Source: an uncultured Bdellovibrionales bacterium (lineage in GTDB: Bacteria > Patescibacteriota > Minisyncoccia > Moranbacterales > GWC2-37-73). Taken from it: a DNA stretch of 64,000 bases. Made by a program: the position numbers and the translations under genes. The DNA lies in the NCBI GenBank assembly GCA_964500125.1, contig CAZCMV010000002.1, positions 4,173-68,172 on the forward strand, given 5' to 3'. Within the stretch, counting starts at the first letter, position 1. Each line of letters begins with the position of its first letter. Under the pieces are notes generated by a model. It did no database searches and had not been told where the DNA came from. It saw only the letters and a program-made list of their open reading frames with translations. Of this stretch, positions 1 to 64,000 are shown piece after piece.

Positions 1-453
1 AAACAATACTACGCCAGCTCCAATATTTCCCACCAATTTTATCAAAGTAACATCGAAAAGATATCCAATATATCCACCACCAGCTCCGACCTTCGCATGA
101 AAAAGCATATTTTCTTTTTCATAAAAAATATGCAAAAAACCAAGTAAGCTCAAAAAAGCAACGAAAATTCCAATGAGTTTAGATACATAAAAAAGCGTCT
201 CTTTGCGGAATAATAAGATAATTCCAGCACATACAAAAACAACCGGAGCAAACCATTTACCCCAACCAAAAAGCAACCCGGCAATTTGATTAAATAATTT
301 ACCCAATACTCCTGAATTTCCAATAAATCCAAGTACAAAAATAATAGCCAGGGTAAATAATATTACAGCCACGATGCTGCGCTTGACATCCCCTGAGAGT
401 ATTGAAAGAGTTGAATTTTGTTCGTTATTTTGTTGCTTTTTTTTGCGTCCCAT
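1..453 (-). CDS. ftsK: DNA translocase FtsK/SpoIIIE, N-terminal membrane domain (5' part only; gene continues past window start). Not in ORF track because it runs off the edge
   Basis: Own translation of minus strand from ATG at 453..451: MGRKKKQQNNEQNSTLSILSGDVKRSIVAVILFTLAIIFVLGFIG...GAGGGYIGYLF; basic N-terminus, multiple TM helices and GGGxIG motif typical of FtsK/SpoIIIE N-termini. Confidence 0.5.
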   Translation of the reverse strand, partial: MGRKKKQQNNEQNSTLSILSGDVKRSIVAVILFTLAIIFVLGFIGNSGVLGKLFNQIAGLLFGWGKWFAPVVFVCAGIILLFRKETLFYVSKLIGIFVAFLSLLGFLHIFYEKENMLFHAKVGAGGGYIGYLFDVTLIKLVGNIGAGVVLF

Positions 454-467
454 ATGCCATGATTATA

Positions 468-779
468 TCATACATTTGCCTGCCAATCCAGCCCAGAAAG
501 TCTTTTTTTTGGCTGTATATTTAGCATCCGTGAAATAATAAAATTACGCCTTACCTCAATACGATTAGTGGCTAGAAAATATTCCTGTTCCAAGCGAAAT
601 ATCTTGGCATGTTTTACTGCCATTGATCTAGGAAGAGATTCTATTTGTAATTCAATTTGCTGCCTTAATCGATATAATTTTCGCAACCTGGCATCATAAA
701 AAAGCACTAGAGTCACCGCGCCAAGCAAATAGAGCAGGCATGCCAAAATAATAATTGTGATAAATATTTCCAAAAACAT
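468..779 (-). CDS. hypothetical small membrane-anchored protein (103 aa)
   Basis: ORF track; N-terminal hydrophobic helix, no recognisable domain. Confidence 0.3.
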   Translation of the reverse strand: MFLEIFITIIILACLLYLLGAVTLVLFYDARLRKLYRLRQQIELQIESLPRSMAVKHAKIFRLEQEYFLATNRIEVRRNFIISRMLNIQPKKRLSGLDWQANV

Positions 780-899
780 TGCTTATGATTTATAGAAATT
801 TAAAACTCACGCATTCAACTCAAGTAAACAATTATTTGTACATTCAATGTCCCTTTTAGAGTTCGGAATGACAAGATTGCATTTTGTGATTTTATATTC

Positions 900-1559
900 T
901 CAGATGCTAACGAACGACACCGGCAAAACCCGCTTGAACACGCCGGCAACAAATACACTGTCCGTTTCCGAAAGGAATATCGGGTGATGCGTTTCATTGG
1001 TGGAATGCGGAAAAAGTCCGATCACTCCATCACCTGCTTTTTTATATCGCTTAATTGTCGCCATGCCATTGATCACCGCCACCACAATCTTGCCTTCAAA
1101 ATCTTGGTCCGGCTGCGCTTTTTCAAAAATTACATAATCACCATCACTGATATTCTCCTTGTTCATAGAATCTCCAAGTGCCTTGACCGCAAACAACTGC
1201 TCCGGTTTGGTGCGATAGAAAAGACTCTTGGATATTTGCAAAAAATCATCAGCGCCCTCATCGGCATAAGCCAACGCTTCACCGCAGGAAGCCAAACCAT
1301 AGAGTGGAATTGCAAAAACGTTTTGTGCATCGCCATAGTTTTCATTTTCCACCAAATACAACTTGCGCTGCTCATCACGCGTAATCAAATCTTTTTTCTC
1401 CAATGCTTCAATCACTTGCATCACCGATTTCATGCTGTCAGGAATTCCCTTGGATTCAAGATATTTGTGCACACGATAACTTGTCGGCTGCTTTTTAGTA
1501 TTATTGCTCAGCTCTCTGATTGCATCGACAATCATCTTTTGTTTGGAAGTCAATTTCAT
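900..1559 (-). CDS. lexA: LexA-like transcriptional repressor (winged HTH + S24 peptidase domain)
   Basis: Ala-Gly cleavage site region (ASCGEA), Ser nucleophile in GDSM, Lys in ATIKRYKK; size 219 aa. Confidence 0.8.
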   Translation of the reverse strand: MKLTSKQKMIVDAIRELSNNTKKQPTSYRVHKYLESKGIPDSMKSVMQVIEALEKKDLITRDEQRKLYLVENENYGDAQNVFAIPLYGLASCGEALAYADEGADDFLQISKSLFYRTKPEQLFAVKALGDSMNKENISDGDYVIFEKAQPDQDFEGKIVVAVINGMATIKRYKKAGDGVIGLFPHSTNETHHPIFLSETDSVFVAGVFKRVLPVSFVSI

Positions 1560-1565
1560 AAATCC

Positions 1566-1611
1566 TACGAATTACGAATCTATTACGAATATACGAATAA
1601 GCTTCGTAATC
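1566..1611 (-). promoter_or_regulatory. ATTCGTA/TACGAAT heptamer array in lexA leader including inverted repeat TACGAA-N5-TTCGTA; candidate SOS/LexA operator
   Basis: Four direct TACGAAT copies (1566, 1573, 1584, 1592) plus inverted TTCGTAAT at 1604; sits in the 66-bp gap between ORF6N stop and lexA start. Confidence 0.35.
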
Positions 1612-1625
1612 TAAATATTAAAAAA

Positions 1626-2225
1626 TTATTTTTTAGACTTGATAAATTTAGTAGACTTGGTAGGCCTGGTAGGTTTTTTACTTTTACACTTAAATCCTAT
1701 TTCCCTTGTATTTTCAATTTCTCTTGTTTCATTATTATCCTCCAGCAATTTACGAAGTGTATCAAATATAACTTTAAACTTCTTGTTGTAGCTGTCTTCT
1801 AATTTATCCAGTCTGACCCTAAGCTCTTTATTACTGACAATCATCTCACGCAATTTCACGAAAGTCCTTATTATTTGAATATTGACCTCAATCGCCCTGT
1901 CACTATTCAATACACTCGACAACATCGCCACCCCTTGCTCCGTAAACACATACGGCAAATATTTGTAATGCTCGCCTCTTTTTAAGGTCACAAATTGTGA
2001 TCTTAAAGAATGGGCCTCTTCTTTTTTAAGTTGAAACATGAAATCGTTAGGGAATCTTTTTATATTTCTCTTAACAGCCTGATTAAAAACTCTGGTTTCC
2101 ACTCCATAAATAAACGCCAAGTCCTTATCTAGCATCACTCTCCTTCCGCGAATCAAAAATATCTTTTGTTCAATAATTTCCGACGGAAGCAATGTTTTTT
2201 CTTTTTGTATTTTATTATTTCTCAT
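1626..2225 (-). CDS. ORF6N-domain protein (KilA-N/antirepressor-related DNA-binding domain)
   Basis: N-terminal IRGRRVMLDKDLAFIYGVETRVFNQAVKRNIKRFP matches ORF6N signature; co-directional and immediately upstream of lexA. Confidence 0.6.
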   Translation of the reverse strand: MRNNKIQKEKTLLPSEIIEQKIFLIRGRRVMLDKDLAFIYGVETRVFNQAVKRNIKRFPNDFMFQLKKEEAHSLRSQFVTLKRGEHYKYLPYVFTEQGVAMLSSVLNSDRAIEVNIQIIRTFVKLREMIVSNKELRVRLDKLEDSYNKKFKVIFDTLRKLLEDNNETREIENTREIGFKCKSKKPTRPTKSTKFIKSKK

Positions 2226-2542
2226 TTTTTATTTTTCCTTTAACTTTCTTTTAGCTTTTTATTTTCTATTTTATGTTATAAACTTTATAGACTTTTTAAC
2301 TTTTTAAACATAACCAATGTTATTCTATCACTACTGCTTTATCACTGTCAACTCTTTGCCTGTGCATAACTTTTTTCTATTTTTTTGGCTTAAAAAAAGC
2401 AAAAAATAGTAGTAATCTTCTCGTACCACTCTGCAAAAAAACTATTGAAAAATTATTTTAAAAATCTTACCATAATCTTGCTTGGGTTTTCGTCGCCCCA
2501 TATTTCCTTCCCACCCACATTTTCCTTTGCTTTCAAGACACG

Positions 2543-2571
2543 AAAAAAGAGAGCCGAAGCTCTCTTTTTTC
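2543..2571 (-). terminator. rho-independent terminator after rpoC (bidirectional hairpin AGAGAGC-cgaa-GCTCTCT flanked by A/T runs)
   Basis: Perfect 7-bp stem, CGAA loop, T6 on plus and T-run on minus strand. Confidence 0.6.
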
Positions 2572-2621
2572 TATTTGAAACTCGCTTTTCCTGACTAGCT
2601 AACTAGCTAATACCTGAATAG

Positions 2622-5600
2622 CTATTTTCTATACCCCGTTCCTGCAGGAATCAAACGTCCGATGATCACGTTTTCCTTGAGACCGCGGAGTTTGTCATCT
2701 TTGCCGGTAACTGCGGCATTGATCAGCACGCGTGCTGTTTCCTGGAAGGATGCGGCTGAGAGGAAGGATTCGGTTGAAAGGGCTACTTTTGTGATACCCA
2801 TGATCATGATCTCTCCTTCAGCTACCTCGCCACCGTTGGCAATTGCTTCTTCATTAGCTTCATTGAATTGATCGCGTTCCACGATGTCTCCTGGCAAAAG
2901 ATCAGTATCACCAGGATTGAGAATCTTGACGCGGCTGAACATCTGGCGGATCACTACTTCAATGTGCTTGTCATTAATTCCTTCACCTTGTGATGCATAA
3001 ATCTCTTGGATTTCGCGGATGATGTAGCGATGGACTTCTTCCTGTCCCATGGTTTGATATAGTTTCTTGAGGTCGATGTGTCCTTCATTGATTTGCGTTC
3101 CCTTGCCCACAAGTTGTCCTTTGCTCACCAAAATGGTTGAGCCGGCAGGCACGAGATAATCAACATCTTCCTGTTTCTTGCCTTGGGTTTGGATGCGCAC
3201 TGTCACCGTCTTCTTGTTCTCATTGATGATGTCGGTAACCACACCGTCCACTTCGGAAATAATCGCTTCACCTTTCGGCGGACGACATTCGAAGATTTCT
3301 TCCACACGTGGAAGACCTTGCGTAATGTCAGATCCAGCAACACCTCCGATATGGAACGTACGCATCGTCAACTGCGTTCCTGGTTCACCGATAGCCTGTG
3401 CGGCCACCGTTCCCACGGCTTGTCCAATTGCCACAATATCACTGCGTCCCAAGTCAACACCATAGCATTTCTGACAAACACCACGACGTGTCTTGCAAGT
3501 TGCTACACTACGGATCTTCACTTTCTCCACATTTGCTTTTTCAATTTCCTTAGCTTCTTCCTTGGTCACACATTTGCCTTTCTTTGCCAGAACTTCTCCC
3601 TTTTCATTTTTCACATCTTCAACAGTGAAACGTCCTTCCACGCGAGCAGCAAAACTTTGACCAATCTTATCGGAATCTGCTTTATATAGATATGCGCCTT
3701 CTTTGTCGCCACAATCTTCTTCACGCACAATGATATCTTGCGCCACATCAACCAAACGACGAGTGAGATATCCAGCAGTAGCAGTACGGAGAGCGGTGTC
3801 GGCCATACCTTTACGTGCACCGTGAGTCGAAATGAAATATTCCAACACGTTGAAACCTTCTTTGAAGGAGCTCTTTACCGGCAGTTCGATCGTTTCACCG
3901 GTCGGTCCTGCCACCAAGCCCTTCATACCCATCATCTGCACTACTACCGATTCGGATCCGCGAGCTTTGGAATGAACCATGGAATAAACAGGTCCTTCTT
4001 TGTCAAGTGAAGCGCTAACCACATCCGCGATTTGATTCTTCGCGCGATTCCATACTTCCACAGCGCGGCTCTTGCGTTCTTCTTCGGTCAAAAGACCCAT
4101 GTTGTATTGCTGATTGATTGCTTCCACATCAGCTTCCGCTTTTTTCATGATGTCATATTTCTCTTCCGGCACTTTGAGATCATCCATACCCCAACTGATA
4201 CCACTGCGTCCAGCCATGCGGAATCCCAAATGTTTGATACGATCAATGAATTGCGCCGTCTTCTCCTGACCATACATGCTCAAAACCTTAGCCACCAAAA
4301 CTTTCAAATCCTTCTTGGTCATTTCTTCATTCACAAAGCGCAGCTCTTCCGGTACGATGTCGTTAAGTAGCACGCGTCCGGCGGAAGTTTCAATCATTTG
4401 ACCATCCCAAAGCATCTTTATTTTTGCATTGATAGCAATGATGCCCGATTGGAAAGCCAGAATAACTTCTTCCATCGAAGAGAACGCCTTGTCTTCACCC
4501 TTCAAGCCATCTTTCGTGTGAGTCATGTAATATGCACCAAGCACAATATCTTGCGACGGCACAGCAATCGGTTCTCCCGAAGCAGGCTTGAGCAAGTTCT
4601 TTGCAGAGAGCATCACGTTGCGGCTTTCTTCACGCGCTTGATCCGTGAGAGGCACATGCACAGCCATCTGGTCACCGTCGAAGTCTGCATTGAACGCGGC
4701 ACATACCATTGGATGTACTTGAATAGCTTTTCCTTCGATCAATACTGGCTGAAATGCCTGGATCGATAAACGGTGCAGGGTTGGGGCGCGGTTCAAAAGT
4801 ACATAGTGATGCTCGATGATTTCGTCGAGGATTTCATATGCTTCTTCCGCTTCCGCATCCACCATACGACCAGCGGTGCGAACATTATGTGCAAATTCTT
4901 TTTCGATAAGTTTGTTGATAATGAACGGCTTGAAAAGTTCAAGCGCCATTTTCTTCGGCAGACCGCATTGATGAAGCTTAAGCTGCGGACCAACCACAAT
5001 CACACTACGACCAGAATAGTCCACACGTTTTCCGAGCAAGTTCTGACGGAAGCGTCCTTGCTTTCCTTTTAGCGCATCAGCTAGTGATCGCAATGCTCTT
5101 CTTTGTCCTGTGGAAGCAGCTACACTAGCCTGTCCCTTGCGAGCACTATTGTCAAAAAGTGCGTCCACCGCTTCTTGCAGCATACGTTTTTCATTGCGAG
5201 TAATAACCTCCGGTGCACCAAGCTCCATTAATTTTTTGAGACGATTATTGCGATTGATAATACGACGATAGAGATCGTTAAGATCAGAAGTTGCAAAACG
5301 TCCTCCGTCGAGCGCAACCATCGGACGAAGATCTGGCGGAATAACTGGAATAGCCTTAAGCAACATCCATTCTAGCTTAAGGCCAGCTTTTTGAAATCCC
5401 TGAAGCAATTTCAAACGTTTGAAAGCTTTTTTGCGATCTGTCACTTCATCATTATCCAGTTCAGTTTTGATTTGCTTGATAGCTTTCTCAACATCCATTT
5501 TCTCCAAAATTTCGCGAATCGCTTCGGAACCAATACCGGCAGAGAAAACCTGTCCAAAACGAGTGGAAAGATTGAAATATTCAAGTTCGGAAAGAATCTG

Positions 5601-6200
5601 CAGCGGCTTAAGATTTTTGAGTTCTTCCTTGAGGCCGCGATATTGTTCCTTGAGTTCTTCCAATACTTCGTCGGTTGAGCCAACACGATCCACTTTACCA
5701 CCTTTCACTTCTTTCTGTTTGGTCTTATATTCTGCCTCCAATTGATCCAAAACCGAAGTGCGGATTTTCTCATCAACATTTTTCACAATATAAGAAGAGA
5801 AATAAACAACCTTTTCCAAACTTTGCAAAGAAACTCCCAGTGCCAAACCGATTTTGGAAGGTACGCCACGTAAAAACCAAATGTGCGAAACCGGCACAGC
5901 CAAACTAATATGACCCATGCGTTCGCGACGCACGATAGAGCGAGTCACCTCCACGCCGCATTTGTCACAGACAATACCTTTATAACGAATACGTTTATAT
6001 TTTCCACAATAACATTCCCAGTCCTTGGAAGGTCCGAAAATCTTTTCACAGAAAAGTCCGTCTTTTTCATATCGCTGAGTACGATAATTGATAGTCTCCG
6101 GCTTGGTTACTTCTCCGTGCGACCAATTGGTGATGTCTTCAGGACTTGCCAGCTTAAGACGCACGCTGTTGAAATCACTTACCTTTGTAATATTTTCCAT
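2622..6200 (-). CDS. rpoC: DNA-directed RNA polymerase subunit beta'
   Basis: 1192 aa; N-terminal zinc-binding [30 protein letters not shown] catalytic motif. Confidence 0.97.
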
Positions 6201-6241
6201 AAGTTTATTTATTGAATGATAATCGTCAGATTAATTAATTA

Positions 6242-9200
6242 TTAGATCTGATCAATATCTTCTTCGGGCTTGTTTTCTTCCTCTTCTTCGTCAGAAGATT
6301 CCGCAAGCTTGGAGCCGACCAATTCCACATCCAAGCAAAGTCCTTTAAGTTCATTAACCAGCACATGGAAAGATGCCGGAATGTTTGGACTCTTGATTTT
6401 TTCGCCCTTAATTATTGATTCATATGCTTTGCTGCGTCCGAGCACATCGTCTGATTTGATGGTCAACATTTCTTGCAAGGTATAAGCTGCGCCATAACCT
6501 TCCAAAGCCCACACTTCCATTTCTCCGAAGCGCTGTCCACCAAACTGTGCCTTACCGCCAAGCGGCTGCTGAGTGATCAAGGAGTATGGTCCGATCGAAC
6601 GCATGTGAATCTTGTCTTCCACCAAGTGGTTCAGTTTCATCACATACATCACACCGACCGTTGTTTCATTATCAAAATATTCACCTGTCTTTCCGTCGAT
6701 CAAACGAACCTTGCCGCTTTCCGGAAGTCCGGCTGCGCGCAATTCTTCTTTAATCTGATCTTCCGTCACTCCCTCAAGCACAGGAGTTGCTGCTTTATAG
6801 CCAAGTTTCAAAGCGGCCCAACCAAGATGAGTTTCCAAAATCTGACCGATATTCATACGACTGGCCACGCCCAATGGATTAAGAATCACATCAACCGGTG
6901 TTCCATCAGGTAGATATGGCATATCTTCAATCGGTGCAATGCGAGAGATCACACCTTTGTTTCCATGACGTCCAGCAAGCTTGTCACCCACTGATACCTT
7001 ACGCAATTGTGCCATTGAAACTTGAATTTGTTTGATCACACCTGTCGGCAACTTGTCGCCTTGTTCGCGAGAAAGAATCTTGATATCCACGATCTTTCCG
7101 TGCTCACCGTGCGGCAGATAGAGTGAAGAGTCCTTCACGTCTTTGGATTTTTCACCAAAGATCGCGCGAAGCAATCTTTCTTCCGGTGTTAAATCTCCTT
7201 CACCTTTCGGAGTAATCTTACCAATCAAAATATCTCCGGAAGAAACTTCCGCACCGATGCGGATAATTCCGGTTTCATCAAGATTCTTGAGGCGTTCTTC
7301 ACCAATGTTCGGAATATCGCGCGTCACGACTTCGCTTCCGAGTTTAGTGTCACGTACGTCAATAGAGAAATCTTCAATATGAATCGAACTGTAACGATCT
7401 TCTTGCAACAGTCTTTCCGAAAGGATAATAGCATCTTCAAAGTTGTAGCCGTCCCACGGAATGAAAGCCACCACCATATTTTGTCCAAGTGCCAATTCAC
7501 CGTTGTCAGTTGCCGCGCCATCGGCCAGAAGGTCGCCTTTCTTAACCATTTGTCCTTTGGTTACACGTGGCGCTTGACTCATGCTAGTGAAAGCATTTGA
7601 TTTCTGAAAGCTTTGCAGCACATATTCGCGTTTGATGTGGTCTTTCTTTACTCCTGCAGGCGCTTGTTCCTTAACCACTATGTGCGCTGCATCCACTTCA
7701 ATCACTTCACCATCATTAGCAGCAAGCACTACCTGTCCGGAGTCACCGGCAGCTTTGTCTTCGATACCGGTTCCCACAATTGGAGATTGTGGCACGATAC
7801 AAGGCACTGCCTGACGTTGCATGTTTGAACCCATCAGCGCGCGGTTGGCATCATCGTGTTCCAAAAACGGAATCAAGGATGTTGCTACCGAAATGCACTG
7901 TTTGGCACTTACATCTAAATAGGTAAGACTTTGTGCTTCAATCATTTCAGGATGTCCTTTCACGCGAGCTTCCACAAACTCTTCTAAAATATTGTAATTC
8001 TCATCCATATCAATACAAGCGTGACCGATAATATTGCGATCTTCCACTGTCGCATTGATATATTCTACTTCGCGAGTCACATATGGTTTGATGCGAACTT
8101 CCTGGCTTCTAGATTTTGCCAATTTCTTGGCCATATCCGCATTGATCTTTTCGCTAGCCTTGCCCACACCGGAGACATCTTCCGCCAAAATACGATTTTC
8201 CAAATCCTTACTGTCGCTTGGCATCGAAGTCAACACCTTTATATATGGGGTTTCCAAGAAACCAAATTCGTTGACACGTGCATAAGTGGACATGTGTCCC
8301 ACCAAACCAATGTTCGGACCTTCCGGAGTTTCCACCGGGCAAATGCGACCATAATGTGAATGATGCACATCACGCACTTCAAATCCAGCACGCTCTCTTG
8401 TAAGTCCTCCCGGACCCATCGCAGACAAAAGACGCTTATGTTCCAATTCAGCCAACGGATTTACTTGATCCATAAACTGTGAAAGTTGAGAACTAGAAAA
8501 GAATTCTTTGATCGCAGCAGCTACCGGGCGAGAATTGATCAGTTGTCCTGGCACTACGGTTGCCACATCGCAAGTACTCATACGATCTTTGATGTTGCGA
8601 GCCATACGAGCCATACCGATGCGCAGCTTGTTTTGAATAAGTTCACCCACTCCGCGCACGCGACGATTGCCCAAGTGATCAATATCATCAGCGATCGCCA
8701 TCGGATCATTATTAAGACGAATGATTTCTTTGATAATCAGAATCAAATCATCCATGCGCAAGATACGGTTTTCTTCGCTGTCCGCACGATCCACTAGCAA
8801 ACGCTGATTCAAACGATAACGTCCCACGCTACCGAAGTCATATTTTTCAAAATTGAAGAACATCGATTCGACCAATTGTTTGGCATTTTCTTCGGTTGCC
8901 AAATCTCCCGGACGAATACGCTTATATATTTCCTTAAATCCTTCACCCTGATTCTTGGTGATATCTTTGGAAAGAGTGGTCTCAATAAATTTAACCTCGC
9001 CGTTATCAATATCCGCAAAAGCCGCCAAAATTTCTTCGTCTTTTTGCATACCAAAAGCACGCAGCAGCGCCGTAATCGGCACTTTGCGTTTTCTGTCAAT
9101 ACGTACGGAAACCACTCCATCAAGCGCCGTATCTATTTCCAACCATGCGCCACGGTTTGGAATAATTTTGGCACCGAACAATTTCTTGCCGCGCTGATAT

Positions 9201-9673
9201 TCCATATTGAAGAATACTCCGGAGCTGCGGATCAGCTGACTTACTACCACACGTTCCACACCATTGATCACGAATGTGCCACGCTCAGTCATTACTGGAA
9301 AGTCACCCAAATAAATTTCCTGCTCTTTCACTTCGCCGGTTTTCTTGATAGTCAACCTAGCCTTAGCGCGAAGCGGTGCTTCGTAGGAAATGTTTTTATT
9401 CCTTGCAATTGCCTCGTCGTATTTCGGTTCATCGAGGTAATAATCTACTATAGAGAGTTCCAAATCCTTGCCGGTGAAATCACCGATCGGATTAACCTCG
9501 TCCAAAAGTTCCTTAATACCCTTATCGAGCACCCATTTGTACGAGTCGATCTGCGCTTCGATAAGATTCGGCAACGAGACCATAAGCTGTTTCTTGAAAA
9601 ACTTTCGACGCGATAGCGACGACGAAGGAGAATAGGACTCCTTCACTTTGAGGGTCTTTTTTTCTTGAGACAT
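6242..9673 (-). CDS. rpoB: DNA-directed RNA polymerase subunit beta (start chosen at MSQEKK with SD GAGAGGTG; ORF track extends to 9688)
   Basis: ~1143 aa, conserved rpoB blocks throughout; rpoB-rpoC adjacency. Confidence 0.95.
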   Translation of the reverse strand: MSQEKKTLKVKESYSPSSSLSRRKFFKKQLMVSLPNLIEAQIDSYKWVLDKGIKELLDEVNPIGDFTGKDLELSIVDYYLDEPKYDEAIARNKNISYEAPLRAKARLTIKKTGEVKEQEIYLGDFPVMTERGTFVINGVERVVVSQLIRSSGVFFNMEYQRGKKLFGAKIIPNRGAWLEIDTALDGVVSVRIDRKRKVPITALLRAFGMQKDEEILAAFADIDNGEVKFIETTLSKDITKNQGEGFKEIYKRIRPGDLATEENAKQLVESMFFNFEKYDFGSVGRYRLNQRLLVDRADSEENRILRMDDLILIIKEIIRLNNDPMAIADDIDHLGNRRVRGVGELIQNKLRIGMARMARNIKDRMSTCDVATVVPGQLINSRPVAAAIKEFFSSSQLSQFMDQVNPLAELEHKRLLSAMGPGGLTRERAGFEVRDVHHSHYGRICPVETPEGPNIGLVGHMSTYARVNEFGFLETPYIKVLTSMPSDSKDLENRILAEDVSGVGKASEKINADMAKKLAKSRSQEVRIKPYVTREVEYINATVEDRNIIGHACIDMDENYNILEEFVEARVKGHPEMIEAQSLTYLDVSAKQCISVATSLIPFLEHDDANRALMGSNMQRQAVPCIVPQSPIVGTGIEDKAAGDSGQVVLAANDGEVIEVDAAHIVVKEQAPAGVKKDHIKREYVLQSFQKSNAFTSMSQAPRVTKGQMVKKGDLLADGAATDNGELALGQNMVVAFIPWDGYNFEDAIILSERLLQEDRYSSIHIEDFSIDVRDTKLGSEVVTRDIPNIGEERLKNLDETGIIRIGAEVSSGDILIGKITPKGEGDLTPEERLLRAIFGEKSKDVKDSSLYLPHGEHGKIVDIKILSREQGDKLPTGVIKQIQVSMAQLRKVSVGDKLAGRHGNKGVISRIAPIEDMPYLPDGTPVDVILNPLGVASRMNIGQILETHLGWAALKLGYKAATPVLEGVTEDQIKEELRAAGLPESGKVRLIDGKTGEYFDNETTVGVMYVMKLNHLVEDKIHMRSIGPYSLITQQPLGGKAQFGGQRFGEMEVWALEGYGAAYTLQEMLTIKSDDVLGRSKAYESIIKGEKIKSPNIPASFHVLVNELKGLCLDVELVGSKLAESSDEEEEENKPEEDIDQI

Positions 9674-9921
9674 AAAAACACCTCTCATTGGAATTCCCTG
9701 GCTTCGAAAATTTCTTGGAAGCAGGAAAGCATCTCAATGAGCTTAGTTATTAGCGCTTATTTATTTATTGAATTGTAGATTCGCCATTCCCCTTGACACA
9801 TTTTCACCCGAAAATGGGCGAGATATAAGAATTGCAAAAGTGAAGTATTTCAGTCCTAAATCGTGAATGTATAAACAATCTATCAGTTTTTTTTGGCCCT
9901 GTCAAGCCTTGACCTCAATCT

Positions 9922-9941
9922 GTTATCCAAAGTTATCCACA
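9922..9941 (+). promoter_or_regulatory. tandem DnaA-box-like pair TTATCCAAA-G-TTATCCACA
   Basis: Exact 9-mer consensus TTATCCACA at 9933..9941 preceded by one-mismatch copy one helical turn upstream. Confidence 0.4.
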
Positions 9942-9967
9942 GGTTGTTAACATTTACCATATTTCCC

Positions 9968-9995
9968 TTGACAACCGTTTTTTTTGGCGTATTCT
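9968..9995 (+). promoter_or_regulatory. sigma70-like promoter (TTGACA-16 bp-TATTCT) for M23 peptidase gene
   Basis: -35 TTGACA 9968..9973, -10 TATTCT 9990..9995; followed by strong SD AAGGAGGTG at ~10019. Confidence 0.45.
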
Positions 9996-10119
9996 GGGAT
10001 CTTGTTGTTTAAAAATCCAAAAGGAGGTGGTGGGAATGGAGATTGGATGAATTTGCTTCTGTCTAAGGAAAAATCACTGAAAGACTTACACCAAATACCG
10101 GTTCGAAAAGGAGAAAACA

Positions 10120-11469
10120 ATGAAAAAGATGGTTGCAATTCTTCTGTTCATCTTTCTGTCACTTACCAACATATGTACTACGGCAATCGCTGTTTGTCCG
10201 CAAAATTCTGGTCCATATACTCTGCCATTTACTTACAATGGCGTAACGTACCAGCATGCATTTACTACAGCATGGGTTTACGGACGCACTTTTTTGCTCT
10301 TCTACAATGATGGTCCGGTATATATGTGGGGAGCCACAGCCTACAAAACTACGAATCCCGTACAATATATGTATATTGATTCAGTTGATGACATATTCGG
10401 TAATGGAAATGATATCATATACGACAACTCATACGACACCATCGTATTTGCCCTTGGCAATTCTTACTGCCAAAGTTCCTGCAAGGAAAATTCCGATATC
10501 AACATTCTCAACGACGGAACATACTTCCAACGTAGCGATTATCATTGCAACTTTCTTTATAACGGAACAACGTCTCAGGTGATTGTGCCTGCTTCGAACT
10601 TCTTCAGTCCAACATATCAACTTACTGTCAACCTCAATCCTTCTGCGGGTGGGACAGTTACCAGCAGCTCGGGAAGTTTGACGTGTACCAATGGTGTTTG
10701 CACGGGGAGCTTTTCGGGAGATGTGCAACTGACGGCTTCGGCGGCGGATGGCTGGGAATTTGTGTATTGGATAGACGGAGGAAACAATGATACGACAAAT
10801 CCCAAGACGGTAAGCATGACTGCCGCAAAGGAGATGAAAGCCGTATTCAAGCTATTATCATTTCCTCTTACCAGCTACAACGCGTATAACGCGCCAGTGA
10901 GTTCCGTGTTTGACCATAGCGGAACGGCGCAATATGAAGACACTGATCACCAAGTGAAAACCTTTAAGGGTGAAACTAGCGAGATCCAGACTCCGTATTC
11001 TGGTACCACCTGCTATCCCAAGTCTGATAATTCAGCTTTTGGGTTGGGATTCAACTATGATGGAATCTCTGGTGCAGGAGTTTATTATCTCTGTTACAAC
11101 GGTCATCCGGGATATGATTACAAGGTAGCGAACAATACCCCAGTATACGCTGCTACTGATGGCGTAGCCCACTTACCCTCAAGTTTTCCCGGAGTTCAAA
11201 ACGCTCAAAATTACAATACTGTTGAAATAGAGCGCCAGGATGGTTACAAAACATATTACCTGCACCTCAGCAGTCAAAACGTAACCGAAAACCAGCCAGT
11301 TTACAGAGGACAAACAGCGATCGGTCACTCTGGCGATACAGGATCGCCTGGGTCGTACCATCTTCATTTTGAAGTTCAAAAAGATGGCATCCCAGTAGAT
11401 CCTTACGGATGGGAGGGATCCGGAAATGATCCCTACACAAGAGATACCAACTACAACTTGTGGAGATAG
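10120..11469 (+). CDS. secreted M23/LytM-family peptidoglycan endopeptidase
   Basis: Signal peptide; C-terminal HPGYDY...YYLHLS...GDTGSPGSYHLHFE (HxxxD and HxH zinc ligands). Confidence 0.75.
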   Translation: MKKMVAILLFIFLSLTNICTTAIAVCPQNSGPYTLPFTYNGVTYQHAFTTAWVYGRTFLLFYNDGPVYMWGATAYKTTNPVQYMYIDSVDDIFGNGNDIIYDNSYDTIVFALGNSYCQSSCKENSDINILNDGTYFQRSDYHCNFLYNGTTSQVIVPASNFFSPTYQLTVNLNPSAGGTVTSSSGSLTCTNGVCTGSFSGDVQLTASAADGWEFVYWIDGGNNDTTNPKTVSMTAAKEMKAVFKLLSFPLTSYNAYNAPVSSVFDHSGTAQYEDTDHQVKTFKGETSEIQTPYSGTTCYPKSDNSAFGLGFNYDGISGAGVYYLCYNGHPGYDYKVANNTPVYAATDGVAHLPSSFPGVQNAQNYNTVEIERQDGYKTYYLHLSSQNVTENQPVYRGQTAIGHSGDTGSPGSYHLHFEVQKDGIPVDPYGWEGSGNDPYTRDTNYNLWR

Positions 11470-11547
11470 TGCATAATTGGTAGAAATAAAGCCCTGCTTG
11501 AAAAATCAAGCAGGGCTTTAAAATACTAGATACAATGGCAAGAAAGA

Positions 11548-12288
11548 TTAATTGTCAAATTTAAATGTTGAAAGCATACGGTCTGATATTTCCTTATCAA
11601 GCGCATTCTCTGAAGTGAAGTAATTTTTTATTCTAATGCTATAAATATATTTTTTGTCATTCAAAAAAATATCCTTATTGCAGTTTCCTCCTTGGTCACA
11701 CGTTTTTATCACCTTCGCTTCAAGATCACTGATAGTTTCCATACCCATTAACTCAAAACTATTTTCAACAGCACCATTAGTAATTTTAGCATTTTCAATA
11801 TAATCATCTAAACCACTTTTATTTTTAGAAACAAACATAGAAAATTCGTTAGAATGTACACAGTCCTGATTATTTTTTAGATTATTTTGCGAAGGTCTAA
11901 AGGCTACGTAAAAATATACATCTGGTTGTTGTGCAAATTTTTGCGCATCTGCATCCTGTTCATACAAACTAAAACTAGCTGGATACTGAACCTGAAATCT
12001 AAATTTATCGCTTTTAAATTCTTGCCATTTTATATTTTTCACATTTTCCTCTGAGAAACAATCGCCTTCGGCATTTGTTTCTTGTTGATTTTTAATGCCT
12101 TGTTTTATATTAGATGGCAAAGCAACACCTGCAATTTGATCAATTTCCTGCCCCTTATCCACCTCCCACACAAACACTCCCACCGTAATGGCGATGATGA
12201 CCAAAATAATCGTACCAAGTAATATTCCCACTTTTTGATTTTTCATTTTTTGTTTTTGAAGTCCGATTATGTTTCGATTATACCACAA
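11548..12288 (-). CDS. hypothetical membrane-anchored/secreted protein (246 aa)
   Basis: N-terminal TM helix; no recognisable domain. Confidence 0.4.
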   Translation of the reverse strand: MWYNRNIIGLQKQKMKNQKVGILLGTIILVIIAITVGVFVWEVDKGQEIDQIAGVALPSNIKQGIKNQQETNAEGDCFSEENVKNIKWQEFKSDKFRFQVQYPASFSLYEQDADAQKFAQQPDVYFYVAFRPSQNNLKNNQDCVHSNEFSMFVSKNKSGLDDYIENAKITNGAVENSFELMGMETISDLEAKVIKTCDQGGNCNKDIFLNDKKYIYSIRIKNYFTSENALDKEISDRMLSTFKFDN

Positions 12289-12295
12289 AAATAAA

Positions 12296-12571
12296 TTATT
12301 CTTTGCTCATTTCCCTCCCCGCATTCCACGCCTCGGCGATGGTTTCGACGATTCTTTTGGAAGTAACACCAGTCGTTTCGCTCACTTCGGTTTCAACTTT
12401 TTTCACCTGTTCTTTTTTCACACCACTTTTTTGTAACAACGCGTCGATTTCCGAAAGCAATTGCTCAGAAAGCGAATGTTCCCCATGCCAAGAAGCCTCG
12501 CTGATTATTTTATCCGCGTCTTTGAGAACAAGTTTAATGTCGTTACCGTCTAATACTATCAATAAATTCAT
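12296..12571 (-). CDS. hypothetical 91-aa protein (weak resemblance to TsaB/YeaZ N-terminal half)
   Basis: MNLLIVLDGNDIKLVL...EASWHGEHSLSEQLLSEIDALL pattern loosely TsaB-like; uncertain. Confidence 0.25.
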   Translation of the reverse strand: MNLLIVLDGNDIKLVLKDADKIISEASWHGEHSLSEQLLSEIDALLQKSGVKKEQVKKVETEVSETTGVTSKRIVETIAEAWNAGREMSKE

Positions 12572-12654
12572 TATTGAATAATTAACGAGTTAATGTGTTA
12601 AAGAGTTATTCTCAACTCGTTAACCCGCGAACTCGTTAATAAATAATTGTTAAT

Positions 12655-13464
12655 CTATTTATCAACCTTACTCCAGTCCATCCCCCACGGGTCTGTTTTT
12701 CTCCCCGGTGCGATGTCTTTGTGACCCAAAACATATTTGATTGAATATTTCTTTTTCAGATTCACGATAAGAGAATTGAGAGCTGAGTATTGATCATCAG
12801 TATAATTATCTTTTTCCGTGTTAACCATTTCGATACCAATGGAAAAATTATTTACACCTGTGCGACCGTCCGGCACGCTGCTTTCTCCCGCATGATAGGC
12901 GATATTTTTTTCTGCGACAAGTTGCCAAATGGTGCCGTCGCGACCAATGAGATAGTGCGCCGAAACACCATATTGTTTATATTCTTTCAGTATGCCCTCC
13001 ACATCATAGACATCACCACCTAGCGCGTCATAAGATGAATGCACGATAATCGTATCAATCTTACGATTGTTTGTACTTTTATAACCCCAAGAAATTAAAT
13101 TGACTTTTGTTTTACCCGCACTTTGCGATTTTGTTTTATTTTCATCATCATTATTATTACTTTTTTTTATATCAGTCTTAGCAGTTTTATTATCGGCACC
13201 CTCTTTTGCAATGTCTTTACTTACATTATCTATTTGCTGAATATTTTCTGTATTTTCTTCACTACCATTTATAGCAGTAGCTTCTTGCCCAGAATTTATC
13301 GTGTTGTCACTAGGATTACTACTTTCAGAAAGTGCTAATATGGATACTTTCTTGGAATTATTTTCTCGATATTGCTTCACTTTCCCATACCCAAACCACC
13401 CACCCCCACCAATCAAAGCCAGAATTACTATTATAAATACTATTTTAAAAACTATTCGTGCCAT
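12655..13464 (-). CDS. N-acetylmuramoyl-L-alanine amidase, Amidase_2/PGRP family, membrane-anchored
   Basis: AHYLIGRDGTIWQ...AYHAG...NNFSIGIEMV...GHKDIAPGRKTDP motifs. Confidence 0.75.
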   Translation of the reverse strand: MARIVFKIVFIIVILALIGGGGWFGYGKVKQYRENNSKKVSILALSESSNPSDNTINSGQEATAINGSEENTENIQQIDNVSKDIAKEGADNKTAKTDIKKSNNNDDENKTKSQSAGKTKVNLISWGYKSTNNRKIDTIIVHSSYDALGGDVYDVEGILKEYKQYGVSAHYLIGRDGTIWQLVAEKNIAYHAGESSVPDGRTGVNNFSIGIEMVNTEKDNYTDDQYSALNSLIVNLKKKYSIKYVLGHKDIAPGRKTDPWGMDWSKVDK

Positions 13465-13508
13465 TCGAGTGTCCGCCAGCTGGCGGAATTCGTAAATTAG
13501 AGTCGCCT
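13452..13508. repeat. intergenic repeat element copy a (CCATTCG-GTGTCCGCC-hairpin-GGCGGAATTCGTAAATTAGAGTCGCCT)
   Basis: Near-identical to 35563..35645 apart from a hairpin indel; overlaps the amidase start codon. Confidence 0.6.
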
Positions 13509-13608
13509 ATGTATTTAAGTATAAACCAAAAGCTACCCTTCTGGATAGCCTTTGTTTGTTGTTGAAACATTTGAGTAATTCGTATGTCTATCTTTATATT
13601 AAAGTCAC

Positions 13609-14394
13609 CTATTTTATAACATAATTAACCCCCACTTCAACGATTATTTCCTGCATGCCGGAAGGAACCTGCGATAAAGATTGCGTACCTCTCCCTTCAG
13701 CGCCACCTGAACCACCATACCCCAAATTTAGTTGAGAATTTGCAGGCTCCTTAATTATAGATTCATACCATCCTGCAATTTTGCCTAGATTTATTCCTGC
13801 AGCCTTGGCTAATTCCGGAGCTTTGGCGCGTGCATCTTGAATCGCAGCTACTCTCGCTTTTTCTTTGAGTTCATCGGCATTTGAGACCGTGAAATCAATT
13901 CCCATAATTTGATTGGCGCCAGCCTTGTTTGCTTCTGAAATTATTTTGCTTACCTGTTCAACATTGTCCCCAATTCCTTCAATTTTTATATTCAGCTGTT
14001 GATTTGCACTATATCCGGAAAGTGTCGAAACATTGTTGGCAAAATCATATTGCGGTACTACTGAATATGACTGGGTACTCACGTTTTCCTTTTTCACAGA
14101 AACTAATTCCATAGCTACCGTAATTTTGGCCACTCTGGCATTTAGTTGATTGAGAGCATCTTGCGCTGTAGGTGCTTTGTCAATTTGCACCCCCAAAGTC
14201 ACCAAAGCAGTATCCGGCACATATGGAACGGACGCACGACCCACGACGGTTATTTGATTATTGATCGGATTTACAATCCTGTCGCGCAAAATCGAAACTA
14301 TGGCAATCACTCCAACAAGAAGAACTGCCAGAAGCATAATTACATATTTCGGTCGCATCCATTCGCTTTTTACGGGCAAATTTCCTTGTTCCAT
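13609..14394 (-). CDS. SIMPL/DUF541-domain periplasmic protein
   Basis: N-terminal TM anchor, ITVVGRASVPYVPDTALVTLGV, C-terminal GGSG...VNYVIK typical of SIMPL family. Confidence 0.55.
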   Translation of the reverse strand: MEQGNLPVKSEWMRPKYVIMLLAVLLVGVIAIVSILRDRIVNPINNQITVVGRASVPYVPDTALVTLGVQIDKAPTAQDALNQLNARVAKITVAMELVSVKKENVSTQSYSVVPQYDFANNVSTLSGYSANQQLNIKIEGIGDNVEQVSKIISEANKAGANQIMGIDFTVSNADELKEKARVAAIQDARAKAPELAKAAGINLGKIAGWYESIIKEPANSQLNLGYGGSGGAEGRGTQSLSQVPSGMQEIIVEVGVNYVIK

Positions 14395-14436
14395 ATATCA
14401 TTATGTTATTAATTATAAATTGCTTGCATTGACCAC

Positions 14437-14480
14437 TTGAGTCATTAGAGTGTCCACTTGAGATATCAGAGTCGCTTTAT
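14437..14480. repeat. intergenic repeat element copy c (GAGTCATTAGAGTGTCC...AGAGTCGC)
   Basis: Shares GAGTCATTAGAGTGTCC and AGAGTCGC half-sites, 23 nt apart, with copies a and b. Confidence 0.5.
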
Positions 14481-14745
14481 TGGATACTCTTATTACAAAA
14501 CTACCCGCCTAAACGTTCAAAAGGGTCCTCCGAAGAGAACCCTGACCGTGCTTGAATGCTTATATGTTTGGATACTTGTATGTCTACATGATCCCGCGGC
14601 TAACAACCAAAATTGCTGTCGTCTTCATCATCCCCATATTCGTCTTTTGCAAACCCAATAAGCTGTTTTCTGTTGATATTAAGCATATTTTTATCTCAAT
14701 ACCAACATTAGAGTCCTTGAGATGCCTATTCTTATTTAGAGTTTC

Positions 14746-15072
14746 TTATTTAATAGCAACTAATTCAACATCGAAAATCAACGTTGCATTCGGAGGAATT
14801 ACGCCGCCAGCTCCTTGAGCGCCATAACCGAGTTCTGATGGAATGGTCAAGGTGCGTTTCTCGCCAACTTTCATACCTAAAAGTCCCTGCTCCCAGCCTT
14901 GAATCACCATTCCTTGTCCGATAATAAACTCGAATGGTTGTCCTCGATCAATACTGGAATCAAACTTGGTACCGTTTTCCAATTTTCCAATGTAATGAAC
15001 ATCAATGGTATCCCCGTTTTTTACTACGCGATCACCTGTTCCCTGATTAGTTGTTTCGATTTTTAGTTCCAT
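14746..15072 (-). CDS. FKBP-type peptidyl-prolyl cis-trans isomerase
   Basis: GDTIDVHYIGKLENGTKFDSS...PFEFIIGQGMVIQGWEQG...GAGGVIPPNATLIFDVEL. Confidence 0.9.
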   Translation of the reverse strand: MELKIETTNQGTGDRVVKNGDTIDVHYIGKLENGTKFDSSIDRGQPFEFIIGQGMVIQGWEQGLLGMKVGEKRTLTIPSELGYGAQGAGGVIPPNATLIFDVELVAIK

Positions 15073-15360
15073 TTGTTTTTTATCATTAGTTTTTTAATTA
15101 GCGATATCGTTTGAAACTATTGAACACTATTAGATAGCTCCCGCTGAAAAACATAATTGACTTTGCCAGAACAATTTTGTTTATATGTTGCTTTTTGAGG
15201 ATTGCTATTTCTTCCTTCTGTATCACGCCAATTGTACACGAACGAATAAAAAAACACAAAAACCGCCTCGAAGAGCTGTTGAAAGTGAGTTACTTAGTTA
15301 ATGCGGTTGGAACTGGATATAGATAGAGGTCTTGTTTATGGGAAAAATCATCATCGATAT

Positions 15361-16383
15361 TCACCATTGAACTTTGAATTTTTCAGCTATTTCTCGAAAA
15401 GAGCCTTTTCCTAATGTATTTTCAATAATTCTGGCAAGTGGCAATAATTTTCCACTAAAATTAGCTTTAGCAAATTCATCAAATATTTCTTTTCTGTTTT
15501 TAATTTCTCCGTCTGATTTTTCAACAATCTCGTCTAAAAGATCATAAAGCGCTTTTCTTTCAACATATCTTTCAGATAATTTGACATCGCCATTTTCCAT
15601 AAGCACCCTAAAAGCGCCGTTTACATATCCAATTTTATACATCTCTGGATCATCACTATCAACTTCGCCATTAAGAAATTCTAAGATATCATCGGCGTCA
15701 GGAATGAAAAAAATTTCTTCCATAATTCTTTGCTGTTTTGTTTCATCCATCCCACTAAGTTGTAAATCTTTTTTTATCCAAACCTTTATTTTTTCAGTTT
15801 TTTCAACTTCTGATTTAAATAAAGAGTTTCTACAAATTTCATTTGTATAAAACTGACGTGTAACTTCTGAAACAATCGCCTCTTCAATTTTGGCAAAATA
15901 TTCATTTTCAGCAGATCTATCAAAAACAGTTATTCCTGCTCGATAAGGCTCAATCTCACCATCAATTATTTGCGCTGCCTTAAATGATTTAAGATGAAGA
16001 AGTTCATGAACAACAGTAGTTGCAAAATGGACATCCGATTCGCCCCTCTCGACTACGATTCTTTGCTTAAGCAATGAATGAAATCCCTCTCTTAATTTAC
16101 CATCTGTAATTTCACTAACAGCGCCTTCTTTTAATATAAAAATTTTTTCAGGCAAAAAAGATTTTGGAGTTCCACCATAAGATGCAATTATTTTATCAAC
16201 TGCATTTATTGCAAAATCTATAATTTGTCTATCCTTTTTAGATGGCTCAATCTCATATGGTTTTGTGTCTTTGTATGAATTTTCCTCCAATTCTTGCTGT
16301 AATTTTTCATGTGCCTGCTTTTTTTCCTGCTCTGATTTTCCACCTACGATATTTTTATTAAACTGTGTTTCAAAGTCTGACAT
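15361..16383 (-). CDS. hypothetical protein with HEXXH zinc-metallopeptidase motif (start placed at MSDFETQ; ORF track extends via TTG into the terminator hairpin)
   Basis: VVHELLHLKSF motif; no other recognisable family. Confidence 0.4.
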   Translation of the reverse strand: MSDFETQFNKNIVGGKSEQEKKQAHEKLQQELEENSYKDTKPYEIEPSKKDRQIIDFAINAVDKIIASYGGTPKSFLPEKIFILKEGAVSEITDGKLREGFHSLLKQRIVVERGESDVHFATTVVHELLHLKSFKAAQIIDGEIEPYRAGITVFDRSAENEYFAKIEEAIVSEVTRQFYTNEICRNSLFKSEVEKTEKIKVWIKKDLQLSGMDETKQQRIMEEIFFIPDADDILEFLNGEVDSDDPEMYKIGYVNGAFRVLMENGDVKLSERYVERKALYDLLDEIVEKSDGEIKNRKEIFDEFAKANFSGKLLPLARIIENTLGKGSFREIAEKFKVQW

Positions 16384-16445
16384 AAAAAGATTGCACAAAT
16401 TATTATAAGCCAAGTATATCATGATTCCGGTTTTTCGAGATACAA

Positions 16446-16477
16446 AAACAGGCCTCAAACATGGCCTGTTTTTTTGA
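16446..16477 (-). terminator. rho-independent terminator downstream of tRNA-Gly (CAGGCC-N9-GGCCTG + T-run, bidirectional)
   Basis: 6-bp GC stem followed by T7 on plus and T5 on minus. Confidence 0.55.
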
Positions 16478-16480
16478 GTG

Positions 16481-16553
16481 AGCGGGTAGGGGGAATCGAA
16501 CCCCCATCTTCAGCTTGGAAGGCTGACATAAGAAACCATTATACGATACCCGC
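16481..16553 (-). tRNA. tRNA-Gly (anticodon TCC)
   Basis: Reverse complement: GCGGGTA acceptor stem, anticodon arm TCAGC-CTTCCAA-GCTGA, T-arm GGGGGTTCGATTCCCCC; hand-folded. Confidence 0.8.
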
Positions 16554-16664
16554 TTGTTTTTTATGTACGTAACCAATTATATATAAAAATCAAGTTTTGT
16601 CCAGTCCAATAATTTATTGTACAAAAAATTGCCATATGTTATAATGTACTAAAATAAAAAAGCG

Positions 16665-17615
16665 ATGAATAAAAGAAAAAAGACCATTATACTTTCTACT
16701 TTCCTGTTTATATTTATCTTTTTCAGTTGTTTTGTGGCGGGGCAAATTCAAACATCAATCAACAAGAATATTTTTGGTGATTCTGACCAGGATGGTTTGA
16801 GCGATGAAGAAGAAAAATCTTACGGAACTAATCCAAATAATCCAGATTCTGATGGTGATAGCTATTCTGATGGGGTAGAAATAAAAAGCGGATATGATCC
16901 CCTGAAAGCAGCTCCCGGAGATCGAATTTTGGATTCAAATACAACAGAGAATTTATCCGCCTTCGATGAAGCGAGTTTGACCGAAAGCTTTTCAACAACA
17001 GTAAGTCAATTTTTTTCCTCAAAAGAAAACTCTCAAGAAGCAATCTCAGCAGATGAAATAAATGACCTTGTATCATCAAATCTAAGCGATAAAATAGGTC
17101 CTGCTATAACTTTTGAAAATCTTCCTAAAATAGACCGCGATACTTTGAATATAAAAAGTCAAAATTACAAAAATCTCTCCGAACAAGAAAGGCTGGAACA
17201 AATAAAAAAAGACAATGACAAATATGTTAGAGATATACTCTACCTACTTTTTAGCAATCTTCCAAAAACAATAACTTCGACTGCGGATTTTGATTCTTTC
17301 AAAAATACTTTTTCTGATAAATTAGGAGAACTTTCTAGCGATTCTCCTGATTATGATTATTTTCGTACTTTGGCATCAAGTTTGGATATAGCTTGCAAGC
17401 AAGCTGAAAGCATAGAAGTTCCTGAGTCCCTTGTTGATTTGCACATAAAACTCCTTCAGCTAGTAAATGGATACCTGGCACTAAGAGATCCTTCACTTCC
17501 AAAAATAGAAGATTCTATAACTAGAATAATTGTGATATCACGAGCCAGAATGCTTATAGAATTAACATACACTTTTCTTCAGGAGGCCAATGGAACATTA
17601 AGTCTAACGGAATAA
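16665..17615 (+). CDS. secreted hypothetical protein with thrombospondin-type-3-like Ca-binding repeats
   Basis: Signal peptide; DSDQDGLSDEEE and NPNNPDSDGDSYSDGVE motifs. Confidence 0.5.
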   Translation: MNKRKKTIILSTFLFIFIFFSCFVAGQIQTSINKNIFGDSDQDGLSDEEEKSYGTNPNNPDSDGDSYSDGVEIKSGYDPLKAAPGDRILDSNTTENLSAFDEASLTESFSTTVSQFFSSKENSQEAISADEINDLVSSNLSDKIGPAITFENLPKIDRDTLNIKSQNYKNLSEQERLEQIKKDNDKYVRDILYLLFSNLPKTITSTADFDSFKNTFSDKLGELSSDSPDYDYFRTLASSLDIACKQAESIEVPESLVDLHIKLLQLVNGYLALRDPSLPKIEDSITRIIVISRARMLIELTYTFLQEANGTLSLTE

Positions 17616-17623
17616 AAAATAAA

Positions 17624-18523
17624 ATGGAAACAAAAAACAAATTTACAACATTTTTTTTGATAATTCTTTTCATTATTTTTGCCTCATCAATAACAGTTAC
17701 TAAAACAGCAAGAGCTCAGTGGATAGTTCATGATCCTTTTGATATGCCAAACGATATCATGACAACAATTGAGTCAATTTTCACAACTATAGAGACAACG
17801 ATTACAGCCGTAGCAACTGATGGAATGTGGATGAATGAGGTTACTGACAGATACCTGGTGCCCATATTAAAAGTTGCTGCCATCGAAATGATGAATCAAA
17901 TAATCTCTAACATTGTTAGCAGCGGAAACGATGGTAAGCCTATGTTTGTAACAGATTGGAATGACTATCTTTACACGGCAACTGAGAAAGATGCTAAAGT
18001 ATATATGAACTCCTTTTTTAATAGTGTTAGTGCGGGTAGACTTTCCAATTTGAATTATGAAGGAGTTGGACAATCTTATGACAATTATCTTAAAAAACAA
18101 GCCGAGACAACACTATATGGTAACAAAAAAAATTCTACCACCAACATAAACAACTATGTCGATGACCCACGTCAAGATCTCTTTTCCAAGGGAAATTTTA
18201 AGGCTTTTTCTGCTTTTCTCTCCTGCTATAATAATCCCTATTGCTACTCACTTTCTGCTACAGTTGCCCACGAAAAAGAACTTGACCGCTTAAAAACTGT
18301 TGCCATAAAAGAAGCAAACACAAATGGTTATCTACCAAAAAAGGTAGACGGGAAAATAGTCACTCCGGGATCGCAATATCAGAGTGCAATGGAAGGAATT
18401 GATCAAATGGCAAATAACTGGTTTATGAACGCTACAACTTCCCCTGAGCTTATTACGGCACTTGCCGGCACAGTGGTTACAAAGGTAACTAAAAGCCTAA
18501 TCAATGGAATAGCTACCAATTAA
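17624..18523 (+). CDS. secreted hypothetical protein; N-terminus loosely TrbJ/VirB5-like (IVHDPFDMPND)
   Basis: Signal peptide then VxDPxxxxN helix-rich region reminiscent of TrbJ/VirB5 N-termini; weak. Confidence 0.4.
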   Translation: METKNKFTTFFLIILFIIFASSITVTKTARAQWIVHDPFDMPNDIMTTIESIFTTIETTITAVATDGMWMNEVTDRYLVPILKVAAIEMMNQIISNIVSSGNDGKPMFVTDWNDYLYTATEKDAKVYMNSFFNSVSAGRLSNLNYEGVGQSYDNYLKKQAETTLYGNKKNSTTNINNYVDDPRQDLFSKGNFKAFSAFLSCYNNPYCYSLSATVAHEKELDRLKTVAIKEANTNGYLPKKVDGKIVTPGSQYQSAMEGIDQMANNWFMNATTSPELITALAGTVVTKVTKSLINGIATN

Positions 18524-18646
18524 AAAAACATAAAAGATAAGAGGCATAGTCATCGCCAATAGAAAACCTTTATTCAAAAGAAGCTAAGGTCACAGATTTT
18601 TTGCAATGCTGCTGTGTCATCCTTGCTAGAAATATCAAAAACTTTG

Positions 18647-18720
18647 TGGGTATATCCCGACTCGAACGGGAGACCTCTACAATGTCAATGTAGCGCTCTA
18701 ACCAACTGAGCTATACACCC
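18647..18720 (-). tRNA. tRNA-Val (anticodon GAC)
   Basis: Reverse complement GGGTGTATAGCTCAGTTGGTTAGAGCG-CTACA-TTGACAT-TGTAG...GGTCTCCCGTTCGAGTCGGGATATACCCA; hand-folded. Confidence 0.8.
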
Positions 18721-18820
18721 TGAATAAAAACTAATGCGATTTTACCATTCCCAGGCAGACAAGTCTAGCCAGTTGAGTTAAGTAATCTCATGTTTTTTCG
18801 AGCATAGCAGACATATCTAT

Positions 18821-19762
18821 CTAGGCACAACCCTCTGGTTGAATTGACTCTATCAAATTTTCCACTTCTCTAATTTCATTTACTTTTTCTTCGCTCTTAA
18901 GAGCACTGATTTCCCGAAAAAACAAAGTCCAAACAACGACTACCCATGAGGATTTTAATGATGCCACAAAAAATATACCCGCAAATAATAAAAATAACAA
19001 AATTAAAATTATCGGAACAATTCCGGGAAAACCGAATAAAAAATAAACAACAATTCCCGCCAGTATGCTTTGCACAATTAATGTAAAAGTTATGGCAAAA
19101 ATAGATATAAAAATCAAACAAGAAATTGCCACCATAAAAACTCCTAGCACAAAGCTCTTTTTAAAATTAGAAACTAATGTTGCATAACCAAACTCAATGG
19201 AACGACGTATTTTTAAATTAGCCAAAACAATACTTAAGACAGCAAATTTTTTTATGAAATAAGCCCCAATTAATACAGGAATTAATATAACAACAGCAAA
19301 TAGAGACATTAATACGCCAATCACAAAAGCCTTTATCGAAAACAACATAACTATTGGCAAAATAATAGAAATTGTTACTCCAAACAAGAAAAAGAAAAAA
19401 ATCAGATCAAGCAGCAAGAGTCTCCAAAAAAAACTTCTGCCACTTGTTATTATTTTGGTAAATTTCATCTGAGCATATATTTTCGTTTCAGTAGCTCCTT
19501 TGATCACAGCAATATGACTTAAAATCGATAGTACATAGAGCAATACGCAAATAACTACCAACGAAAGAAATAAACCGGTCGCTAAAAAAATATGCTCCTG
19601 AAAATAATTCGAAAATGACTCCCCTCTTTCATCTTCAAAAGATACTGTACTAATGCTACTTCCAAGTACGATAAAAAAACCAAGCATCCACATAAAATGA
19701 TTGTTCCAAACAAGACTCCAAGATCTTTTCAAAATAGAGCCGTAATCTATCTTATTTTTCAT
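18821..19762 (-). CDS. polytopic integral membrane protein, unknown function
   Basis: About 8 predicted TM helices; no catalytic motif recognised. Confidence 0.45.
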   Translation of the reverse strand: MKNKIDYGSILKRSWSLVWNNHFMWMLGFFIVLGSSISTVSFEDERGESFSNYFQEHIFLATGLFLSLVVICVLLYVLSILSHIAVIKGATETKIYAQMKFTKIITSGRSFFWRLLLLDLIFFFFLFGVTISIILPIVMLFSIKAFVIGVLMSLFAVVILIPVLIGAYFIKKFAVLSIVLANLKIRRSIEFGYATLVSNFKKSFVLGVFMVAISCLIFISIFAITFTLIVQSILAGIVVYFLFGFPGIVPIILILLFLLFAGIFFVASLKSSWVVVVWTLFFREISALKSEEKVNEIREVENLIESIQPEGCA

Positions 19763-19788
19763 ATTTTTAATTTTTGAGCACTTTCCAT

Positions 19789-21618
19789 TTATTCTTGGAT
19801 TTTTTCTATTCCAACTATAACATCGTATTCCTCTTTTTCGATTGTTTCTTTTTCCAATAAGAGCTGCACCAATTTTTGTATCAATTCTTTTTTCTCCACA
19901 ATAATTCTATTCGCCTTTTCATAAGCCTCCTCAATAAAACGAGAAACTTCTACATCTATTTTTTGCGCAGTTTCTTCAGAATAATCCTTTTCTTCGTTTA
20001 TTTCACGACCCAAAAAAACAAGGTCTTCTTTCTTTCCAAAAGTACGAGAACCAAGTGCGCTCATGCCATATCTGGTTACTAAGCTTCGGGCGATTCTAGT
20101 AGCACGCTCTAAATCACTTGAAGCTCCTGTTGTTATGTCTCCACAAAAAATTTTCTCAGCAACACGACCTCCCAAAAGTGTCGCCAACTCATCCTTGAAA
20201 TAAGCAAGGGAATGCAAACTCCTGTCTTCTGTTGGCACAGAGAGTGTATATCCCCCGGCCTGACCACGTGAAATTATGGAAACTTTTTGCACCGGATCAG
20301 CATTTGGCAGACTTGATGCTACAATGGCGTGTCCAGCCTCATGAAAAGCAACTATTTCTTTTTCTTTTTTGTTAATTACCTTACTACGTCTTTCTGGACC
20401 AAGAATTACTTTTTCAACAGACTCTTTTAACTCATCTATACCAATCTGTTTTTTTCCTCTTCTCACGGAAAGAATAGCAGCTTCATTGACCAAATTACCC
20501 AAATCAGCGCCAGAAAATCCGGGGGTTCTTTCAGCCAAGGTATGCATATTTATATTTTTTTCCAATGGCTTATTTTTGGAATGAATCTTAAGAATCTCTT
20601 CCCGTTCTGAAATATCAGGCAAATCCATAGTAACACGACGATCAAAACGCCCTGGGCGGAGTAATGCAGGATCAAGTACATCCGGACGATTAGTCGCCGC
20701 AAGCACAATAATGCTAGCATTACTTTCGAAACCATCCATCTCAACCAAAATCTGATTCAAAGTCTGTTCCCGCTCATCATGACCGCCACCAAGACCGGCA
20801 CCACGATGACGACCAACCGCATCTATTTCATCGATAAAAACGATTGCTGGAGCATTTTTTTTGGCTTGTTTAAAAAGATCACGAACACGACTTGCTCCTA
20901 CACCAACAAACATCTCTACAAATTCACTACCGCTGATATTAAAAAATGGAACACCAGCTTCACCCGCGACAGCTTTGGCAATCAAAGTTTTTCCAGTTCC
21001 GGGAGGCCCGAGCAAAAGAACGCCCTTTGGAATTTTAGCTCCGGCTTGTAAAAATTTCTTTGGGTGACGCAAAAAATCAACAACCTCACCAAGTTCCTCT
21101 TTAGCCTCTTTTGAACCAGCCACATCAGCAAAAGTAGTTCTTTTTTTCTTGTCTTTTGGATCCAACATTCTTGCTTTGCTCATACCAAAAGAAAGCGCTT
21201 GTGAATTTCCTCGCTGCGCTTGACGCATCATAAACCACAAAAAAAATCCTATCAACAAAAATGGGAGCAAGAAGGGAAGAATTATCCCCATCCACTCTCC
21301 GAATTTTGAAGATTGTTTTATTTCAATCTGAACTCCTTTCAATTTTTCTTTGTCTACATCATAGTTGTCTAAAGTCTGAGTAAGAGAACTCTGCGATTCC
21401 TTAAAAGATTTCTCTTTTGTTCCGTCAGCAAGCTCAATAGCTAAATCATTATTGCTAACCTCCACACTTTTGACTTTCCCTTCGTTTATTTGCGTAGCAA
21501 GTTCGCTAAGAGAAATTTCGCTAGGCTTTTGAGTAGGAGCGTTATAAAGAATCATTATACCTGAAATTAGCAAAAAAATCATCATTATAATCGCAATATT
21601 CTTGATCATCTTCTCCAT
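19789..21618 (-). CDS. ftsH: ATP-dependent zinc metalloprotease FtsH
   Basis: Walker [12 protein letters not shown] region, HEAGHA zinc motif, N-terminal TM pair. Confidence 0.95.
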
Positions 21619-21643
21619 ATTTATCCTTTTTTATAATAAATTA

Positions 21644-22612
21644 TTAGTTCTTTTTAGCTATACCGATGATATCACCTTTACGTTCTATTTTCAAGTTAGC
21701 CATAATGGCTCTTTGTGGCTTATTTTTAGTACTTTTTACTATCTTGAGCAACTCCTCAACATTGGAAGCTGTAATTCCTTTGTTGGAACCTTTTGCTTCA
21801 GCAAGGCACTTTCGCAAAAGCAATCTTTGTTTTGAAATATGCAATGTTTCAATACGCTCCACAGATAGTGATACTTTTCCGTCGATATTTTTATTGCATA
21901 AATAAGCATAACTTCCGGATTCTTCCAAAAGCGCGTAATCGGCAGCCACATGCTCTGACCAGCGAGCGATTGTTTCCCTAATTGAAGGGTTAAAATCGCG
22001 CTCAAGATAGGGAAGAAGTCTATTTCGGACCTTATTTCTCAGATATTTGATATCCAAATTGCTTTTGTCGATTCGGTACTTAAGCTTATTTTCCTTTAGA
22101 TAAGCCAAAATAATTTGGCGGGAAATCTGCAGGAGAGGCCTGATTGTGGCTCCGCTTCGCGCTTGCATGGCTGAAAGACCTTTTAATCCGCTGCCACGAA
22201 TAATACGCATAAGCACGGTTTCAACTTGATCATCCCGGTTATGTGCCACAGCAATAAGGTCAAAATCGTATTTTTTGCGCATTTTTTCGAAAAAAGCATA
22301 GCGAAAATTGCGCATTTGCTCCTCGCTTGTCATTTTTGGCTTGTTTGAGCACAAAACATTTATCGGTAAATTATATTTCTTTGCCAAATCCCTCACAAAA
22401 GCTTCGTCAGCCTGAGAATCTTCCCCACGCAAGCCATAGTTGACATGGGCGATTCGGAGCGAAAAATTGTATTTTGGAGCCAAAAAAGCAAGCACATGCA
22501 AAAGGCAGACGCTATCCGGTCCGCCAGAAACACAAACGATGATTTTAGTACCTTTTTGCCAAAGCTCATGTTTGTAGGCTGTATTCTGTATTGTTTTGAC
22601 TAATTTGGCCAT
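21644..22612 (-). CDS. tilS: tRNA(Ile)-lysidine synthetase
   Basis: PP-loop IVCVSGGPDSVCLLHVL; ftsH-tilS adjacency. Confidence 0.85.
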   Translation of the reverse strand: MAKLVKTIQNTAYKHELWQKGTKIIVCVSGGPDSVCLLHVLAFLAPKYNFSLRIAHVNYGLRGEDSQADEAFVRDLAKKYNLPINVLCSNKPKMTSEEQMRNFRYAFFEKMRKKYDFDLIAVAHNRDDQVETVLMRIIRGSGLKGLSAMQARSGATIRPLLQISRQIILAYLKENKLKYRIDKSNLDIKYLRNKVRNRLLPYLERDFNPSIRETIARWSEHVAADYALLEESGSYAYLCNKNIDGKVSLSVERIETLHISKQRLLLRKCLAEAKGSNKGITASNVEELLKIVKSTKNKPQRAIMANLKIERKGDIIGIAKKN

Positions 22613-22620
22613 ATAAAAAC

Positions 22621-23184
22621 TTAACTATTTTTTTCTATAATTTCGGCTACTTTTTGGATAGCTTCATCTAGTTTTCCTTCTTCATTAATTACTGTATAAT
22701 CGTAAATGTCCGTGTGTTTGAGCCATTCTTTGGTGTATTCCATGCGCTCTTGAATATATTCTTCACTAACTCCATCACGCCTTCTGATTCTGTCAGCTAA
22801 TATTTCCAAGCTTGGCGCATTAACGAATATTGCCTTTATCTGTGGATAAATTTTTTTGGCTGTTTCAACCCCCTTGTATTCTATTTTCCAAATTCCCACT
22901 TTTCCTGACTGCGAAACTCTTTCTATTTCCTCTTTAGTAACACCATATAAATTTCCATTATATTGCTGTGCCCATTCAGCAAAACCACCTTTATACCTTT
23001 TAGCAATAAACTCCTCCTTTGAAATAAAATAATATGGATTGCCCATGAATTCCCCTGGGCGCTTATCTCGGGTAGTTGTAGTTATTACACGCTCAATGGG
23101 AAATATTTTTTCCAAACCATTAATTATGGAGTCTTCGCCAGCTCCTGATGGTCCTGAGATGATAAATAGTCTCTTTGTATCCAT
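22621..23184 (-). CDS. gmk: guanylate kinase
   Basis: GPSGAGEDS P-loop, TTTTRDKRPGE motif. Confidence 0.85.
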   Translation of the reverse strand: MDTKRLFIISGPSGAGEDSIINGLEKIFPIERVITTTTRDKRPGEFMGNPYYFISKEEFIAKRYKGGFAEWAQQYNGNLYGVTKEEIERVSQSGKVGIWKIEYKGVETAKKIYPQIKAIFVNAPSLEILADRIRRRDGVSEEYIQERMEYTKEWLKHTDIYDYTVINEEGKLDEAIQKVAEIIEKNS

Positions 23185-23316
23185 TTTTTTAATAAGAATG
23201 TTTATGATAAAACTATAGCATAAGATTACTAATTTTATTACAATAATATTTTTAGGTCAAGCAAAAACCCGCCAAAAAGCGGGTTTTGCAATGAATATTT
23301 GCTAAAAACCTTTGAA

Positions 23317-24537
23317 CTATTCTTTCACAATAATCAATCCCATGCGGTGCTCTTTTGGTTCAATAGCAAGAATTTTCCATTTATAAGTTTCACCAGCGTG
23401 AAGCACTTCATCCATGCGCTTGCCAGGATAAACTTCCTGAAATTCGCTTACATGAGCCAATCCATGAATATCCTGATCGAGATATACGAATGCTCCAAAA
23501 GGATTAATTTTATCAACTTTTCCTTCCACGATGTCTCCGGACTTGTACTTTTTGCCAATTTCCGTCCAAGGATCCTTTTCCAACGCCTTCATAGACAGTG
23601 AGATACGGCGATCATCAATACCAATAACCTTTGCTCGCACCTTATCTCCCGTTTTTACAATCATGCGAGGATCATCAATAAGTTGCCAAGCAAGTTCGGA
23701 AATATGAACAAGTCCTTCCAGTTTATCGCTTTCCCTGCCTGACTCTTCTTTTGATTGTGGAAAAAATTTAATAAAAGCACCAAAATCAACAACTCCACTA
23801 ACCTCACCTTCAATAACGTCTCCAATATTCATTTGGGAAATAACTTCTTTTTCCTTCTCACTCATCGCTGCTCTTTCACTGACAATAAGTTTTTCAGTCT
23901 CACGGTCAGCATCCAGAATCCTAACTGTAAGTTCTTTTCCAACAAGTTTCTTAAGCAATTCCAAGATTTTATTTTTGTCTCCATCTTCCACACGCGGATA
24001 ATGTTCGCTAGCAAGTTGAGAAACAGGAATAAATCCAGTGATTCCATTTACCTCAACCATTAAACCTCCCTTATTAGCGTCTATTACTTTCGTATTAAAC
24101 ACCTCTTGCTCACCACAACGACGGGTCAAATCTTCCCAAGCTCTTTCATATGAGGCTTCTCTTATCGAAAGTTCAATATAGCCATCTTCATTTTCCAAAT
24201 CGACCAAAGTAGCAGTAACCTTGTCGCCCTTTTTCAATTTTCCGCCGCTCAATCCGTCTTTTATCTCTTTTCCAAGTACGATACCAGTGCCAAGCACACC
24301 TAAATCAAGTAGGAGTGAATTAGAAGAAACTTCCAGAACAGATCCTTCCAGAACATCACCAACCTGCGGAATCTCAATCGGATTCGCTTCCAAAAGCGCT
24401 CCCATTGGAGAGTCACTTTCTAAAATTTTAGACTTATCACCAGTATCAACAAGCATATTACCCTCATCGCTTGCAACCTCGTCCTTGATTTTGTCTACCT
24501 CTTCCGCTAATTTGTCTAAAATAGTCTTTTTTGCCAT
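23317..24537 (-). CDS. rpsA: 30S ribosomal protein S1 (four S1 domains)
   Basis: Repeated S1 OB-fold signatures (GxV.G.V..I..fGaFV). Confidence 0.85.
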   Translation of the reverse strand: MAKKTILDKLAEEVDKIKDEVASDEGNMLVDTGDKSKILESDSPMGALLEANPIEIPQVGDVLEGSVLEVSSNSLLLDLGVLGTGIVLGKEIKDGLSGGKLKKGDKVTATLVDLENEDGYIELSIREASYERAWEDLTRRCGEQEVFNTKVIDANKGGLMVEVNGITGFIPVSQLASEHYPRVEDGDKNKILELLKKLVGKELTVRILDADRETEKLIVSERAAMSEKEKEVISQMNIGDVIEGEVSGVVDFGAFIKFFPQSKEESGRESDKLEGLVHISELAWQLIDDPRMIVKTGDKVRAKVIGIDDRRISLSMKALEKDPWTEIGKKYKSGDIVEGKVDKINPFGAFVYLDQDIHGLAHVSEFQEVYPGKRMDEVLHAGETYKWKILAIEPKEHRMGLIIVKE

Positions 24538-24781
24538 ATTTTTAGATAAAAATGACAGCGCATCTCTGTCGATTATTATTAAATGATGCGTAATACAAAA
24601 ATTTCCTCAAAAATGAGGAAATTATTAAGAAATATCATGAGATTTATTCATCTCGTTATTAATTTTTCTTAATAATTACTTCAAAAACACTCTAACATAA
24701 AATATTTATTTTGACAATAGTCCTATAGGATCACCCTTGGGACCCTTTTCTTTTTCTATAATTTTGTTATATTATCTCGTT

Positions 24782-25276
24782 ATGAAAGAAGTCCTGACAA
24801 AATCAATTCAAGAAACGAAAAAACTCGCCCAAGAAATAGCGAGTGATTTTAAAGGTGGCGAGATTATTTGTTTATCTGGTGATCTAGGCGCAGGCAAAAC
24901 GACATTTGCTCAAGGTCTTTTGGAAACGCTTGGCGCCGAAGGACCTTATACAAGCCCGACATTTAATATAATCAAAGAATACAGAGTTGAGAATCTGGAA
25001 TTCAGAATAAGAATAGCGAATAAAGAATTTAAGGATGATGACGGATTCAAAATTCAAAATTCAAAATTCAAAATTCTTCGCATTTTCCATATCGATGCAT
25101 ACAGAATAAATTCCGATGATCTTCTTGAACTTGGCTTTCAAGATTTTGCAGGTAAAGAAAATACTGTCACCATCATCGAATGGCCGGAAAATGTGAAAGA
25201 CATAATACCCGAAACGGCAAAGTGGCTAGATTTTGAATGGCTTGATGAAAAAAAGCGCAAAATTTCAATAAACTAA
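24782..25276 (+). CDS. tsaE: tRNA threonylcarbamoyladenosine biosynthesis protein TsaE, with unusual internal insertion (start placed at MKEVLTKS)
   Basis: GDLGAGKTTFAQGL Walker A and SPTFNIIKEY motif; insertion ENLEFRIRIANKEFKDDDGFKIQNSKFKILRIF. Confidence 0.7.
   Translation: MKEVLTKSIQETKKLAQEIASDFKGGEIICLSGDLGAGKTTFAQGLLETLGAEGPYTSPTFNIIKEYRVENLEFRIRIANKEFKDDDGFKIQNSKFKILRIFHIDAYRINSDDLLELGFQDFAGKENTVTIIEWPENVKDIIPETAKWLDFEWLDEKKRKISIN
25045..25072 (+). repeat. heptanucleotide tandem repeat (ATTCAAA)x4 inside tsaE coding sequence
   Basis: Visible as attcaaaattcaaaattcaaaattcaaa. Confidence 0.8.
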
Positions 25277-25293
25277 CGAAAATCAATTTGTTA

Positions 25294-25324
25294 AAAAAAT
25301 TAGGCGAAACCTTTGCGGTTTCGC
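25294..25324. terminator. bidirectional rho-independent terminator between convergent tsaE and 25346..25756 genes
   Basis: GGCGAAACC-tttgc-GGTTTCGCC followed by T7; A-run upstream. Confidence 0.6.
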
Positions 25325-25345
25325 CCTTTTTTATAATGATGAGCT

Positions 25346-25756
25346 CTATCGAGTGAGCCAGCCGGTTTTTTCTTGCTTAGCTAGTTCCTCCTCGATTTTG
25401 CCCTCTTTTATGTTAGCACCTCTATTGTCGTATTTTATGACGACCGATTTTTCTTCTGCCAACATGGTTTTAATACGCCTTTCTATGGCCGACAAGGCTT
25501 GTTTTGTGCCCGGATCGACTTTTCTATAATTACCGAAAGGTTTTTTCACATCACCACCTTGCACATAAACAAAGCAGTTCTCCTCAAGTTTGTTTTTACA
25601 AACACCCAACGTCTCTTCTATACTTAGGACGCCTTCTCCTGTTTTATTTTTGACTACTTCTTTGACAATTGTAGTTACCATGTTTCTCTCCTTTTCCTGC
25701 AAATTCAGGATTTTGTAATTTTCCCCTGTGTTCAGAGGTAATTCACCATAGCTCAT
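25346..25756 (-). CDS. hypothetical 136-aa protein
   Basis: ORF track; no recognised domain; ends in a bidirectional terminator. Confidence 0.4.
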   Translation of the reverse strand: MSYGELPLNTGENYKILNLQEKERNMVTTIVKEVVKNKTGEGVLSIEETLGVCKNKLEENCFVYVQGGDVKKPFGNYRKVDPGTKQALSAIERRIKTMLAEEKSVVIKYDNRGANIKEGKIEEELAKQEKTGWLTR

Positions 25757-25848
25757 TTATACCTAAAATGCAAGCATTGACAAATTTCGTATTTGTGTTA
25801 TCCTATAATCCCTCTTTAACAATACAACATCACGGAAAGGAGAATGAA

Positions 25849-26352
25849 ATGCGATATGTGGGAGATTCCAATTTTAAAAGCACACTGGAAAAAATGGTGA
25901 CAAAACTTTTGTCTGGAGAAAGTCTACAGAATATAAATTTCCGTATAGTTCAGGGTGTTTATTTTTTAGCCCAAACCTGGACCATCGAAACGGACCACCG
26001 CGTTGTAATAAACAAAAAGCTTGGCAGAATGATGCACACAGATCGTGGCCTAAAGCGAGCGTACGCTGTCCTTGCCCATGAAATCGGCCACATATTCTTC
26101 CATAACTATTTCTTAGAAAAAGGGGCTCTTGCAAATGACACTTCTGCCTTTTCAGTCATGGCGGAAAAAGAAGCTGATAAGCATGCAGTACGCTTGCTGA
26201 AGAAACTTTATCCTAACCCGAAAGAAATTCTTTTGGATCAGATAGCATATGCACTGAAAATCTCGCTCAAGTATGCCAAAACTGAGGAAAAGAAAGGGCT
26301 GGCAAAAACTTTCGCCAAAGAGAGAAAACTTTCTTTGAATGAATTGGGTTGA
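25849..26352 (+). CDS. ImmA/IrrE-family (DUF955) zinc metallopeptidase (start at MRYVGDS with SD AAGGAGA 5 nt upstream; ORF track begins earlier)
   Basis: LAHEIGHIFFH HExxH motif followed by EKEADKHAVRLL, matching ImmA/IrrE E.EAN.FA..LL signature. Confidence 0.65.
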   Translation: MRYVGDSNFKSTLEKMVTKLLSGESLQNINFRIVQGVYFLAQTWTIETDHRVVINKKLGRMMHTDRGLKRAYAVLAHEIGHIFFHNYFLEKGALANDTSAFSVMAEKEADKHAVRLLKKLYPNPKEILLDQIAYALKISLKYAKTEEKKGLAKTFAKERKLSLNELG

Positions 26353-26387
26353 TTTTATTCTTTTTCTGTGCTACAATTGATTTATTG

Positions 26388-26420
26388 GAAAGACGGGTGA
26401 ACAACATCCGTCTTTTTTAT
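26388..26420 (+). terminator. rho-independent terminator after ImmA-like gene (AAGACGG-N11-CCGTCTT + T6)
   Basis: 7-bp stem and T-run. Confidence 0.55.
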
Positions 26421-26442
26421 TTAATTTGTTAAAAACAAAAAA

Positions 26443-26604
26443 ATGAGCTTAAAAGAACCGTTTATGCCTCAGCAAGAACCTGCCACCGAGGACAAAAAGG
26501 AGGGGCAGGGTCAAATGGTGGTTTATCCTGATGGAACCACCGAATTCGCAAAAGATGCTCAAGACGCCGCAGAAAAAATGCAAAAGTATCGCGAAAACAG
26601 ATAA
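26443..26604 (+). CDS. small ORF, 53 aa, acidic hypothetical peptide bracketed by terminators (below ORF-track size cutoff)
   Basis: ATG 26443, TAA 26602..26604; MSLKEPFMPQQEPATEDKKEGQGQMVVYPDGTTEFAKDAQDAAEKMQKYRENR; immediately followed by a hairpin + T-run. Confidence 0.3.
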   Translation: MSLKEPFMPQQEPATEDKKEGQGQMVVYPDGTTEFAKDAQDAAEKMQKYRENR

Positions 26605-26605
26605 C

Positions 26606-26640
26606 TCACCAAAAAACCCGATATTCATCGGGTTTTTTAT
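26606..26640 (+). terminator. rho-independent terminator (AACCCGAT-attc-ATCGGGTT + T6); second hairpin AGAGCC-N5-GGCTCT + T5 at 26650..26672
   Basis: Two tandem hairpin/T-run structures. Confidence 0.55.
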
Positions 26641-26820
26641 ATTAACAAAAGAGCCATTACAGGCTCTTTTTATTGTATTATTTTTCCGGCATTGTATATT
26701 TTTAATATCTGATATGAACGAATTTAAGGAATAAAAACGGATGAAATTCTGACATATTTCGCAACAGAACGAAAAAGAACCGGTCAGGCTCTTGGGGTTT
26801 TGTTTATTGACCATTTTAAT

Positions 26821-27696
26821 TCAGCAACATGATCTTATTTCATTTGAAATTTCAATCAACATTTTTCTGATAAGCTTTTGAAGTGCGGGTAATGTTTTTC
26901 TTAAAAATTTTCGGCGCTCTTCATCACGCTTTCTCTCTTCCTCTTGTGCCTCTTCTTCTGTAAGCAATCCGATAATCTCATTCTTGCATCGTGAAGAAAA
27001 ATAGTGCTTTTCATTTTTTTGTCTTCTTGCAATTGTTTTTTCTTCTTTTCTCGTCATTTCAACTAAATCCTCAATCGACATTCCATTAATTGCCTTTTTT
27101 CCATAAACCCTACTACAAGCAAGCCTGCACGCAATCATCATGGAGTCATTTATTAATTCCGTCATGGTTATACATTCGCCGATTCTTACCATGTAATCGC
27201 GTGTGGAATCAATTCCCATTTTGATGTCTAAAGTCCACAAAGCGCTCCATAGCGGTCCAAAATCAGCAAAACGCATGCTCTTTTCATAGAAGCCGGAATA
27301 ATCTCTTACATGATGCATCTCATCGTAAACTGCTGACAAGGTATATCCTAGAATAAAATATTTTTCTACCAACTTGCATATTTTAAAGTAAATCGGTGAA
27401 AGTATCTCATTCTCTTCCGGAAAATGAAGCGACAGTCCCTCGTGCCCATATCGATCGGAATGACTGTCGTTTTTTACTGCCTTTTTAAATAATGGAAACA
27501 ATTCCCTATGTACACCTACACATATCAGATCATGGCAAGAATAAAAGCTATTTGCCTTGTAAGAATTTACATTGTAATGATTGCTGTAATCCCGGGGCTT
27601 ATTGCTTTTACCTTCTCCAAATGGGCGCGCACCTGAATGCTTTTCCAGCCAATTCAATAATAAATCGGCATCCTCTTTACTTATTTTTTTGCTCAT
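26821..27696 (-). CDS. hypothetical 291-aa protein, His/Cys-containing N-half, charged coiled-coil C-terminus
   Basis: ORF track; no confident family assignment. Confidence 0.4.
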   Translation of the reverse strand: MSKKISKEDADLLLNWLEKHSGARPFGEGKSNKPRDYSNHYNVNSYKANSFYSCHDLICVGVHRELFPLFKKAVKNDSHSDRYGHEGLSLHFPEENEILSPIYFKICKLVEKYFILGYTLSAVYDEMHHVRDYSGFYEKSMRFADFGPLWSALWTLDIKMGIDSTRDYMVRIGECITMTELINDSMMIACRLACSRVYGKKAINGMSIEDLVEMTRKEEKTIARRQKNEKHYFSSRCKNEIIGLLTEEEAQEEERKRDEERRKFLRKTLPALQKLIRKMLIEISNEIRSCC

Positions 27697-27862
27697 GGCT
27701 CTATTATCCTTTTTGATTGTTTTTGATTGTTAATTTACTTTGTCAGCTTCATGCTAACGGCTTATACTAGCAGTTTTTTCATGTTTTGTCAATATTTTTC
27801 CGACACTATTTTTTAGATTATTTTCCGACATTTTTCCCCACTTTATTAACACTATTTACATA

Positions 27863-27895
27863 TTATCCACAGGGTTATACACTATATGTGGATAA
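27863..27895. promoter_or_regulatory. perfect inverted pair TTATCCACA-N15-TGTGGATAA immediately upstream of TrmB-family regulator gene
   Basis: Exact DnaA-box consensus in palindromic arrangement 24 bp before the ATG at 27919. Confidence 0.45.
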
Positions 27896-27918
27896 AGTGT
27901 CGGTATTTTTGAACAAAT

Positions 27919-28689
27919 ATGTCTACCAGCCTCAAGTCATTACAGAAACTAGGTCTTAGCGAAAAAGAAGCTAGGCTTTATTTGGTTTCCCTGGAAACAG
28001 GACCTGCCACCATTGCAAAATTGGCCCAGAAATCAGGAGTCAAAAGAGGCACCATATATGAATTTCTTGGCGAAATGATTGACAAGGGAGTTTTTGAAAT
28101 TTCAATTTCTGGAAAAAGAAAGCTTTACTGCGGCGTTGAGCCTAAAAAATTAAAGAGAATGATCGACAAACAAAGGAAAATTCTTGATAGTCTTATTCCA
28201 GATCTGTCTTTGCTCGCCTCCAAGGGAACCGAAAGACCTAAAATTAAATTTTATGAAGGTAAAGATGGATTATTATCAGCTTATTATGAAATTCTTAACA
28301 GCCCAAAAGGAGAGGAAATTTTAGGTTTTTCCACATTTAAAGGGGTTTATGAAATATTTTCAAAAATCGAAATAAATAATTATATCAAAAAGAGGGTTGC
28401 AAAAAAAATCAAAGAGAAGCTTATCATGCCGACTGATGAGCATATGCATAATCACCTTGCGGACAATAAAAAGGAGCTACGCGAAACAATTATGATTAAT
28501 AGGAAAAATTTTCCTATTAATAATGAAATAAATATTTATCAAGATAAGGTTGTTATTATATCCCTAGGCGAAGAAAAGGTAGCTGTCGTTATTGAGTCAA
28601 AACAAATTGCCCAGACGCAACGGGCTATTTTTAACCTGCTCTGGAAAAGCTTAAGAAAAAAGAAGGATACTGAAATAAATTCAGCATAA
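27919..28689 (+). CDS. TrmB-family transcriptional regulator
   Basis: N-terminal wHTH LGLSEKEARLYLVSLETGPATIAKLAQKSGVKRGTIYEFLGEM typical of TrmB. Confidence 0.6.
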   Translation: MSTSLKSLQKLGLSEKEARLYLVSLETGPATIAKLAQKSGVKRGTIYEFLGEMIDKGVFEISISGKRKLYCGVEPKKLKRMIDKQRKILDSLIPDLSLLASKGTERPKIKFYEGKDGLLSAYYEILNSPKGEEILGFSTFKGVYEIFSKIEINNYIKKRVAKKIKEKLIMPTDEHMHNHLADNKKELRETIMINRKNFPINNEINIYQDKVVIISLGEEKVAVVIESKQIAQTQRAIFNLLWKSLRKKKDTEINSA

Positions 28690-28736
28690 TAACTGCATAT
28701 TTGTATTATTTTAACTCTCATATATACTAAAGGACT

Positions 28737-31442
28737 ATGAAAAATAACCTCAAGAAACTCATTCTCATCGACGGTAATGCCATTATTCATCGGGCGTATC
28801 ATGCTTTGCCGCCTCTCACGACCAAAAAAGGCGAGCTGGTTAATGCAGTGTATGGTTTCACCTCAACGCTGCTTAGCGTAATTGAAAAGTTTAAGCCAGA
28901 CTATATTGCCGCTTCTTTTGATTTAGCCGCACCTACTTTTCGTCATGAAAAATTCGAAGAATATAAGGCTAATCGTGTGAAAGCCGATGATGAATTGTAT
29001 GCCCAAATTCCCTTGGTGAAAAAAGTGGTTGAAACTTTCAATATTCCGATCTATGAAAAAGCTGGCTTTGAAGCTGACGATGTGATCGGCACTTTGGCTA
29101 AACAAGCTGGAAATCTAGATAACAATGTAGAAACTATTATTGTTACGGGTGATATGGACACGCTGCAGCTCATCGATGAAAACACAAAAGTATACACCAT
29201 GCGCCGCGGGCTAAGCGATGCCATCATCTATGACACTGCCGCTGCCACCCAAAGATATGGCGGACTCACACCAGAACAGCTGATTGATTATAAAGGTCTT
29301 CGCGGCGACCCGAGCGATAATATTCCAGGTGTGAAAGGCATCGGTGAAAAAACGGCAATTACGCTGCTTTCGCAGTACGGTTCAATTGAGGGTGTGTATG
29401 AACATCTTGAAGAAATCAAAGGCGCAGTCAAAGAAAAACTTGCGCGCGACAAAGCGCAAGCGCTGCTCAGCAAGGAACTGGCAACGATAGATCGCAATGC
29501 GCCGGTGCAACTGGAACTGGAAAAAACTGTTTTGCATGATTTTGATCGCGATAAACTGGTGACACTTTTTGGAGAGCTTAATTTTTATAGTCTGGTTAAA
29601 AGGCTTCCTGCTGACCGATTCGAAACTACGAATGATAAATTCAAATCTGCGAACAAAAATACAAAATCCAAGGGGGTGAAGGATTTTAAGTATGAAATTT
29701 TGGGAGAGACTGAATCCGAAATGACTTTTGAGAAATTGGGTAAACAAGAAGCGTTGTCTATCGCGCTTGATGTGCGAGAAAACGCATTGAAAGGCGTGGC
29801 TTTTTCTTGGAAAACCGGCCGTGCAGCTTATATCCCCTTTGCTTCCTCTAACTCAAACAGTATAAAAGATATTCTGGAAAACGCTGCTATCAAAAAAATC
29901 GGCCATGATATAAAGACAATTTACAAAATATTAGCGAAAGAAAATATCAAACTTGCCAACATTGCTTTCGATACCATGATTGCTGCCTATGTGCTTGATC
30001 CGGGAAAGCCGGTAGTCCTTTCCACACTCACGCTGGAATATCTCGGCGAAGAACTTTTTCAAGAAACAAAAGGTAAACAACTTTCCATGCTGGAACTACC
30101 TGATGAAAAAGAATTTTCCGACCGCACATGCAAACAAGCCGATTATGTTTTCAAATTGCACGCCTCGTTGCAAAAAGAACTGGTGACAATCAGTGAGCAG
30201 CAAAAAAGTAGCGACCATCATACGGTTGCAGAAGTTTTTGAAAAAATTGAAATGCCTTTGGTGGAAATATTGGCCGAGATGGAATTGGAGGGAATCACCT
30301 TAAACACGCTCGTGTTCGAAGGTATCGCCGAAAAACTCGGTAAGCGTTTGGAAAATTTGGAAAAATCAATTCACGAACTTGCCACAAAAGAATTTAATAT
30401 CAACTCCCCTTCTCAACTTGCCGATATTTTGTTTAACACGCTGCAACTGCCTACTGTTGATATCAAAAAGGGCAAAACCGGTTATTCTACTGCTGCCGCC
30501 GAATTGGAAAAGCTACGCAGCGAGCACAAGATTATTGAAAAAATCGAGGAATATCGAGAATTATTTAAGTTAAAAACGACTTATCTTGATACGTTGCCAA
30601 CCATGGTTGATGAAAATTCGCGCATTCACACCACTTTCAACCAGGCCGTTACTGCTACTGGTCGTTTGTCTTCTGCAGATCCAAATTTGCAAAATATTCC
30701 AATTAGAACGGATTTGGGACAATTACTACGCACTGCGTTTGTGGCCAAAGAAGGATACAAGTTGATCAGTGCCGATTATTCTCAAATTGATTTGCGCTGC
30801 GTTGCACATGTAAGTGGTGATAAAAAAATGATCGAGGCTTTCCGACGCGGTGATGATATTCATCGTTTGACTGCAGCGGAAGTGAACAAAGTCACGCCTT
30901 CACAAGTAACCGAAAAAATGCGCTCTAGTGCCAAGGCGCTTAATTTCGGTATCATTTATGGCATGAGTTCGTTTGGTTTTTCTCAGTCTGCCGGCATTTC
31001 CAGAGAGGAAGCGCAAAAATTCATTAACGCCTACATGGAAAATTTTTCCGACGTAGCCCGTTATATGAAAGAAACTCGAGAATTTGTGCGCAATAATGGC
31101 TGGGTGGAAACATTACTCGGCAGGCGTCGCAATTTGCCTGAAATTAAATCACCTAATTTCCAAGTTGCCGCTTCTGCCGAGCGTATGGCCATCAATATGC
31201 CCATCCAAGGCCTTGCTGCCGATATTATGAAGCTTTCCATGGTAAAAGTGTTTGAAGCCTTTAAAAACAATCAAGAAGTAACTATGCTCCTGCAAATACA
31301 CGACGAAGTAATCTTGGAGGTACGAGAAGATTTAGTGGAGAAAATTGCAAAAAAAGTAAAAGAATTAATGGAAAATGTTCTTGTACTCAGTGTTCCTTTG
31401 ATTGTAGACGTGAACGTGGGAGATAATTGGGGAACCATATAA
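28737..31442 (+). CDS. polA: DNA polymerase I
   Basis: 5'-3' exonuclease N-domain plus family A polymerase motifs (DYSQIELR-like ADYSQIDLR, QIHDE). Confidence 0.95.
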   Translation: MKNNLKKLILIDGNAIIHRAYHALPPLTTKKGELVNAVYGFTSTLLSVIEKFKPDYIAASFDLAAPTFRHEKFEEYKANRVKADDELYAQIPLVKKVVETFNIPIYEKAGFEADDVIGTLAKQAGNLDNNVETIIVTGDMDTLQLIDENTKVYTMRRGLSDAIIYDTAAATQRYGGLTPEQLIDYKGLRGDPSDNIPGVKGIGEKTAITLLSQYGSIEGVYEHLEEIKGAVKEKLARDKAQALLSKELATIDRNAPVQLELEKTVLHDFDRDKLVTLFGELNFYSLVKRLPADRFETTNDKFKSANKNTKSKGVKDFKYEILGETESEMTFEKLGKQEALSIALDVRENALKGVAFSWKTGRAAYIPFASSNSNSIKDILENAAIKKIGHDIKTIYKILAKENIKLANIAFDTMIAAYVLDPGKPVVLSTLTLEYLGEELFQETKGKQLSMLELPDEKEFSDRTCKQADYVFKLHASLQKELVTISEQQKSSDHHTVAEVFEKIEMPLVEILAEMELEGITLNTLVFEGIAEKLGKRLENLEKSIHELATKEFNINSPSQLADILFNTLQLPTVDIKKGKTGYSTAAAELEKLRSEHKIIEKIEEYRELFKLKTTYLDTLPTMVDENSRIHTTFNQAVTATGRLSSADPNLQNIPIRTDLGQLLRTAFVAKEGYKLISADYSQIDLRCVAHVSGDKKMIEAFRRGDDIHRLTAAEVNKVTPSQVTEKMRSSAKALNFGIIYGMSSFGFSQSAGISREEAQKFINAYMENFSDVARYMKETREFVRNNGWVETLLGRRRNLPEIKSPNFQVAASAERMAINMPIQGLAADIMKLSMVKVFEAFKNNQEVTMLLQIHDEVILEVREDLVEKIAKKVKELMENVLVLSVPLIVDVNVGDNWGTI

Positions 31443-31538
31443 ATGCAAAATGTAAAATGTAAATGGAACTTTTTTTATCATGCTTGTATTTATAATTTTG
31501 ATTTTTGAATTTTGATTTTTGATTTTAGCGAAGCGCCA

Positions 31539-32363
31539 ATGCCTGAATTACCCGAAGTACAAACTGTCGTTAATGATTTGCAAAAACTTGCCGGTGACAC
31601 AATCACCGGTTTTTGGACTGACTGGAAACGCGCGATTGATTCCATATCTCCCGCATTACTGGAGAAAAATATCAAAGGCAAAAAAATAGTCGCCGTACGC
31701 AGACTGAGTAAATTTATTGTACTTGATTTATCTTCAAAAGAATCACTACTGTTACATCTAAGAATGACAGGAAAAATATTGATAGTTAAGGGTGAAAAAA
31801 GGAAAGTGAAAAGCAAACATTTGCATCATGTTTTTTTTCTTAAGAAAAACGGGGCTTTGGAATTTCACGACATCCGCAAGTTCGGTACTATTAAATTGAT
31901 GCCGACATCCGAAGTGGTTTTGGAAAATTTCAATCTTGGTGTGGAGCCTCTAGATAAAAATTTTACAAAATCTGTTTTGTCTTCCCTATTAGGCCAGCAC
32001 AAAAATAAGCCTCTCAAAAACTTATTGCTAGACCAAACTTTAATTGCCGGAATCGGCAATATTTATGCTTCTGAAATATTGTTTGATTGTAAAATAAGAC
32101 CAGACAGAAAAGCTGGCGATTTATCTGAAAAAGAAATCATGCATTTACATAAAAGTATCGTAAAAATACTTAAAAAAGCCATTCAAATGCGCGGTACCTC
32201 GGTTAGTGATTACCGAGATGGCTTCGGTCAAAAAGGTTCTTTTCAGAAAGTTTTGATGGTGTATAAAAGAAGTGGGCAAAAATGCAAAAAATGTGATACA
32301 ATTGTGGAGAAATTAGTCATGTCCGGACGTAGCACATTCTATTGTCCCACATGCCAAAAGTAA
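31539..32363 (+). CDS. mutM: formamidopyrimidine-DNA glycosylase (start at MPELPEV)
   Basis: N-terminal PELPEV, C-terminal zinc finger CKKCDT...YCPTCQK. Confidence 0.9.
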   Translation: MPELPEVQTVVNDLQKLAGDTITGFWTDWKRAIDSISPALLEKNIKGKKIVAVRRLSKFIVLDLSSKESLLLHLRMTGKILIVKGEKRKVKSKHLHHVFFLKKNGALEFHDIRKFGTIKLMPTSEVVLENFNLGVEPLDKNFTKSVLSSLLGQHKNKPLKNLLLDQTLIAGIGNIYASEILFDCKIRPDRKAGDLSEKEIMHLHKSIVKILKKAIQMRGTSVSDYRDGFGQKGSFQKVLMVYKRSGQKCKKCDTIVEKLVMSGRSTFYCPTCQK

Positions 32364-32454
32364 TATTGCTAAATGGTCACACTGCTACATTACTAGCTTA
32401 AGCAACTATTTACTTTAACAATGTGACCATATAACAATTTAACGATGTAATTCG

Positions 32455-33564
32455 ATGGGTAAAAAACAAATCGCCGTGATTATTATTATTGCGGCAGTGA
32501 TTGCGGGAGCAATCCTGTACTTCACCGTAGGAAGAAATGCTTTGCGCAGCAAAAATGTAAAGCAGATTCAGGTAAATAAGGATTCCAATGAGGAATCTAA
32601 GCAGTCTGCTAACAGCGGCAATGTAAGTCCTATATCAGGACTAGCTTGTGAGAATTGGAATCGCCGACCAGTCGCAGTCATGCAACCAGCCGATGTTTCA
32701 GCAAGACCTGCTGCAGGATTTTCCGATGCAGATATGGTAATTGAAATGCCCGTTATAACTGCAACAATTACCCGCCTCATGGGTATTTATATCTGTGGCG
32801 ACCCTGATGATGTCGGTTCAATGCGCAGCGCCCGTCATGATTTCGTGCATATAGCAAAAGGAATGGATGCAATTTTTGTTCATTGGGGACGCTCGGACAT
32901 TCCAGAATTCAAAGATCGCCTCAATAGTGGCATTGTTGATGACATGAACTGCAATAACGATGCTGGTAAGTCAGCTGGTCAATATTGCTACCGTAAGGAA
33001 GCTACTGGAACCATGCGTGGCGTTGATACAGGATATGCCAAATTTTCCGAACTGCTAAAAGGAGCTAAGGATTTCGGATATCGCATGGAAGGAAAATTTG
33101 TCGGATATCCGCATCAAGAAGAAGTAGCTCTTGACCAACGTCCTGGCGGCGGAAATTTGCGCGTAGCATTTGCCGGACCATTCGCCGTGGAATATGATTA
33201 TGACAAGGAAACTAACAGCTACAAACGCACATGGGGAGCAACCGCAGACACTGATCGCAACAACGGAAAAAGAATCGCACCAAAAAATGTTGTCGTATTG
33301 ATTGCAACATCTGAACAGATTGAGGGACAATACAACAACGTACAGCTTGGTGATCCATGGTATGACACTACCGACAGCGGAGAGGCTTACTATTACATCA
33401 ATGGTCAGGAAATAAAGGGCACTTGGAAAAAGGATAAATCAAAAATAGACAGCAAACTATATTTCTATGACCAATCAGGACAAGAAGTAAAATTCGTTCC
33501 TGGACAGATTTGGGTGGATATTTTAGAGCCAGGACAAACATTGCGCTGGACACCACAAGCATAA
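32455..33564 (+). CDS. DUF3048-domain (YerB-like) membrane-anchored protein
   Basis: N-terminal TM then RPVAVMQPADVSARPAAGFSDADMVIEMPV, resembling the DUF3048 N-domain. Confidence 0.5.
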   Translation: MGKKQIAVIIIIAAVIAGAILYFTVGRNALRSKNVKQIQVNKDSNEESKQSANSGNVSPISGLACENWNRRPVAVMQPADVSARPAAGFSDADMVIEMPVITATITRLMGIYICGDPDDVGSMRSARHDFVHIAKGMDAIFVHWGRSDIPEFKDRLNSGIVDDMNCNNDAGKSAGQYCYRKEATGTMRGVDTGYAKFSELLKGAKDFGYRMEGKFVGYPHQEEVALDQRPGGGNLRVAFAGPFAVEYDYDKETNSYKRTWGATADTDRNNGKRIAPKNVVVLIATSEQIEGQYNNVQLGDPWYDTTDSGEAYYYINGQEIKGTWKKDKSKIDSKLYFYDQSGQEVKFVPGQIWVDILEPGQTLRWTPQA

Positions 33565-33710
33565 AAATCTCAATTTCGAAATCTTAAATCCTAAACAAAT
33601 TTGAAATTAGAATTTTAAAATTTCAAAATCTCCGCGTTTTAATCTTTCGGATTTGTGTTATTTGATGTTGCTTAGGACTTAAATATTATGATTTAGAATT
33701 TGAAATAACC

Positions 33711-34676
33711 ATGATCCTTTTCTTCTACGGTGCGGATTCTTTCCGCTCACAAGAAAAAATCAGACAGCTCAAGGACAAATTCTTGGCAAAAGATAGCTCA
33801 GGCTTCGGCCTGAGCGTTCTTGACTTTGGTGAAAAAATAACTCTTTCTTCAGTCCAAGACGCTATTTCCACCGGTGGTTTATTCTCCTCTAAACGTTTTA
33901 TTATTATCCGAGATGCCATCAGTGAAACTTCAAGCGACACACAAAAAGAAATTGTAGCGCTTCTCAAAAACTACTCAGGCCTTGCTGATGACGAAGATAC
34001 CGTGATGCTTTTTTGGGAAACGAAAGATCCCAAAAAGAACGGCTCTCTCTTTAAATACCTTTACAAGGCCGCCAAAAAGCAGGAATTTGCGCCGCTTTCC
34101 AATGCAGAAATTTCCAAATGGATTATCAAAAAAACTTCCGAAATAAATCCTACCGTTACGATTGATCTCAAAACTGCGGATATGCTTGCAACATATGTCG
34201 GCAACGACCTTAATGCGCTGGAAAATGAACTTTTTAAGCTTGCCTCTTATTCCAAAGACGGGAAAATAACACCCCGAGATATAGAATTACTCGTAAAGGC
34301 CAAATTAGATTCGACGATTTTCGAAACCATTGAGGCTCTGACCAGTGGCAACAAAAAAAGAGCGCTTGAGCTCTTTCATCAACAAATTGCCAAGGGTGAA
34401 GATGCTTATTATATTTTGTCGATGTATGTTTACCAAATCCGCAACTTGCTCAAAATTGCCGACTGTGTGGAGCGCGGCAACACAAATCATTTCAACATCG
34501 CCAAAGAAACCAAATTACATCCATTTGTTGTCCAGAAATCCCTTCCCCACGTGCGCCAACTTTCACTTGAAAAAATAAAATCTCTGTTCTCTCAACTTGC
34601 CGACATCGACCACGCCGCCAAAACCGGCAAAGTCGATCTCATCTTGGCATTAGACACTTTCATTGCTTCAATATAA
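33711..34676 (+). CDS. holA: DNA polymerase III subunit delta
   Basis: MILFFYGADSFRSQEKI N-terminus, AAA+-like clamp-loader delta architecture, 321 aa. Confidence 0.65.
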   Translation: MILFFYGADSFRSQEKIRQLKDKFLAKDSSGFGLSVLDFGEKITLSSVQDAISTGGLFSSKRFIIIRDAISETSSDTQKEIVALLKNYSGLADDEDTVMLFWETKDPKKNGSLFKYLYKAAKKQEFAPLSNAEISKWIIKKTSEINPTVTIDLKTADMLATYVGNDLNALENELFKLASYSKDGKITPRDIELLVKAKLDSTIFETIEALTSGNKKRALELFHQQIAKGEDAYYILSMYVYQIRNLLKIADCVERGNTNHFNIAKETKLHPFVVQKSLPHVRQLSLEKIKSLFSQLADIDHAAKTGKVDLILALDTFIASI

Positions 34677-34803
34677 AACCTATCCATTGACCATCAGCTT
34701 TGTTTTGCGTCAATTTATTGCAATAGATTCTAAATCTAAGTATGTGATATTTTGACACGCACTAAAAAATTATTTTCTTCTTTATTTTAAAAAAACAAAA
34801 AAA

Positions 34804-34835
34804 CGCCATCTATTTTTGGCGTTTTTGTTGCAAGA
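34804..34835 (-). terminator. rho-independent terminator after rpsT (AACGCCA-N9-TGGCGTT with flanking T/A runs; bidirectional)
   Basis: 7-bp stem; U-run on minus-strand transcript. Confidence 0.6.
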
Positions 34836-34847
34836 TTATTTCAGAAA

Positions 34848-35120
34848 CTATTTTTTGAGAGCCAGTTTCTTTACGGTTGCGTTGAGACGGCTCTTTTTGC
34901 GTGCAGCGGTGTTTTTCTTGATCACATCCTTCTGAGCAGCCTTGTCGAGAGCTTTCTGAGCAGCCTTTAGCCATTTCTGAGCTTCAGCAATGTCTCCTTT
35001 AGTTACAGCTTCATTGGTTTTCTTGATTGCGCTCTTGAAAACACCTTTGGCAGCTCTATTCTTAAGAGTCTTGCGGTCAGTTACGCGCATGTATTTCTTG
35101 GCAGATTTTTTGATTGGCAT
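34848..35120 (-). CDS. rpsT: 30S ribosomal protein S20
   Basis: MPIKKSAKKYMRVTDRKTLKNRAAKG, basic helical 90 aa. Confidence 0.9.
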   Translation of the reverse strand: MPIKKSAKKYMRVTDRKTLKNRAAKGVFKSAIKKTNEAVTKGDIAEAQKWLKAAQKALDKAAQKDVIKKNTAARKKSRLNATVKKLALKK

Positions 35121-35134
35121 ATCTTAATTTATGT

Positions 35135-35163
35135 ACGAATTATATCCGAATTATATCCGAATT
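35135..35163 (-). promoter_or_regulatory. three direct CCGAATTATAT / ATTCGG repeats in the rpsT leader
   Basis: tacgaattatatccgaattatatccgaatt; same ATTCG core as the lexA leader array. Confidence 0.35.
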
Positions 35164-35231
35164 GTCTCGTAACAGTTTGTAATTATTACTTAGGTATTTT
35201 TAGCACGTATATACTATTTTGGCAAGTGTAG

Positions 35232-35513
35232 TCAGGAAACTGAAATCTCCAAAAGTTCTTCGCTGCCTAATTCCTTGTTGATTTGAGCAAGAATATATGC
35301 CCTGTTAAGCCAAATTTCATTTGCCCAAACGGAAGAATCAACATGGATAATCAATTTGTTTCCTTTGAGCATTTTGGGCTTGATATATTGTGATCCTTGT
35401 CGGCCATATTCGCGCTTGATGATATCACGAAAAACAAAAAAAACGCTCTGCTCATCCAGCGGACCGCTCCTTCTGAGAGTCTTTTTGGCTAAAAAAGAAC
35501 CTATTTTTTTCAT
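35232..35513 (-). CDS. DUF721/DciA-like protein (putative replicative-helicase loader)
   Basis: 93 aa; GNKLIIHVDSSVWANEIWLNRAYILAQINKELGSEELLEI matches DUF721 core; located directly downstream of dnaN. Confidence 0.5.
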   Translation of the reverse strand: MKKIGSFLAKKTLRRSGPLDEQSVFFVFRDIIKREYGRQGSQYIKPKMLKGNKLIIHVDSSVWANEIWLNRAYILAQINKELGSEELLEISVS

Positions 35514-35514
35514 T

Positions 35515-35645
35515 ATCGTATGTAAGAGCGACTCTAATACGCTAATTTGTCACCCTAATGACTCTAATAAATCCATTCGGGTCATTAGAGTGTCCGCCTC
35601 CGCCAGTTGGCGGATGGCGGAATTCGTAAATTAGAGTCGCCTCTT
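35515..35645. repeat. composite intergenic repeat element copy b, MITE-like, with inverted termini GAGCGACTCTAAT ... ATTAGAGTCGCCTC and nested GC hairpin
   Basis: Four TTAGAGT/ACTCTAA cores in inverted symmetry; right half near-identical to 13452..13508. Confidence 0.6.
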
Positions 35646-36793
35646 TAGCTTCTTATCGGCATGATAACGTAGGTAAAAGAATCTACAACTTTATTATCGT
35701 CACCTTCGGTAATTTTCAAAACAGCAGGAGAAGCACTGTCATTAAGCATTAACATCAGACGTGCAGATGAAACAGCTTGAACTCCATCAACCATATATCT
35801 TGGATTGAATATGATTTTTATGTCCGGACCTTCTATTCTTGCTCTCAGAATAGTTTGATTATCACCAATATCTTCTGCGCGTGACTGCACTGAAACTTGT
35901 TGCTCATTGGCTTCCGCAGAAATATGCACTTCGCCGGCCTTGTTGCTCGTAAAAACTCCGGCAAGCTTAACTGCGCGAAGTACTTCATCTTTTTCTAAAA
36001 CTATCTTTGTCTTGAAAGATTGAGGGATAATTTGTTTATAAGGAGGATATTTACCGTTAATCAGACGTGACACAATTCGCACATTATCAACTTGAAAGAA
36101 TATCTGACTTTCTTCAATTCCCACCAACACTTCCTGAGTTTGTTGACCAATAACACGTAAAACTTCAGCCATCGTATGCATCGGAACAATTGCAGAAGGA
36201 TTTTTTTCCAAAAAAGCTGCATATATTTGCGTATCTTTAGGTTTTGCGACAAGCACGCTTTCCGCTAAACGAAAACTATCCGTAGCAGCAAGGTGCACCT
36301 CGTCTGCAAACAACATCATATTGATACCTGTTAACTCCGGCCTAGTTGAATCCAAGGAAACACACGTAATCAATTTGGATAAATGTTCTCTTAATTCCTG
36401 AGCATCTATCGAAAAAAGGAAATCACCTTCCATTTCGGGAATTATCGGAAAATCATGTGCTTGCAAACCTTTCATGCGAGCTTTGGAAGAACCACTGGAA
36501 ATTTGCAAGATTTGATCTTTGAGCACCAGAGATATAGTGCCATCAGCAGAAAGGTTATTCACGAAATTGCTAAGCAACTTGGCTGGCACGGTAATTTTTC
36601 CCGCCTCCTCTATCTTGGCGCCTATCTTTAGAAAAACGCCTATTTCCAAATTAGTTGCCGAAACCTTAAGCATTCCTTGCTCTGTTTCCAAAAGAATATT
36701 TTCCAAAATAGGCAAGGCTATTTGTTTGCCCACCACTCGTTCAGTGTTATATATTGCTTTTTTGAAATTTTCCTGAGTACAAGTGACTTTCAT
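35645..36793 (-). CDS. dnaN: DNA polymerase III subunit beta (sliding clamp)
   Basis: 382 aa, three-domain clamp architecture, adjacent to dnaA. Confidence 0.9.
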   Translation of the reverse strand: MKVTCTQENFKKAIYNTERVVGKQIALPILENILLETEQGMLKVSATNLEIGVFLKIGAKIEEAGKITVPAKLLSNFVNNLSADGTISLVLKDQILQISSGSSKARMKGLQAHDFPIIPEMEGDFLFSIDAQELREHLSKLITCVSLDSTRPELTGINMMLFADEVHLAATDSFRLAESVLVAKPKDTQIYAAFLEKNPSAIVPMHTMAEVLRVIGQQTQEVLVGIEESQIFFQVDNVRIVSRLINGKYPPYKQIIPQSFKTKIVLEKDEVLRAVKLAGVFTSNKAGEVHISAEANEQQVSVQSRAEDIGDNQTILRARIEGPDIKIIFNPRYMVDGVQAVSSARLMLMLNDSASPAVLKITEGDDNKVVDSFTYVIMPIRS

Positions 36794-36891
36794 ATTCGTT
36801 TCTCGCTTTATTCGGATTAGTTTTGCAAATTTTCCGCATATGCCAACACAAAGTTCGCATATACATATGTAAAGAAATTCTAGAAATTATC

Positions 36892-38301
36892 TTAAGACAA
36901 ACTATACAATTTCTCCCTTATCATCATCAAATCTTCCTTTAATTTTTCATCTGTTTCTAACTCACGATTTATTTTTTCAAACGCATGTAATACAGTTGTG
37001 TGGTCACGTCCTCCAAATTGCTCACCAATTCCCGGATAAGAAGCATTTAGCTCGCTACGCATAATATACATTGCGATCTGGCGGGCACGAGCAACTTCTT
37101 TTTTTCTTCCTTTATCTATGAGGCTCTTTACCGGAATGAAAAAATAGGCAGACACCACGTTGATTACATCTTGCATCTGCACTCCCTTTTTCTTGCCTGA
37201 AGAAATTATTTCAGATAAAGTTTGTTTGACAAATTCCAGGGTCGGAAGTTTTTTATTAAATTCACAAGCCGCAATTATACGATTAAGAGCTCCTTCCAAT
37301 TCACGAATATTATTCCTTACATGTTCAACAACAAAAAACATCGTTTCATCATCCAAATAAAAATGCTTTTCCGCCAGCTTTGCTTTAAGAATAGCTGTAC
37401 GCGTTTCAATATCAGGTGCGCTGATATCAGCAATCATGCCCCCTTCAAATCTCGAACGCAAGCGCTCCTCCAATGTTGCAATTGCCTTAGGTGGACGATC
37501 GGAACTGATTACGATTTGTTTATTTATCTGGTATAACGCATTAAAGATGTGAAAAAATTCATTTTGAGTTTTTTCCTTGCCAGAAAGAAATTGTACATCA
37601 TCAATAATAAGCAAATCTATCTCTTGATAGGAGGCTTTGAACTCGTTAATATTCTGATTTCGAATCGATTCAATTAATTCATTAGCAAATCTTTCGGAGG
37701 TGATGTATTTTACTTTTCTTTCGGGATATTTGCGTAAAATTTCATTACCAATTGATTGCAACAAGTGTGTTTTACCCAACCCTACTCCGCCGTATATAAA
37801 AAGCGGATTATACACTCTACCTAAATTCTGGGAAACCGCATAACAAGCGGCGCGTGCCAACTCATTATTTTCACCAACAATAAAGTTTTCAAAAGTATAA
37901 CGAGAGTTAATATTGCTTTCAAAACCAATTGCAACAGGAGTCGTTTTTTTTGGCTCACTTGTTTGTTGTCCAGATACAATCCTAACTGGCTCTTGCTTTA
38001 AAACGATTGAATCAAGGGTTTTATTTTCAGTTTCGGCAGATACTTCAGGGGCATTAATAATACAACTTATTTCCTTTACATCAGTTTGGTAATTACGAAG
38101 TGCCCTATATATATAGGCGTTATATTTGTTTTCTAACCATTCTTTTGCAAAACCATTAGGAACAGCAATTACTATTTTTCCCGACTCATTTGAAAGAATA
38201 GACGTGTTTTTAAACCACGTCACAAAATTAGCTTTCGAAATCGAAAGCTCTATCTCCCCCAAGACAGCCTCCCAAAGCTCCTTGTTATTCATACGTTCCA
38301 T
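36892..38301 (-). CDS. dnaA: chromosomal replication initiator DnaA (start placed at MERMNNKELW; ORF track extends to 38346 over the first DnaA box)
   Basis: Walker A GGVGLGKTHLL, box VII, C-terminal DNA-binding helix with basic loop. Confidence 0.95.
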   Translation of the reverse strand: MERMNNKELWEAVLGEIELSISKANFVTWFKNTSILSNESGKIVIAVPNGFAKEWLENKYNAYIYRALRNYQTDVKEISCIINAPEVSAETENKTLDSIVLKQEPVRIVSGQQTSEPKKTTPVAIGFESNINSRYTFENFIVGENNELARAACYAVSQNLGRVYNPLFIYGGVGLGKTHLLQSIGNEILRKYPERKVKYITSERFANELIESIRNQNINEFKASYQEIDLLIIDDVQFLSGKEKTQNEFFHIFNALYQINKQIVISSDRPPKAIATLEERLRSRFEGGMIADISAPDIETRTAILKAKLAEKHFYLDDETMFFVVEHVRNNIRELEGALNRIIAACEFNKKLPTLEFVKQTLSEIISSGKKKGVQMQDVINVVSAYFFIPVKSLIDKGRKKEVARARQIAMYIMRSELNASYPGIGEQFGGRDHTTVLHAFEKINRELETDEKLKEDLMMIREKLYSLS

Positions 38302-38512
38302 GCATTCATTATGTATGAAAAAGTATAACATCGTCAAGTTATCCACACCAGCAGTTTTAAAAATGTATACTGTTAATAACCTGTGGATAAATAATGATTA
38401 CATCCACATCTTTCCCTTGGCCTGCTTTTCGATTAATTTATTGACTTTTTTACGCTAAATTGGTACACTTTTGCTTAGTACTGAATATAATTACTAAATT
38501 CCTATATCAAGT
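38302..38512. other. oriC region: DnaA boxes TTATCCACA (38339..38347), TGTGGATAA (38382..38390), ATCCACA (38402..38408) plus AT-rich unwinding stretch, between dnaA and rpmH
   Basis: Consensus boxes visible; canonical rpmH-dnaA intergenic location. Confidence 0.75.
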
Positions 38513-38647
38513 ATGAAAAGGACTTATCAACCAAAGAAGCTAAAAAGAAAACGCCGCCATGGCTTTCTGAAAAGAATGGAAACCCCTAATGGAGCAAAAA
38601 TTATCAAGAGTCGACGACAAAAAGGCCGTAAAAAGCTTTCTGTTTAA
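38513..38647 (+). CDS. rpmH: 50S ribosomal protein L34 (44 aa; below ORF-track cutoff)
   Basis: [44 protein letters not shown]. Confidence 0.9.
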
Positions 38648-38655
38648 ACAAAACT

Positions 38656-38997
38656 ATGCTGCCCAAAGAATTACGACTCAAAAATAGCGATGATTTTCAA
38701 GAAGTCTTCGCCAAAGGGACCGTATATTCTTTGCGCGGCATTTTTGTAAAGATTTTGCCGACAAAAGAATCTGCAACAAAAATAGGCTTTGTGATAAGCA
38801 AAAGCTGCGCCAAAACCGCGGTGGAGCGCAATAGATTGAAAAGAATAATGCGCGCAGCAATAAAACCATCAATAAAAACATTAAAACCCGGCTTTAATAT
38901 TGTAATCGGTTATAGCGCCAAAGAAAAAGAGGTGTGTTCTCGTAATTTAGAACCGATTATCAATCAATTATTAAATAAATCAAAAGTGCTCTCTTAA
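38656..38997 (+). CDS. rnpA: ribonuclease P protein component
   Basis: 113 aa basic; follows rpmH; KNRLKRIMRAA motif region. Confidence 0.85.
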   Translation: MLPKELRLKNSDDFQEVFAKGTVYSLRGIFVKILPTKESATKIGFVISKSCAKTAVERNRLKRIMRAAIKPSIKTLKPGFNIVIGYSAKEKEVCSRNLEPIINQLLNKSKVLS

Positions 38998-39008
38998 AAA
39001 GAAAAATT

Positions 39009-39755
39009 ATGCCATTTTTTCACGAACTAATCTATCAGCCTCTTTATAATTTATTAGTGTTTTTATACAATTTTCTGCCCGGAAGCGATTTTGGTATTGC
39101 AATTATTGTTACAACCATATTGCTACGCTTTATTCTTGTTCCAGTATATAGAAAACAGATAGAGTCTCAACAGAAGATCCAAGAATTGCAGCCAAAAATA
39201 AAAGAGCTCCAACAAAAATATAAAGATGATAAGGAAAGACAAACCAAAGAAATGATGGCTTTGTACAAGCAACACAAAACTAATCCTTTTTCCGGATGTT
39301 TACCCTTAATAGTGCAATTGGTCTTTTTAATAGCGATTTATCGAATTCTTTTTTCCATCTCTTCACAAGGATTAATAGTTTCTTCGGAAGAACTTTATTC
39401 TTTTATTCCAAACCCTGGAAACATAAACCAGCTCTTCATTTCTATTATCGACCTAACAAAACCAAGCATTCCTATTGCTGCACTTGCTGCCCTTGCTCAA
39501 TATTTCCAAACTAAGATGCTGATGCAAAAAAACCAGCATCAATCAAAGGATAAAGTTAAACCTTCCAATTCTGATGAGCCTGACATCGCTCAAATGATGA
39601 GCAAACAGATGCTGTATTTGGGACCAGTTCTTACCCTGGTAATCGGAATTAAATTTCCCGCAGGATTAGCCCTATATTGGCTTTCCTCAACTCTTTTTAT
39701 GCTAGTACAACAAATAATTTTGCAGAAAAAAAAGCTCAAAGTTTCCAAGGCCTAA
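39009..39755 (+). CDS. yidC: membrane protein insertase YidC (short form)
   Basis: Five-TM core, conserved YidC position after rnpA. Confidence 0.8.
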   Translation: MPFFHELIYQPLYNLLVFLYNFLPGSDFGIAIIVTTILLRFILVPVYRKQIESQQKIQELQPKIKELQQKYKDDKERQTKEMMALYKQHKTNPFSGCLPLIVQLVFLIAIYRILFSISSQGLIVSSEELYSFIPNPGNINQLFISIIDLTKPSIPIAALAALAQYFQTKMLMQKNQHQSKDKVKPSNSDEPDIAQMMSKQMLYLGPVLTLVIGIKFPAGLALYWLSSTLFMLVQQIILQKKKLKVSKA

Positions 39756-39773
39756 TATTTATATTTCAAGAAT

Positions 39774-40250
39774 ATGGAAGAAAAAATGCAAATCATAATC
39801 AAAAAATCTATTGAGGAACTTTTTGAACATATGGGTTTTAAGGTTTCTGTATCAATGGATATTTCCAAGGATGAAGATACAAACATCGTATGTAACATAC
39901 AAAGCGAAAATGACTCCAATCTGCTCATAGGTCAAGGTGGAATAAATTTACAAGCAATTCAACACTTGGCAAGATTAGTCGTTCGCAAGAAGCTTGAAGA
40001 TAAAGTGCGTTTTATTATTGACATAAATAACTATCGTCAAGGGAAAAATCAATCCATTATAGAACTGGCAAATCAAGCCGCCGCTCAAGCATTATCAGAA
40101 AGACGCTCTATAATTTTACGCCCAATGTCAACATACGAAAGAAGGATTGTGCACATAGAACTTTCTAAAAATTCTTCTGTTGTAACCGAAAGCATTGGAG
40201 AAGGTGAAAGTCGCAAGGTGGTAATTAAGCCAGCAGGAATGATCGGTTAG
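39774..40250 (+). CDS. jag: Jag/KhpB RNA-binding protein (KH + R3H domains)
   Basis: C-terminal R3H ERRIVHIELS; follows yidC. Confidence 0.75.
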   Translation: MEEKMQIIIKKSIEELFEHMGFKVSVSMDISKDEDTNIVCNIQSENDSNLLIGQGGINLQAIQHLARLVVRKKLEDKVRFIIDINNYRQGKNQSIIELANQAAAQALSERRSIILRPMSTYERRIVHIELSKNSSVVTESIGEGESRKVVIKPAGMIG

Positions 40251-40323
40251 TAAATTTTCTTGAGGATTCGCATCTTATTTATCTGATGCGATTCTGATTA
40301 GCAAATTCATACTACAGTACAGC

Positions 40324-41766
40324 ATGGCTATTGCAAGAAAAATCGCATACAATGTCGTGGTTAATGCCGCGGCGAAAGTGCTTTCTACGGTTCTGGCACT
40401 GGTAGCCATAGGGCTTGTGATGCGCTACTTAGGAAAGGATGGTTTTGGCGACTATGCAACAGTAATCGCCTTTTTCTCTTTCTTTGGTTCTATTGCCGAT
40501 CTTGGACTTTATTCAATTACAGCAAGAGAAATTTCCCGCCAAGGCGCAGACGAAGCTTATATAATCAACAATGTTTTCACTCTGAGAGCAATCAGCTCAC
40601 TCGTAGTCCTTTTATTGACCCCCTTATTTGTCATTTTCCTTCCATATTCTACCCAAGTGAAAACCGGCATTATCATCGCAGGGGCTTCTTTTGTATTTTC
40701 CTCAACATATATGGTACTCAATGGTGTTTTTCAGAAGCATCTTTCCATGGACCGTGTAGCCATTGCTGAAATCATTGGCAAAATCGTTCAAGTGGCAGTA
40801 ATCTACACCGCGATTAAAATGAATCTTGGTTTTGTTGCCATCGTCTGTTCAATACTTTTTTCCATGTTTGTTAATTTCACTCTTGTCCTCATTGCTGCCA
40901 GAAAATTTGTGAAACTACGTCTGAGCTTTGATTTCACTTATTGGAAAAAATTTCTGAAAGAATCATTGCCAATGGGCATAGCTGTAATCATAACTTTTTT
41001 CTATTTCAAAATGGATACAATTCTGCTATCCATACTTAAAAGCAGCAGCGATGTAGGCATATATAATGCCGCCTACAAAGTAATTGAAAATATAACCTTC
41101 TTTCCTTCCATGATTATCGGTTTAATGTTACCGATAATGTCTCTTCATATCTTTTCCAACCACAAAGAGTTCTGTCGCATTTCAAATGAAACTTTCAAAG
41201 TATTTGTATTAATGGTTGTACCTATTGTTATTGGCGGATTCTTTTTGGCTGAAAAAATAGTTACCATTATCGGTGGTGCCGAATTTATCGAATCAGCCAC
41301 AACACTTCGCATCCTTATTTTTGCTTTAGCATTCATATTCTTTGGAAACTTCTTCAATAACATCCTGATTGCTGCAGCCAAGCAAAAGACATTGATGTAT
41401 TCATTATCTGTTTGCGCCGTATTCAATATTGCGGCAAATGTCATTCTCATCCCTAAATTTTCCTACATTGCTGCCGCTTCTATTTCTGTAGCAACAGAAG
41501 CAATGGTGGTTTTACTTACTTTCTATTTAACCGCCAAACATGTCCATTATATGCCCAAATTCAAAAATGCTTTCGGAATTTTTGCCTCCGGAGTTATGAT
41601 GGCTATTTTTCTATTTTTTTTCCACGGCCAAAATTTCATCTTTGCCGCCGTTGGAAGTTCCCTTGTCTATTGTTTATTTCTTTGGTTAACAAAAACCATT
41701 ACAGCCAAAGAATTACTCAGCATAGTTTCAAGAAAACAAACATCTCCTTCAATTTCCTATGAATAA
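40324..41766 (+). CDS. polysaccharide/oligosaccharide flippase (Wzx/MOP family)
   Basis: 480 aa, ~12-14 TM helices, N-terminal Wzx-like pattern. Confidence 0.65.
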   Translation: MAIARKIAYNVVVNAAAKVLSTVLALVAIGLVMRYLGKDGFGDYATVIAFFSFFGSIADLGLYSITAREISRQGADEAYIINNVFTLRAISSLVVLLLTPLFVIFLPYSTQVKTGIIIAGASFVFSSTYMVLNGVFQKHLSMDRVAIAEIIGKIVQVAVIYTAIKMNLGFVAIVCSILFSMFVNFTLVLIAARKFVKLRLSFDFTYWKKFLKESLPMGIAVIITFFYFKMDTILLSILKSSSDVGIYNAAYKVIENITFFPSMIIGLMLPIMSLHIFSNHKEFCRISNETFKVFVLMVVPIVIGGFFLAEKIVTIIGGAEFIESATTLRILIFALAFIFFGNFFNNILIAAAKQKTLMYSLSVCAVFNIAANVILIPKFSYIAAASISVATEAMVVLLTFYLTAKHVHYMPKFKNAFGIFASGVMMAIFLFFFHGQNFIFAAVGSSLVYCLFLWLTKTITAKELLSIVSRKQTSPSISYE

Positions 41767-41785
41767 TTATCTAATCAACGCTAAA

Positions 41786-42637
41786 ATGCCAAAAGTTTCC
41801 ATAGTCATAACAAATTTTAACGGAATTAGAACGCTAGAAAAGTGTCTTTCTTGTGTTTTTAATTCAAATTATCCAAATTTTGACATAATAGTAGTCGATA
41901 ATCATTCAACCGACGGCTCCTTGGAGCTACTACGAAGAAAATATCCCTCTGTAAAATTAATCATGAATGCTGAAAATATCGGTTTTGGTGCAGCGACAAA
42001 TCTTGGCATGCGCCTAGCTTTTGAAAAATTTGCTGATTATGTTCTAGCGCTCAATAATGACGCCTATTTAGAAAAAAATACTCTTTCCAAATTAATCGAA
42101 AATGCAAAAAAAAATCCGCGTATCGGCATAATAAGTCCTTTGATTAAGCGCCCCGACGGCTCAATTTGGTTCGCAGGAGGAAAAATAGATTGGTGGAAAA
42201 TGAAAACCCTGCATAAATTTGCACCTTCCGATTCCAAACCATATCAATCTGCCTACATATGCGGTTGCGCAATGCTCATAAGTCAAAAACTTTGTGAAAA
42301 AATAGGTCTTTTCGACGAAAAGTTTTTTCTTTACTATGAAGATGCTGACTTTTCTTGGCGCGCAAAACAAGCAGGCTTTGAATTACTCGTTGACCCTTCG
42401 GTAAAAATAATTCATGATGAACAAAGCAGCCGTAACATTTCTTTTAAGACTTATTGGCTGGTGCTTTCAGGGATTTTGTTTTTTCACAAGAACACACCTT
42501 TTTTCATAAAACCCTGGATGCACTTTTATTTGTGGTTAAGAAAAATAAAAAATAAGCACAATCAAAAAAGTAGCCCTTCAAAAGTTGTTTCGACTGTGGC
42601 CAGAGCGTATGCTGATGCGGAAAGATTAACCAAATAG
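41786..42637 (+). CDS. family 2 glycosyltransferase
   Basis: VSIVITNFNG ... IIVVDNHSTDGS ... DxD region. Confidence 0.8.
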   Translation: MPKVSIVITNFNGIRTLEKCLSCVFNSNYPNFDIIVVDNHSTDGSLELLRRKYPSVKLIMNAENIGFGAATNLGMRLAFEKFADYVLALNNDAYLEKNTLSKLIENAKKNPRIGIISPLIKRPDGSIWFAGGKIDWWKMKTLHKFAPSDSKPYQSAYICGCAMLISQKLCEKIGLFDEKFFLYYEDADFSWRAKQAGFELLVDPSVKIIHDEQSSRNISFKTYWLVLSGILFFHKNTPFFIKPWMHFYLWLRKIKNKHNQKSSPSKVVSTVARAYADAERLTK

Positions 42638-42703
42638 AAATATACGAATCTTGCTTTGCTTACAAATTTGTATATTCGTAATAGAATTGTAATTCTTTGG
42701 ACA

Positions 42704-43477
42704 ATGGATATTTCTATAATCATCGTAAATTATCGCAGTCGTAAATATCTAGACAGATGTATTTCATCTGTAGAATCTTTCCTGACTAATCTTTCTTATG
42801 AAATAATCATAGTAAACAATGATCAAAAAATTTTAAATCTTTCCCTTCACAAAGTTTCAGTTATTGAAAATAATAATAATTGCGGTTTCGGCAAAGCGAA
42901 TAATATTGGCGCAGCCAAAGCCAATGGGAAATTGCTATGGTTTCTTAATCCTGATACTGAATTACTATCTTTTAATTTCCAGTTAATAAAAAAACTTTTT
43001 GAGGATAAAAGTATAGCGATTATTGGCACAAGACTGTTAACTGAAAAAAAGGAAGTGCAACCTTGGAGTGCTGGAATTGAAATTACTCCTTGGAATATCA
43101 TTAAATCAAATATTGGCTTAGATAAAAGTAATTTAATGTGGAAAAGCAACGCCACAAGATCGGTTGATTGGGTAAGTGGATGTTCATTTTTGATATCAAA
43201 AAAACTTTTTGGAAAAATAAAGGGCTTCGATGAAGCTTTTTTTATGTATTACGAAGATATTGATTTATGTCGACGGATAAAAATGCTTGACAAACAAATC
43301 TTGCTTGAACCAAAAATAAAAATTCTTCATTGGTGTGGCAAGAGCGCTGAAAATAAAAAACTGCAAAAGAAGCAATATTATCAATCTCAGGACAAATATA
43401 TTCAAAAACACTTTGGAAATTTTTCTCAAACTTGCATCCGGGCGCTACGTTTGCTATGCTCATGGAAAAGGCTCTAG
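42704..43477 (+). CDS. family 2 glycosyltransferase (start at MDISIIIVNY)
   Basis: ISIIIVNYRS ... FGKANNIG ... WFLNPDTEL. Confidence 0.75.
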   Translation: MDISIIIVNYRSRKYLDRCISSVESFLTNLSYEIIIVNNDQKILNLSLHKVSVIENNNNCGFGKANNIGAAKANGKLLWFLNPDTELLSFNFQLIKKLFEDKSIAIIGTRLLTEKKEVQPWSAGIEITPWNIIKSNIGLDKSNLMWKSNATRSVDWVSGCSFLISKKLFGKIKGFDEAFFMYYEDIDLCRRIKMLDKQILLEPKIKILHWCGKSAENKKLQKKQYYQSQDKYIQKHFGNFSQTCIRALRLLCSWKRL

Positions 43478-43494
43478 AAAGCCAATTTCTATTC

Positions 43495-44769
43495 ATGCAA
43501 ATTATGTCTCAAATCTTGCTCGGCATATTTTTATTATATCTTCCTTGGCAAATTGCCATAAATCCAATCGAAGGGGTTGATCTGGCTTCAGCGCGCATTT
43601 TTTCCTTGTTTATTTTCATTATATGGCTTATTGAAAGCCTTTTTTCGCGTAATTTCAAAATTAATCTGCGTTTGCAATCTCTTTGTTTGCTTGTTTTTTT
43701 ATTTTTTGGCTTATTTTCCCTACTTTTTGCCCAATATCCAACTTGGGGACTCAGAAAACTGTTATTTTTGCTTTCCTTTGTCCCAATTTATTTTGTAGTA
43801 GCAGATTTGGCAACAAATCCTAGAAGCAAATTTTCCCTTATTAAAGCCTTAGTTTTAGGAGCTTCCTCAATTTCATTTCTTGGACTTATTCAGTTTACCG
43901 CTCAATATTTCGTTGACAAAAGTCTCTTGGCTCAATTTTGGGGTCATTATATTTCACCTTTATTTTTAGGCAAATCTTTTGCAGCTGCCGTCCAAGATTA
44001 TCCCAGCTGGTTTGTTAATATCGCTGGCAGAGATTACTTTCGCGCAATTTCCGTTTTTCCCGATCCACACATGTTGGCTTTCTTTACCGGAATGACTTTG
44101 CCCTTTGCCATATCTATATATTTAAAAAGCAAGCGCTTTCGTTATTTTTGGCTCTGCTTCGCCTTTATACTTTTGGCGACAAATCTGCTAACTTTCTCTC
44201 GAGGGGGATATTTGGGATTACTTTTAGCCTTTTTCTTTTTTATACTTTGGCTGTTTCTAAATCATCGCCCAAATCTCTCCAGGGGAACGATAATAGGCAC
44301 AGGAATCATTTTTGTGGTCATTTTAGTATCTGTCTGCGGGCCAATTGGAAATCGTCTGATAAGCTCATTTTCGTCCTCTGAGGGCTCCAATGCTGGAAGA
44401 ATTCAAACTTGGCAAGCCGCTTTTTCTGTTATCGCTTCTCATCCTATGGGCGTAGGCATCGGAAATTATGCATTAGAAATAAAACCAAGCGCAGATTATC
44501 GCGAACCCATCTATGCACACAGCCTTTATTTGGACATTGCCGCCGAAACAGGCCTTATTTCACTTCTTTTCTTTATTACATTTTTATTTGCTACAATAAA
44601 GTCATTCCTTGCGACATCAAGAACAGATCTTTTCGCAGTTGCTGGATTTTTAAGTATCATTGTTTTTGCTGCGCATTCCTTGGTAGAAAACCCAATATTT
44701 TCAGTTCATGTATTGCCTGTTTTTCTTATTATAAGCGCTTTTAGCACACCGTATGAAAAAAAAATATGA
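43495..44769 (+). CDS. O-antigen ligase / Wzy_C-family membrane protein (start uncertain: 43432/43456/43495)
   Basis: Polytopic; SRGGYLGLLLAFFF loop motif typical of O-antigen ligase family. Confidence 0.55.
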   Translation: MQIMSQILLGIFLLYLPWQIAINPIEGVDLASARIFSLFIFIIWLIESLFSRNFKINLRLQSLCLLVFLFFGLFSLLFAQYPTWGLRKLLFLLSFVPIYFVVADLATNPRSKFSLIKALVLGASSISFLGLIQFTAQYFVDKSLLAQFWGHYISPLFLGKSFAAAVQDYPSWFVNIAGRDYFRAISVFPDPHMLAFFTGMTLPFAISIYLKSKRFRYFWLCFAFILLATNLLTFSRGGYLGLLLAFFFFILWLFLNHRPNLSRGTIIGTGIIFVVILVSVCGPIGNRLISSFSSSEGSNAGRIQTWQAAFSVIASHPMGVGIGNYALEIKPSADYREPIYAHSLYLDIAAETGLISLLFFITFLFATIKSFLATSRTDLFAVAGFLSIIVFAAHSLVENPIFSVHVLPVFLIISAFSTPYEKKI

Positions 44770-45952
44770 TCCTATAATTATTTCTATCTGTCTCACTATT
44801 GTCAGCTTGCCTCTATATCTTGTTAAGTTTTCTTTTTTTAGTCTACCTCTAAATCTTCTTTTGCTAATTTCCTTGTTTTCCTTGCTAGTAATAATTTCAC
44901 ACACTTCTCTCAAAAATGCTTTTTTATTTTTAAAAAACAACCGACTTATTATTTTTTTCACTTTGCTAATAATTTTCGGCTGCCTTTTGTCAATTTGGCA
45001 CAACGGCTTTTCACCAAGATCATTTTCTATTTTTATTCAATGGATTTTATTACCTGCCATCTTTGGTTTTTTTGCGGCCATAAATTTGCAAAATAAAGAA
45101 TCTCAACTGGACACTATTTTACTTTCTTTGTTCGTTTCAACTACTTTTGTTTCAGCAATAGCTTTATCCTACGCCATCCTAGGAATTTTTACTTACGATA
45201 GCCGCCTAAAAGCCTTCTATGAATCACCCAATCACTTGGCGATGTACATCATGCCAGGAGTTTTTCTCGGCACTTATTTTTTCATCAAAGCAAAGAAAGA
45301 AGATTTACTTGATAAGTCCTTGCTATATTCAATTTTAACTGTTTTTATAATTATTACTTTAACATTAACAAAATCAGCAGGTGCGATGATTGCAGTCCTT
45401 TTTTCTTTACCTTTGGCCTTCTTTTTTATCCGGAGTGGTCTTTTTCGCTACACTGCCAGATTAATACTTCTGTTTGGTTTTACTTTTTTGCTGTCACTTA
45501 GTTTGTTTAGTGCTACCCAAATCACTTATTTGTCGCATGTACCGGAAAGATCATCCTTGGCTTCCCGCTTCATGATTTGGCAATCAGCAACAAAAATATT
45601 GCTTGATAATCCGCTTTATGGCATAGGTCCAGGAAACTTTCAAGCAAAATATCTGGCCTATCAAAAATATTTCCCACCTTATTTGGAATGGGCCGTGCCA
45701 GAGCCGCATAATTTATATTTGGCATTTTGGCTACAGACTGGTTTGCTTGGATTTATTGGTTTTATTCTTTTAGTCTTACTTGTCTTGAAATCACTTGCAT
45801 TTAAAACCAAACAAAAAAATGCCTTGCTTGCTTGGACGCTTTTGGGCATTTTTGTTGCTCTTCTTATGCACGGATTGATTGATACGCCTTATTGGAAAAA
45901 TGATCTGGCTTTTGTTTTTTGGATATTATGCGAAATTGCTTTCCTAATCTAA
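44753..45952 (+). CDS. second O-antigen ligase-like membrane protein
   Basis: Polytopic; TKSAGAMIAVLFSLPLAF loop and conserved His near C-terminus. Confidence 0.5.
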   Translation: MKKKYDPIIISICLTIVSLPLYLVKFSFFSLPLNLLLLISLFSLLVIISHTSLKNAFLFLKNNRLIIFFTLLIIFGCLLSIWHNGFSPRSFSIFIQWILLPAIFGFFAAINLQNKESQLDTILLSLFVSTTFVSAIALSYAILGIFTYDSRLKAFYESPNHLAMYIMPGVFLGTYFFIKAKKEDLLDKSLLYSILTVFIIITLTLTKSAGAMIAVLFSLPLAFFFIRSGLFRYTARLILLFGFTFLLSLSLFSATQITYLSHVPERSSLASRFMIWQSATKILLDNPLYGIGPGNFQAKYLAYQKYFPPYLEWAVPEPHNLYLAFWLQTGLLGFIGFILLVLLVLKSLAFKTKQKNALLAWTLLGIFVALLMHGLIDTPYWKNDLAFVFWILCEIAFLI

Positions 45953-46692
45953 CTTCCTGTATCATATACTTGCTGCTTTATTTCATTTAAACATTTCACT
46001 GAATTGGTTATTATTATAAAATCATCCACTATTTCATAAGAAATACTGCTAACTTGATCATCAGGCATCCTTACCTTGGCATATCTTTGATATTTACCAT
46101 CAAACATCAGTTCTTGCTGTAAATGCTCCGGAGAAAAACTAATTTCCGGAAAAATAACTGATTTAACATCTTGCAACATGGTTTTCTCCCAATTCTTCAT
46201 GAAGCTAACTTCATCCATATAAAGATCTCCTTCATAACCTTCCATCAACTTAATCTTTAACAGGATTCCCATGCCTTTAAAAGTTTCCTGGGAACTGAAG
46301 GAGCACACGAAATTGCTATAATCATTCGTTTCAAGCAAACTGTATAAATTGTCTTCTATATTTAAATTAATCGCCTTGGCAAATTCATCGAGTTTTGCAG
46401 AAGTTCCGGCAGAATCTAACCACACTGTCTCTTTGCTGATTGGCGAAGAAACAAATTTAGAAAATGAATCCCTGATTTCATTTTCTTTGCTCCCCTTTTC
46501 AGATTTTTCAATATCTGAAATTTCGTTATTCACGGGTCTTTCCACTATTGGCATTTCAGATAATTGCTGTTGATCATTTTTTGGTTCAACAAAAACATTA
46601 TTTTTTTTATCAAAATAAACTGCAATGGCAATTACCACTATTGATATAATACTTAACACTGAAATTGCAATTAAAACTATTTTTTTATTCAT
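45949..46692 (-). CDS. hypothetical N-terminally anchored protein (247 aa), last gene of envelope operon
   Basis: Single N-terminal TM; no domain recognised. Confidence 0.4.
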   Translation of the reverse strand: MNKKIVLIAISVLSIISIVVIAIAVYFDKKNNVFVEPKNDQQQLSEMPIVERPVNNEISDIEKSEKGSKENEIRDSFSKFVSSPISKETVWLDSAGTSAKLDEFAKAINLNIEDNLYSLLETNDYSNFVCSFSSQETFKGMGILLKIKLMEGYEGDLYMDEVSFMKNWEKTMLQDVKSVIFPEISFSPEHLQQELMFDGKYQRYAKVRMPDDQVSSISYEIVDDFIIITNSVKCLNEIKQQVYDTGS

Positions 46693-46701
46693 ATTGTTTT
46701 T

Positions 46702-47586
46702 TTATTTACAATAATCAGACGCTCTTATAACACCTTTGCAGTTGGCCATATCTTTGGAAGTAACATTACCATTAACTAAACCAGTTTTTGTTCCTGCAGC
46801 ATGAATCTTAACCGTACATCCCTCATTTTTACAAATAAACACATGTCCTCCGGAAAAAGACGATGGGCTTCTTATGACAACCGCATCTCCTGTATGTAAA
46901 GAGCTTTGGGGAACACATCCTTTGGTACGACTAGCCATTTGCCCCGTAGAACCACCGGGGGATTTGCATCCGGCGTTTTTATAGGCATTTTCAACAAAAT
47001 TTGAACAATCAGTATAGGGAGGATTTCCCTTACAGCCATTTCTCGAACAACCATACTTGGGATTACAATAACGACAACCGCTATTTTTTAATTTTTCCGC
47101 AGCATCTAATACCTGACCTTTTGCAACGCTATTATCATTACCATCCGAAAATTTCACAGGTCCTTCTGCAGCATTTGGCATTGATGCCGTATTTACTTCT
47201 ACTGAAATCAAATTAAGATTCAATTTTACCAAATCCGGATTGATAACATAAAGCAAAATATATGCTGTAAGCACTGCAACCAATCCAATAATAGCATCGG
47301 TTATGATATTTTTAGCAGTGGTTATGGAAGCATTGTTTCCTGCACTAGTTACATAAAGAAAACCTCCCACAGTAAGCATGAAAAAAGCTGCAATACCTAC
47401 GGTCCAAATAAAGAATTTGTAAATAGCAGAAAGAAGGTCAGGAAAAGAAGGTGATGAACCAGCATTAAAGAATCCCGGAAATTGTTCGAGAAGTTTGTAT
47501 TCAAATGCTGCTTGAGCATGCTGAGACAAGAGAAAGCAAAAAGATATACTCAGGCAGAAGCAAAGAAAAAATTTCTTGCTTTTCAT
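46702..47586 (-). CDS. bitopic membrane protein: conserved two-helix N-module (pilin-like) fused to C-terminal CHAP-type amidase/peptidase domain
   Basis: N-module identical to paralog 49242..50168; C-terminus DCSNFVENAY...GDAVVI...GGHVFIC (Cys and His of CHAP). Confidence 0.55.
   Translation of the reverse strand: MKSKKFFLCFCLSISFCFLLSQHAQAAFEYKLLEQFPGFFNAGSSPSFPDLLSAIYKFFIWTVGIAAFFMLTVGGFLYVTSAGNNASITTAKNIITDAIIGLVAVLTAYILLYVINPDLVKLNLNLISVEVNTASMPNAAEGPVKFSDGNDNSVAKGQVLDAAEKLKNSGCRYCNPKYGCSRNGCKGNPPYTDCSNFVENAYKNAGCKSPGGSTGQMASRTKGCVPQSSLHTGDAVVIRSPSSFSGGHVFICKNEGCTVKIHAAGTKTGLVNGNVTSKDMANCKGVIRASDYCK
47204..47571. repeat. 368-bp direct repeat copy 1 (one mismatch to 49754..50121)
   Basis: Identity verified by eye over the whole length; encodes the shared N-terminal module. 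Confidence 0.9.
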
Positions 47587-47597
47587 ATGTTTATTTT

Positions 47598-48746
47598 CTA
47601 TAGTTTTATTTTATAAATCTTGGAATCTATTTTGTTTATAAAAAACAATGCATCTTCGTTATTGGAAAGAAAAATCTTGGAAGCATCATATTTCTCAGAC
47701 AATTCATTGAGTTCAACAATTCTTTCCTTTTTTCCTGTTTCAATGTTTATCTTCCAAAAAGTATCAACTGTATTAAATTTTTCTGCAAGATAATCGTTAG
47801 GAATCACAACATTCTCAGGAATCCCACCCGGCAAAGCATAATATACGGTTTTATTGTCCGACGACCAAACACACTTAGATGCAAATGTAGGAATTCCCAA
47901 GTTTTTATATTCGCCATTCTTGTCAATTATGCCCAGAACAATTTTCTTGCTGTTTTCTTCTTCAAGACTGCTGATAATAGCGTGTTGTCCATTTGGCGAC
48001 CATAAATAATCGGCTCCAAATTTTCCTCCGAATATTTTTTTCAAATCGGTTCCGCCTATGCCTACCACAAAAAGTTGCGTTTCTTCAGATGCCCAGGGGG
48101 AATTCCAAAAAGAAATATTTGAAGATTGCGGCACAGCCGAAACACTCACATGCTTAAATGGAATATCAACAATTTTTTTCCAATTGCTGCCGTCCGGATC
48201 GGCCACATTCAGCGTTCTTTCTTTTTTTTGCGAATCGAAATATTTATATATTATTTTCGCTCCGATTCCATCCCATTTCACTGTATCAAGGTTTTCTTTT
48301 AACTTAGTACCCTTACCGTTAGCATAGTTATACGTATAAAATTCCGTCTTGCCTTTTTTATCAAACGTAGATATCACTTGAACGCCATCAGGTGACCAAG
48401 TAACACTTTGAAGTCCAACTAACTCTTCGTCTGCAACGCTTTTTTTTCCGGAAGCATCCGTATTAACGTCCCAAACCCTTCCATCAACAGCATAGTACCT
48501 AATCATTTCAGAATCTTTAACATAAGCAGCACTAACAACGCCCTCATCGGAAACAGCTGCAACAATTCCTTTTTTGTCAGTTCCGATATCTGAAAACATA
48601 TCGCCTTCTTTTTTTATAGAAACGTTTGTGTCTTCAATATTAGCATTTTTAGCATTTTTATTACTAAAAGCAAAATTATACACACCCCAAAAAAACAGGG
48701 TGATTCCTAATACGATCAGAGTTATAATAAATATTTTTTTGATCAT
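47598..48746 (-). CDS. TolB-like beta-propeller protein (PD40/WD40-like repeats), N-terminal anchor
   Basis: Repeated ...SPDG/SPNG... blades (TWSPDGVQV, YLWSPNGQH, VWSSDNKTVYY). Confidence 0.5.
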   Translation of the reverse strand: MIKKIFIITLIVLGITLFFWGVYNFAFSNKNAKNANIEDTNVSIKKEGDMFSDIGTDKKGIVAAVSDEGVVSAAYVKDSEMIRYYAVDGRVWDVNTDASGKKSVADEELVGLQSVTWSPDGVQVISTFDKKGKTEFYTYNYANGKGTKLKENLDTVKWDGIGAKIIYKYFDSQKKERTLNVADPDGSNWKKIVDIPFKHVSVSAVPQSSNISFWNSPWASEETQLFVVGIGGTDLKKIFGGKFGADYLWSPNGQHAIISSLEEENSKKIVLGIIDKNGEYKNLGIPTFASKCVWSSDNKTVYYALPGGIPENVVIPNDYLAEKFNTVDTFWKINIETGKKERIVELNELSEKYDASKIFLSNNEDALFFINKIDSKIYKIKL

Positions 48747-48773
48747 TTTTATAAAGAATTTATTCTGTCATTA

Positions 48774-49235
48774 TCAAAAAAAAGATTTTCCGTTCGGACA
48801 AAAACTAAGTCCATAATTTTCCCCCGCCAATTCATTGTTTACATTGTATGGAAAAGTCAAATATACATCCAACTTGCATGCTTCCTCTTCATTTATTTTG
48901 AGTGTTTGCAAAAAGTCTTTTTCCGCCTCATCACGAGCATCGTTTTCATTTTCTTTGGCTAATATAAGAATAACAAAATTATTATCTTCCTCAAAATAGG
49001 TAGTGTTAAAATTTTGTTTTTCTCTGAAAGTAATGGTTCCTGAAAATTTTTCTGCAGAATCAGAATATATTGCACTACTATCAAAATTATTCTGCACGTT
49101 TTCTGATATATTCGAAGGATTTGTGCTGTTTGTTTTTTCAAAACCTTTGTCTTGTTTCGGTAACATGAAAAAAACAACTCCTGCGCTAATCAATATCAGA
49201 ATAATTACAATTATTATTATTCTTTTTTTTCTCAT
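48774..49235 (-). CDS. hypothetical small anchored protein (153 aa)
   Basis: N-terminal TM; Asn/Glu-rich. Confidence 0.35.
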   Translation of the reverse strand: MRKKRIIIIVIILILISAGVVFFMLPKQDKGFEKTNSTNPSNISENVQNNFDSSAIYSDSAEKFSGTITFREKQNFNTTYFEEDNNFVILILAKENENDARDEAEKDFLQTLKINEEEACKLDVYLTFPYNVNNELAGENYGLSFCPNGKSFF

Positions 49236-49241
49236 ATTTTT

Positions 49242-50168
49242 TTAAAAATGGCATGACTTATTAGTGCTCCATTGATTCCAACCCAATCTTAGAATCTTAC
49301 AAGATATTTGTATATTGAAACTAGCATCTTTTAATTTTCTTTTGCATTCTTCATATTGTGCTTCTTTGCCGCTTTTCACTTCACAATCATATCCTTTGTT
49401 CCCTATCCTTTTTCCTTGCATGCCACCGCCGTATGTATTAAAAAGCTTGTCACATCCAGGAATCCTATATCCGTTTGCAATTAAATTAACTTGAAAAAGA
49501 CCCACGGAAAATGCTTGTTTTTTTCCATTATGTATACAAACATCGGATGTGCTTTCCAGGGCAGGCACTCCTTCACTTTCCAAGTGGCATATGGATGAGG
49601 CCTTTTTTGCTGCTGCTCCAAAACAAGTATTACTCAGTGTTTCTACGGAACAAGGTGTTTTTGTTTCAGGAGTGCATTTTTTGTCTGAACGACCTCCTCC
49701 AGTGACGCTTCTAGTTTCACTTTGTTCCGTCCTTAATTCATTTAAATTCAAAGAAATCAAATTAAGATTCAATTTTACCAAATCCGGATTGATAACATAA
49801 AGCAAAATATATGCTGTAAGCACTGCAACCAATCCAATAATAGCATCGGTTATGATATTTTTAGCAGTGGTTATGGAAGCATTGTTTCCTGCACTAGTTA
49901 CATAAAGAAAACCTCCCACAGTAAGCATGAAAAAAGCTGCAATACCTACGGTCCAAATAAAGAATTTGTAAATAGCAGAAAGAAGGTCAGGAAAAGAAGG
50001 TGATGAACCAGCATTAAAGAATCCCGGAAATTGTTCGAGAAGTTTGTATTCAAATGCTGCTTGAGCATGCTGAGACAAGAGAAAGCAAAAAGATATACTC
50101 AGACAGAAGCAAAGAAAAAAATATCTGACCAGTTTTCTTGGTTTTCTTTTTTTTGTTTTTATATTCAT
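49242..50168 (-). CDS. bitopic membrane protein: same N-module fused to lytic-transglycosylase (SLT/lysozyme-like) domain
   Basis: CHLESEG...AFSVGLFQVN resembles SLT catalytic Glu-Ser and GLMQ motifs; Cys-rich. Confidence 0.5.
   Translation of the reverse strand: MNIKTKKRKPRKLVRYFFLCFCLSISFCFLLSQHAQAAFEYKLLEQFPGFFNAGSSPSFPDLLSAIYKFFIWTVGIAAFFMLTVGGFLYVTSAGNNASITTAKNIITDAIIGLVAVLTAYILLYVINPDLVKLNLNLISLNLNELRTEQSETRSVTGGGRSDKKCTPETKTPCSVETLSNTCFGAAAKKASSICHLESEGVPALESTSDVCIHNGKKQAFSVGLFQVNLIANGYRIPGCDKLFNTYGGGMQGKRIGNKGYDCEVKSGKEAQYEECKRKLKDASFNIQISCKILRLGWNQWSTNKSCHF
49754..50121. repeat. 368-bp direct repeat copy 2
   Basis: See copy 1. Confidence 0.9.
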
Positions 50169-50209
50169 CTATTATTTACGTCTTCTTAAACTTGACTCCG
50201 TTTCTATTC

Positions 50210-52990
50210 TCAAACAGTTTTATTTTTACCCAATCCCGGTGTGACATAGAAAATAGCTCCCATAACAACAATCATCAAGACAGCAGTTAATGCAAGTCTC
50301 AACAAAAACATCATCTCTCCTGGAAGATTGCTTACCAGACTTGCCATTAATCCTCCTTTTGCCTTGGCTAATTCATCATAACTTTGAACAACTTCCACCT
50401 CCGCCGAGGAGTCCAAATACCTTTCCGTTGCATCTTGTGCGGAAACTCCCCAAATATTATAAAGGGCTTTTCTCACATTCAAAACCTGCTCTTCATCTGT
50501 CGCCATAGCATAAACAGCTTCTATTGAAACATCGTAAGTAGAGCCCTCCCCATTTTCTGCAAGAAACTCAAGGTTTTCACTGTTTGCATATTGATCACCA
50601 TCAACTTCCCAAAAATAAGTCGCATAGCTGCTTATCCATGATGGCGTGAAAGCAGCCTTCATAAACACGCTGTTTCCTTGAATCGTTTCAAAAAGAATAC
50701 TACTATTATCAGCGGTTTCATTTCCCTCCATATCTTTGTATATTCCCAGTTGTTTGGGCCACACTAAATCCTTATTCGCAGATTCTATATTCACAGATGG
50801 TTGCACTATCTTAAATTTTCTATTCACTGTTTGAGCCATTTTTGTTTTCGTGTCTTTGAATGTAACTTCGGCTTCAAATATTTCTCCGTCTGTTCCAACT
50901 GCTGGAAAAAATATAATGTTACTACCCGTTTCTTTGCATTCAGAAGAATGTTCACTATTGCAAAAAACATTTTCTTTGTTTATTTTCCAAGAAAAATTCA
51001 CTAATTGACCATCCTTATTAGGAATAGCTAAACCTATTATGGAATTTTCTATTATAGGACATTCTGCAAGTTCCTCTCCCTCTGTACAAATCTCACTATC
51101 CTTTTTTAAACTAATCTTACCATCATCATCCGCTTTTACCAGATAAGCATCTATATCAGTGCTAGATTTAGTTAATTGTACAATAGCTGATCCCCTACCT
51201 ATCCTATTTTGTTCCGAAGAATTTTCAGATACCTTGGCTTTTATTCTTATATATTGTACCAGTCTATTGGAACCATAAAAAATGTCATCTGGAAATTCAG
51301 CCTTAAATTCAAACTCATTAATACCAAAACCTTTCATTGTTGAATGTTTTTCTAATTTATTTGTGACATCAATCCATTTATCATCCAAGGGCGCTTTTGT
51401 TCCATCATTACTTGCCTCAACGGTCCACTCATAATAAAGAGAAGAAACATCATCTGTTCCACTGACGGTCGTTTGTGCTTTTATATTATCACCCGTGCCG
51501 GTGCGCGTAGAATCATTATTTGCTCTACTTGGATTAGCTAAAACATTTACTTCTAAATTTCCAACACCACCTCCGGTCGGATCCAAAAGATTTTCTTCAA
51601 GACAATCATTTAAATCAAAATCAACCGTGAGGAATCCTGTGTCAATTTGAGGAACTTTTTGATATTCAACATAAAAAGCTCTCTTCTTTTTTATTTCATC
51701 ACTAAATTTCTTACAAACATTATTTGAGAAAGCCCAAGTTCTCATATAGGCATTGTCATCATGCTTGGTAGCAACAGCACTAATACCCTCAACAGCAAGC
51801 CCTACCTGATCCCCAGACCTATAAGTCCAAGAAAATGACTTCGCTCCCAAACCAAGCACATTAGCCTCGTCCGGAATACCGTTTTCGGCAGTAGACTTAT
51901 TATTTGGATCAGTTCCCCAAAATTTCTCCTCAGCCATTTCAAAATCCCCGTCTCCAGTTTTTATATTTGAACCACGAAGATCCTTAGGAGCAACTTGGGT
52001 TGGAAACAAATGCTTACAAAGATTATTAGATTTCTTGAAAGTACAGGTTGGCGATCCTGTTGATATAACAGAACACATCCCTCCAGCACTCAGATCCTCT
52101 TTTAAAATATTGCATATAAACTCCTTATTTGCAGAATCGTTGACAATATATTCAAAAATAGTCCTATTTGATTGTCCGCAAACCGGATTTTTTTGTTGTG
52201 TCGAAGCTAAACCACTGATTTGAGGACACTTAACTCTAGCTTGAAAATTTTCAACATCCTCATCACTTTCCACTTTGCACTCATAATCGTCAGTCTCTGC
52301 ACATATATTGCGAGTACCGGATTCACAAGTTATCAACTCATTTTTACCACAAGCCACAGATCCTCCTGATTCACAAGAATAAACAGGGATCGTTTTTCTT
52401 AACTCATAAAATCTTCCTTTTTCAAAATCTTGAATATAACAATCCTCTATATCCACATCATTTTGAGATTTATATGGCATTTCCCAATCACCAGGATCAG
52501 GACTAACCTCATACCCATCACTATTGGAATCACTAGAGCTATTATAATCAGTATCATTCTCCTTATCAAAGTCTCCTTTAGCAATTATTTTAGCAGCCTC
52601 TATCTTCCAATCATTAACTGTAATCTTGCCATCATTATCCCTATCACATGAACCACCTGAAGATCCTAATTCACAGCCCTCTCTTTTTAAATACCAAGTA
52701 TAATAAAGTTCATCAGAATCTTCTTTAAATCCCTGTGGTAAGGCTTGTGCCACTATCTTATCTCCGGTTCTGGCTGTTAGATTATCAAATGTCACCTTAA
52801 CTTCCACGCCTTGTTTTTTCATAGAAGCTGAGTATGCCTCTTTTAAATCAGAGGGGCGTAATAATTGTATCCTTCCCCCAACTACTGGATCAGCTGCCAA
52901 AGAAAAAAGTGGAGATAAAATTAAAACAATAACTTGAAAAGTTAAATAAAAAATAAATATTATTTTTTTTGTTTTAAAAAAAGAATTCAT
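50210..52990 (-). CDS. 926-aa Cys-rich secreted surface protein with EF-hand/dockerin-like Ca sites and C-terminal TM anchor
   Basis: Signal peptide; DRDNDGKITVND; GTDPNNKSTAENGIPDE; more than 40 Cys; C-terminal LALTAVLMIVVMGAIFYVTPG helix. Confidence 0.55.
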   Translation of the reverse strand: MNSFFKTKKIIFIFYLTFQVIVLILSPLFSLAADPVVGGRIQLLRPSDLKEAYSASMKKQGVEVKVTFDNLTARTGDKIVAQALPQGFKEDSDELYYTWYLKREGCELGSSGGSCDRDNDGKITVNDWKIEAAKIIAKGDFDKENDTDYNSSSDSNSDGYEVSPDPGDWEMPYKSQNDVDIEDCYIQDFEKGRFYELRKTIPVYSCESGGSVACGKNELITCESGTRNICAETDDYECKVESDEDVENFQARVKCPQISGLASTQQKNPVCGQSNRTIFEYIVNDSANKEFICNILKEDLSAGGMCSVISTGSPTCTFKKSNNLCKHLFPTQVAPKDLRGSNIKTGDGDFEMAEEKFWGTDPNNKSTAENGIPDEANVLGLGAKSFSWTYRSGDQVGLAVEGISAVATKHDDNAYMRTWAFSNNVCKKFSDEIKKKRAFYVEYQKVPQIDTGFLTVDFDLNDCLEENLLDPTGGGVGNLEVNVLANPSRANNDSTRTGTGDNIKAQTTVSGTDDVSSLYYEWTVEASNDGTKAPLDDKWIDVTNKLEKHSTMKGFGINEFEFKAEFPDDIFYGSNRLVQYIRIKAKVSENSSEQNRIGRGSAIVQLTKSSTDIDAYLVKADDDGKISLKKDSEICTEGEELAECPIIENSIIGLAIPNKDGQLVNFSWKINKENVFCNSEHSSECKETGSNIIFFPAVGTDGEIFEAEVTFKDTKTKMAQTVNRKFKIVQPSVNIESANKDLVWPKQLGIYKDMEGNETADNSSILFETIQGNSVFMKAAFTPSWISSYATYFWEVDGDQYANSENLEFLAENGEGSTYDVSIEAVYAMATDEEQVLNVRKALYNIWGVSAQDATERYLDSSAEVEVVQSYDELAKAKGGLMASLVSNLPGEMMFLLRLALTAVLMIVVMGAIFYVTPGLGKNKTV

Positions 52991-53015
52991 ATAATTTAAT
53001 TAAAAAATATTATCC

Positions 53016-53678
53016 TCACTTAATCGCTATAACACTTGCATCAACTATGATCAAAAAAATAATATGCGCAATAGTAGAATAAACCAAAGACTTGCTCTTA
53101 AATACAATAATTCCTGAAAATAAGGAAAATATTAAATAAGGTACAAAATACCAATCAAGAGAATTTGTAAGTACAAGAAGTAGAAAAAAAACAATTGTTT
53201 GCGCTAATATTGCAAAATAACCTATTTGTTTTTTCAAGGAAAGCATCAGAAATCCCCTGAAAAAAAATTCATAAAATACTACAAAAGGAAGTACTAGTGA
53301 AAATTCATAAAATAAAAATTTAAAAAAGTTTGCCTGAATTTCTCCTTCCAAAATATACTGCAATGAAAATTCTGTATAATAAAAAACCACATAAAAAAAC
53401 AACAGTGCTATAAGCAAGGAAATGAAACCGTATAAAAAACCTTTTCTCCATTCACCTAAACAAATACCTATCTCTCTAAGAGGTTTTTTTGTAACAATTA
53501 AATTGAAAAAAAATGGGACCAATAAGAAGAAAGATATGGTTACTGCAATATTTTGAAAATTATTTTTTGTGGGAAAAATCGAATAAATAACGACAATAAA
53601 TATTGCAAATAAACTGTTGAAAATAACTTCTTTTTTCATATTTTGTTTTATAAATATTGCAAATAGATTATAACACAT
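53016..53678 (-). CDS. CPBP/Abi-family intramembrane metalloprotease-like protein (start uncertain; possibly MKKEVIF near 53639)
   Basis: Polytopic; YEFFFRGFL (EExxxR-like) and STIAHIIFL (HxxxN/D-like) motifs. Confidence 0.5.
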   Translation of the reverse strand: MCYNLFAIFIKQNMKKEVIFNSLFAIFIVVIYSIFPTKNNFQNIAVTISFFLLVPFFFNLIVTKKPLREIGICLGEWRKGFLYGFISLLIALLFFYVVFYYTEFSLQYILEGEIQANFFKFLFYEFSLVLPFVVFYEFFFRGFLMLSLKKQIGYFAILAQTIVFFLLLVLTNSLDWYFVPYLIFSLFSGIIVFKSKSLVYSTIAHIIFLIIVDASVIAIK

Positions 53679-53969
53679 GAATGATTTAAAAACAAAACAT
53701 ATTATTTCAATATCTGGTCAATCTTTTTTAATAAGTTTTTTTTGATCTCTTCTAATTATATATTCTATATATAATATAATTAAAAATATTATTACTATTA
53801 TTAGGAGATTGGATAAGTGGATAAATATAAATAAAGGCTTCTTTAATAATAAATTATTCTAAAATATTATTGAATAAAGATCTTTTTTGTAGTGTTTAGA
53901 CTTGTTCATAACTTTTTTATGACAAAAATAAAAATTTTTAACCAAACTAATATACAAGATCTCAAAAGG

Positions 53970-54082
53970 TTATCAACAAATAAAAAGAGTTTATTTATAG
54001 ATTATCCACAATTTATACACAAGCAATTTTTATTTTTTGCTTAAGGAGAAGCATAAAAGGATAAATCCACAAGTTATCCACA
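53970..54082 (+). promoter_or_regulatory. cluster of five or six co-oriented DnaA-box-like 9-mers (TTATCAACA, TTATCCACA, TTATACACA, AAATCCACA-AG-TTATCCACA)
   Basis: Two exact consensus boxes plus three one-mismatch boxes within 113 bp, overlapping lspA 3' end and upstream of the envelope operon. Confidence 0.5.
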
Positions 54083-54449
54083 CATCTGCGAGATTAAAAA
54101 GAGGAAAATGAAAAACAGGAATTTTGATATAATCAATAACGCAACCTAAAAAAAATCTATCTAATAAATTAGCTATTCCACCCGAAATGATTAATAGCAA
54201 GGGTATCTTATATATTTCTTTGTTGCAAAAATAAAAATAAACAAAAATTAAAAACAAGGCTATTATTGGCCAAAAAATAGATAAATTAGGATATAATCCC
54301 CAAGAAATACCCGCATTGCAAACAAAAAATCCGCCAAAAGAGCGGATTAGTTGTTTAACGGCAAAATCAAAAAAAACCAAAATAAACAAAAATAAAGCTA
54401 AAAAGATTTTTTTGTTGGTAAATTCTGTTATGGCTAGCATTCTATACAT
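54030..54449 (-). CDS. lspA: lipoprotein signal peptidase II
   Basis: CNAGISWG, GGIANLLDR, FNLADV motifs. Confidence 0.7.
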   Translation of the reverse strand: MYRMLAITEFTNKKIFLALFLFILVFFDFAVKQLIRSFGGFFVCNAGISWGLYPNLSIFWPIIALFLIFVYFYFCNKEIYKIPLLLIISGGIANLLDRFFLGCVIDYIKIPVFHFPLFNLADVWITCGFILLCFSLSKK

Positions 54450-54784
54450 GTTTTGGCAGCTGGATAGGCGCGTAATCTTTCTTCACTTATGTCTTTTTTA
54501 CAATTTTCGCATTTTCCATAGGTGCCGAGCTTAATCCTCTCCAATGATTCTTCAATTTCTCTGAGTTGTTTTTCTAGAGTATTTTCAAGAGCAAGATTGT
54601 CAGTATATTCTTCAACTTCGGAGGCATTTTCGTCTTCGTCGGGGCCTATTTCATTAAATCTGGTCTGATAATCTCCCTTGGTATCTGTGGGATCCCCTAT
54701 GCGGGAAAGTTCATTTTCCAGCTGGCTTTTTTGTGCTAACAATTGTTGTTTCAGTTCCTCAATAATTTTTTGATTAATAGACAT
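54434..54784 (-). CDS. DksA/TraR-family C4 zinc-finger protein
   Basis: Coiled-coil N-part, C-terminal GTYGKCENCKKDISEERLRAYPAAKTCIEC. Confidence 0.7.
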   Translation of the reverse strand: MSINQKIIEELKQQLLAQKSQLENELSRIGDPTDTKGDYQTRFNEIGPDEDENASEVEEYTDNLALENTLEKQLREIEESLERIKLGTYGKCENCKKDISEERLRAYPAAKTCIEC

Positions 54785-54856
54785 ATGAGTTATTTTATAT
54801 GGGTTAGTTTTTTAATTGGCATTGCTTTTTTAGTATAGCAAGTATTACAACTTTGT

Positions 54857-55264
54857 CTAGAAAAAAATGTCGCAAATATGGCAAATCTTAGCTATTTCGC
54901 GAGAATCTTTGTCAACATAAACAGAAATTGCGTCAAAACGGAACGGGCTATCCCATAAGTTTTTATATTTTAAGTAAGCCTGGGCAATTTTGTTGAGCTT
55001 ATGAAGTTTGTCTCGCGTAATATTTGCTTCAGCCGGAAAAGCATTGGTATTTTTTGATATAGTGCGCGTTTTTACTTCTGCAAAGACGAGAGTTTTTTTG
55101 TCAGTGGCGATAATGTCGATCTCTCCCAATTGTCTGCCTCGGCTATTGTGGTAATTTGTCTCAATTATCTTATAGCCTTTCTTTTGTAAAAATAAAGCCG
55201 CCGCTTCTTCTCCAAAAGAACCTGTTTTATGACGCTTGTCATTGCTTTTTCTGAAAATACTCAT
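54857..55264 (-). CDS. yraN: YraN-family (UPF0102) endonuclease
   Basis: GEEAAALFLQKKGYKII...GEIDIIA...FAEVKTR. Confidence 0.75.
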   Translation of the reverse strand: MSIFRKSNDKRHKTGSFGEEAAALFLQKKGYKIIETNYHNSRGRQLGEIDIIATDKKTLVFAEVKTRTISKNTNAFPAEANITRDKLHKLNKIAQAYLKYKNLWDSPFRFDAISVYVDKDSREIAKICHICDIFF

Positions 55265-55951
55265 AAATCAGCTATTTAGATACAAAAAAACACCCTATCC
55301 GGGCACTTCTCTTATTAAAATCATTTCCGTGGTATGGTTACCCGGCGCTGCAAGCGCCCAAAATATGTAATATGTGGCGGCAGCGCCGGATGTTTGTCAT
55401 GTACCAACATGTTAATCTGAAACTTTTAGCCCGGGTGAAGTGGCATCGAGTTTACCCATAACATGTATTTTGTGTACATGTTTATTTTTTTGACTGCTTG
55501 TCCCTGAGTTTTATTTTTCACAAGAGTCTTTCTTCTACCGTTCTCTGGTCTTTTGACCTTTGTTTTTAGAAAGAACTTTTCTTTTTCTTTTTTATTTTTG
55601 TTTTTTGAAAAAGATTTTTTTATTTTTGTTTTTAGGGTCCTCCGCTCAGGATTTTTGAAATACGAAGGCGGTTTTGAAATGTTATTCAAAACACTTGAAT
55701 AGTAGAAGAGTTCCAACCACAAATAGGGGGAAATTGTGATTGGAATTCTTCCACCATCTCGCAACGGTATATGTTTTTAAGAAACTTATGTATCCATTAT
55801 AGCAGAAAAAATGTGGGGAGTCAATTTTATGAAACTAAAAATTTATATTTTGGCTTCAATAATGTGTATTTATGAATATCTTCAGTATGGATATCGAAAG
55901 CGTGTATTTTTATAGTTAGAAAAAATAAATTACTTTCTGTTTTGCCCATAG

Positions 55952-55971
55952 TTTTCCACAAGTTATCCACA
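55952..55971 (+). promoter_or_regulatory. tandem DnaA-box-like pair TTTTCCACA-AG-TTATCCACA
   Basis: Same 20-bp architecture as 9922..9941 and 54062..54082. Confidence 0.4.
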
Positions 55972-56000
55972 TACGAGTTGCAATCTATCAAAAAATTGCT

Positions 56001-57176
56001 TTAATTCGCCTCAATAGTGGAAGAATTTTCTGTGGATTGATTCGAGCTTATTTTATCTATAATAGCTCGCATGGTTTCCTTACTTGTGGCGAGTATTATA
56101 TTTTTTTTGTTCGAGGTATAATCAAGGGAAATGTTTTTTTCTTTAGATATGTTAATATAGCGAATCTCATGGTTTTTATAATGACTACTTTTAAAATTGT
56201 CTTCGCTTTTGATTTCAACAGCTTCTCCCGATAAGTATAGAGGTACCAAATTACTCAATAAAGAACTTTCTTGAGAATGAAGCTGATCTAAAGCTAAAGG
56301 TTCATTTTTTGGTGTTAGTGATAGTCCAAGACGCATATCACCATTATCATTAAAAACAAAAAAGGAAAAATCTTCTTCAAAATTGGCTTTTATTTCATTG
56401 GAAAAAGTTATATTTGCAGCTATGGCAAAAATAGGAAAGGATATGGGATTATTGTTTGAGTCTGTTATGATGAACTCTAATAGTGTCGTGTTAGTGGTTT
56501 TTTCGATGTCCAAAAGCAAATCTTTCAGAGCAGTTCTTATTTGCTCAGGATTTGAGTTGGACATATCTATTTTGAAATAGTTCGGTTGTTGTATTGAATA
56601 TTTTTCTAAAACGGGAGTTATTGCTACAATTTCCTTTTCATCTGGTTCATCAGTTGGCTCGTTTTTTTCTAGCGATATGTTTTCTTCCGAATTATTTTTC
56701 TTTGCAAAGTAATAAAAAATAGGTGCTGCGATAATGGCTATAATTAAAATTGAAATGGTGATTAATGTTGCAGTGCCAATTTTTTTATTTTTTTTATGTT
56801 TTTGATTGTCGTCCGATATGTTTGAAGAAGCATTGTTTTCAGGGGGAATATTTGTGAATGTGATTGGTTCTCTAGGTGGTTCAAGTTGCATTTGATGAGC
56901 CTTTTCTTTAGATTCTTGCGAGGGGTATAGTTCTTGAATGGGTGCTTCTGATAAAAAAGGACTTGGATTTGAAGTTTTTTCCAACGGTTTAATCCCTGTA
57001 TTTTTTGCGGAAAGATTTTCTGCAGACTCTCCTGATTTATTATTTATTGCGAGACCTTCTTCATTTGAAGGCGGATTGTTGCCGGAAAAGGAAATTCCAA
57101 CAAGATCTTGTTGCATGGTTCTTATGTAAGGTTTGTTTGTTGTGGAAGCTTGTATGTTTTTTTTATTGCCGAACAT
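56001..57176 (-). CDS. hypothetical low-complexity protein with one central TM helix (391 aa)
   Basis: ORF track; Ser/Asn/Pro-rich N-half, TM, Asn-rich C-half. Confidence 0.35.
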   Translation of the reverse strand: MFGNKKNIQASTTNKPYIRTMQQDLVGISFSGNNPPSNEEGLAINNKSGESAENLSAKNTGIKPLEKTSNPSPFLSEAPIQELYPSQESKEKAHQMQLEPPREPITFTNIPPENNASSNISDDNQKHKKNKKIGTATLITISILIIAIIAAPIFYYFAKKNNSEENISLEKNEPTDEPDEKEIVAITPVLEKYSIQQPNYFKIDMSNSNPEQIRTALKDLLLDIEKTTNTTLLEFIITDSNNNPISFPIFAIAANITFSNEIKANFEEDFSFFVFNDNGDMRLGLSLTPKNEPLALDQLHSQESSLLSNLVPLYLSGEAVEIKSEDNFKSSHYKNHEIRYINISKEKNISLDYTSNKKNIILATSKETMRAIIDKISSNQSTENSSTIEAN

Positions 57177-57258
57177 ATTTTTGTTTTTAATATAAAAAAT
57201 AAGGACTACAGTCAGGCTGTAGTCCCATTATACAACTTATCCTTTTTTTCGCCAACAA

Positions 57259-59370
57259 CTATTTCATGATTTTAGCCACAGCCTTGACGGAAAGATTGAT
57301 GCGCCCTTGATCGTCGATATTTTTCACTTTTACCGGCACAATATCGCCTACCTTAACAATGTCCTCGACTTTTTCTACGCGATGATCAGCAAGCTCGGAA
57401 ATGTGAATCAAGCCTTCTTGACCGGGTAAAATTTCAGCAAATGCTCCAAAGTTCATGATTCTGGTAACTTTCGCATTAAATGTTTCGCCTGGCTTTACTT
57501 CGTGGGTCAAGTTATCAATCCATTGTTGCGCCTTGAGTGCGGAAGCTTCATCAGCAGAAGTGATGAAGACGGATCCATCATCTTCAATATCGATCTGCAC
57601 GCCTGTTTCATCAATAATTTCATTAATAATCTTACCTCCAGTGCCTATCACGTTGCGGATCTTAGCAGGATTAATGTGCATCGTGATAATACGGGGTGCA
57701 TATTGCGACATGTTCTCACGTGGCGCGGCAATAGTGTCCAGCATAATAGCGAGAATTCCTGCGCGGTTGATTTTCGATTGTTTTAAGACAGCTTCAAGCA
57801 TTTCAACTGTAATGCCATCAACCTTAACGTCCATTTGAAGTGCGGTAATCCCTTTTTCTGTTCCCGCGGCTTTGAAATCCATGTCGCCGTAGTGATCTTC
57901 TAGTCCTTGTATATCCGTAAGCACTTTAAATTCGTTGTCTTTGCCCACGATAATTCCCATGGCGATGCCACTGACCGGACGCTTGATAGGTACGCCGGCA
58001 TCCATAAGTGACAATGTGGATCCACAAGTCGAAGCCATGGATGATGAGCCGTTGGATTCCAAGATTTCACTGACAAGCAAAGTGGTATAGGGGAAGTCAT
58101 CCTTAGAAGGAAGCACCGGAACCAAAGCTCTTTCAGCAAGTGCGCCATGTCCAACTTCTCTTCTGCCTGGTCCGCGCATTGGGCGAACTTCACCTACGGA
58201 AAAAGGTGGGAAGTTGTAATGGTGAATATATCTCTTTTTGGTATCAACCTCCATAGTATCAATTACCTGTTCGTCCCCAGGTGAGCCTAGGGTTGTGATT
58301 GTCAATGCCTGTGTTTCACCACGAGTGAAAAGCGCGCTGCCATGAGTTCTTGGCAAAAGCCCAATGCGGCAATCAATGTGGCGTACTTCATCAAGTTTGC
58401 GTCCATCTGGGCGCTGTCCTTTTTTCAGAATATTTTCGTGCACGATTTCATCGGAAGCTTCTTCAAAAACTTGTTCGGCGATTTCCTTGAGTCTGTTTGT
58501 ATCTTCAGCAGCATATTTTTCATCAATATAGACATTGATCTTTTCCTTTACCTCCTTAATTGCAGACTCAATCACTTTCTTGTTTTTATTATAGAGAATT
58601 TCGCTCAAATTTTCCTTGAGAAAAAGTTCTTTAATTTCTGCTTCGAACTCCGGTGTGCCGGCAAGAAGTACGGGCTCAGCTTTCGGCTTACCTACTTCTT
58701 TGCTAATGTCTTCAATAAAGGTCGCAATTTTTTTGATAGCTTCATGTCCGAAAGCGAAAGCTCGGACAACATCTTCTTCAGACACTTCTTTCATGCCTGC
58801 TTCAACCATGTTGATTTTTTCTTTGCTTCCGGAAATAATCAGGTCGATGTCTCCTTCTGCCAGTTCTCCATTTACAGGATTGAGAATTAGTTCGCCGTTA
58901 AGACGACCGACGCGGACAGCCCCAATTGGGCCGTTCCAGGGAATATCAGAAAGAGAAAGAGCTGCTGAGGCGGCAATCATGGATATTACATCCGGATCAT
59001 TTTCGCCATCGATGGAAAGTACGGTGACCACAACCTGTACTTCGTTACGCATGCGACCATTAAAAAGTGGACGGATGGTGCGGTCAACAACGCGGCCAGT
59101 AAGGATGGCGTCATCGGAAGGACGTCCTTCACGTTTAATAAAGCGAGAACCCTTAATTTTACCTGCTGCATAGTAGCGTTCTTCGTAGTCGACCATAAGC
59201 GGGAAATACCCGTTGATTTTGGAAGCCCCTTTACTCATCACGGCAGTTGCCAAAACAACCGTATCGCCATAACGCACAGTTACCGCACCGCTGGCTTGCT
59301 TAGCCATGAGGCCGGTTTCGATTTCAAGAACACGCCCACCAATTTGGAGGGACCACTTCTTTTGTTCCAT
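57259..59370 (-). CDS. pnp: polyribonucleotide nucleotidyltransferase (start at MEQKKWSLQIGG)
   Basis: Two RNase PH domains, KH and S1 C-terminal domains. Confidence 0.95.
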   Translation of the reverse strand: MEQKKWSLQIGGRVLEIETGLMAKQASGAVTVRYGDTVVLATAVMSKGASKINGYFPLMVDYEERYYAAGKIKGSRFIKREGRPSDDAILTGRVVDRTIRPLFNGRMRNEVQVVVTVLSIDGENDPDVISMIAASAALSLSDIPWNGPIGAVRVGRLNGELILNPVNGELAEGDIDLIISGSKEKINMVEAGMKEVSEEDVVRAFAFGHEAIKKIATFIEDISKEVGKPKAEPVLLAGTPEFEAEIKELFLKENLSEILYNKNKKVIESAIKEVKEKINVYIDEKYAAEDTNRLKEIAEQVFEEASDEIVHENILKKGQRPDGRKLDEVRHIDCRIGLLPRTHGSALFTRGETQALTITTLGSPGDEQVIDTMEVDTKKRYIHHYNFPPFSVGEVRPMRGPGRREVGHGALAERALVPVLPSKDDFPYTTLLVSEILESNGSSSMASTCGSTLSLMDAGVPIKRPVSGIAMGIIVGKDNEFKVLTDIQGLEDHYGDMDFKAAGTEKGITALQMDVKVDGITVEMLEAVLKQSKINRAGILAIMLDTIAAPRENMSQYAPRIITMHINPAKIRNVIGTGGKIINEIIDETGVQIDIEDDGSVFITSADEASALKAQQWIDNLTHEVKPGETFNAKVTRIMNFGAFAEILPGQEGLIHISELADHRVEKVEDIVKVGDIVPVKVKNIDDQGRINLSVKAVAKIMK

Positions 59371-59640
59371 AAAGAAACGTATTAGCCTTGAGCTAATGAC
59401 GTTATAAACACGATATTGTCTTAAATTTCTAATTTCCAATATCTAATTTCTAAACAGTGATCAAATTCCAATGTCCAAATGTTTAAAACAGATTGGTTTT
59501 TTTACATCTGAAATTTGATTTTTTAGGATTTAGTATTTTGGATTTAGTGTTTTAATACGATATTGTATCTACGACGCACTAGCAAAAGCTTTTTAATTGT
59601 TAGTAACTGTATGTAGTGTGTCTTAAAAAGGCTTTTTTGT

Positions 59641-59700
59641 CAATCCAAATGCATAGAGTGACTCCAATATACCAATTTGCACTCTAATGACTCGAATAAA
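59641..59700. repeat. intergenic repeat element copy e (TAGAGTGACTCC ... CACTCTAATGACTC), inverted relative to copies b and c
   Basis: Contains the GAGTCATTAGAGTG core in reverse orientation. Confidence 0.45.
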
Positions 59701-59766
59701 ATCAAAAAGAACGCACCTAAGCGCTCTTTTATCTAAAACCTAGAACTTAGAACCTAAAATCAGAAC

Positions 59767-60264
59767 CTAGATCAAAAACTTCTTCTTATTTTCCGATAAA
59801 TTGGTGAAGTCATCCAGAGATTCTATCAGTTTGACACTGGTGCTTTCCAGAAAGGCCATACCTTCTACTCGGCAGCCAGTAGTACTTTGGACGTATTGTA
59901 CAACGGGAACATAATCTCCGTCACCGGAAATAAGCACTATTGCATCAAGACTTTTAGACATTTTGATGGCGTCAACGGCAATTCCCACGTCCCAATCCCC
60001 TTTCTTTTGTCCGCCGGGAAAAACTTGCAAGTCTTTCGTTTTTACTTCAAAACCTTGCTTTTCTAATGCTTCAAAGAATTTTTCTTCCTGACCTTCAATA
60101 GTGCGGATGCCATAAGCAATGGCGCGAATGAATTTTCTGTCAGCAATGGCTTCCTCAAGCACTTTGCCGAAGTTAACTTTCTTGCCATGAATAGCTTTGG
60201 CGCTATAGTAGAGGTTTTGAATGTCCACAAGTACGCCAACGCGCTGCTCTTTTAGTTTAATCAT
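59767..60264 (-). CDS. NYN-domain (LabA-like) putative ribonuclease
   Basis: VGVLVDIQNLYYSA ... LISGDGDYVPVV motifs. Confidence 0.65.
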   Translation of the reverse strand: MIKLKEQRVGVLVDIQNLYYSAKAIHGKKVNFGKVLEEAIADRKFIRAIAYGIRTIEGQEEKFFEALEKQGFEVKTKDLQVFPGGQKKGDWDVGIAVDAIKMSKSLDAIVLISGDGDYVPVVQYVQSTTGCRVEGMAFLESTSVKLIESLDDFTNLSENKKKFLI

Positions 60265-60368
60265 ATAAAATTCAGCTTACATTTATTTCTTACAAAATAG
60301 AGCACGGATATCTTTACAGTAAATCCGTGCCCCGTGATAATCCGTTTCTTATCCGTGCAAATCAGCAC

Positions 60369-60638
60369 CTATCCTTTCAGACCAAGCTCCTTAACGATCT
60401 TCTTGTATGTCTTTTCGTCGGTTTTTGCAAGATAAGCCATTAATTTCCTTCTTTTGGCAACCATTTTGAGTAGGCCGCGGCGGGAATGGAAATCTTTTTT
60501 GTTCTTTTTAAGGTGAGAAGTAAGCTTTTTGATCTTCTCGGTGAACAAAGCAATCTGATATTCCGGAGAACCGGTGTCTTTTTCGTGACGTTTTACAGGG
60601 TCAGTCACTTTTACCTTTTGCTTGTGTGTAAGTGCCAT
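60369..60638 (-). CDS. rpsO: 30S ribosomal protein S15
   Basis: [50 protein letters not shown]. Confidence 0.9.
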
Positions 60639-60772
60639 AGCGTTTGGTGCGATACATGAGTTTTGGTATAAATTTTGCCTTTATTTTGGCAAAAATAAGC
60701 CGAAAACCAATGTATGCTTGATTAATGATGCTAAAATGATAACACGGTTGTTCGAATTTGGCAATATTTAAT

Positions 60773-60802
60773 AAAAAACAGAACCGCCGCAAGGCGGTTC
60801 TG
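60773..60802 (-). terminator. rho-independent terminator after gyrA (CAGAACCGCC-gcaa-GGCGGTTCTG + U-run on minus transcript)
   Basis: 10-bp perfect stem, GCAA loop, T6 on minus strand. Confidence 0.7.
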
Positions 60803-60808
60803 TGAGAT

Positions 60809-63274
60809 TTATAATACTGCTGATGCGGATATCTTGTCTCCCGGCTGGGGTTTCATGATGCGTACCCCTTGGGTGGCGCGACCGAGGACGGAAATACTTT
60901 TGAGCGGGATGCGGATGATCTGCCCTTGTTCGGAGGTAATCAACAAGTCACCTTCGATATCGTCCACATTGATGATGTTCGCTCCGGCAAGGCGTCCTGT
61001 TTTGGAAGTGACACTGGCTGTCTTGATACCACTGCCGCCGCGTTTTTGAATTTTATAGAATTTGACATCAGTGCGTTTGCCATAACCGTTTTCAGTGATG
61101 ATTAGAAGCTGATTTCCTTGCTGCTGTTTGAGCATTGCATCCATGCCGACAACATAGTCGCTTCCCTTCAGCTTGATGCCGCGTACACCGGCGGCGCTTC
61201 GTCCCATCGGGCGCACATCTGTTTCTTTGAAGCGAATCGCTTGACCTTGGGAAGTGGAGATGTTGATTTCATCGGTGCCACTGGTTGGTTTGACCCAGTT
61301 GAGGGTGTCGCCTTTTTCCAAAGTGATGGCGATAAGGCCGCTTCTTCTCACGTTGTCGAAATCTTCAATCTTAGTTTTTTTCACCACACCCATGCGAGTT
61401 GTCATGAAGAAAAATTTGTATCCATCATCTTTGTTATAAGGAATCATGGCTGTAATTTTTTCTTCAGGGGATATTTGCAAGAAATTGACAATTGCCTGAC
61501 CTTTTGCTGTTCTGGATGATTCGGGAATTTCATATGCTTTCGTTTGGAAGACTTTGCCAGTGTCGGTAAAAAACATCAAATTATCATGAGCCATAACGCT
61601 AGTTACTTGTTCAATGATGTCACCTTCTCTTGTTGTTGCTCCAATTACCCCTTTACCTCCGCGTTTTTGCACCTTATACACCGTTGGGTTCATGCGCTTA
61701 ATATATCCGTCTTGGGAAAGTGTGATAATCGCTTCTTCGTTCGGAATTAAGTCTTCTTGCTTGAATTCTTTGATACCGGTTTTCATAAAGCGCGTTTTTC
61801 TTTCGTCGCCATATTTTTCTTTGAGTGCGATGAGTTCATCTTTGACAACGCCCAAAATCTTTTTTGGATCTTTGAGTAATTCTTCAAGTTTGGCAATGAG
61901 TTTTAATTTTTCATCCAACTCGTCTTCGATCTTTTTTCTTTCCAGGCCTGCCAGGGTTTGCAAGCGCATTTCCAAAATAGCGCTGGCTTGAATTTCGGAG
62001 AGCTTGAATTTTTTCATCAAATTCTCATGTGCTATTTCCTTGGTCGAAGATTTCTTTATTGTTTCAATAACTGCGTCAATGTGGTCCAGCGCAGTTTTCA
62101 ATCCTTCAAGTATATGTGCGCGTTCTTTTGCTTTTTTGAGATCATATTGAGTGCGGCGCGTTACCACGTTTTGGCGGTGTGTGATGTGGTGTTCCAAAAT
62201 CGCTTTGAGGCTGAGAATTTGCGGATCGATTCCGTCAACCAAAGCAAGCATGTTTACGTTGAAATTCTTTTGTAAATCCGTAACGGCAAAAAGCTTGTTC
62301 AAGATCTTTTGCGGGAAAGCGTCTTTCTTGAGTTCAATCACAATACGTACGCCATCTTTGCTTGATTCATCACGCAGATCTTTGATGCCTATCAATTTAC
62401 CTTCTTTGACTAAATCGGCAATTTTAGAAATAAGAGTCGCCTTGTTAGTGGCATAGGTAATTTCGCTAACAATGATTTGAAATGCGCCAGCCTTTGTTTC
62501 CACAATTTCTGTTTTGGCGCGGGTTACGATTTTTCCTTTACCTGTTGAATAAGCCTCTTTAATCTCAGGAGAGTTGTAAATGATACCGCCGGTTGGAAAA
62601 TCTGGACCTTTCACGAATTGCATTAAATCATCAACCGTAGCATCTGGATTATCAATGAGGTGTCCGATTGCATCAACGAGTTCGCCCAAATTGTGTGGCG
62701 GAATGTTGGTGGCCATGCCTACAGCGATACCCATCGTTCCATTCAAAAGAAGTTGCGGAAGTTTAGCGGGAAGTACCACTGGTTCTTTATGCACGCCATC
62801 AAAGTTAGGCACAAAGTCAACCGTGTCTTTTTCAATATCAAAAAGCATTTCCTCGGCAATATGTTGCAACTTTGCTTCTGTGTAACGGTAAGCAGCAGCA
62901 CTGTCTCCATCCATAGAACCGAAGTTTCCTTGTCCCCAGACCAACGGATAGCGCATGGAAAAATCTTGGGCCAAACGTACCATCGAATCATAAACAGCAC
63001 CATCGCCGTGCGGATGATATTTTCCCAACACCTCACCGACCACAGTGGCGGACTTGCGAAATTTGGCATTTGGACGCAAGCCACTATCCCACATTGAGTA
63101 GAGAATGCGGCGATGTACTGGCTTGAGACCATCGCGTACGTCAGGTAGAGCGCGCGAAACGATCACGCTCATTGCATAATCAAGATATGATTGTTGCACT
63201 TCTTGTGTGAGGGTGCGTGGCTGGATGTTTTCTTGGTGGAATTCCAGAGAGTTCTGTTTGATATTCTTTGCCAT
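60809..63274 (-). CDS. gyrA: DNA gyrase subunit A (start at MAKNIKQN)
   Basis: Active-site region AAMRYTE-like RYTEAKL, GyrA box, C-terminal beta-pinwheel repeats. Confidence 0.95.
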
Positions 63275-63398
63275 TATTATTGAATTTTGCTCGGCACAGA
63301 AATTCAGCAAAAGAATCTCATCTGCAGAGCTTTTAAATTATTTTTAAATCAAGTGTGTGTTTATTTCGGAGCTTTATTTGTAATTTGTCTCGTCATTA

Positions 63399-63788
63399 TC
63401 ATTGAGGATAGTCAGTAGACTTTTTTGTAGAGATAGAATCGGATGTTTTTTGAAAGTCTTCTTGTTCTTCTGGTTGTTCTGAATTTATGGATTGGTCTTT
63501 GTTTTCCGTCGGTAATACGCCTTCTGACGAAAAGTTTGTTTGTTCTAAATCAGCTTGTTGAGGGAGTAGCTCCGAAATGGAATGTGTATTTTCAGTGGCT
63601 TCTTTAATATCTTCTTTTATTTTTAATAAATCTTTAACTGAATTTTCTTGATGAAACATTGAACGAACTGAAATAACCCAAATTCCGATGACAAATATCA
63701 TACAGACACTTACAAAACCCCAAGCATATTTAAGGCGTATATTTTCTGGCATTGAGTGTATCTCTTCTATTTTTTTGTTGATATTCAT
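63399..63788 (-). CDS. hypothetical small membrane protein (start placed at MNINKK; ORF-track start is a TTG)
   Basis: One TM helix, acidic C-terminal tail. Confidence 0.3.
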   Translation of the reverse strand: MNINKKIEEIHSMPENIRLKYAWGFVSVCMIFVIGIWVISVRSMFHQENSVKDLLKIKEDIKEATENTHSISELLPQQADLEQTNFSSEGVLPTENKDQSINSEQPEEQEDFQKTSDSISTKKSTDYPQ

Positions 63789-63861
63789 AGCCACACAGTG
63801 CGAAATTTCGTGAAATAAGTACGCGAAACTACGCAAAAAATATAAATCCTTATCTCATTAA

Positions 63862-64000
63862 TCAAGCCTCGGGATTCATGCGGACAACATCCACATGTCT
63901 TCCTTCCAGATCCTTCTTTTTAATGGTAAGTTTGGACACAAGCTCTTTCGGGAAAGATCCTATTTCTTCACAAAATTTTGTTTCATCTGCGACATCTAAA
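63862..64000 (-). CDS. 3' end of an unidentified gene running into the window from the right (C-terminal 45 aa ...VRMNPEA)
   Basis: Only open frame on minus strand across 63862..64000; stop TGA at 63864..63862. Confidence 0.25.
   Translation of the reverse strand, partial: LDVADETKFCEEIGSFPKELVSKLTIKKKDLEGRHVDVVRMNPEA

Follow-up and report, generated by a model that had tools for sequence, protein, structure and literature searches.

A predicted replication origin between lspA and the CPBP-protease gene

The spacer between lspA and the CPBP-protease gene (about 53640-54082) of a Moranbacteria (Patescibacteria/CPR) genome is very probably the chromosomal replication origin, at a distance of about 15.5 kb from dnaA. 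The window, the whole 64-kb stretch of DNA analyzed here, displays several hallmarks of oriC at this spacer: a cluster of DnaA boxes, an adjoining AT-rich region (recognized by composition only), a skew switch with the sign of an origin, and conservation in L169 and L172, two related Moranbacteria genomes. The earlier note on this DNA described the boxes at 53970..54082 as a cluster far from oriC; they coincide with the polarity switch, which places them at the origin.

GC skew at third codon positions (GC3 skew), read along the + strand, is -0.153 left of ~53.7 kb, with similar values in + strand genes (-0.159) and - strand genes (-0.143), and +0.241 right of the spacer. The maximum-likelihood change point is found at 53415/53418, with an LLR of 67 versus a permutation maximum of 8.5. 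The change is independent of gene strand, is located at the lspA-CPBP spacer and represents the sole polarity switch in the window; across dnaA, GC3 skew shows no switch (-0.205 vs -0.184). A transition from negative to positive corresponds to an origin, as calibrated on the more distant, outgroup relatives, where the skew flips in this direction at dnaA. Skew analysis had been proposed as a check for a single origin, and the window indeed contains one switch, located at the spacer and not at dnaA. Coverage of the right-hand replichore is limited to 10 kb for the window and to about 4.5 kb for L169 and L172. In both relatives the GC3 change points lie exactly across the homologous spacer, with LLRs of 9.8 and 10.7 that are barely above the permutation maxima of 9.5 and 7.8. 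Most L169 and L172 proteins are only 30-70% identical to those of the window, a divergence at which synonymous sites are saturated, and what the skew records must be the present direction of replication, not a relic of inversion. As a point against an origin here, every gene to the right of the spacer would be oriented head-on to replication.

Anatomy of the lspA-CPBP spacer

The spacer region has a GC content of 20%, and 257 of the 400 lowest-GC 100-bp segments fall in 53500-53999. The 461-bp spacer contains five boxes with at most one mismatch (two of them exact), compared to 0.15 in local dinucleotide shuffles, and none of 2000 such shuffles attains five; it is also the densest 400 bp for boxes in the window. 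The boxes form two opposed arrays, on the + strand at 53970-54082 and on the - strand at 53808-53911 (Table 1). The former comprises five + strand boxes, exact at 54002 and 54074, with one mismatch at 53970 and 54013 and with two at 54063, in agreement with the five or six same-orientation boxes and the overlap with the lspA 3' end noted earlier. The additional - strand boxes are found at 53808, 53816 and 53903. The tandem pair at 54002..54021 belongs to an 18-nt direct repeat, of which it forms one copy, and box 53970 coincides in part with a promoter-like site.

Table 1. Predicted origin elements, DnaA boxes and dnaA-region features in the window
Feature	Position	Strand	Remarks
Predicted oriC	53640..54082	.	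lspA-CPBP intergenic spacer and last ~50 bp of lspA
AT-rich tract, putative DNA-unwinding element (DUE)	53700..53771	.	53700-53799, 13% GC
DnaA-trio-like run	53772..53807	-	12 consecutive N-T-N triplets; complement 3'-NAN-5'
Overlapping tandem boxes TTATCCACT/TTATCCAAT	53808..53824	-	pointing into trio run
Degenerate box TTATGAACA	53903..53911	-	
Box TTATCAACA	53970..53978	+	
Tandem pair TTATCCACA-at-TTATACACA	54002..54021	+	11-bp period
Tandem pair AAATCCACA-ag-TTATCCACA	54063..54082	+	inside lspA 3' end
20-bp tandem arrangement tAAATCCACAagTTATCCACA	54062-54082	+	
Tandem pair TTATCCAAA-g-TTATCCACA	9923..9941	+	between divergent rpoB and M23-peptidase promoters; 9922-9941, gTTATCCAAAgTTATCCACA
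Palindromic pair TTATCCACA-N15-TGTGGATAA	27863..27895	.	over promoter of TrmB-family gene heading polA
Tandem pair TTTTCCACA-ag-TTATCCACA (TTTTCCACAagTTATCCACA)	55952..55971	+	30 bp after stop of 391-aa gene
dnaA	36892..38292	-	Pfam Bac_DnaA, DnaA_N, Bac_DnaA_C
dnaA-promoter boxes	38339..38408	.	exact 38339+, 38382-; 2 mismatches 38371-, 38400+
Collapsed dnaA-dnaN spacer	36794..36891	.	98 bp
Exact box within gmk	22841..22849	-	codons I-Y-P-Q
Exact TTATCCACA	9933+, 22841-, 27863+, 27887-, 38339+, 38382-, 54002+, 54074+, 55963+		

Bacillus-type origins carry a basal unwinding system (BUS) composed of a DnaA-box pair, DnaA-trios and an AT-rich region (PMC6669920, PMC8287927). We applied the published rule (PMC8287927), which calls for a box with at most two mismatches, a spacer of at most 16 bp and at least three trios with a middle A, with a second box within 3 bp as an optional element. 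The rule identifies 53816-53824(-): the box there has one mismatch, the second box lies within the 8-nt spacer that comes next, and 12 triplets follow, the longest run under this rule in the window. The generic pattern is nonspecific in AT-rich DNA (17 matches in the window versus 12.3 expected), and the combination of tandem boxes with a long trio run is found in the window only at 53808-53824(-), leading into the 13%-GC tract. Given the chance-level performance of the generic rule, support for a BUS in the spacer derives from conservation in L169 and L172 and from motif identity with dnaA-dnaN origins. On the - strand the run reads CTC CTA ATA ATA GTA ATA ATA ..., and the box-proximal trios are 3'-GAG, GAT, TAT, TAT, CAT, TAT, TAT; the middle A is retained, position one is mostly non-consensus, and the preferred 3'-GAT-5' is matched at the first trio positions only.

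The spacer shares with the Bacillus-type BUS a tandem box, an 8-nt spacer with C-rich bases, trinucleotides with the middle A conserved on the complementary strand, and an AT-rich tract, with more boxes nearby. Unlike the Bacillus-type system, the putative module lies 15.5 kb from dnaA-dnaN, between lspA and the CPBP-protease gene, its trios are mostly 3'-TAT-5' instead of 3'-GAT-5', and the 8-nt offset of its two proximal boxes leaves them with one base in common. Judging from this anatomy and from published work on other bacteria, DnaA would bind the two opposed 9-mer arrays (+ strand, 53970-54082; - strand, 53808-53911), and a DnaA oligomer would grow from the tandem box nearest the DUE (53808-53824) onto the trio-like repeats at 53772-53807. 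The oligomer might then open the 13%-GC tract, about 53700-53771, in the manner of Bacillus-type basal unwinding, and replication would run both ways from the opened tract.

In E. coli oriC, the DUE is located at one edge, beside two opposed box arrays in which pairs separated by 2 bp create an 11-bp period, and the layout of the window spacer resembles this arrangement. The two display no sequence homology, however, and the distance between origin and dnaA is 15.5 kb here versus about 42 kb in E. coli. The predicted origin is likewise set apart from dnaA, to which E. coli oriC is not adjacent (PMC8287927), but the proposed relocation took place within an otherwise conserved gene order and in a narrow CPR subclade.

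Conservation and probable relocation of the origin module

The gene order PNPase...lspA / CPBP...yidC-rnpA-rpmH / dnaA is common to the window, L169 and L172. Both relatives have six boxes in the homologous spacer, arranged as two opposed groups, and their skew switches there as well; the conserved blocks in the alignment of the three spacers are the boxes, the trio-like run, which both relatives keep, and the AT-rich tract, which occupies an equivalent position in both. The boxes at 53808..53824 align with TTATACACA in L169 and L172, the degenerate box 53903 aligns with TTATCCACA in L172 and TTATCCACC in L169, and box 53970 aligns with exact TTATCCACA in both. The pair at 54002..54021 is also kept as a pair, and the spacer alignment reveals no L169 or L172 counterpart of the 54063..54082 pair. 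The conservation that the earlier note proposed to check in related genomes is thus present in these two relatives, and the spacer feature is absent from L175 and more distant relatives. L175 has the same gene order as the window, with a 54-bp spacer that carries no boxes and no skew switch; the adjacency of lspA and CPBP alone therefore does not imply an origin.

Relatives with a skew switch at dnaA have 1-4 boxes in a dnaA-dnaN spacer of ~260 bp (mostly 213-295 bp). In the subclade of the window this spacer measures 8-158 bp and has 0-1 boxes; the close relatives, with their short and box-poor dnaA-dnaN spacers, show no skew switch at dnaA. In the outgroup dnaA-dnaN spacers the same module as in the window is present immediately upstream of dnaN, the position it also has in B. 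subtilis: an overlapping tandem box is followed by a C-rich spacer, by CTAAT/TTAAT-rTAATAATA and by an AT-rich tract. The 14-mer TAATAGTAATAATA, with one copy in the window, at the lspA-CPBP spacer, is also found in the dnaA-dnaN spacers of L116, L118, L154 and L163. In L101 and L111, the dnaA-dnaN origin has the overlapping tandem TTATCCAGATATCCAC, the arrangement also present at 53808..53824. The comparison suggests that the ancestral origin resided in the dnaA-dnaN spacer, at the site corresponding to 36794..36891, and that the lspA-CPBP spacer today holds an equivalent module in the subclade of the window, where the dnaA-dnaN spacer has apparently collapsed.

Could the skew switch instead mark an inversion breakpoint or an assembly join, with the boxes only regulating transcription of the CPBP/surface-protein operon? 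Synteny with many Moranbacteria stops exactly at lspA, where those genomes continue into comM, and both the promoter-like site over box 53970 and the head-on orientation of all right-hand genes would suit this explanation. Yet three independent assemblies, made from different sequencing runs, agree exactly on the lspA-CPBP junction, and L169 and L172 show this switch at the corresponding spacer despite the saturation of synonymous sites. An inversion or join would also leave the collapse of the dnaA-dnaN spacer and the shared unwinding module unexplained, and we consider it very unlikely.

Boxes upstream of dnaA

The likely start of dnaA is the ATG at 38292 (MNNKELW), the methionine from which the relatives align. 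Boxes upstream of dnaA are present in all close relatives (1-4), and in the window box 38339 abuts a promoter-like -35 of dnaA (a consensus match only). The earlier note took these boxes, at 38339..38408, as oriC, and offered a datA/DARS-like titration locus as one reading of the 53970 cluster. If oriC were at dnaA, the cluster would be a non-firing site of DnaA titration or recycling. The exact boxes upstream of dnaA agree with such a placement, and initiation-modulating clusters outside oriC have precedents in both E. coli and B. subtilis (PMC5742627, PMC3245932). However, skew does not switch at dnaA in either the window or its close relatives, the dnaA-rpmH spacer (~220 bp) lacks a long AT-rich tract, and the 98-bp dnaA-dnaN spacer lacks boxes with at most one mismatch. 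A polarity switch would not arise from titration, nor would a titration locus be expected to carry a trio/AT-rich module like that of the outgroup dnaA-dnaN origins. This combination appears extremely unlikely, and the boxes at 38339..38408 likely serve the autoregulation of dnaA.

Like the window cluster, E. coli datA and DARS1/2 (PMC5742627) are box clusters outside the site that had been regarded as oriC, but unlike it they do not coincide with a polarity switch or an unwinding module. The cluster sits on both and hence is not away from the origin, as the location of a datA/DARS-type locus would demand; the activities that define these loci (DnaA-ATP hydrolysis, ADP release), like their IHF/Fis dependence, are not readable from sequence. 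That both the window's sole polarity switch and an unwinding-type module fall here argues that the cluster belongs to the origin itself, so that of the "second origin module" suggested earlier, the origin module is retained and its secondary status is not.

DnaA boxes elsewhere in the window

Exact TTATCCACA occurs nine times in the 64-kb window versus 0.59 expected, a count reached in 0 of 100 shuffles, and boxes with at most one mismatch number 36 versus 18 expected. The excess that had been claimed, and for which a shuffled background had been proposed, is thus confirmed at the scale of the window, as are all box coordinates given earlier, including the three 20-bp tandem arrangements (9922, 54062, 55952); the GC content of the window is 37.9%, not ~36%. 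Intergenic DNA constitutes 11.9% of the window and harbors 7 of the 9 exact boxes (binomial P = 1e-5). The exact box within gmk, for which five homologues show no conservation at the nucleotide level, is judged a chance occurrence.

The boxes at dnaA, rpoB/M23, TrmB-polA and 55952 fit DnaA autoregulation or transcriptional control: they overlap or abut promoter elements at TrmB and dnaA and lie between divergent promoters at rpoB/M23, all promoters being consensus matches only. DnaA-dependent transcriptional control, put forward earlier for the 53970 cluster, is plausible for these other pairs; the cluster itself is better explained as the origin. The pair at 9923..9941 is flanked by two TTGACA promoter-like sites, and its strong box and flank, without the weak box, are kept in two of three relatives (L177 and L178). 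The perfect palindrome reported upstream of the TrmB-family gene is present 23 nt before the ATG, with polA directly downstream of that gene. One of its boxes falls in the -35/-10 spacer of a promoter-like site (consensus match only) and the other at about +1, a repressor geometry for this candidate DnaA site.

The 55952 pair, 1.9 kb from the predicted oriC, is kept at the equivalent place in L169 and L172, is represented by a single box in L002 and L004, and is absent from six more distant relatives. Alternatively, it may act near the origin as an auxiliary or titration site. Only the three genomes with the predicted relocated origin have both boxes here, which speaks for a composite origin, in which the spacer module and the 55952 pair would form a bipartite unit with genes between them; B. 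subtilis and H. pylori provide examples of bipartite origins (PMC8235120). In a dual-origin variant, the boxes still present at dnaA would mark a minor second origin. The 55952 pair, however, lies in a promoter region with no adjoining AT-rich or trio module, the skew pattern does not require it, and skew shows no firing on the dnaA side; a composite or dual origin is accordingly improbable.

Under the preferred reading of a single relocated origin, the remaining high-affinity boxes would be transcription-factor sites of DnaA, those at dnaA acting in autoregulation. B. subtilis has both DnaA-box clusters outside oriC and a DnaA regulon (PMC3245932, PMC4447404). As in that species, the origin neighborhood of the window has high-affinity, often paired boxes in intergenic promoter regions, among them those of dnaA itself and of a replication gene (TrmB-polA). 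This likeness fits a role of DnaA as a transcription factor, possibly with titration as a side effect. The predicted targets differ from those of B. subtilis, and include rpoB/M23 peptidase, TrmB-polA and the region upstream of an unclassified ncRNA. Among the rpoB/M23, TrmB-polA and 55952 sites, conservation is observed for the rpoB/M23 box and the 55952 pair.

Replication polarity and DnaA-box content

Gene orientation confounds raw GC skew taken in 2-kb windows, and we therefore replaced it with GC skew at third codon positions (GC3 skew), calculated per gene and always read on the + strand. Left of 53.7 kb, GC3 skew is negative in almost every gene on either strand (-0.159 for + genes, -0.143 for - genes); right of 54.0 kb every real gene has a positive value, averaging +0.241. 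The change point, located by a two-segment likelihood scan, is at 53415/53418 with an LLR of 67, against no more than 8.5 in 200 permutations. The region upstream of dnaA displays no GC3 skew switch in the window (-0.205 vs -0.184). A change from negative to positive skew is the signature of a replication origin, and the sign convention is validated within the clade, where in more distant relatives the skew turns from negative to positive precisely at dnaA. The cluster of DnaA boxes beginning at 53970, in the spacer between lspA and a CPBP-family protease gene, is thus predicted with good confidence to be the chromosomal origin, relocated approximately 15.5 kb from dnaA. The earlier note had listed an origin module among its readings of this cluster, which stands, but had described it as far from oriC, which does not: the skew change point is at the cluster and there is none at dnaA.

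All coordinates of that note proved correct when re-checked in the window, including three 20-bp tandem arrangements and a perfect palindrome ahead of a TrmB-family gene; five same-strand boxes are found at 53970-54082. The claimed excess of boxes over a shuffled background also holds in the window, with 9 exact TTATCCACA boxes against 0.59 expected, and 36 against 18 when one mismatch is allowed. Intergenic DNA makes up 11.9% of the window and contains seven of the nine exact boxes (P = 1e-5). The sole exact box that is wholly intragenic and away from the cluster, in gmk, was rejected as a functional DnaA site and is treated as chance, because the codons I-Y-P-Q explain its sequence and it is unconserved in five homologues.

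The source organism belongs to Candidatus Moranbacteria (Moraniibacteriota), within Patescibacteria/CPR. To the right of the cluster, all on the - strand, lie a DksA-like gene, yraN, a 736-bp non-coding gap, a gene for a 391-aa protein, PNPase, an NYN-domain gene, rpsO and gyrA. To the left are CPR-type surface genes encoding a 926-aa protein, T4SS-pilin-like proteins and NlpC/P60. Rightward from the predicted origin, for 10 kb or more (54030-64000), every gene is oriented head-on to replication, rpsO, PNPase and gyrA among them. Several relatives (L001, L005, L007, L010) have this block in the co-directional orientation.

Coordinates of genes, DnaA-box sites and other features in the window
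Feature	Position	Strand	Remark
rpoB 5' leader	9690-9880	-	~190 nt, from conserved TTGACA promoter to start codon
Tandem arrangement	9922-9941		20 bp
Exact box in gmk	22841		codons I-Y-P-Q
TrmB palindrome	27863-27895		perfect; 23 nt ahead of TrmB start
dnaN	35645-36793	-	
dnaA	36892-38292	-	
rpmH, rnpA, yidC	from 38514	+	divergent from dnaA
Surface-gene block	45949-53678		CPBP, giant protein, T4SS-pilin-like, NlpC-P60
Most AT-rich 100 bp	52913-53012		8% GC
CPBP-family protease gene	53016-53678	-	one flank of the cluster
Lowest-GC stretch of spacer	53700-53799		13% GC
Box matches, - strand group	53903 (degenerate); overlapping tandem 53808/53816	-	
Box matches, + strand group	53970; tandem 54002/54013; tandem 54063/54074	+	
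lspA	54030-54449	-	other flank of the cluster
Tandem arrangement	54062-54082		20 bp
Non-coding RNA	55286-55790	-	~500 nt
ORF inside the RNA	55426-55764		mechanical prediction
RNA promoter, -10 and -35	55796-55801 and 55819-55824		TTGACT-N17-TATAAT, near-consensus
Near-palindrome AAAGTAAaTTACTTT	~55923-55936		
Tandem arrangement	55952-55971		20 bp

Anatomy of the predicted origin

The region 53640-54100 has 20% GC and contains five boxes with at most one mismatch, where 0.15 are expected; none of 2000 local dinucleotide shuffles reaches five. The spacer boxes fall in two opposed groups, one per strand, and the two + strand tandems constitute an 18-nt direct repeat. Downward from 53824 the - strand reads TTATCCACT-TATCCAAT-CTC CTA ATA ATA GTA ATA ATA TTT..., an order of tandem box, short spacer, 12 consecutive N-T-N triplets and the lowest-GC stretch. 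To match the rule published for the basal unwinding system (BUS), a sequence needs a box with at most 2 mismatches, a spacer of at most 16 bp and at least 3 trinucleotide repeats, or trios, with a middle A (PMC8287927), and the - strand tandem box and trio module conforms to this rule. A generic BUS scan of the window returns 17 matches against 12.3 expected, the rule being undiscriminating in an AT-rich genome; only the qualitative outlier was kept from the scan, and since the rule alone does not discriminate here, we relied on conservation for its validation. The module may be likened to the Bacillus-type BUS (PMC6669920, PMC8287927), from which it differs in location and in that most of its trios are TAT, not GAT.

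The most AT-rich 100 bp of the window overlap the first part of the 926-aa gene, whose start is at 52990, and extend across the short gap that separates it from the CPBP stop. Apart from a box at 53010, they contain no DnaA boxes with at most one mismatch; this stretch is not part of the box cluster and is probably a promoter or leader.

Conservation of the junction in related genomes

Exact-protein look-ups recovered the junction of lspA, spacer, CPBP gene and 926-aa gene from three Logan assemblies that are independent of one another (SRR8925823, SRR21295123 and SRR16951081). Their spacers are 100% identical, which rules out an assembly chimera. Relatives at genus level, located through PNPase, have the order gyrA...PNPase-391aa-gap-yraN-dksA-lspA and then continue with a comM-like gene; the window junction, the box cluster and the skew change are all absent from them. 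These relatives first suggested a rearrangement breakpoint at lspA, an explanation rejected by closer relatives that have the junction, the cluster and the switch. Two such loci were reached by walking outward from a 382-aa anchor protein: L169 (JGI contig Ga0209319_1000050) and L172 (NCBI LBTZ01000004.1, GW2011_GWD2_38_11; the same contig as L088). Both display the full window arrangement, PNPase-x-yraN-dksA-lspA-[455-500 bp spacer]-CPBP-giant protein...rpmH/dnaA. Conservation of the cluster, which the earlier note had proposed as a check, is borne out by their homologous spacers, each of which has six boxes arranged as two opposed groups. In both, the GC3 change point coincides exactly with the spacer (4561/5028 with LLR 9.8 in L169; 3949/4462 with LLR 10.7 in L172). 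A three-way spacer alignment has 65% mean identity and retains the 54002/54013 tandem, the 53970 and 53816 boxes, the trinucleotide run and the AT-rich tract. Most proteins of L169 and L172 are only ~30-70% identical to those of the window, and synonymous sites are therefore saturated; the shared skew switch must consequently reflect the present-day direction of replication and not the relic of an old inversion.

Another relative, L175 (GCA_040961635.1), has the gene order of the window on both sides of a lspA-CPBP spacer of 54 bp, yet this spacer shows neither boxes nor a skew change. The gene adjacency therefore occurs both with and without the origin, and L175 represents either the state before origin gain or a later loss.

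Eighty dnaA loci from metagenomes fall into two classes. Where DnaA is 50-66% identical to that of the window (L098, L101, L111, L118, L121, L131, L138, L149, L155), GC3 skew flips from negative to positive at dnaA, and the dnaA-dnaN spacer is mostly 213-295 bp with 1-4 boxes. In the class with 71-74% identity (L084, L088, L090, L091, L094, L141), together with L097, the skew has the same sign on both sides of dnaA and the spacer is 8-158 bp with 0-1 boxes; that of the window is 98 bp. These close relatives share the gene order of the window: polA, dnaN-dnaA/rpmH-rnpA-yidC, then the surface block. The contigs of three of the close relatives (L091, L093, L094), which are independent, end ~8.4-8.9 kb upstream of dnaA, just past the second Wzy-like gene, suggesting that the edge of the surface-gene block is difficult to assemble or varies between strains.

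A module common to the old and the predicted new site

In the outgroup dnaA-dnaN origins, validated by skew, a module sits just upstream of dnaN: TTTTCCACA-tcttcacc-ATCTTAATAGTAATAATAATA in L118, TTATCCAGATATCCACA-ccc-CTAATGATAATA in L111, TTATCCAGATATCCACC... in L101 and TTATCCACA-taaaccga-TTTGTATTAATAATAG in L096. The module of the window spacer reads TTATCCACTTATCCAAT-CTC-CTAATAATAGTAATAATA. The 14-mer TAATAGTAATAATA, with at most one mismatch, has a single occurrence in the window, at 53787(-), and is found 160-230 bp past the dnaA stop in L116, L118, L154 and L163 (2.5 Mb of fetched loci). Because of this recurrence after dnaA, it is a predicted origin-associated motif of this phylum, and in the window it appears to mark the lspA-CPBP spacer rather than dnaA.

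An origin apart from dnaA is already known, for example in E. coli (PMC8287927), and nothing among the origin and box sites described here amounts to a system of a new kind. The novelty lies in placing the origin in this lineage, in its predicted move within conserved gene order and in the corresponding decay at the ancestral site. The unwinding motif is the same at the old and new sites, and the old spacer has visibly collapsed. As a tentative and rather doubtful account, the origin may have behaved as a movable cassette: a complete module of boxes, trios and AT-rich DNA, ancestral-like in motif and architecture, would arise in an ordinary spacer without rearranging the flanking genes, with which L175 (same order, no origin) would agree. 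The dnaA-dnaN site would decay afterwards, and the box pair at 55952 would be a co-evolved satellite, either a component of a bipartite origin or an origin-proximal DnaA sink. If so, a graded series would form a natural record of the birth of a bacterial origin at a new site: the outgroup has its origin at dnaA-dnaN, L175 shows neither feature, and the window, L169 and L172 have theirs at lspA/CPBP.

The predicted relocation would offer a clean case, bracketed phylogenetically, from a lineage that is reduced and uncultured, usable for asking how origins move. Anchoring oriC at dnaA, as origin predictors and MAG curators commonly do, would misplace it by ~15.5 kb in this Moranbacteria subclade and distort the assignment of replichores, strand-bias statistics and growth rates estimated from coverage (iRep/PTR).

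Other DnaA-box sites

In B. subtilis, box clusters outside oriC are known to control initiation and the genes beside them (PMC3245932, PMC4447404), and datA and DARS are known in E. coli (PMC5742627). The 38339 box upstream of dnaA abuts a promoter-like -35, and 1-4 boxes are present upstream of dnaA in all close relatives, in what looks like the classical autoregulation arrangement. One box of the TrmB palindrome lies within the -35/-10 spacer of a promoter-like site and the other at ~+1; the TrmB-family gene is directly ahead of polA, with holA further on, and the geometry suggests repression of a replication-gene operon. TrmB is not adjacent to polA in most relatives. The 9923/9933 pair is flanked by two divergent TTGACA promoter-like sites, one for rpoB and one for an M23 peptidase. 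Its strong box and flank are kept in both relatives with the same arrangement (RpoB 97% and 90% identical), and its weak partner box is unconserved in these two. Together, dnaA, TrmB-polA and rpoB/M23 provide a first sketch of a predicted DnaA regulon in a CPR bacterium. The 55952/55963 pair lies 30 bp past the stop of the 391-aa gene. Both boxes of the tandem are kept only in the genomes whose origin is predicted to have moved (the window, L169 and L172); L002 and L004 have a single box, and six other relatives compared have none. Its role may be regulatory, or it may serve as an auxiliary site close to the origin.

Neighbouring loci and non-coding elements

The block of surface genes left of the cluster is contiguous with TrbL, PrgI and TraC/VirB4-type genes in a related locus (L176, 1-9984), which makes it probable that the so-called envelope operon belongs to the type IV secretion locus that PMC12102498 describes in Patescibacteria. 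The rpoB 5' leader, possibly a regulatory one, is strongly conserved in four genomes (RpoB 86-97% identical to that of the window).

The gap between the 391-aa gene and yraN contains a structured non-coding RNA with a short terminator-like stem at its end, found by nhmmer in 13 Moranbacteria genomes. Of the 65 pairs predicted by RNAalifold, among them a long-range helix, 40 show compensatory double changes. The RNA has no Rfam 15 match at gathering or E<=1 and is not a tmRNA by ARAGORN, a literature search on it found nothing relevant, and the protein of the ORF inside it is unconserved. It is possibly an undescribed large non-coding RNA. Between its promoter and the 55952 pair, the near-palindrome is kept in 7/7 aligned Moranbacteria, including those without DnaA boxes there, and looks like a putative operator for some dimeric regulator.

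Follow-up and report, generated by a model that had tools for sequence, protein, structure and literature searches.

A probable interspersed repeat family at gene junctions of Patescibacteria genomes

The window analysed here, a stretch of 64 kb of DNA, contained four true copies of one family of small intergenic repeats (loci a, b, c and e; Table 1), of which one was complete and the others were half or decayed copies. On balance, the loci probably belong to an interspersed repeat family of Patescibacteria that resembles REP/BIME, ERIC, Correia or MITE elements and is read by a sequence-specific protein. A periodic sequence motif appears to be conserved rather than base pairing, and a motif conserved without pairing points to recognition by a putative sequence-specific protein, most simply an enzyme copying or moving the element. 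The element would thus be a present or recent non-autonomous mobile element.

Anatomy of the element and its copies in the window

All four loci were present where the sequence-only reading had placed them. The pattern ATT[AC]GAGT[CG] (ATTMGAGTS), scanned across the 64 kb, occurred 10 times, in every case inside one of the four loci, and ATTAGAGT was found 9 times against 2.2 expected, a count of at least 9 being reached in none of 100 shuffles. Copies a and b were 94% identical across a common 33-nt stretch, and copy c was an inverted match to b's left half (76% over 38 nt). An nhmmer profile built from 15 copies, all from other genomes, recovered exactly these four loci as its only matches in the window, in agreement with the earlier proposal of a single family.

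The common unit was an arm of approximately 43 nt, consisting of four direct repeats of 9-11 nt, ATT(C/A)G(A/G)GT(C/G), the outermost of which was extended to ATTAGAGTCGC. All units kept the AAT/ATT and C/G positions unchanged, with variation in between. Two arms placed head-to-head formed a complete element of about 85 nt (GCGACTC...GAGTCGC), in many cases with CGAATACGTATTCG at its centre; other arms were paired tail-to-tail or stood singly, and some enclosed a small GC palindrome between their units 2 and 3. The terminal inverted repeats, a hallmark of MITEs, bounded copy b as well as about 80 complete copies elsewhere, so that the earlier MITE-like description of b held, with termini 113 rather than about 130 nt apart. 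The GC hairpin, previously regarded as the architecture shared by all copies, was confined to a and the right half of b and was lacking in c and e. It forms a small palindrome of its own within the arm, and its "compensated indel" between a and b consequently lost its value as evidence for an RNA: b had the hairpin of a, but with a further self-complementary copy enclosed in it (CCGCC-T-CCGCCAGTTGGCGG-AT-GGCGG). The outer identity of a and b was real over 11 and 27 nt flanking the hairpin rather than over the outer 40 nt. The CCGCCAGCTGGCGG palindrome occurred at two further sites in relatives, one without an element nearby (L036) and one beside a possible decayed element end (L009), and different GC palindromes occupied the same arm position in other genomes.

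Copy b filled the dnaN-dciA spacer. One of its ends was separated from the dnaN stop codon (35645-35647) by 4 nt; the distance to the dciA ATG (35511-35513) was 14 nt when measured from the GCGAC terminus and 12 nt when measured from the profile match, which ended at 35526. Copy a was composed of ATTCGTGCC, ATTCGAGTG, a GC palindrome (13473-13486), AATTCGTAA and ATTAGAGTCGC, and had the SIMPL terminator (13527-13554) on one side and the amidase gene on the other. As noted before, it overlapped the called amidase ATG, which is read from the complementary strand at 13462-13464 within the arm. The hairpin was identical in the orthologous copy of the relative L023. Copy c followed a terminator-like hairpin and preceded the SIMPL start (14394, minus strand) by approximately 40 nt. 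Two "extra cores" reported at 14708 and 14739 were real remnants, yet of one decayed arm, orthologous to a well-preserved arm in a relative; this arm abutted the FKBP stop codon (14746-14748) and preceded a conserved 28-aa ORF. Copy e directly followed the NYN-gene terminator (59705-59730), more than 200 nt upstream of pnp.

Table 1. Repeat copies and ATTCG-type arrays in the window.
Feature	Position	Strand	Profile match (E value)	Remarks
ATTCGTA x4 array	1564..1598	-		Ends 4 nt before ATG of LexA-like gene (900-1559)
Copy a, single arm	13454..13506	+	13448-13508 (4e-6)	Orthologous copy in L023
Copy c, single arm without hairpin	14435..14475	+	14431-14477 (4e-3)	Inverted match to b
Decayed arm at FKBP gene	14707..14745	+		Aligns with intact L023 arm at same junction
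ATTCGGATATA x3 array, 11-nt period	35132..35162	-		rpsT (S20) leader, 11 nt before ATG
Copy b, complete element, two inverted arms, 113 nt	35528..35640	-	35526-35642, full length (5e-15)	Fold z -9.7 and -9.05 on the two strands; GCGACTC to GAGTCGC
Nested GC-rich palindrome in dnaN-proximal arm of b	35594..35620	.		Hairpin within hairpin
Copy of 1564-1598 array, 86% complementary	42666..42701	+		Ends 2 nt before glycosyltransferase ATG (42704)
Copy e, single arm	59658..59697	-	59657-59698 (4e-6)

Occurrence, placement and turnover

Pattern searches of assemblies and metagenome contigs showed that the family exists in relatives and far beyond. A degenerate two-core pattern gave 28 family matches in 8 Patescibacteria assemblies and matched 78 metagenome stretches; its 6 isolated matches in unrelated genomes look like chance. 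The profile search yielded 133 matches, which reduced to 117 unique copies, 80 complete and 37 partial. Two element patterns had no match in the IMG/VR viral collection, nor did blastn detect the family in phage and plasmid collections, and a phage or plasmid origin was rejected on these grounds. A search of a searchable literature library retrieved no description of such repeats in Patescibacteria; the family, which lies between genes in many candidate-phyla-radiation bacteria, appears to be previously undescribed.

Complete copies were concentrated in co-directional spacers (52 of 55, with 2 convergent and 1 divergent), compared to a background of 379 co-directional, 64 convergent and 66 divergent spacers (p = 1e-4), and convergent spacers were depleted of them (2/73, p = 0.004). 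The co-directional spacers bearing copies are almost certainly transcribed. At one end of a complete copy the stop codon was mostly at -2 to +7 nt; at the opposite end, the start codon was 4-10 nt away. The elements also showed a polarity bias relative to transcription: the stop-side core read GACTC-C-AAT in 25 copies vs. T in 16, and the start-side core ATT-A-GAGTC in 37 of 52. In a 23S rRNA gene, the loop of a 5'-proximal helix (model positions about 160-170) contained a 139-nt insertion with one copy inside it. A sigma-70 promoter within the element was rejected, since a scan for consensus -35 and -10 hexamers spaced by 16-18 nt found none in or at a, b, c and e; the T at -7 is missing from the best-conserved hexamers (TATTAG, TAATTA).

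Presence or absence at orthologous sites, as expected of MITEs, was polymorphic for the dnaN-dciA copy and for copy c, which was missing at the orthologous place in L023. The dnaN-dciA spacer measured 131 nt with b in the window and was empty (20-22 nt) in L009 and L011, whose DnaN was 73% identical; in L003-L008 (DnaN 93% identical) it held an unrelated 140-nt insert that was not repeated elsewhere in the loci compared. Additionally, Logan contigs ended inside copy b. No target-site duplications were detected in the flanks, in disagreement with what might be expected of a MITE, and no flanking dinucleotide was fixed, only a purine at position -1 being constant. A TA duplication was unsupported, the nearest TA lying 0-6 nt from the terminus. 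Neither a transposase nor an autonomous copy was seen within about 8 kb around each match, and in 950 kb of loci no long ORF was bounded by a pair of ends and no ORF other than housekeeping ones was repeated.

Copies within one genome differed by 14-22%, which indicated that there was no recent burst. Identity was 78-86% within a genome group and 70% between groups, and orthologous copies at the rpsF-ssb junction were no closer (70-71%). Copy a and the FKBP arm were retained at orthologous sites in L023, where the proteins were 69-77% identical. Several operon junctions, among them rpsF|ssb and x|grpE, were occupied in genomes with <50% protein identity, a recurrence about three times a rough chance estimate.

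Conserved motif, RNA structure and host function

An RNA or mobile element had been proposed for these loci from the sequence, and the structural tests did not bear out the RNA reading. Searched with Rfam 15 at gathering thresholds, the window and 18 loci with canonical copies returned only tRNAs and a 23S rRNA fragment; the repeat loci themselves had no match, and a known RNA family was rejected. RNAalifold produced a weak consensus structure. Arm-arm pairing amounted to 81.3% of cells vs. 84.3% in shuffles, with 500 of 500 shuffles at least as high, the covariation score was 0.060 vs. 0.090 in shuffles, and 5 pairs were changed on both sides vs. 11.3 expected. Arm complementarity was 76% within an element and 78% between elements. 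Conserved RNA structure was rejected because neither the pair counting nor this comparison of arm against arm revealed covariation. Single arms folded like shuffles (a, z = -0.35; c, z = +1.0; e, z = +0.15). Complete copies folded far better than shuffles, with z scores of -9.7 and -9.05 for the two strands of b and a mean of -4.8 for 47 copies, and the long intercistronic hairpin might itself be selected, e.g., as an RNase III site or a 3'-end stabiliser punctuating operon transcripts. The location of copies within transcribed intercistronic spacers, and the one that extends an rRNA helix as intervening sequences do, would suit such a role. However, besides the missing covariation and Rfam family, systematic mismatches were retained (e.g., C.A at the terminal core) and single arms were conserved though unstructured, which makes selection for the hairpin improbable. 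In the favoured reading, a protein-recognised interspersed repeat, the complete copy would, because it is co-transcribed, give the dnaN-dciA transcript an imperfect, long hairpin (about -60 kcal/mol), and this may alter transcript processing or stability as a side effect.

Three more divergent ATTCG-type arrays, absent from the sequence-only reading, were observed at 1564-1598, 35132-35162 and 42666-42701. The array at 1564-1598 did not match the family profile, and its membership of the family is uncertain. Its position 4 nt upstream of a lexA-like ATG raised the question of whether the loci are SOS (LexA) operator arrays: the gene matched TIGR00498 (lexA) over its full length with 89 bits, under the cut-off, and the centre of complete elements, CGAATACGTATTCG in many of them, carries CGAAT-N4-ATTCG, which resembles the Gram-positive LexA box (CGAAC-N4-GTTCG). 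Nevertheless, the loci of seven relatives (LexA 68-89% identical) had no ATTCG array upstream of lexA, GAAT-N4-ATTC was not enriched in the window (2 vs. 3 expected), and the flanking genes were mostly non-SOS. The LexA box reading was dropped because of the first two of these results; it is largely refuted, judging from the upstream sequences of the relatives' lexA, and we consider it extremely improbable. Upstream of the relatives' lexA, other short repeats or none were seen.

The array in the rpsT leader was kept in the window and four relatives, where the ATTCG positions never changed and those between units were free to vary; whether it is related to the repeat family is uncertain. Together with the undetected target-site duplications and transposase, the lack of a recent burst, the retained orthologous arms and the recurrent junctions, it suits a host function, or a target preference that is strong, at least as well as a purely selfish element. 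ATTCG-decamer arrays might be putative DNA or leader-RNA sites for a conserved factor that sets downstream expression or translation start, the palindrome being a duplicated module. This would agree with the tight spacing of most arms (ending 3-12 nt before start codons), the polarity of the stop-side and start-side cores relative to transcription, the avoidance of convergent spacers, the conservation of the rpsT array in five genomes, the recurrence of identical junctions across divergent genomes and the rarity of Shine-Dalgarno-like motifs (6/48, 2/47 and 11/76 genes). Yet the upstream arms occurred in both orientations (a, c and the FKBP arm opposite to b-left and e), and the downstream genes had no common theme (ssb, rplQ, grpE, murD, yidC, dciA, amidase). 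The repeat occupied only about 6% of window spacers, the dnaN-dciA copy was missing from relatives, one copy lay within 23S rRNA, and sequence variants were genome-specific. Given both sides, such host sites appear possible but rather unlikely. The more specific proposal, that the arrays are functional cis-modules of Shine-Dalgarno-poor Patescibacteria at which a factor, acting in leaders and intercistronic spacers, punctuates operon transcripts or sets up translation of the next cistron, with the palindrome spreading the module to further junctions, is doubtful.

Candidate-phyla-radiation genomes are very small and tightly packed, and are usually thought to be poor in repetitive DNA. The repeat family described here spans several lineages, holds operon junctions with near base-pair precision and keeps a periodic motif rather than a structure, and would offer a way to study how minimal genomes retain mobile or domesticated DNA. 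It breaks short-read assemblies, and would serve as a marker in strain typing and of assembly problems. If it is true that a host factor binds the arms, they would offer a possible entry to expression control where most genes lack a Shine-Dalgarno sequence.

Comparison with known systems

TIGR arrays share short-period repeats of about 9 nt and are found in parasitic bacteria including Parcubacteria (PMC12045711). In these arrays, two distinct repeats of 8-12 nt take turns, separated by variable 9-nt spacers, over 5-15 units; the arrays adjoin a tas gene and are not dispersed palindromes (PMC12045711). In contrast, the Patescibacteria family has a single repeat type without variable spacers and is dispersed among housekeeping neighbours; identity with TIGR-Tas arrays was rejected because the architecture does not fit. 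The MITEs Correia/NEMIS of Neisseria, RUP of pneumococcus and RPE of Rickettsia are similar in their terminal inverted repeats, size (85-117 nt), insertion polymorphism between relatives, co-transcription with neighbours, long hairpin potential and occasional overlap with coding sequence or rRNA. They differ in that the Patescibacteria repeat had no detected target-site duplication, no near-identical copies and no known parent IS.

The ERIC/IRU elements of enterobacteria are imperfect palindromes of ~127 bp in transcribed intergenic regions, for which, to our knowledge, no mobilising enzyme is known. Like them, the family is a small imperfect palindrome without coding capacity, with common partial copies and tens of copies per genome in transcribed spacers in or beside operons. 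There is no sequence similarity, however; the arms of the present family consist of four direct repeats of 9-11 nt, its ends abut stop and start codons very tightly, and its hosts are Patescibacteria. REP/BIME/REPIN repeats are mobilised by RAYT tyrosine transposases. They likewise are extragenic, are built from a unit found alone or paired in inverted doublets of two arrangements, and have genome-specific variants of moderate copy divergence that last long at orthologous sites; as in REP/REPIN, the inverted doublets form a long hairpin (b, z -9.7; complete copies, mean z -4.8). The REP unit is a short GC-rich hairpin, whereas the arm described here is an unstructured direct-repeat array, and the small GC palindromes nested in some arms look more REP-like than the arms themselves.

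Repeat loci of the window and anatomy of the element

Re-reading of the window sequence recovered the four repeat loci (copies a, b, c, and e) described in the sequence-only reading. The word ATTAGAGT occurred 9 times in the window vs. 2.2 expected, and all 10 occurrences of the degenerate core ATT[AC]GAGT[CG] were inside one of the four loci. A repeat finder matched copy a to the right half of copy b (33 nt, 94%) and matched the left half of copy b to copy c in inverted orientation. Aligned matches gave a canonical element of ~85 nt, AAGCGACTCTAAT-ACACGAAT-TnCACTCGAAT-GACTCGAAT-(loop)-ATTCGAGTC-ATTCGAGTG-nnATTCGTAT-ATTnGAGTCGCTT, which consists of two inverted arms, each with four direct units of 9–11 nt; every unit had AAT/ATT plus one C/G invariant, with the remaining positions free. 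An nhmmer profile built from 15 canonical copies, window copies excluded, matched copy b over its full length, copies a, c, and e over half of it, and nothing else in the window, indicating that copy b is a complete element and the others are single arms. Two extra cores previously counted with copy c form a decayed arm beside the FKBP stop codon; it aligns with the intact arm found at this junction in the relative L023, a locus of assembly CAZAFB01.

Genes around the copies were all on the minus strand, and neighbor identities were confirmed as amidase, SIMPL, FKBP, DciA, DnaN, DnaA, PNPase, NYN, and S20; DnaN homologues placed the window in Candidatus Moranbacteria. Copy b occupies the dnaN-dciA spacer, with a stop codon tight on one terminus and a start codon near the other. 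Each of copies a, c, and e lies between a terminator-like hairpin and the following gene. Two Logan contigs of the same organism (L001 and L002) both terminated inside copy b, 56 nt past dnaN; the element repeat disrupts k-mer assemblies. Samples SRR8925823 and SRR21295123 contain this organism. Other features were observed in the window. An acidic ORF between FKBP and SIMPL, with a similar ORF ending in FGC at the same place in L023, is probably a real small gene. There are also two sets of DnaA-box-like sequences, one just upstream of dnaA and the other 28 kb off and 75% complementary to it, and a direct repeat with copies 2.5 kb apart.

Coordinates of the repeat loci and of associated features
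Feature	Sequence	Position	Strand	Description
Copy a	window	13454–13506		single arm
Copy b	window	35528–35640		complete element
Copy c	window	14435–14475		single arm
Copy e	window	59658–59697		single arm
Decayed arm	window	14707–14745		beside FKBP stop codon
ATTCG-type array	window	1564–1598		LexA-like gene
ATTCG-type array	window	35132–35162		rpsT leader
ATTCG-type array	window	42666–42701		glycosyltransferase gene
LexA-like repressor gene	window	900–1559	minus	full-length TIGR00498 match, 89 bits (below cut-off); Peptidase_S24 domain
ORF6N-domain gene	window	1626–2225		upstream of LexA-like repressor gene
28-aa acidic ORF	window	14600–14686	minus	MLNINRKQLIGFAKDEYGDDEDDSNFGC; followed by terminator-like hairpin
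DnaA-box-like sets	window	38359–38402 and 9921–9964		TTATCCACA / TGTGGATAA
Direct repeat	window	47191–47490 and 49740–50039		300 nt, 98% identity
140-nt insert	L003–L008	e.g., L003 10842–10981		long inverted repeat CTTAGGCGGG...CCCGCCTAAG; −51.7 kcal/mol; site of copy b of the window
23S rRNA gene insertion	L028	5905–6043		139 nt, replacing helix loop near 5' end, model positions ~160–170
Element in 23S rRNA insertion	L028	5942–6026		complete copy
CCTGCCTGCCGGCAGGCAGG palindrome	L041	3597 and 5654
CCTGCCTGCCGGCAGGCAGG palindrome	L042	2981
CCTGCCTGCCGGCAGGCAGG palindrome	L022	3291
CCTGCCTGCCGGCAGGCAGG palindrome	L102	6242
CCGCCAGCTGGCGG	L036	267		no element near
CCGCCAGCTGGCGG	L009	2910		adjoins GAGCGACGATAAG

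Distribution and placement between genes

Scanning a degenerate two-core pattern against one genome per species yielded 34 stretches, 28 of which were multiple matches within eight Patescibacteria assemblies: Parcubacteria GW2011_GWA2_42_14 (LCCV01) and GWC1_45_14, Moraniibacteriota JAPLXG01, 'Patescibacteria' JAKLIG01, 'Saccharibacteria' CAZDKA01 and CAYHFP01, and 'Bdellovibrionales' CAZAFB01 and CAWIDW01 (taxon labels are those of the depositors). The other six were isolated and unrelated and look like chance matches. The same pattern was present in 78 stretches of metagenome contigs and had zero matches in viral contigs. The proposal of a family was borne out well outside the window, in relatives and beyond; the observation stands, and its extent exceeds what was first described. 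The profile gave 133 matches in the fetched loci, which total ~950 kb, and 117 of these matches were unique (80 complete and 37 partial). CAZAFB01 (L023, L027, L030, L031, L037, and L044), deposited as 'uncultured Bdellovibrionales', carries the element; its FKBP-SIMPL-amidase synteny with the Moranbacteria window at 69–77% protein identity contradicts that label, which looks wrong.

Complete copies with both neighbors within 300 nt were in 52 co-directional, 2 convergent, and 1 divergent spacers, against a background of 379/64/66 (binomial p = 1e-4), and convergent spacers were depleted over all copies (2/73, p = 0.004). In most cases the upstream stop codon lay within −2 to +7 nt of one terminus, and the downstream start was typically 4–10 nt from the other; the element essentially constitutes the whole spacer. 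In most copies GACTC-C-AAT faced the upstream stop codon and ATT-A-GAGTCGC the downstream start, with exceptions. Regions upstream of start codons were A/T-rich in the window, LCCV01, and the Ga0209515 loci, where Shine-Dalgarno-like cores were rare (6/48, 2/47, and 11/76 genes).

A nested palindrome

The GC hairpin, earlier taken as part of the shared architecture, is real in copy a and in one arm of copy b, between units 2 and 3, but copies c and e are without it. Other genomes had different GC palindromes at the same arm position (CCTGCCTGCCGGCAGGCAGG in JAKLIG01 and JAPLXG01; a 28-nt palindrome in LCKI01), and CCGCCAGCTGGCGG was present at two sites without a profile-detected arm, one of which is flanked by GAGCGACGATAAG, similar to an element end and perhaps a decayed copy. 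The variants at one position together with the free occurrences indicate that the GC hairpin is a small palindrome in its own right, nested in the arm. What distinguishes copy b from copy a, formerly read as a compensated indel, is a hairpin within a hairpin rather than RNA-style compensation. CCTGCCTGCCGGCAGGCAGG, a 20-nt perfect palindrome, was found both nested in arms and free in several Patescibacteria, as well as in 35 IMG/VR viral-contig stretches of widely differing GC content (L126–L160), including tRNA genes at the variable-arm position (L127 and L150) and in the D-arm (L157). These occurrences greatly exceed chance for a 20-mer, and a mobile mini-palindrome is one possible reading of them.

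Sequence, structure, and origin of the family

Complete copies had strong predicted folds on either strand (copy b: −59.8 kcal/mol, z −9.7), as a selected RNA hairpin would, but this folding follows from the arrangement of conserved sequence as inverted arms. Arm complementarity was 76% within one element vs. 78% across different elements, and single arms showed no structure when folded against shuffles, yet one of them, copy a, has been kept with its hairpin unchanged in a relative of ~70–77% protein identity. Across 22 aligned copies, the shuffled means exceeded the observed values for paired cells (81.3%), double-sided changes (5), and covariation score (0.060), with 500/500 shuffles equal to or exceeding the real alignment. 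The suggestion of an RNA element was therefore not upheld: with no covariation and unstructured single arms, this is not an RNA motif, and selection for an RNA hairpin is quite improbable. The conserved property is a periodic sequence motif, which suggests that a sequence-specific factor, most probably a protein, reads it.

Such a motif could also belong to a host cis-regulatory module, a reading we consider possible but rather unlikely. The same junctions (rpsF|ssb, x|grpE, and others) were occupied in genomes with 32–64% protein identity, in seven shared-junction clusters, ~3 times a rough chance estimate, although shared descent or a preference for certain targets could account for this. 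Three more ATTCG-type arrays in the window stop 2–11 nt short of start codons, and four relatives share the one in the rpsT leader, where ATTCG is invariant and between-unit positions vary. Turnover, which speaks for a mobile element, was observed as well. Among the relatives compared, only the window had copy b at dnaN-dciA: those with 73%-identical DnaN had a spacer of 20–22 nt, and those with 93%-identical DnaN (~75–81% DNA identity to the window) an unrelated, strongly structured 140-nt insert, with no second occurrence in the fetched DNA. Copy c was absent from L023, and one complete copy was located within a 23S rRNA gene insertion. Copies were 78–86% identical within a genome group vs. 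70% between groups; rpsF-ssb junction copies from different groups (70–71%) were no closer than other between-group pairs.

The array preceding the LexA-like gene and the likeness of CGAAT-N4-ATTCG to the Gram-positive SOS box had prompted a LexA/SOS operator reading. It was rejected, since relatives with 68–89% identical LexA were without an array there and the palindrome was unenriched. The gene order ORF6N-lexA-x-ftsK was conserved in relatives, and short-period repeats in the pre-lexA spacer varied by relative (ATTCGTA, GTTAAC, AAGCTAA).

On balance, we lean towards a non-autonomous element, mobile now or formerly, whose arms are putative binding-site arrays for the propagating protein; hairpin formation in operon transcripts would then be a by-product. 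The MITE-like character proposed for copy b is supported, but three results count against a simple MITE: no target-site duplications were detected, no autonomous partner element was seen in the fetched DNA, and near-identical copies were absent. Neither Rfam nor the literature that could be searched gave a description of these repeats. They make up a new Patescibacteria family of small, interspersed palindromes whose nearest counterparts in kind are ERIC, REP/BIME, and MITE-like elements.

Follow-up and report, generated by a model that had tools for sequence, protein, structure and literature searches.

A protease and a partner protein make up each of the ImmA/ImmR, CapP/CapH, and BlaR1/BlaI systems. 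In ImmA/IrrE peptidases the helix that carries the glutamate ligand has the form ExxAN, and the layout of archaeal minigluzincins comprises a backing helix, a three-stranded sheet, an active-site helix, and a Glu helix. The zinc-binding and catalytic residues of IrrE are H82, E83, H86, and E113, with a His-to-Glu spacing of 27 residues, and ImmA is 169 aa long (PMC12828697). The bond that ImmA cuts in ImmR joins F95 to M96 and lies within an acidic loop (PMC6868357). Here we compare with these systems a locus in a 64,000-nucleotide stretch of DNA, referred to below as the window, in which a rare zinc peptidase is followed by a conserved acidic mini-protein. The lineage had been read as Patescibacteria, and our analysis agrees; related loci are recorded under “Candidatus Moraniibacteriota.”

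All four open reading frames (ORFs) of the original prediction (136, 167, 53, and 291 aa) were recovered where it had placed them (Table 1), as was the AAGGAGA Shine-Dalgarno (SD) sequence of the 167-aa peptidase. The HEIGH...EKEAD motif noted in this protein is real: HEIGH provides H77, E78, and H81, and AEKEADKHAVRLL provides E106 and D110, both segments being conserved across 29 family members. The 29-member alignment shows no variation at H77, E78, H81, D110, or Q131, and at least 90% of members have E106; the predicted catalytic residues (H77, E78, H81, and E106) are, judging from this alignment, intact in the window protein. An ATG at 25768 offers a rival start and underlies the 194-aa recorded product (P0035, NCBI/Logan), but because all homologs begin M-x-Y-V-G we place the start at 25849. 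The protein is basic (pI 9.7), and sequence analysis found no signal peptide and no transmembrane segment (maximum 19-residue hydropathy [KD19], 0.79). Its AF2 model is confident (pLDDT 85.9) and has gluzincin topology, with a backing helix, a 3-strand sheet, an active-site helix, and a Glu helix. The family is very rare, with 23 clusters in 1.84 billion representative proteins, and identity drops to 27 to 36% across 12 CPR-type lineages. Protein-pattern scans with the close-family alignment gave zero matches in the genome_contigs and metagenome_contigs collections, as did a scan of viral_contigs with the 29-member alignment.

Table 1. Features of the peptidase locus, in window coordinates
Feature	Position	Strand	Basis
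136-aa ORF, probably 111 aa from M26 (ATG 25681)	25346-25756	-	ORF; homologs of 110 aa
Promoter-like site TTGACA-16-TATCCT with TG, upstream of the peptidase in the divergent intergenic region	25777-25804	+	Consensus scan
Strain-variable block: peptidase, 53-aa, 291-aa, and TrmB genes	25813-28751		blastn of L009 against the window
Peptidase SD, AAGGAGA	25837-25843	+	Read from sequence; 5 nt before ATG
Zinc metallopeptidase, 167 aa, cytoplasmic, compact gluzincin	25849-26352	+	ORF, family alignment, AF2 model
Small-gene promoter: -35 TTGATT overlapping the peptidase stop codon, extended -10 TGCTACAAT	26349-26377	+	Scan, conservation
Promoter-proximal hairpin GAAAGACGGGTG...CATCCGTCTTT (26387-26417) plus T-run	26387-26422	+	Scan, folds
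53-aa acidic mini-protein	26443-26604	+	Conserved ORF, purifying selection
Terminator-like hairpin CCCGAT/ATCGGG with flanking A and T runs	26617-26632 (26611-26670 together with the second hairpin)		Sequence, fold
Second terminator-like hairpin after the small gene	26647-26670		Scan, fold
291-aa protein, many conserved His/Cys/Asp, charged helical tail	26821-27696	-	ORF, homologs
TrmB-family winged-helix regulator, divergent from the 291-aa gene	27919-28689	+	Pfam PF01978, 8.9e-15

The original prediction had called this an orphan ImmA/IrrE-type peptidase. An intact HExxH...E zinc peptidase without an adjacent XRE gene is indeed present, but membership in ImmA/IrrE is not established, because the profile matches are short and marginal and point to both M48 and CapP/M78. 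PF06114 (Peptidase_M78) does not match the window protein at E ≤ 1 and matches 5 of 29 family members marginally (best E, 0.0054, below significance). The PADLOC model of CapP, an ImmA/IrrE-type protease, gave a short match (22.9 bits) and matches 17 of 29 members over only ~44 residues, the HExxH-to-Glu segment (residues 74 to 117). The PF01435 (M48) score of 24.1 bits exceeds the gathering cut-off of 20.3, but the match covers only profile positions 45 to 76 of 186; 23 of 29 members match marginally (best E, 1.1e-5). The Foldseek PDB list for the peptidase model is headed by chains of M48, M56, SPRTN, and minigluzincins; IrrE chains are absent from its top 50. The first match, ZMPSTE24, has an E value of 7e-3, a query TM of 0.52 to 0.55, and an rmsd of ~9 Å. 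BlaR1 is also listed, together with SPRTN chains 6mdw/6mdx (probability, 0.69 to 0.92), SprT-like viral proteins, and minigluzincins 4jiu and 4qhf-4qhj (probability, 0.57 to 0.89; target-normalized TM, 0.49 to 0.63; E, 0.08 to 0.33). The best viral match is annotated Peptidase M48, and phage “IrrE” models align at a TM of only 0.34 to 0.38. In a PDB sequence search the best matches, neither of them significant, were to BepA and Ste24; the alignments run across the HExxH and ExEAD motifs, with the BepA segment NEQEAD opposite E106-K-E-A-D110. The peptidase is a compact gluzincin of a rare, unclassified family.

The larger neighbors do not follow the peptidase. For the 136-aa ORF, M26 is the probable start, to judge from the AAGGAGAG that precedes this ATG; only two homolog clusters exist, both of 110 aa. 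The 136-aa gene is present in strain L009, which has no peptidase, and shows weak homology (pairwise E, 7e-5) to a 77-aa gene in the same place in L003. The tsaE-peptidase interval is gene-free in L016, L019, L020, L055, L121, and L123, and other genes lie upstream of the peptidase in L017/L018, L088, and L124. On these comparisons, the 136-aa gene is a sub-lineage-specific neighbor not tied to the peptidase. The 291-aa protein also has two homolog clusters, whose genes are oriented divergently from TrmB in neighborhoods that lack a peptidase; the family occurs with the peptidase only in the window, and L010 to L013 carry it without one. In L003/L014 its place is taken by a 300-aa protein to which it is unrelated, and in five lineages (L016, L019, L055, L121, and L122) the place is empty. 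Shared ancestry of the three proteins of ~300 aa (291 in the window, 300 in L003, and 298 in L001) was tested, and no homology was found. The AF2 model of the 291-aa protein is unusable because of its pLDDT of 51, and a PDB profile search with this protein returned nothing meaningful; neither it nor the 136-aa protein had a meaningful match in Pfam, NCBIfam, PADLOC, or PHROGs. By its gene context, the 291-aa gene is an insert traveling with TrmB.

TrmB was missed by the original prediction, which had stated that no HTH partner was present. That holds for XRE-type genes, none of which adjoins the peptidase in the window or in the Pfam-annotated related loci (a set outside which L055, L088, and L121 to L124 fall). 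In the same set, the only HTH near the peptidase is of the TrmB type and is not consistently retained alongside it; a TrmB gene recurs in this neighborhood in L003, L017/18, L020, L088, L124, and L010. The strain-variable block lies between tsaE/the 111-aa gene and polA. In L009, the flanks (25050-25812 and 28752-31433) are 92 to 97% identical to the window by blastn, whereas in place of the block this strain has ~2.4 kb with genes for a wHTH-PRTase-CE protein and for a protein of 236 aa. The 291-aa and 136-aa proteins, which had been proposed as peptidase targets, are not conserved partners, because the former travels with TrmB and L009 keeps the latter without the peptidase.

The mini-protein has a different distribution. 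In all 12 assessable low-GC CPR-type lineages, the next gene after the peptidase, read in the same direction, is a small ORF of the mini-protein family (window, L003/4/5, L014, L016, L017/18, L019, L020/21/23, L055, L088, L121, L122, and L124). With this conservation and dN/dS values of 0.13 and 0.017, which indicate purifying selection, the 53-aa ORF is by comparative evidence a real gene. In 11 of the 12 lineages the pair occupies the same slot, between tsaE and polA; in L124 it lies between gmk and rpsA, with a 12-nt gap and a small ORF that matches the mini-protein family profile weakly (E, 0.0014). L009 lacks both genes. Synteny by descent explains much of this co-occurrence, because 11 of 12 cases share the slot and nearly all belong to one phylum, in which the order of genes is conserved. 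The peptidase can also exist without the mini-protein, since three non-CPR lineages (L001/2, L006-8, and L015; GC, 45 to 51%) lack the latter. Distant non-CPR homologs of the peptidase adjoin an ATPase matching PADLOC mad8 (1.7e-15).

The mini-protein (pI 4.8) has a KEPFMP motif at its N terminus and a YPDGT...helix at its C terminus, joined by a charged linker. The N-terminal linear motif is conserved as K-E-P-F/M-M/I-P, and an acidic stretch comes after its conserved pair of residues (F-M or hydrophobic). In each of the 11 lineages for which pI was computed, the protein is acidic (4.7 to 5.4, versus 9.7 for the peptidase), and it had no family match in Pfam, NCBIfam, PADLOC, or PHROGs. Its gene has an A-rich leader and no SD. 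We consider the mini-protein, rather than the larger neighbors, to be the likely partner of the peptidase. This role of a conserved 53-aa protein was missed in the first reading of the sequence.

The original prediction correctly recognized the small gene as a separate transcription unit between terminators. The gene has its own strong promoter and terminator-like hairpins on both sides. The promoter, TTG.TTTT-N12-TGCTAYAAT, is invariant in all seven loci found by protein homology, and L121, L122, and L124 have it as well. The hairpin that follows starts a few nucleotides past the predicted transcription start, and 11 of 12 lineages keep the direct succession of promoter, hairpin, and T-run. 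Its arms (ACGGGTG...CCGT) are conserved, 94% of cells are paired (41 to 64% when the 3′ partner is slid), and a hairpin covariance model finds the independent loci L121 and L122 at 71 to 75 bits. This hairpin is predicted to terminate the peptidase transcript, and the transcript of the small gene is predicted to have it at its 5′ end. That the genes are separated by a terminator and have separate promoters counts against strict co-expression of the pair. Hairpins downstream of the small gene are not conserved in sequence between lineages; the region as a whole has 8 terminator-like sites, versus 2.3 ± 1.4 in shuffles.

The same promoter-hairpin cassette lies upstream of two unrelated genes in related genomes, one encoding a membrane-anchored muramidase-like protein and the other another small acidic protein. 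Rfam gave no family at gathering score for the hairpins, only subthreshold, chance-level matches. We rejected several explanations of the element. ACGGGTG is not an uptake sequence or a repeat serving as a terminator throughout the genome (the 64 kb hold 3 copies, with 2.0 expected), and the element is not a generic promoter feature, as a hairpin follows only one of the window's five strong promoters with an extended -10. Arm spacing varies (loops of ~3 to 10 nt), because of which a palindromic operator was discarded and an RNA hairpin fits better than a dimer binding site. The promoter-coupled terminators of Fletcher et al. have the terminator before the promoter (bioRxiv 10.64898/2026.08.19.745784), an order opposite to that of the cassette, so they do not explain it.

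We postulate that the locus encodes a module of a protease and its cognate mini-protein, the latter being a substrate or pseudo-substrate; we assign this reading a probability of about 0.45. The locus would be composite, with an old core formed by the peptidase and mini-protein genes in the tsaE-polA slot of Moraniibacteriota-type Patescibacteria and with the 111/136-aa gene and the 291-aa/TrmB pair as later insertions into a recombination-prone slot. As a dedicated partner, the mini-protein would bind the peptidase with its N-terminal motif in the active-site cleft, tethered by the charged, disordered linker to the small PDGT/helix domain, and would be either cleaved there or act as a pseudo-substrate inhibitor. 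Its own promoter and the promoter-proximal terminator may set the level of the partner independently of the peptidase, possibly by attenuation. A more ambitious version, in which this is an undescribed CPR proteolytic switch whose SD-less mini-protein is supplied through the promoter-proximal terminator of a regulon-like set of cassettes, is distinctly unlikely. If true, such a switch might couple envelope remodeling or host interaction to a common signal.

The pair could also be two old residents of the tsaE-polA block, each acting alone, with the peptidase as a general protease or one of another substrate and the mini-protein having nothing to do with it. This is what one might expect from the single slot shared by 11 of 12 co-occurrences, from the separate transcription units with a terminator and second promoter, and from the non-CPR homologs that have no mini-protein. 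It fits less well with L124, where the pair is kept in another slot, with the loss of both genes together in L009 although the slot is highly variable and other neighbors turn over freely, and with charges that are complementary in all lineages. We consider the absence of a functional link unlikely, with an appreciable chance all the same. A tie to polA and fpg, directly upstream of which the pair lies in minimal loci, would instead suggest a protease of DNA repair or quality control (of the SprT/Wss1/Spartan type, acting on DNA-protein cross-links, or HtpX-like, acting on damaged proteins), with the mini-protein as a regulator or DNA mimic. The Foldseek list, with its SPRTN chains, minigluzincins, and SprT-like viral proteins, is in keeping with this, but the structural matches are weak (TM, 0.31 to 0.44), a SprT-like Pfam model matches only 1 of 29 members, and a DNA-binding domain is absent. 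The module is also dispensable at the strain level (L009), and the L124 pair is not beside polA, leaving a repair function improbable.

Cleavage of the TrmB regulator, in a switch of the ImmA/ImmR, CapP/CapH, or BlaR1/BlaI type with a winged helix replacing XRE, seems very improbable. TrmB-type regulators are common in these genomes, being among their few common regulators; the gene is absent from L016, L019, L004, L055, L121, and L122 (~1.7 to 6 kb either side of the peptidase), and its companion in the window is the 291-aa gene, an arrangement also seen in L010, where there is no peptidase. On the other side stand the presence of TrmB within a few kilobases of the peptidase in half of the 12 lineages (window, L003, L017/18, L020, L088, and L124), its divergent orientation to the peptidase-containing operon in L017 and L088, the CapP matches in 17 of 29 members, and an ImmA-like size (167 versus 169 aa) and His-to-Glu spacing (25 versus 27) (PMC12828697). 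The original prediction had favored a noncanonical ImmA/IrrE switch acting on the 291- or 136-aa protein, or a defense or toxin-antitoxin-like module of these genes, which are physically adjacent in the window. Relatives do carry conflict-system-type domains (wHTH-PRTase-CE) in this strain-variable slot, and the mad8-like ATPase beside distant homologs points the same way. We nevertheless regard this proposal as extremely improbable, since it fails by the refuting condition that the original prediction had set, namely, neighbors that do not stay together in other genomes: the 291-aa family never occurs with the peptidase outside the window, its place elsewhere holds unrelated proteins or nothing, the 136-aa gene is kept where the peptidase is absent, and PADLOC has no match for the 291-, 136-, or 53-aa protein.

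Patescibacteria have tiny genomes and few recognizable regulators, so any conserved regulatory module in them is informative. The mini-protein to which this rare zinc peptidase family is tied is of a kind that annotation pipelines easily miss, and the promoter-then-terminator cassette, which two unrelated genes also have, is a concrete cis-element through which gene control in an uncultured lineage can be tested. Should the pair prove to be neighbors and nothing else, a false “orphan ImmA” call would still have been removed and the tsaE-polA interval revealed as a strain-variable insertion slot.

Set against the known systems, the peptidase has its best, though marginal, profile match (PF01435) in M48 (HtpX, BepA, Ste24/ZMPSTE24, and Oma1), to which the M56 sensor proteases (BlaR1/MecR1) are related, and it shares with M48 the E-x-x-A-D motif of the Glu helix that includes the third ligand, with D110 invariant. 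It differs in that the matches span only about 32 to 57 residues with TM scores of ≤0.58, that aligning it with BepA takes a gap of 40 residues between the HExxH and the Glu, where the peptidase has a spacing of 25, and that M48 enzymes are membrane embedded or exported. The topology of the AF2 model fits the minimal soluble gluzincin layout of the archaeal minigluzincins (proabylysin and selecase/projannalysin), but the peptidase exceeds them by ~60 residues, has two additional helices at the C terminus, and is 15 to 20% identical to them; minigluzincins are not known to have a partner protein. ImmA/IrrE (M78, COG2856) is similar in being a soluble single domain of ~170 aa and in having HExxH followed by a Glu ligand, an arrangement that does not discriminate because it is common to other gluzincins, as well as in the small, here putative, dedicated partner gene next door. 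The Glu helix of the peptidase, however, reads ExxAD rather than ExxAN, and the likely partner is not an XRE repressor but an acidic 53-aa protein without an HTH, encoded downstream with its own promoter. As an analogy only, the F-M pair and acidic stretch of the mini-protein can be likened to the F95-M96 cleavage site of ImmR. A link to such a non-DNA-binding partner would extend the protease-partner logic of ImmA/ImmR, CapP/CapH, and BlaR1/BlaI.

All four ORFs of the original prediction were found in the window, and the putative peptidase gene has the claimed Shine-Dalgarno sequence (AAGGAGA) 5 bases 5' of its ATG at 25849. The source collection records a 194-aa product beginning at ATG 25768 (P0035, NCBI/Logan); we prefer the start at 25849 because every homologue opens with M-x-Y-V-G. 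The divergent 136-aa gene probably encodes 111 aa. Housekeeping genes lie on the upstream side of the region, which shows nothing unusual in GC content, and a TrmB-family regulator gene, missing from the original account, lies with polA on the downstream side. Farther along the window, GC falls steeply to 0.284 at 52001-54000, compared with ~0.35-0.40 in the rest. The Pfam match of the window TsaE is split into two stretches, and its DNA aligns to the related loci L003 and L014 in two blocks separated by a ~100-nt gap, indicating an insertion of ~33 aa (ENLEFRIRIANKEFKDDDGFKIQNSKFKIL). The ORF's listed TTG start probably lies too far upstream.

Features of the peptidase region and of related loci (L numbers are handles of loci or contigs compared with the window)
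Feature	Locus	Position (strand)	Remark
tilS, gmk, rpsA	window		upstream side, housekeeping
tsaE	window	24737-25276	upstream side, housekeeping
Gap in tsaE alignment	window	24982-25082	relative to L003, L014
136-aa gene	window	25346-25756 (-)
Shine-Dalgarno sequence	window	25837-25843
Peptidase, 167 aa	window	25849-26352 (+)
Promoter-hairpin cassette	window	26349-26422	single copy in window
Small ORF, 53 aa	window	26443-26604 (+)
291-aa gene	window	26821-27696 (-)
TrmB-family regulator	window	27919-28689	downstream side
polA	window	28737-31442	downstream side
Replaced block	window	25813-28751	peptidase, 53-aa ORF, 291-aa gene, TrmB
Replacing insert, 2.4 kb	L009	3459-5863	wHTH-PRTase-CE protein (326 aa), 236-aa protein
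Cassette variant	L013	1400-1469	5' of 118-aa acidic protein
TrmB leader	L017	5553-5606 (-)
TrmB leader	L020	11663-11717 (-)
Cys-rich ORF	L017	5718-5987
Cys-rich ORF	L088	784-1086
51% GC gene cluster	L001/L002, L006	121-9207	two lipoproteins, 75-aa, ATPase, 113-aa, peptidase, 298-aa, 149-aa, DUF1848
Cassette before ~200-aa protein	L024, L050, L056, L060-L062, L066, L072, L075, L097, L098, L103-L106, L109, L113, L119

The peptidase belongs to a rare family, with 7 clusters in an index of 5.8 billion proteins and 23 when 1.84 billion representatives were searched by profile. H77, E78, H81, D110, and Q131 are invariant in an alignment of 29 members, at least 90% of which have E106, and the motif layout is HExxH, 24 residues, then E-x-x-A-D. 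The protein is basic (pI 9.7) and lacks a hydrophobic segment. Its confident AF2 model (pLDDT 85.9) has a minimal gluzincin layout, composed of a backing helix, a three-stranded sheet, an active-site helix, a Glu helix, and two further helices.

The original prediction saw the ImmA/IrrE signature in this protein, but membership of that family (M78) was not borne out: the window protein has no Pfam M78 match, and 5 of the 29 members match (best E, 0.005). Pfam M48 matches at 24.1 bits over 32 profile positions (23/29 members), and the ImmA/IrrE-type PADLOC profile CapP matches residues 74-117 at 22.9 bits (17/29 members). NCBIfam gave marginal matches to Lit, YpfJ, and HtpX, and the top PDB sequence profiles, BepA and Ste24, were nonsignificant. 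Foldseek retrieved ZMPSTE24, MATCAP, BlaR1, SPRTN, and minigluzincins from the PDB (E ≥ 7e-3; TM ≤ 0.55), and among viral models the top match was a phage "Peptidase M48" (TM 0.58), with "IrrE" models at TM 0.34-0.38. Since the whole domain matches no known family in Pfam, PADLOC, NCBIfam, the PDB profiles, or Foldseek, the peptidase is treated as an unassigned compact gluzincin.

The contexts of many relatives, placed in “Candidatus Moraniibacteriota” by the titles and names of their records, were compared by BLAST and HMM. In all 12 low-GC lineages that could be assessed, a small ORF of one and the same family comes directly after the peptidase. Where the locus is simplest (L016, L019, L055, and L121), tsaE, peptidase, small ORF, and polA succeed one another on one strand; L122 has this order from the peptidase onward. 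The encoded mini-protein has a K-E-P-F-M-P-like N-terminal motif, a charged linker whose length varies between lineages, and a C-terminus in which a helix comes after Y/G-P-D-G-T. All lineages for which pI was computed have an acidic form (4.7-5.4), and dN/dS values of 0.13 and 0.017 show strong purifying selection. Between L004 and L014 the small ORFs are near-identical (dN 0.008, dS 0.47), while the adjacent peptidases are not (dN 0.28, dS 1.57), which suggests a mosaic locus whose peptidase diverged or was exchanged faster.

The small ORF was originally described as terminator bracketed. A terminator is indeed present in the spacer, but so is a conserved promoter. In seven loci, found by protein homology only, the promoter TTG.TTTT-N12-TGCTAYAAT is invariant, and 11-19 nt 3' of it lie a hairpin whose 5' arm is conserved (AACGGGTG ... 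CCCGT) and a T-run. In the window, the peptidase stop codon and the -35 hexamer overlap. Transcription is predicted to start only a few nucleotides 5' of the hairpin, and the small ORF has an A-rich leader ending in AAAACAAAAAAATG and no Shine-Dalgarno sequence. Across 17 aligned hairpins, 94% of cells are paired, versus 41-64% with a slid 3' partner; true covariation is scant because the 5' arm is nearly invariable. A covariance model derived from these sequences recovered the element at 71-75 bits in L121 and L122, both of them independent loci. Terminators 3' of the small ORF vary from lineage to lineage, so the conservation is specific to the upstream hairpin. The cassette is a candidate attenuator, 5' stabilizer, or short RNA, and this conserved cis-element is a further reason for attention to the locus.

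An exact-pattern scan of a species-representative genome collection gave 99 cassette matches, 3 of them at peptidase loci. The 5'-arm identity of these matches is built into the pattern; the -35 hexamer, the complementary 3' arm, and the T-run are independent of it. Eighteen matches, in 18 genomes, lie immediately 5' of an unrelated, ~200-aa membrane-anchored protein (motifs AKKESNWG, NYWGYRG, and VWKCG; weak Glucosaminidase matches), in loci labeled Moraniibacteriota or Patescibacteria, some as “uncultured Bdellovibrionales” (11 loci with a label). The covariance model also found a variant in L013, where the downstream gene adjoins a 291-aa homologue. The recurring form, TTGATTTT-N12-TGCTAYAAT with the ACGGGTG hairpin straight after it and a T-run, resembles a leader or regulon signature common to these genes. 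Within the window, ACGGGTG is not enriched and no hairpin follows the other strong promoters; an Rfam search found nothing. Near-identical promoters and leaders (TTGATTTTT...ATGCTAAAATGTTnATAGAAGTTGACACTTTTTAA) precede TrmB genes in L017 and L020, of distant lineages; the cassette model gives them 33-36 bits, yet the ACGGGTG hairpin is missing.

The original prediction proposed the 291-aa or 136-aa protein as the peptidase target, an idea that failed the co-occurrence check it had itself suggested. The 291-aa protein has only two homologue clusters, both adjoining TrmB with no peptidase close by; at its position, L003 and L014 have a 300-aa coiled-coil protein that bears no relation to it, and several lineages have nothing. 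The 136-aa gene is restricted to the window sub-lineage, with a remote relative in L003 (pairwise E 7e-5). The near-identical L009, which shares 92-97% nucleotide identity along both flanks and keeps the 136-aa gene, swaps the block that follows. Given this turnover, the tsaE-polA interval is a recombination-prone slot that varies at the strain level; it is most often occupied by the peptidase/mini-protein pair, with the remaining genes as interchangeable cargo shuffled among relatives. In one sub-lineage (L017 and L088), the peptidase gene is abutted or overlapped on its 5' side by an ORF for a Cys-rich protein of 89-100 aa, apparently a zinc ribbon (CxxC...CxxC), and TrmB is divergent to that operon.

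The nearest peptidase relatives beyond the window sub-lineage (51-54% identity) lie on 51% GC contigs of another organism (L001/L002 and L006), in a conserved cluster where genes for two lipoproteins and for an 827-aa ATPase of the DUF87/TrwB type (PADLOC mad8, 1.7e-15; phrog_5156, 5e-42) lie 5' of the peptidase, a possible defense or mobile context. An unrelated 298-aa protein follows, and no mini-protein was found at these loci. In a rough neighbor-joining tree, built without support values, this group nests among Patescibacteria-type members, suggesting horizontal transfer.

Under the best-supported reading, the two genes form a conserved module, and the basic peptidase would have the acidic mini-protein as its cognate partner. 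The original observation stands with corrections, and its interpretation in part. Synteny alone is a rival account of the pairing. In L124, the pair sits between gmk and rpsA with a 12-nt gap, and the promoter is kept without the hairpin. The peptidase could instead be a repair or quality-control protease tied to polA-fpg, or a switch directed at TrmB. Under the module reading, the mini-protein would use its N-terminal hydrophobic motif to act as substrate or pseudo-substrate, its supply set by its own promoter and, presumably through attenuation, by the promoter-proximal terminator.

The peptidase may work in the manner of an ImmA-type enzyme. It is similar in length to ImmA (167 versus 169 aa), and its His-to-Glu spacing is 25, compared with 27 in IrrE (PMC12828697). 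ImmA cuts ImmR between F95 and M96, within an acidic loop (PMC6868357), a loose precedent for putative cleavage of the mini-protein. The pair would be a variation on the theme of a small metalloprotease with its own dedicated partner, drawn from a rare, unclassified gluzincin family.

Follow-up and report, generated by a model that had tools for sequence, protein, structure and literature searches.

The minus strand of the 64-kb window (the whole stretch of DNA analysed here, 64,000 nt) carries seven consecutive genes, G1 to G7 in transcription order (Table 1). A first-pass annotation had described them as a co-directional envelope operon. All seven open reading frames are real and intact, with exactly the coordinates it gave. 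They are tightly packed as it said, although the gaps are 25, 41, 6, 27, 11 and 9 nt rather than 9-40 nt. There is no convincing terminator on the minus strand within G1-G7, again as described; the sole match, at 48702-48683, falls within G5 and its T-tail is poor. The spacing suggests that the genes are co-transcribed.

The leader upstream of G1 had been singled out for its DnaA boxes, and rightly. The cluster at 53816-54082, which lies in the spacer between lspA and G1 and in the terminal (3') part of lspA, is the densest in the window, with five boxes of at most one mismatch, two of them perfect. The region may serve as a leader, a DnaA-regulated promoter or oriC. Rfam finds nothing in the leader and spacer. 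Two promoter-like elements do lie there, and the ATG at 53678, from which G1 had been read, overlaps the extended -10 element TGTTATAAT. G1 probably begins at 53639 instead, as a protein of 207 aa. The genes around the cluster belong to the envelope: Wzy_C occurs twice, and there are a flippase, lspA and two glycosyltransferases, the latter assigned by synteny with two related loci, L001 and L002. The window encodes other wall hydrolases as well, of the M23 and Amidase_2 types.

Table 1. Coordinates of the seven genes, their domains and the surrounding features in the window
Feature	Position	Strand	Remarks
TSP3-repeat protein gene	16665-17615	+	Pfam TSP3_bac
Secreted protein gene	17624-18523	+	299 aa
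G7	45949-46692	-	247 aa; one N-terminal TM helix, no recognisable domain
G6	46702-47586	-	294 aa; signal peptide, pilin hairpin, linker, NlpC/P60 cysteine peptidase domain
G6 VirB2-like pilin hairpin	47218-47508	-	residues 27-123
G6 Cys194 / His248 / His262	47005-47007 / 46843-46845 / 46801-46803	-
Direct repeat, copy 2	47204-47571	-	368 nt; G6 pilin-module coding DNA
G5	47598-48746	-	N-terminally membrane-anchored PD40/TolB-like beta-propeller
G4	48774-49235	-	153 aa; one N-terminal TM helix, extracytoplasmic domain, no recognised fold
G3	49242-50168	-	308 aa; pilin hairpin and lysozyme/SLT-fold domain
G3 signal peptide			predicted cleavage between AQA and A, after residue 37
G3 VirB2-like pilin hairpin	49767-50057	-	residues 38-134
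G3 lysozyme/SLT-fold domain	49245-49676	-	residues 165-308; after disordered linker
G3 predicted catalytic Glu197	49578-49580	-
Direct repeat, copy 1	49753-50120	-	368 nt; G3 pilin-module coding DNA
G2	50210-52990	-	926-aa surface protein; AF2 model, family conservation
G1	53016-53639	-	polytopic CPBP/Rce1-like membrane protein; Pfam PF02517
AT-rich spacer	53640-54082	-	upstream of G1, into lspA 3' end
Extended -10, promoter-like	53675-53667	-	TGTTATAAT; upstream of G1
TTGATA-16-TATATT, promoter-like	53976-53949	-	upstream of G1
DnaA boxes of the cluster	53816, 53970, 54002, 54013, 54074

The gene products that carry no pilin module

G1 had been called a CPBP protease. The family match holds (Rce1-like/CPBP, PF02517, 36.2 bits against a cut-off of 22.4, with 19 of 40 family members matching), but the catalytic motifs are largely lost. 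CPBP proteases have the motifs EExxxR, FxxxH and HxxxN/D, and the histidines are the catalytic residues. G1 keeps only Y-E124-x-x-x-R128. Q147 and D200 are conserved instead, E112 and S184 complete the list of residues conserved in the family, and the aligned C-terminal half of the family (residues 100-207), where the Pfam match falls, has no conserved His. A PDB sequence search with the family found no match. Nothing beyond fold-level homology stands behind the immunity or maturation role that had been suggested for it. G1 adjoins G2 in 61 of 76 loci, and we regard this CPBP-like protein and its ~900-aa Ig-like-repeat neighbour as a near-obligate pair.

G2 consists of a signal peptide, a Cys-rich N-terminal half, Ig-like domains, and a C-terminal TM anchor with a charged tail. 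The anchor is conserved in the family, as are about 18 of the 20 Cys. The AF2 model (pLDDT 83.5) has tandem Ig-like beta-sandwich domains at about residues 480-870, for which Foldseek returned generic Ig-like arrays only; G2 has no Pfam match and its family no PDB sequence match. Its description as Ca-binding is weak, with no more than a conserved DxDxDG loop in the Cys-rich half and sub-threshold EF-hand matches behind it. The last helix of G2 had also been likened to the N-terminal module of G3 and G6. We reject this homology: an HMM of the module has no match there at E<=10. The motif also lacks conservation across the G2 family, which occurs in 77 Moranbacteria loci.

G4 has sub-threshold Pfam matches to SpoIIIAH/FliL and orthologues at the same position in five loci. 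G7 is the least conserved of the seven, with an orthologue in L001 only. PDB sequence searches with G4 and G7 found no match. The TolB-like label of G5 is weak but real: its family profile matches TolB (7mx5) with an E of 2.5e-5, TIGR02800 gives it 33 bits where 343 would be needed, and in G5 itself PD40 stays under its threshold. Among 34 relatives, 7 match PD40 and 6 match DUF5050 (13 together). These matches point to a PD40/TolB-type propeller, not a TolB orthologue. Of 57 loci, 30 have G5 downstream of G2.

Pilin modules joined to wall hydrolases

G3 and G6 both begin with a signal peptide followed by a two-helix hydrophobic hairpin. The first-pass annotation saw their N-terminal modules as identical membrane anchors. 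The identity is exact over the 99-aa module and reaches 124 of 129 residues when the signal peptide is included. The anchor, judging by its profile matches, is a VirB2-like T4SS pilin domain: PF18895 (T4SS_pilin) scores 31.3 bits in G3 and 32.3 bits in G6, above the cut-off of 26.6. A linker of about 30-35 aa separates the hairpin from the enzyme. Hairpin and linker are followed by some 145 aa of catalytic domain, so that neither protein has the size of a stand-alone pilin, and there is no stand-alone pilin in the G1-G7 cluster.

The enzymes need some correction. The G6 domain (residues 150-294) had been assigned to CHAP, but PF05257 does not match it at E<=1; it is NlpC/P60 instead (PF00877, 27 bits against a cut-off of 23). 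Aligned to Spr (2k1g), its Cys, His and His are correctly placed, and D193-C194-S195 and H248 are invariant across 28 G6 orthologues. For G3 the term SLT-like is right as to the lysozyme fold and the invariant ES and GLFQ motifs, but G3 itself does not reach the Pfam threshold (SLT_3, 14.8 bits against 27). Several homologues carry PF18896 or PF01464, and a PDB sequence search with the G3 family found no match. The catalytic residues of both enzymes, the Glu of G3 and the Cys-His-His of G6, are conserved in the alignments.

The identity extends to the DNA, where 368 nt are shared at 99.7% identity (blastn). Three independent Logan assemblies break inside this repeat, and the Logan contigs matching G2 are short and end inside it. 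We reject the idea that the repeat is an assembly artefact because its copies lie in different genes, the same pattern occurs in three genomes, and independent assemblies branch there. Pilin modules are 86-100% identical within a genome and 46-82% identical between genomes. The module is under concerted evolution, homogenised between paralogues, while keeping about 20 invariant residues. Homologues of it are fused to at least seven classes of C-terminal domain. Five are identifiable as wall hydrolases (lysozyme-like, SLT, NlpC/P60, C39-like and VanY), a sixth is M15-like by sequence motif only, and the seventh has no recognisable domain. In L002 the orthologous G6 slot holds an unrelated C-terminal domain. 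One relative also matches TrbC/VirB2 (PF04956).

The cluster and the Moranbacterial T4SS locus

We mapped homologues of G2 in 76 Moranbacteria loci, 61 of which have enough upstream sequence to be read. The usual order is VirB6-like, U391 (unknown), PrgI (VirB3-like), D228 (TrsD-like), VirB4, usually T181 (small TM), and then G1-G2, often followed by one or more pilin-module genes, G5, or both. In 48 of the 61, G1-G2 come straight after the virB6-like/prgI/virB4 block and share its strand, and Pfam confirms the VirB4 and PrgI identities there. Among these 48, G5 lies downstream in 20 and pilin-module genes in 15, all on one strand. In about half of the loci G1-G2 have neither downstream, and therefore the seven genes are not one invariant unit. 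A CHAP domain is present in another Moranbacterial T4SS-locus protein (c12), and in many Moranbacteria a gene for a LysM-CHAP protein lies upstream of VirB6-like.

Since homologues of G1-G2, often with pilin-module genes or G5, stand beside the genes from VirB6-like to VirB4, the cluster is the distal part of a T4SS locus already known from Patescibacteria. The earlier suggestion that it is T4SS-related gains from this contiguity and from the pilin domain. The further suggestion of a stripped-down apparatus gains no such support if a self-contained one is meant; the cluster is the distal half of a known locus, separated from its ATPase block in this sub-clade. It had been noted that VirB4, VirD4 and VirB11 are missing from the window, and Pfam scans of the larger open reading frames found none. 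Nor does any open reading frame of at least 40 aa in the window match the Moranbacterial HMMs for VirB4, VirB6-like, PrgI and the families beside them. In 11 related loci of the same arrangement there is likewise no VirB4, VirB6-like, PrgI or TrsD-like gene within 10 kb.

The window does keep a trace of the other side of the core. Homologues of the gene pair at 16665-18523, which has a weak DUF4141 Pfam match, directly precede the VirB6-like gene in the canonical T4SS loci of Moranbacteria (HMM E of 4e-36; phmmer matches in 13-14 loci, always at that position). Together with G1-G7 this places both flanks of the missing core within the window, about 28 kb apart.

We think it likely that the cluster is the extracytoplasmic, wall-facing module of a Moranbacterial (Patescibacteria/CPR) T4SS. 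Two VirB2-like modules would carry hydrolases on flexible linkers, G3 cutting glycans and G6 peptide stems, while G2 would be a membrane-anchored stalk or adhesin paired with the CPBP-fold G1. Sec export and signal-peptide cleavage would leave the hairpin in the membrane with both ends outside, thereby holding the enzyme in the wall zone. The shared module may target both enzymes to the T4SS assembly site or admit them into the pilus. Local cutting of glycan and peptide bonds would open a passage for a pilus or channel, with G2 and G5 providing surface contact or scaffolding. A rearrangement in the sub-clade would have split this module from the ATPase/translocon block, which is presumably elsewhere in the genome. 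The proposal that the enzymes may breach the wall of a host is plausible. It would fit the data equally well if, like VirB1, they acted on the wall of the bacterium itself.

A bolder version deserves some credence, though we would not bet on it. The fusions may be true pilus subunits, their hairpins pulled out of the membrane and polymerised by the T4SS, giving a conjugative-type filament or tip studded with both cutters that drills the host wall and so establishes epibiotic contact. Swapping of the warhead would then adapt it to the peptidoglycan chemistry of the host, and identity of the pilin modules would allow the paralogues to co-assemble. In another variant the sub-clade would have lost VirB4 and would use the outer module with no T4SS motor behind it. 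Against uptake of the fusions into a pilus, here or in the main reading, stands the bulk of 170 aa per subunit, which a helical filament of the VirB2 type may not accommodate.

One can argue that the T4SS core was lost, that the hairpin is a mere anchor for two autolysins remodelling the cell's own wall in growth and division, and that G2 and G5 are general surface or scaffold proteins. That neither the window nor the surroundings of 11 related loci contain the core is in keeping with this, as are the envelope-gene neighbours (Wzy_C twice, flippase, lspA and the glycosyltransferases), and core flanks 28 kb apart are compatible with core loss. We nevertheless consider such a housekeeping operon unlikely. 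About 20 invariant residues and active homogenisation exceed what an anchor needs, most Moranbacteria have these genes right beside virB4, and the window already encodes M23 and Amidase_2 hydrolases. Excerpts of a 2025 survey (Quinonero-Coronel et al., PMC12102498) also put virB4 in most Patescibacteria, with 2,474 virB4 genes in 3,035 genomes.

The swapping of C-terminal domains behind one conserved module, in at least seven interchangeable classes and with the unrelated domain in the G6 slot of L002, could recall polymorphic antibacterial effectors, in which the pilin module would be a delivery domain, the hydrolases toxins against a competitor or host, and G1 the immunity protein. CPBP/Abi proteins are known to act as bacteriocin immunity factors, and G1 is of that type. 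There is precedent for bacteria-killing T4SSs that deliver peptidoglycan hydrolases (review PMC6536674). Yet G1 tracks G2 and not the hydrolases, it is present in loci without a downstream pilin fusion, and it does not vary with hydrolase type. No small cognate immunity gene follows each enzyme, and a polytopic membrane protein would be an unusual immunity against a glycosidase or peptidase acting in the periplasm. This seems to us very unlikely. Hardly credible at all is the reading of the seven genes as decaying transfer genes left over from an integrated conjugative element. Pilin-like and VirB1-like domains with no ATPase in the window speak for it, along with a weak NCBIfam match in the cluster to a Mycoplasma ICE pilin-like protein. 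We reject a mobile-element remnant because the chromosomal synteny next to yidC/rnpA/dnaA is kept across dozens of species. The open reading frames are also intact with conserved catalytic residues, no integrase or relaxase was seen, and there is no jump in GC content.

Comparison with known secretion systems

The pairing of G1 and G2 may be likened, by analogy only, to a myxosortase and its C-terminal sorting signal. In both cases a CPBP-fold polytopic protein sits beside a large surface protein that ends in a TM anchor and a charged tail (PMC11980579), but the tail of G2 lacks the invariant-Cys signature and G1 lacks a conserved His in its C-terminal half. G5 shares PD40-type propeller blades with TolB, the best PDB sequence match of its family. 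It has an N-terminal TM anchor where TolB has an N-terminal domain, and its host is a monoderm in which the Tol-Pal partners are absent.

The TraG/PrgK comparison drawn earlier holds loosely. Excerpts of PMC12102498 describe TraG (pIP501) and PrgK (pCF10) as T4SS-dedicated proteins that join a lysozyme/SLT fold to a papain-clan cysteine peptidase and are tethered in the membrane through a hydrophobic N-terminal segment. Glycosidase and cysteine peptidase occur here too, but on two proteins instead of one polypeptide, with NlpC/P60 in place of CHAP, and the tether is a conserved pilin hairpin rather than a single TM helix. Compared with EtgA (EPEC T3SS) and VirB1, the G3 domain is rich in disulphide-forming Cys, fused to a pilin, and without an above-threshold Pfam SLT match. 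Like VirB2/TrbC/TraA pilins, the module proteins have a signal peptide and then a hydrophobic hairpin whose two helices are joined by a short polar loop; unlike them they add a catalytic domain of 150-230 aa and belong to a monoderm.

The closest relatives are the Patescibacterial T4SSs (MPF-FATA-related). As given in part in PMC12102498 and PMC10633639, they also have VirB2-like PF18895 pilins in a monoderm and lysozyme-like, cysteine-peptidase and M15-type wall hydrolases in the locus, and they are chromosomal, close to the origin and without a relaxase. The excerpts of PMC12102498 place them near dnaA/rnpA/rpmH, the same location as here. In most Moranbacteria VirB4, PrgI and VirB6-like genes are contiguous with G1-G2 homologues, whereas here the VirB4 block is neither adjacent to G1-G7 nor in the window. 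The excerpts of these two papers make no mention of counterparts of G1, G2 and G5, and those of the survey report that no adhesins were detected. We found no literature on pilin-hydrolase fusions in CPR, nor a description of concerted evolution of pilin modules, a CPBP and Ig-repeat pair, or a membrane-anchored TolB-like propeller.

Pilins in monoderm CPR are a puzzle, and a natural pilin-hydrolase fusion is a kind of Rosetta stone tying them to peptidoglycan cleavage. G3 residues 165-308 and G6 residues 150-294 are clonable candidate enzymes, and G1, G2 and G5 are candidate partners for understanding how ultrasmall bacteria cross cell walls. Module homogenisation and warhead swapping point to a possible host-range determinant that could be read directly from metagenomes. 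The T4SS locus of Southlakia epibionticum (SEML1_0006-0019), the one CPR bacterium in which the system has been tested for its role in epibiotic growth and proved essential, has stand-alone PF18895 pilins and separate lysozyme/Cys-peptidase and M15B proteins, according to excerpts of PMC10633639. The functional parts are the same but unfused, whereas here pilin and hydrolase form one polypeptide.

The cluster and the T4SS locus of its relatives

The seven genes G1 to G7, numbered in transcription order, are the distal part of a Patescibacterial T4SS locus that has been split from its ATPase block in this lineage. We conclude this because T4SS core genes precede the same genes in most relatives and because both flanks of that core are present in the window without it. 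The window comes from the chromosome of a small-genome Patescibacterium and also carries rpoB/rpoC, ftsH, polA, dnaN, a flippase gene, two Wzy_C genes, lspA, a dksA-type zinc-finger gene, pnp and gyrA, as well as two ORFs that we take as glycosyltransferases by synteny with the related loci L001 and L002. Its relatives carry the names Candidatus Moranbacteria or Moraniibacteriota.

The first-pass annotation described a seven-gene minus-strand envelope operon; its observations largely stand, and its interpretation stands in part. The ORF call returns exactly the same coordinates, with gaps of 25, 41, 6, 27, 11 and 9 nt in order, and a terminator scan agrees with it in finding no convincing minus-strand terminator between the genes. 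G1 probably starts at its second ATG, at 53639, and is then 207 aa long; this is where the gene is called in independent assemblies and in the L002 orthologue. An extended -10 element, TGTTATAAT, overlaps the first ATG.

Features of the window (G1 to G7 as returned by the ORF call)
Feature	Position	Strand	Detail
G1	53016-53678	minus	220 aa
G2	50210-52990	minus	926 aa
G3	49242-50168	minus	308 aa
G4	48774-49235	minus	153 aa
G5	47598-48746	minus	382 aa
G6	46702-47586	minus	294 aa
G7	45949-46692	minus	247 aa
dnaA	36892-38346
Densest DnaA-box cluster of the window	53640-54082		spacer and lspA 3' end; five boxes with <=1 mismatch, two perfect
Further DnaA-box site	55952-55971
Conserved intergenic stretch	55265-56000	minus	736 nt, between the UPF0102 gene and the 391-aa gene; two DnaA boxes
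Candidate structured RNA (core)	~55311-55830
Peptidase_M23 with InlB B-repeat-like domain	10120-11469	plus	wall hydrolase
Amidase_2 protein	12655-13464	minus	wall hydrolase
TSP3-repeat protein and secreted 299-aa protein	16665-18523	plus	weak DUF4141 match in the latter
tRNA-Gly	16480-16553
tRNA-Val	18646-18720

L001 and L002 preserve both the gene order and the surroundings of the whole block: pnp, the 391-aa gene, UPF0102, dksA-zf, lspA, G1 through G6 (G7), and then the convergent Wzy/GT/flippase/jag/yidC/rnpA/rpmH genes. Identity to the window is 29% (L001) and 76% (L002) for G2, and 45% and 73% for G6, the L002 value for G6 covering the shared N-terminal module only. A scan with the G2 family, taking one genome per species, gave 77 Moranbacteria loci, whose ORFs were labelled with HMMs from the cluster and its recurrent neighbours; 61 of them had at least 4 kb of upstream sequence. 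Same-strand T4SS core genes precede G1-G2 in 48 of these 61, in the order VirB6-like 685-aa polytopic protein (so called from position and size alone), 391-aa protein, PrgI/VirB3-like protein, 228-aa protein and 616-aa VirB4, with a 181-aa TM protein after VirB4 in most. Pfam supports the identity of VirB4 (PF19044 at 100.8 bits, with AAA_10, DUF87 and TraC) and of PrgI (34 bits), and a LysM-CHAP protein often lies further upstream of the core. These loci demonstrate the linkage of the cluster genes to the T4SS core across the order. The window's own sub-clade, 11 of the 61 loci, has UPF0102/dksA/lspA in place of the core.

An HMM search of the 64-kb window found no T4SS core families among its ORFs; the earlier statement that VirB4, VirD4 and VirB11 are missing from it is thereby borne out for VirB4. 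The TSP3-repeat gene and its partner are homologues of the two genes that come before the VirB6-like gene in canonical loci. Since the window has both core flanks and no core, the locus has either been broken into at least three pieces or lost its core by deletion. The pair is flanked by two tRNA genes and forms a small island in a minus-strand region.

On the other side, G1 and G2 are a near-obligate pair (61 of 76 loci). Of 57 loci, 24 have pilin-module genes downstream of G2 and 30 have G5 there, and the same Wzy...yidC genes often follow. About half of the 77 loci (L008-L034 and similar) read VirB4...T181-G1-G2, T181 being the 181-aa TM protein, and lack both pilin-module genes and a propeller beyond G2; what comes next in them is a convergent CCA-adding enzyme gene with infB. 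The pilin genes of these genomes must be elsewhere or absent.

Pilin modules joined to wall hydrolases

G3 and G6 have in common a VirB2-like (PF18895) pilin module, a signal peptide and then two long hydrophobic helices. In the AF2 model the helices span 59-94 and 96-126, residues 127-161 form a disordered linker, and the globular domain beyond it is predicted well. About 20 residues of the module are invariant among 24-39 homologues, including the mature N-terminal Y-x3-E-x2-P motif and S-A-G-N in the inter-helix loop. Its DNA forms a 368-nt repeat in the window, 99.7% identical and ending at the linker, and three independent short-read assemblies break within it. These are Logan contigs of the public runs SRR8925823, SRR21295123 and SRR16951081 (L080, L081 and L082); their G2 protein is identical to that of the window, the organism is the same, and each contig stops 137 nt past the G2 stop.

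The C-terminal domain of G6 had been read as CHAP; Pfam identifies it instead as NlpC/P60 (27 bits against a cut-off of 23). Its Cys194, His248 and His262 align with the E. coli Spr triad, and neither D-C-S nor His248 varies among 28 orthologues. The corresponding domain of G3 matches SLT_3 below the Pfam threshold and found no match in a PDB sequence search; E197-S198 and G-L-F-Q are invariant in it. The window encodes two more wall hydrolases (table), and muralytic enzymes are notably abundant in this tiny genome.

Among its best 120 homologues the module has C-terminal partners of at least seven classes. Five of these can be recognised as wall hydrolases (G3-type lysozyme-like, classical SLT, NlpC/P60, Peptidase_C39-like and VanY), a sixth with an H...D...HxH motif is M15-like by reading of the sequence only, and at least one more has no recognisable domain. 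The G6 slot of L002 (12589-13503) holds the module with an unrelated C-terminal domain that has no Pfam match, a class with 10 members among the best 120 (class-B proteins P0019, P0032, P0043 and P0093). A second class, of 20 members, has no recognisable domain; a weak Hedgehog-N match in one member may hint at a metallopeptidase. Searched exhaustively, the 99-aa module gave 18,240 clusters at E<=1e-3, the best 150 of which comprise about 129 of fusion size (>=250 aa), 11 stand-alone pilins and several with 3-6 tandem modules. P0362, P0364, P0434, P0396, P0400, P0407 and P0408 carry 3-6 modules in one protein of 460-620 aa, and we know of no description of such "poly-pilin" proteins.

Seven genomes with two fusions have within-genome module identities of 100, 100, 98, 96, 95, 93 and 86%, and their best between-genome identities are 46-82%. 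The module pairs in these genomes show concerted evolution. Four other genomes have divergent pairs, orthologously conserved, at 23-27% identity.

The region upstream of G1

The lspA-G1 spacer is about 390 nt long and very AT-rich. Related loci have 3-6 DnaA boxes at the same place as the cluster found here; in the window, two boxes lie upstream of dnaA. The fall in cumulative GC skew ends at about 54 kb, although minus-strand genes continue past that point. Because this is the densest box cluster and the skew flattens here, the region may be oriC or a DnaA-controlled promoter, with a replication origin perhaps at 54-56 kb, about 16 kb from dnaA. It had been described as a long leader carrying a DnaA-box cluster; the cluster is real, but the region may not be a leader. 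A promoter-like extended -10 lies just 27 nt from where G1 probably starts. The Patescibacterial T4SS locus described by Wang et al. 2023 (PMC10633639) and Quinonero-Coronel et al. 2025 (PMC12102498), of which the cluster is the distal part, is likewise origin-proximal.

The window has a strong excess of perfect DnaA boxes (9 perfect; 36 with <=1 mismatch against 18 expected), and the boxes sit in intergenic pairs. By nhmmer, 12 Moranbacteria loci conserve the 736-nt intergenic stretch (E 1e-34 to 1e-126), which has a TTGAC-17-TATAAT promoter-like site, then about 470 nt. The consensus fold of these 470 nt has 96% canonical pairs against 39-45% with slid partners, shows compensatory changes in 34 pairs against 6-14 in slid controls, and closes with a terminator-like stem. 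The stretch matches no Rfam family at E<=1 and no tmRNA, and we regard it as a candidate structured RNA without an assigned family.

Accessory proteins and a possible mechanism

G1 matches Rce1-like/CPBP proteins (36 bits against 22.4), and its family conserves E124-x3-R128, E112, Q147, S184 and D200. The CPBP motifs include histidines as catalytic residues. G1 may not be a canonical protease, since the C-terminal half over which its family was aligned (residues 100-207) has no conserved histidine. G2 has no Pfam or PDB sequence relatives. In its AF2 model (pLDDT 83.5) a signal peptide is followed by an N-terminal half that is rich in Cys and contains a conserved DxDxDG loop; Ig-like beta-sandwiches come next in series, and there is a conserved TM helix at the C-terminal end. 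G5 is a membrane-anchored PD40/TolB-type propeller, and G4 and G7 are single-pass anchored proteins for which Pfam and PDB searches detected no relatives of known function. Signal sequences and hydrophobic segments predict that all non-membrane domains are extracytoplasmic.

We believe the cluster is probably a T4SS-linked wall-breaching module. The pilin hairpin would have both termini outside the membrane, so the enzyme would be held in the wall zone on a linker of about 30-35 aa, and one homogenised module would bring a glycan cutter and a stem-peptide cutter together at one site. This could be where the T4SS assembles (VirB1-like, acting on the cell's own wall), the pilus itself (acting on a host wall), or both. 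G2, with its Ig-repeat stalk, and the G5 propeller are candidates for contact or scaffolding. G1 might chaperone or process the conserved C-terminal anchor of G2, by analogy with CPBP-type myxosortases (PMC11980579), an idea that is speculative because the aligned part of G1 has no conserved histidine.

With the core absent from the window, the cluster could also be a housekeeping autolysin operon left after the core was lost; given the linkage in 48 of 61 loci, we think this unlikely. The changing C-terminal domains behind the pilin module could be read as a polymorphic effector and immunity module, which we consider somewhat less likely again. A remnant of an ICE seems very improbable for a block that keeps its order and its chromosomal neighbourhood in L001 and L002.

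The points of interest are the pilin-hydrolase fusion, its concerted evolution and the accessory set of G1, G2 and G5. The literature covered by our search makes no mention of such a fusion; its concerted evolution, the exchange of the C-terminal domain in the G6 slot and the G1-G2 pair also seem to be undescribed. The essential T4SS locus of S. epibionticum (PMC10633639) has stand-alone PF18895 pilins with separate lysozyme/Cys-peptidase and M15B-like proteins. These are functionally the same parts as in the Moranbacteria fusions, but unfused.
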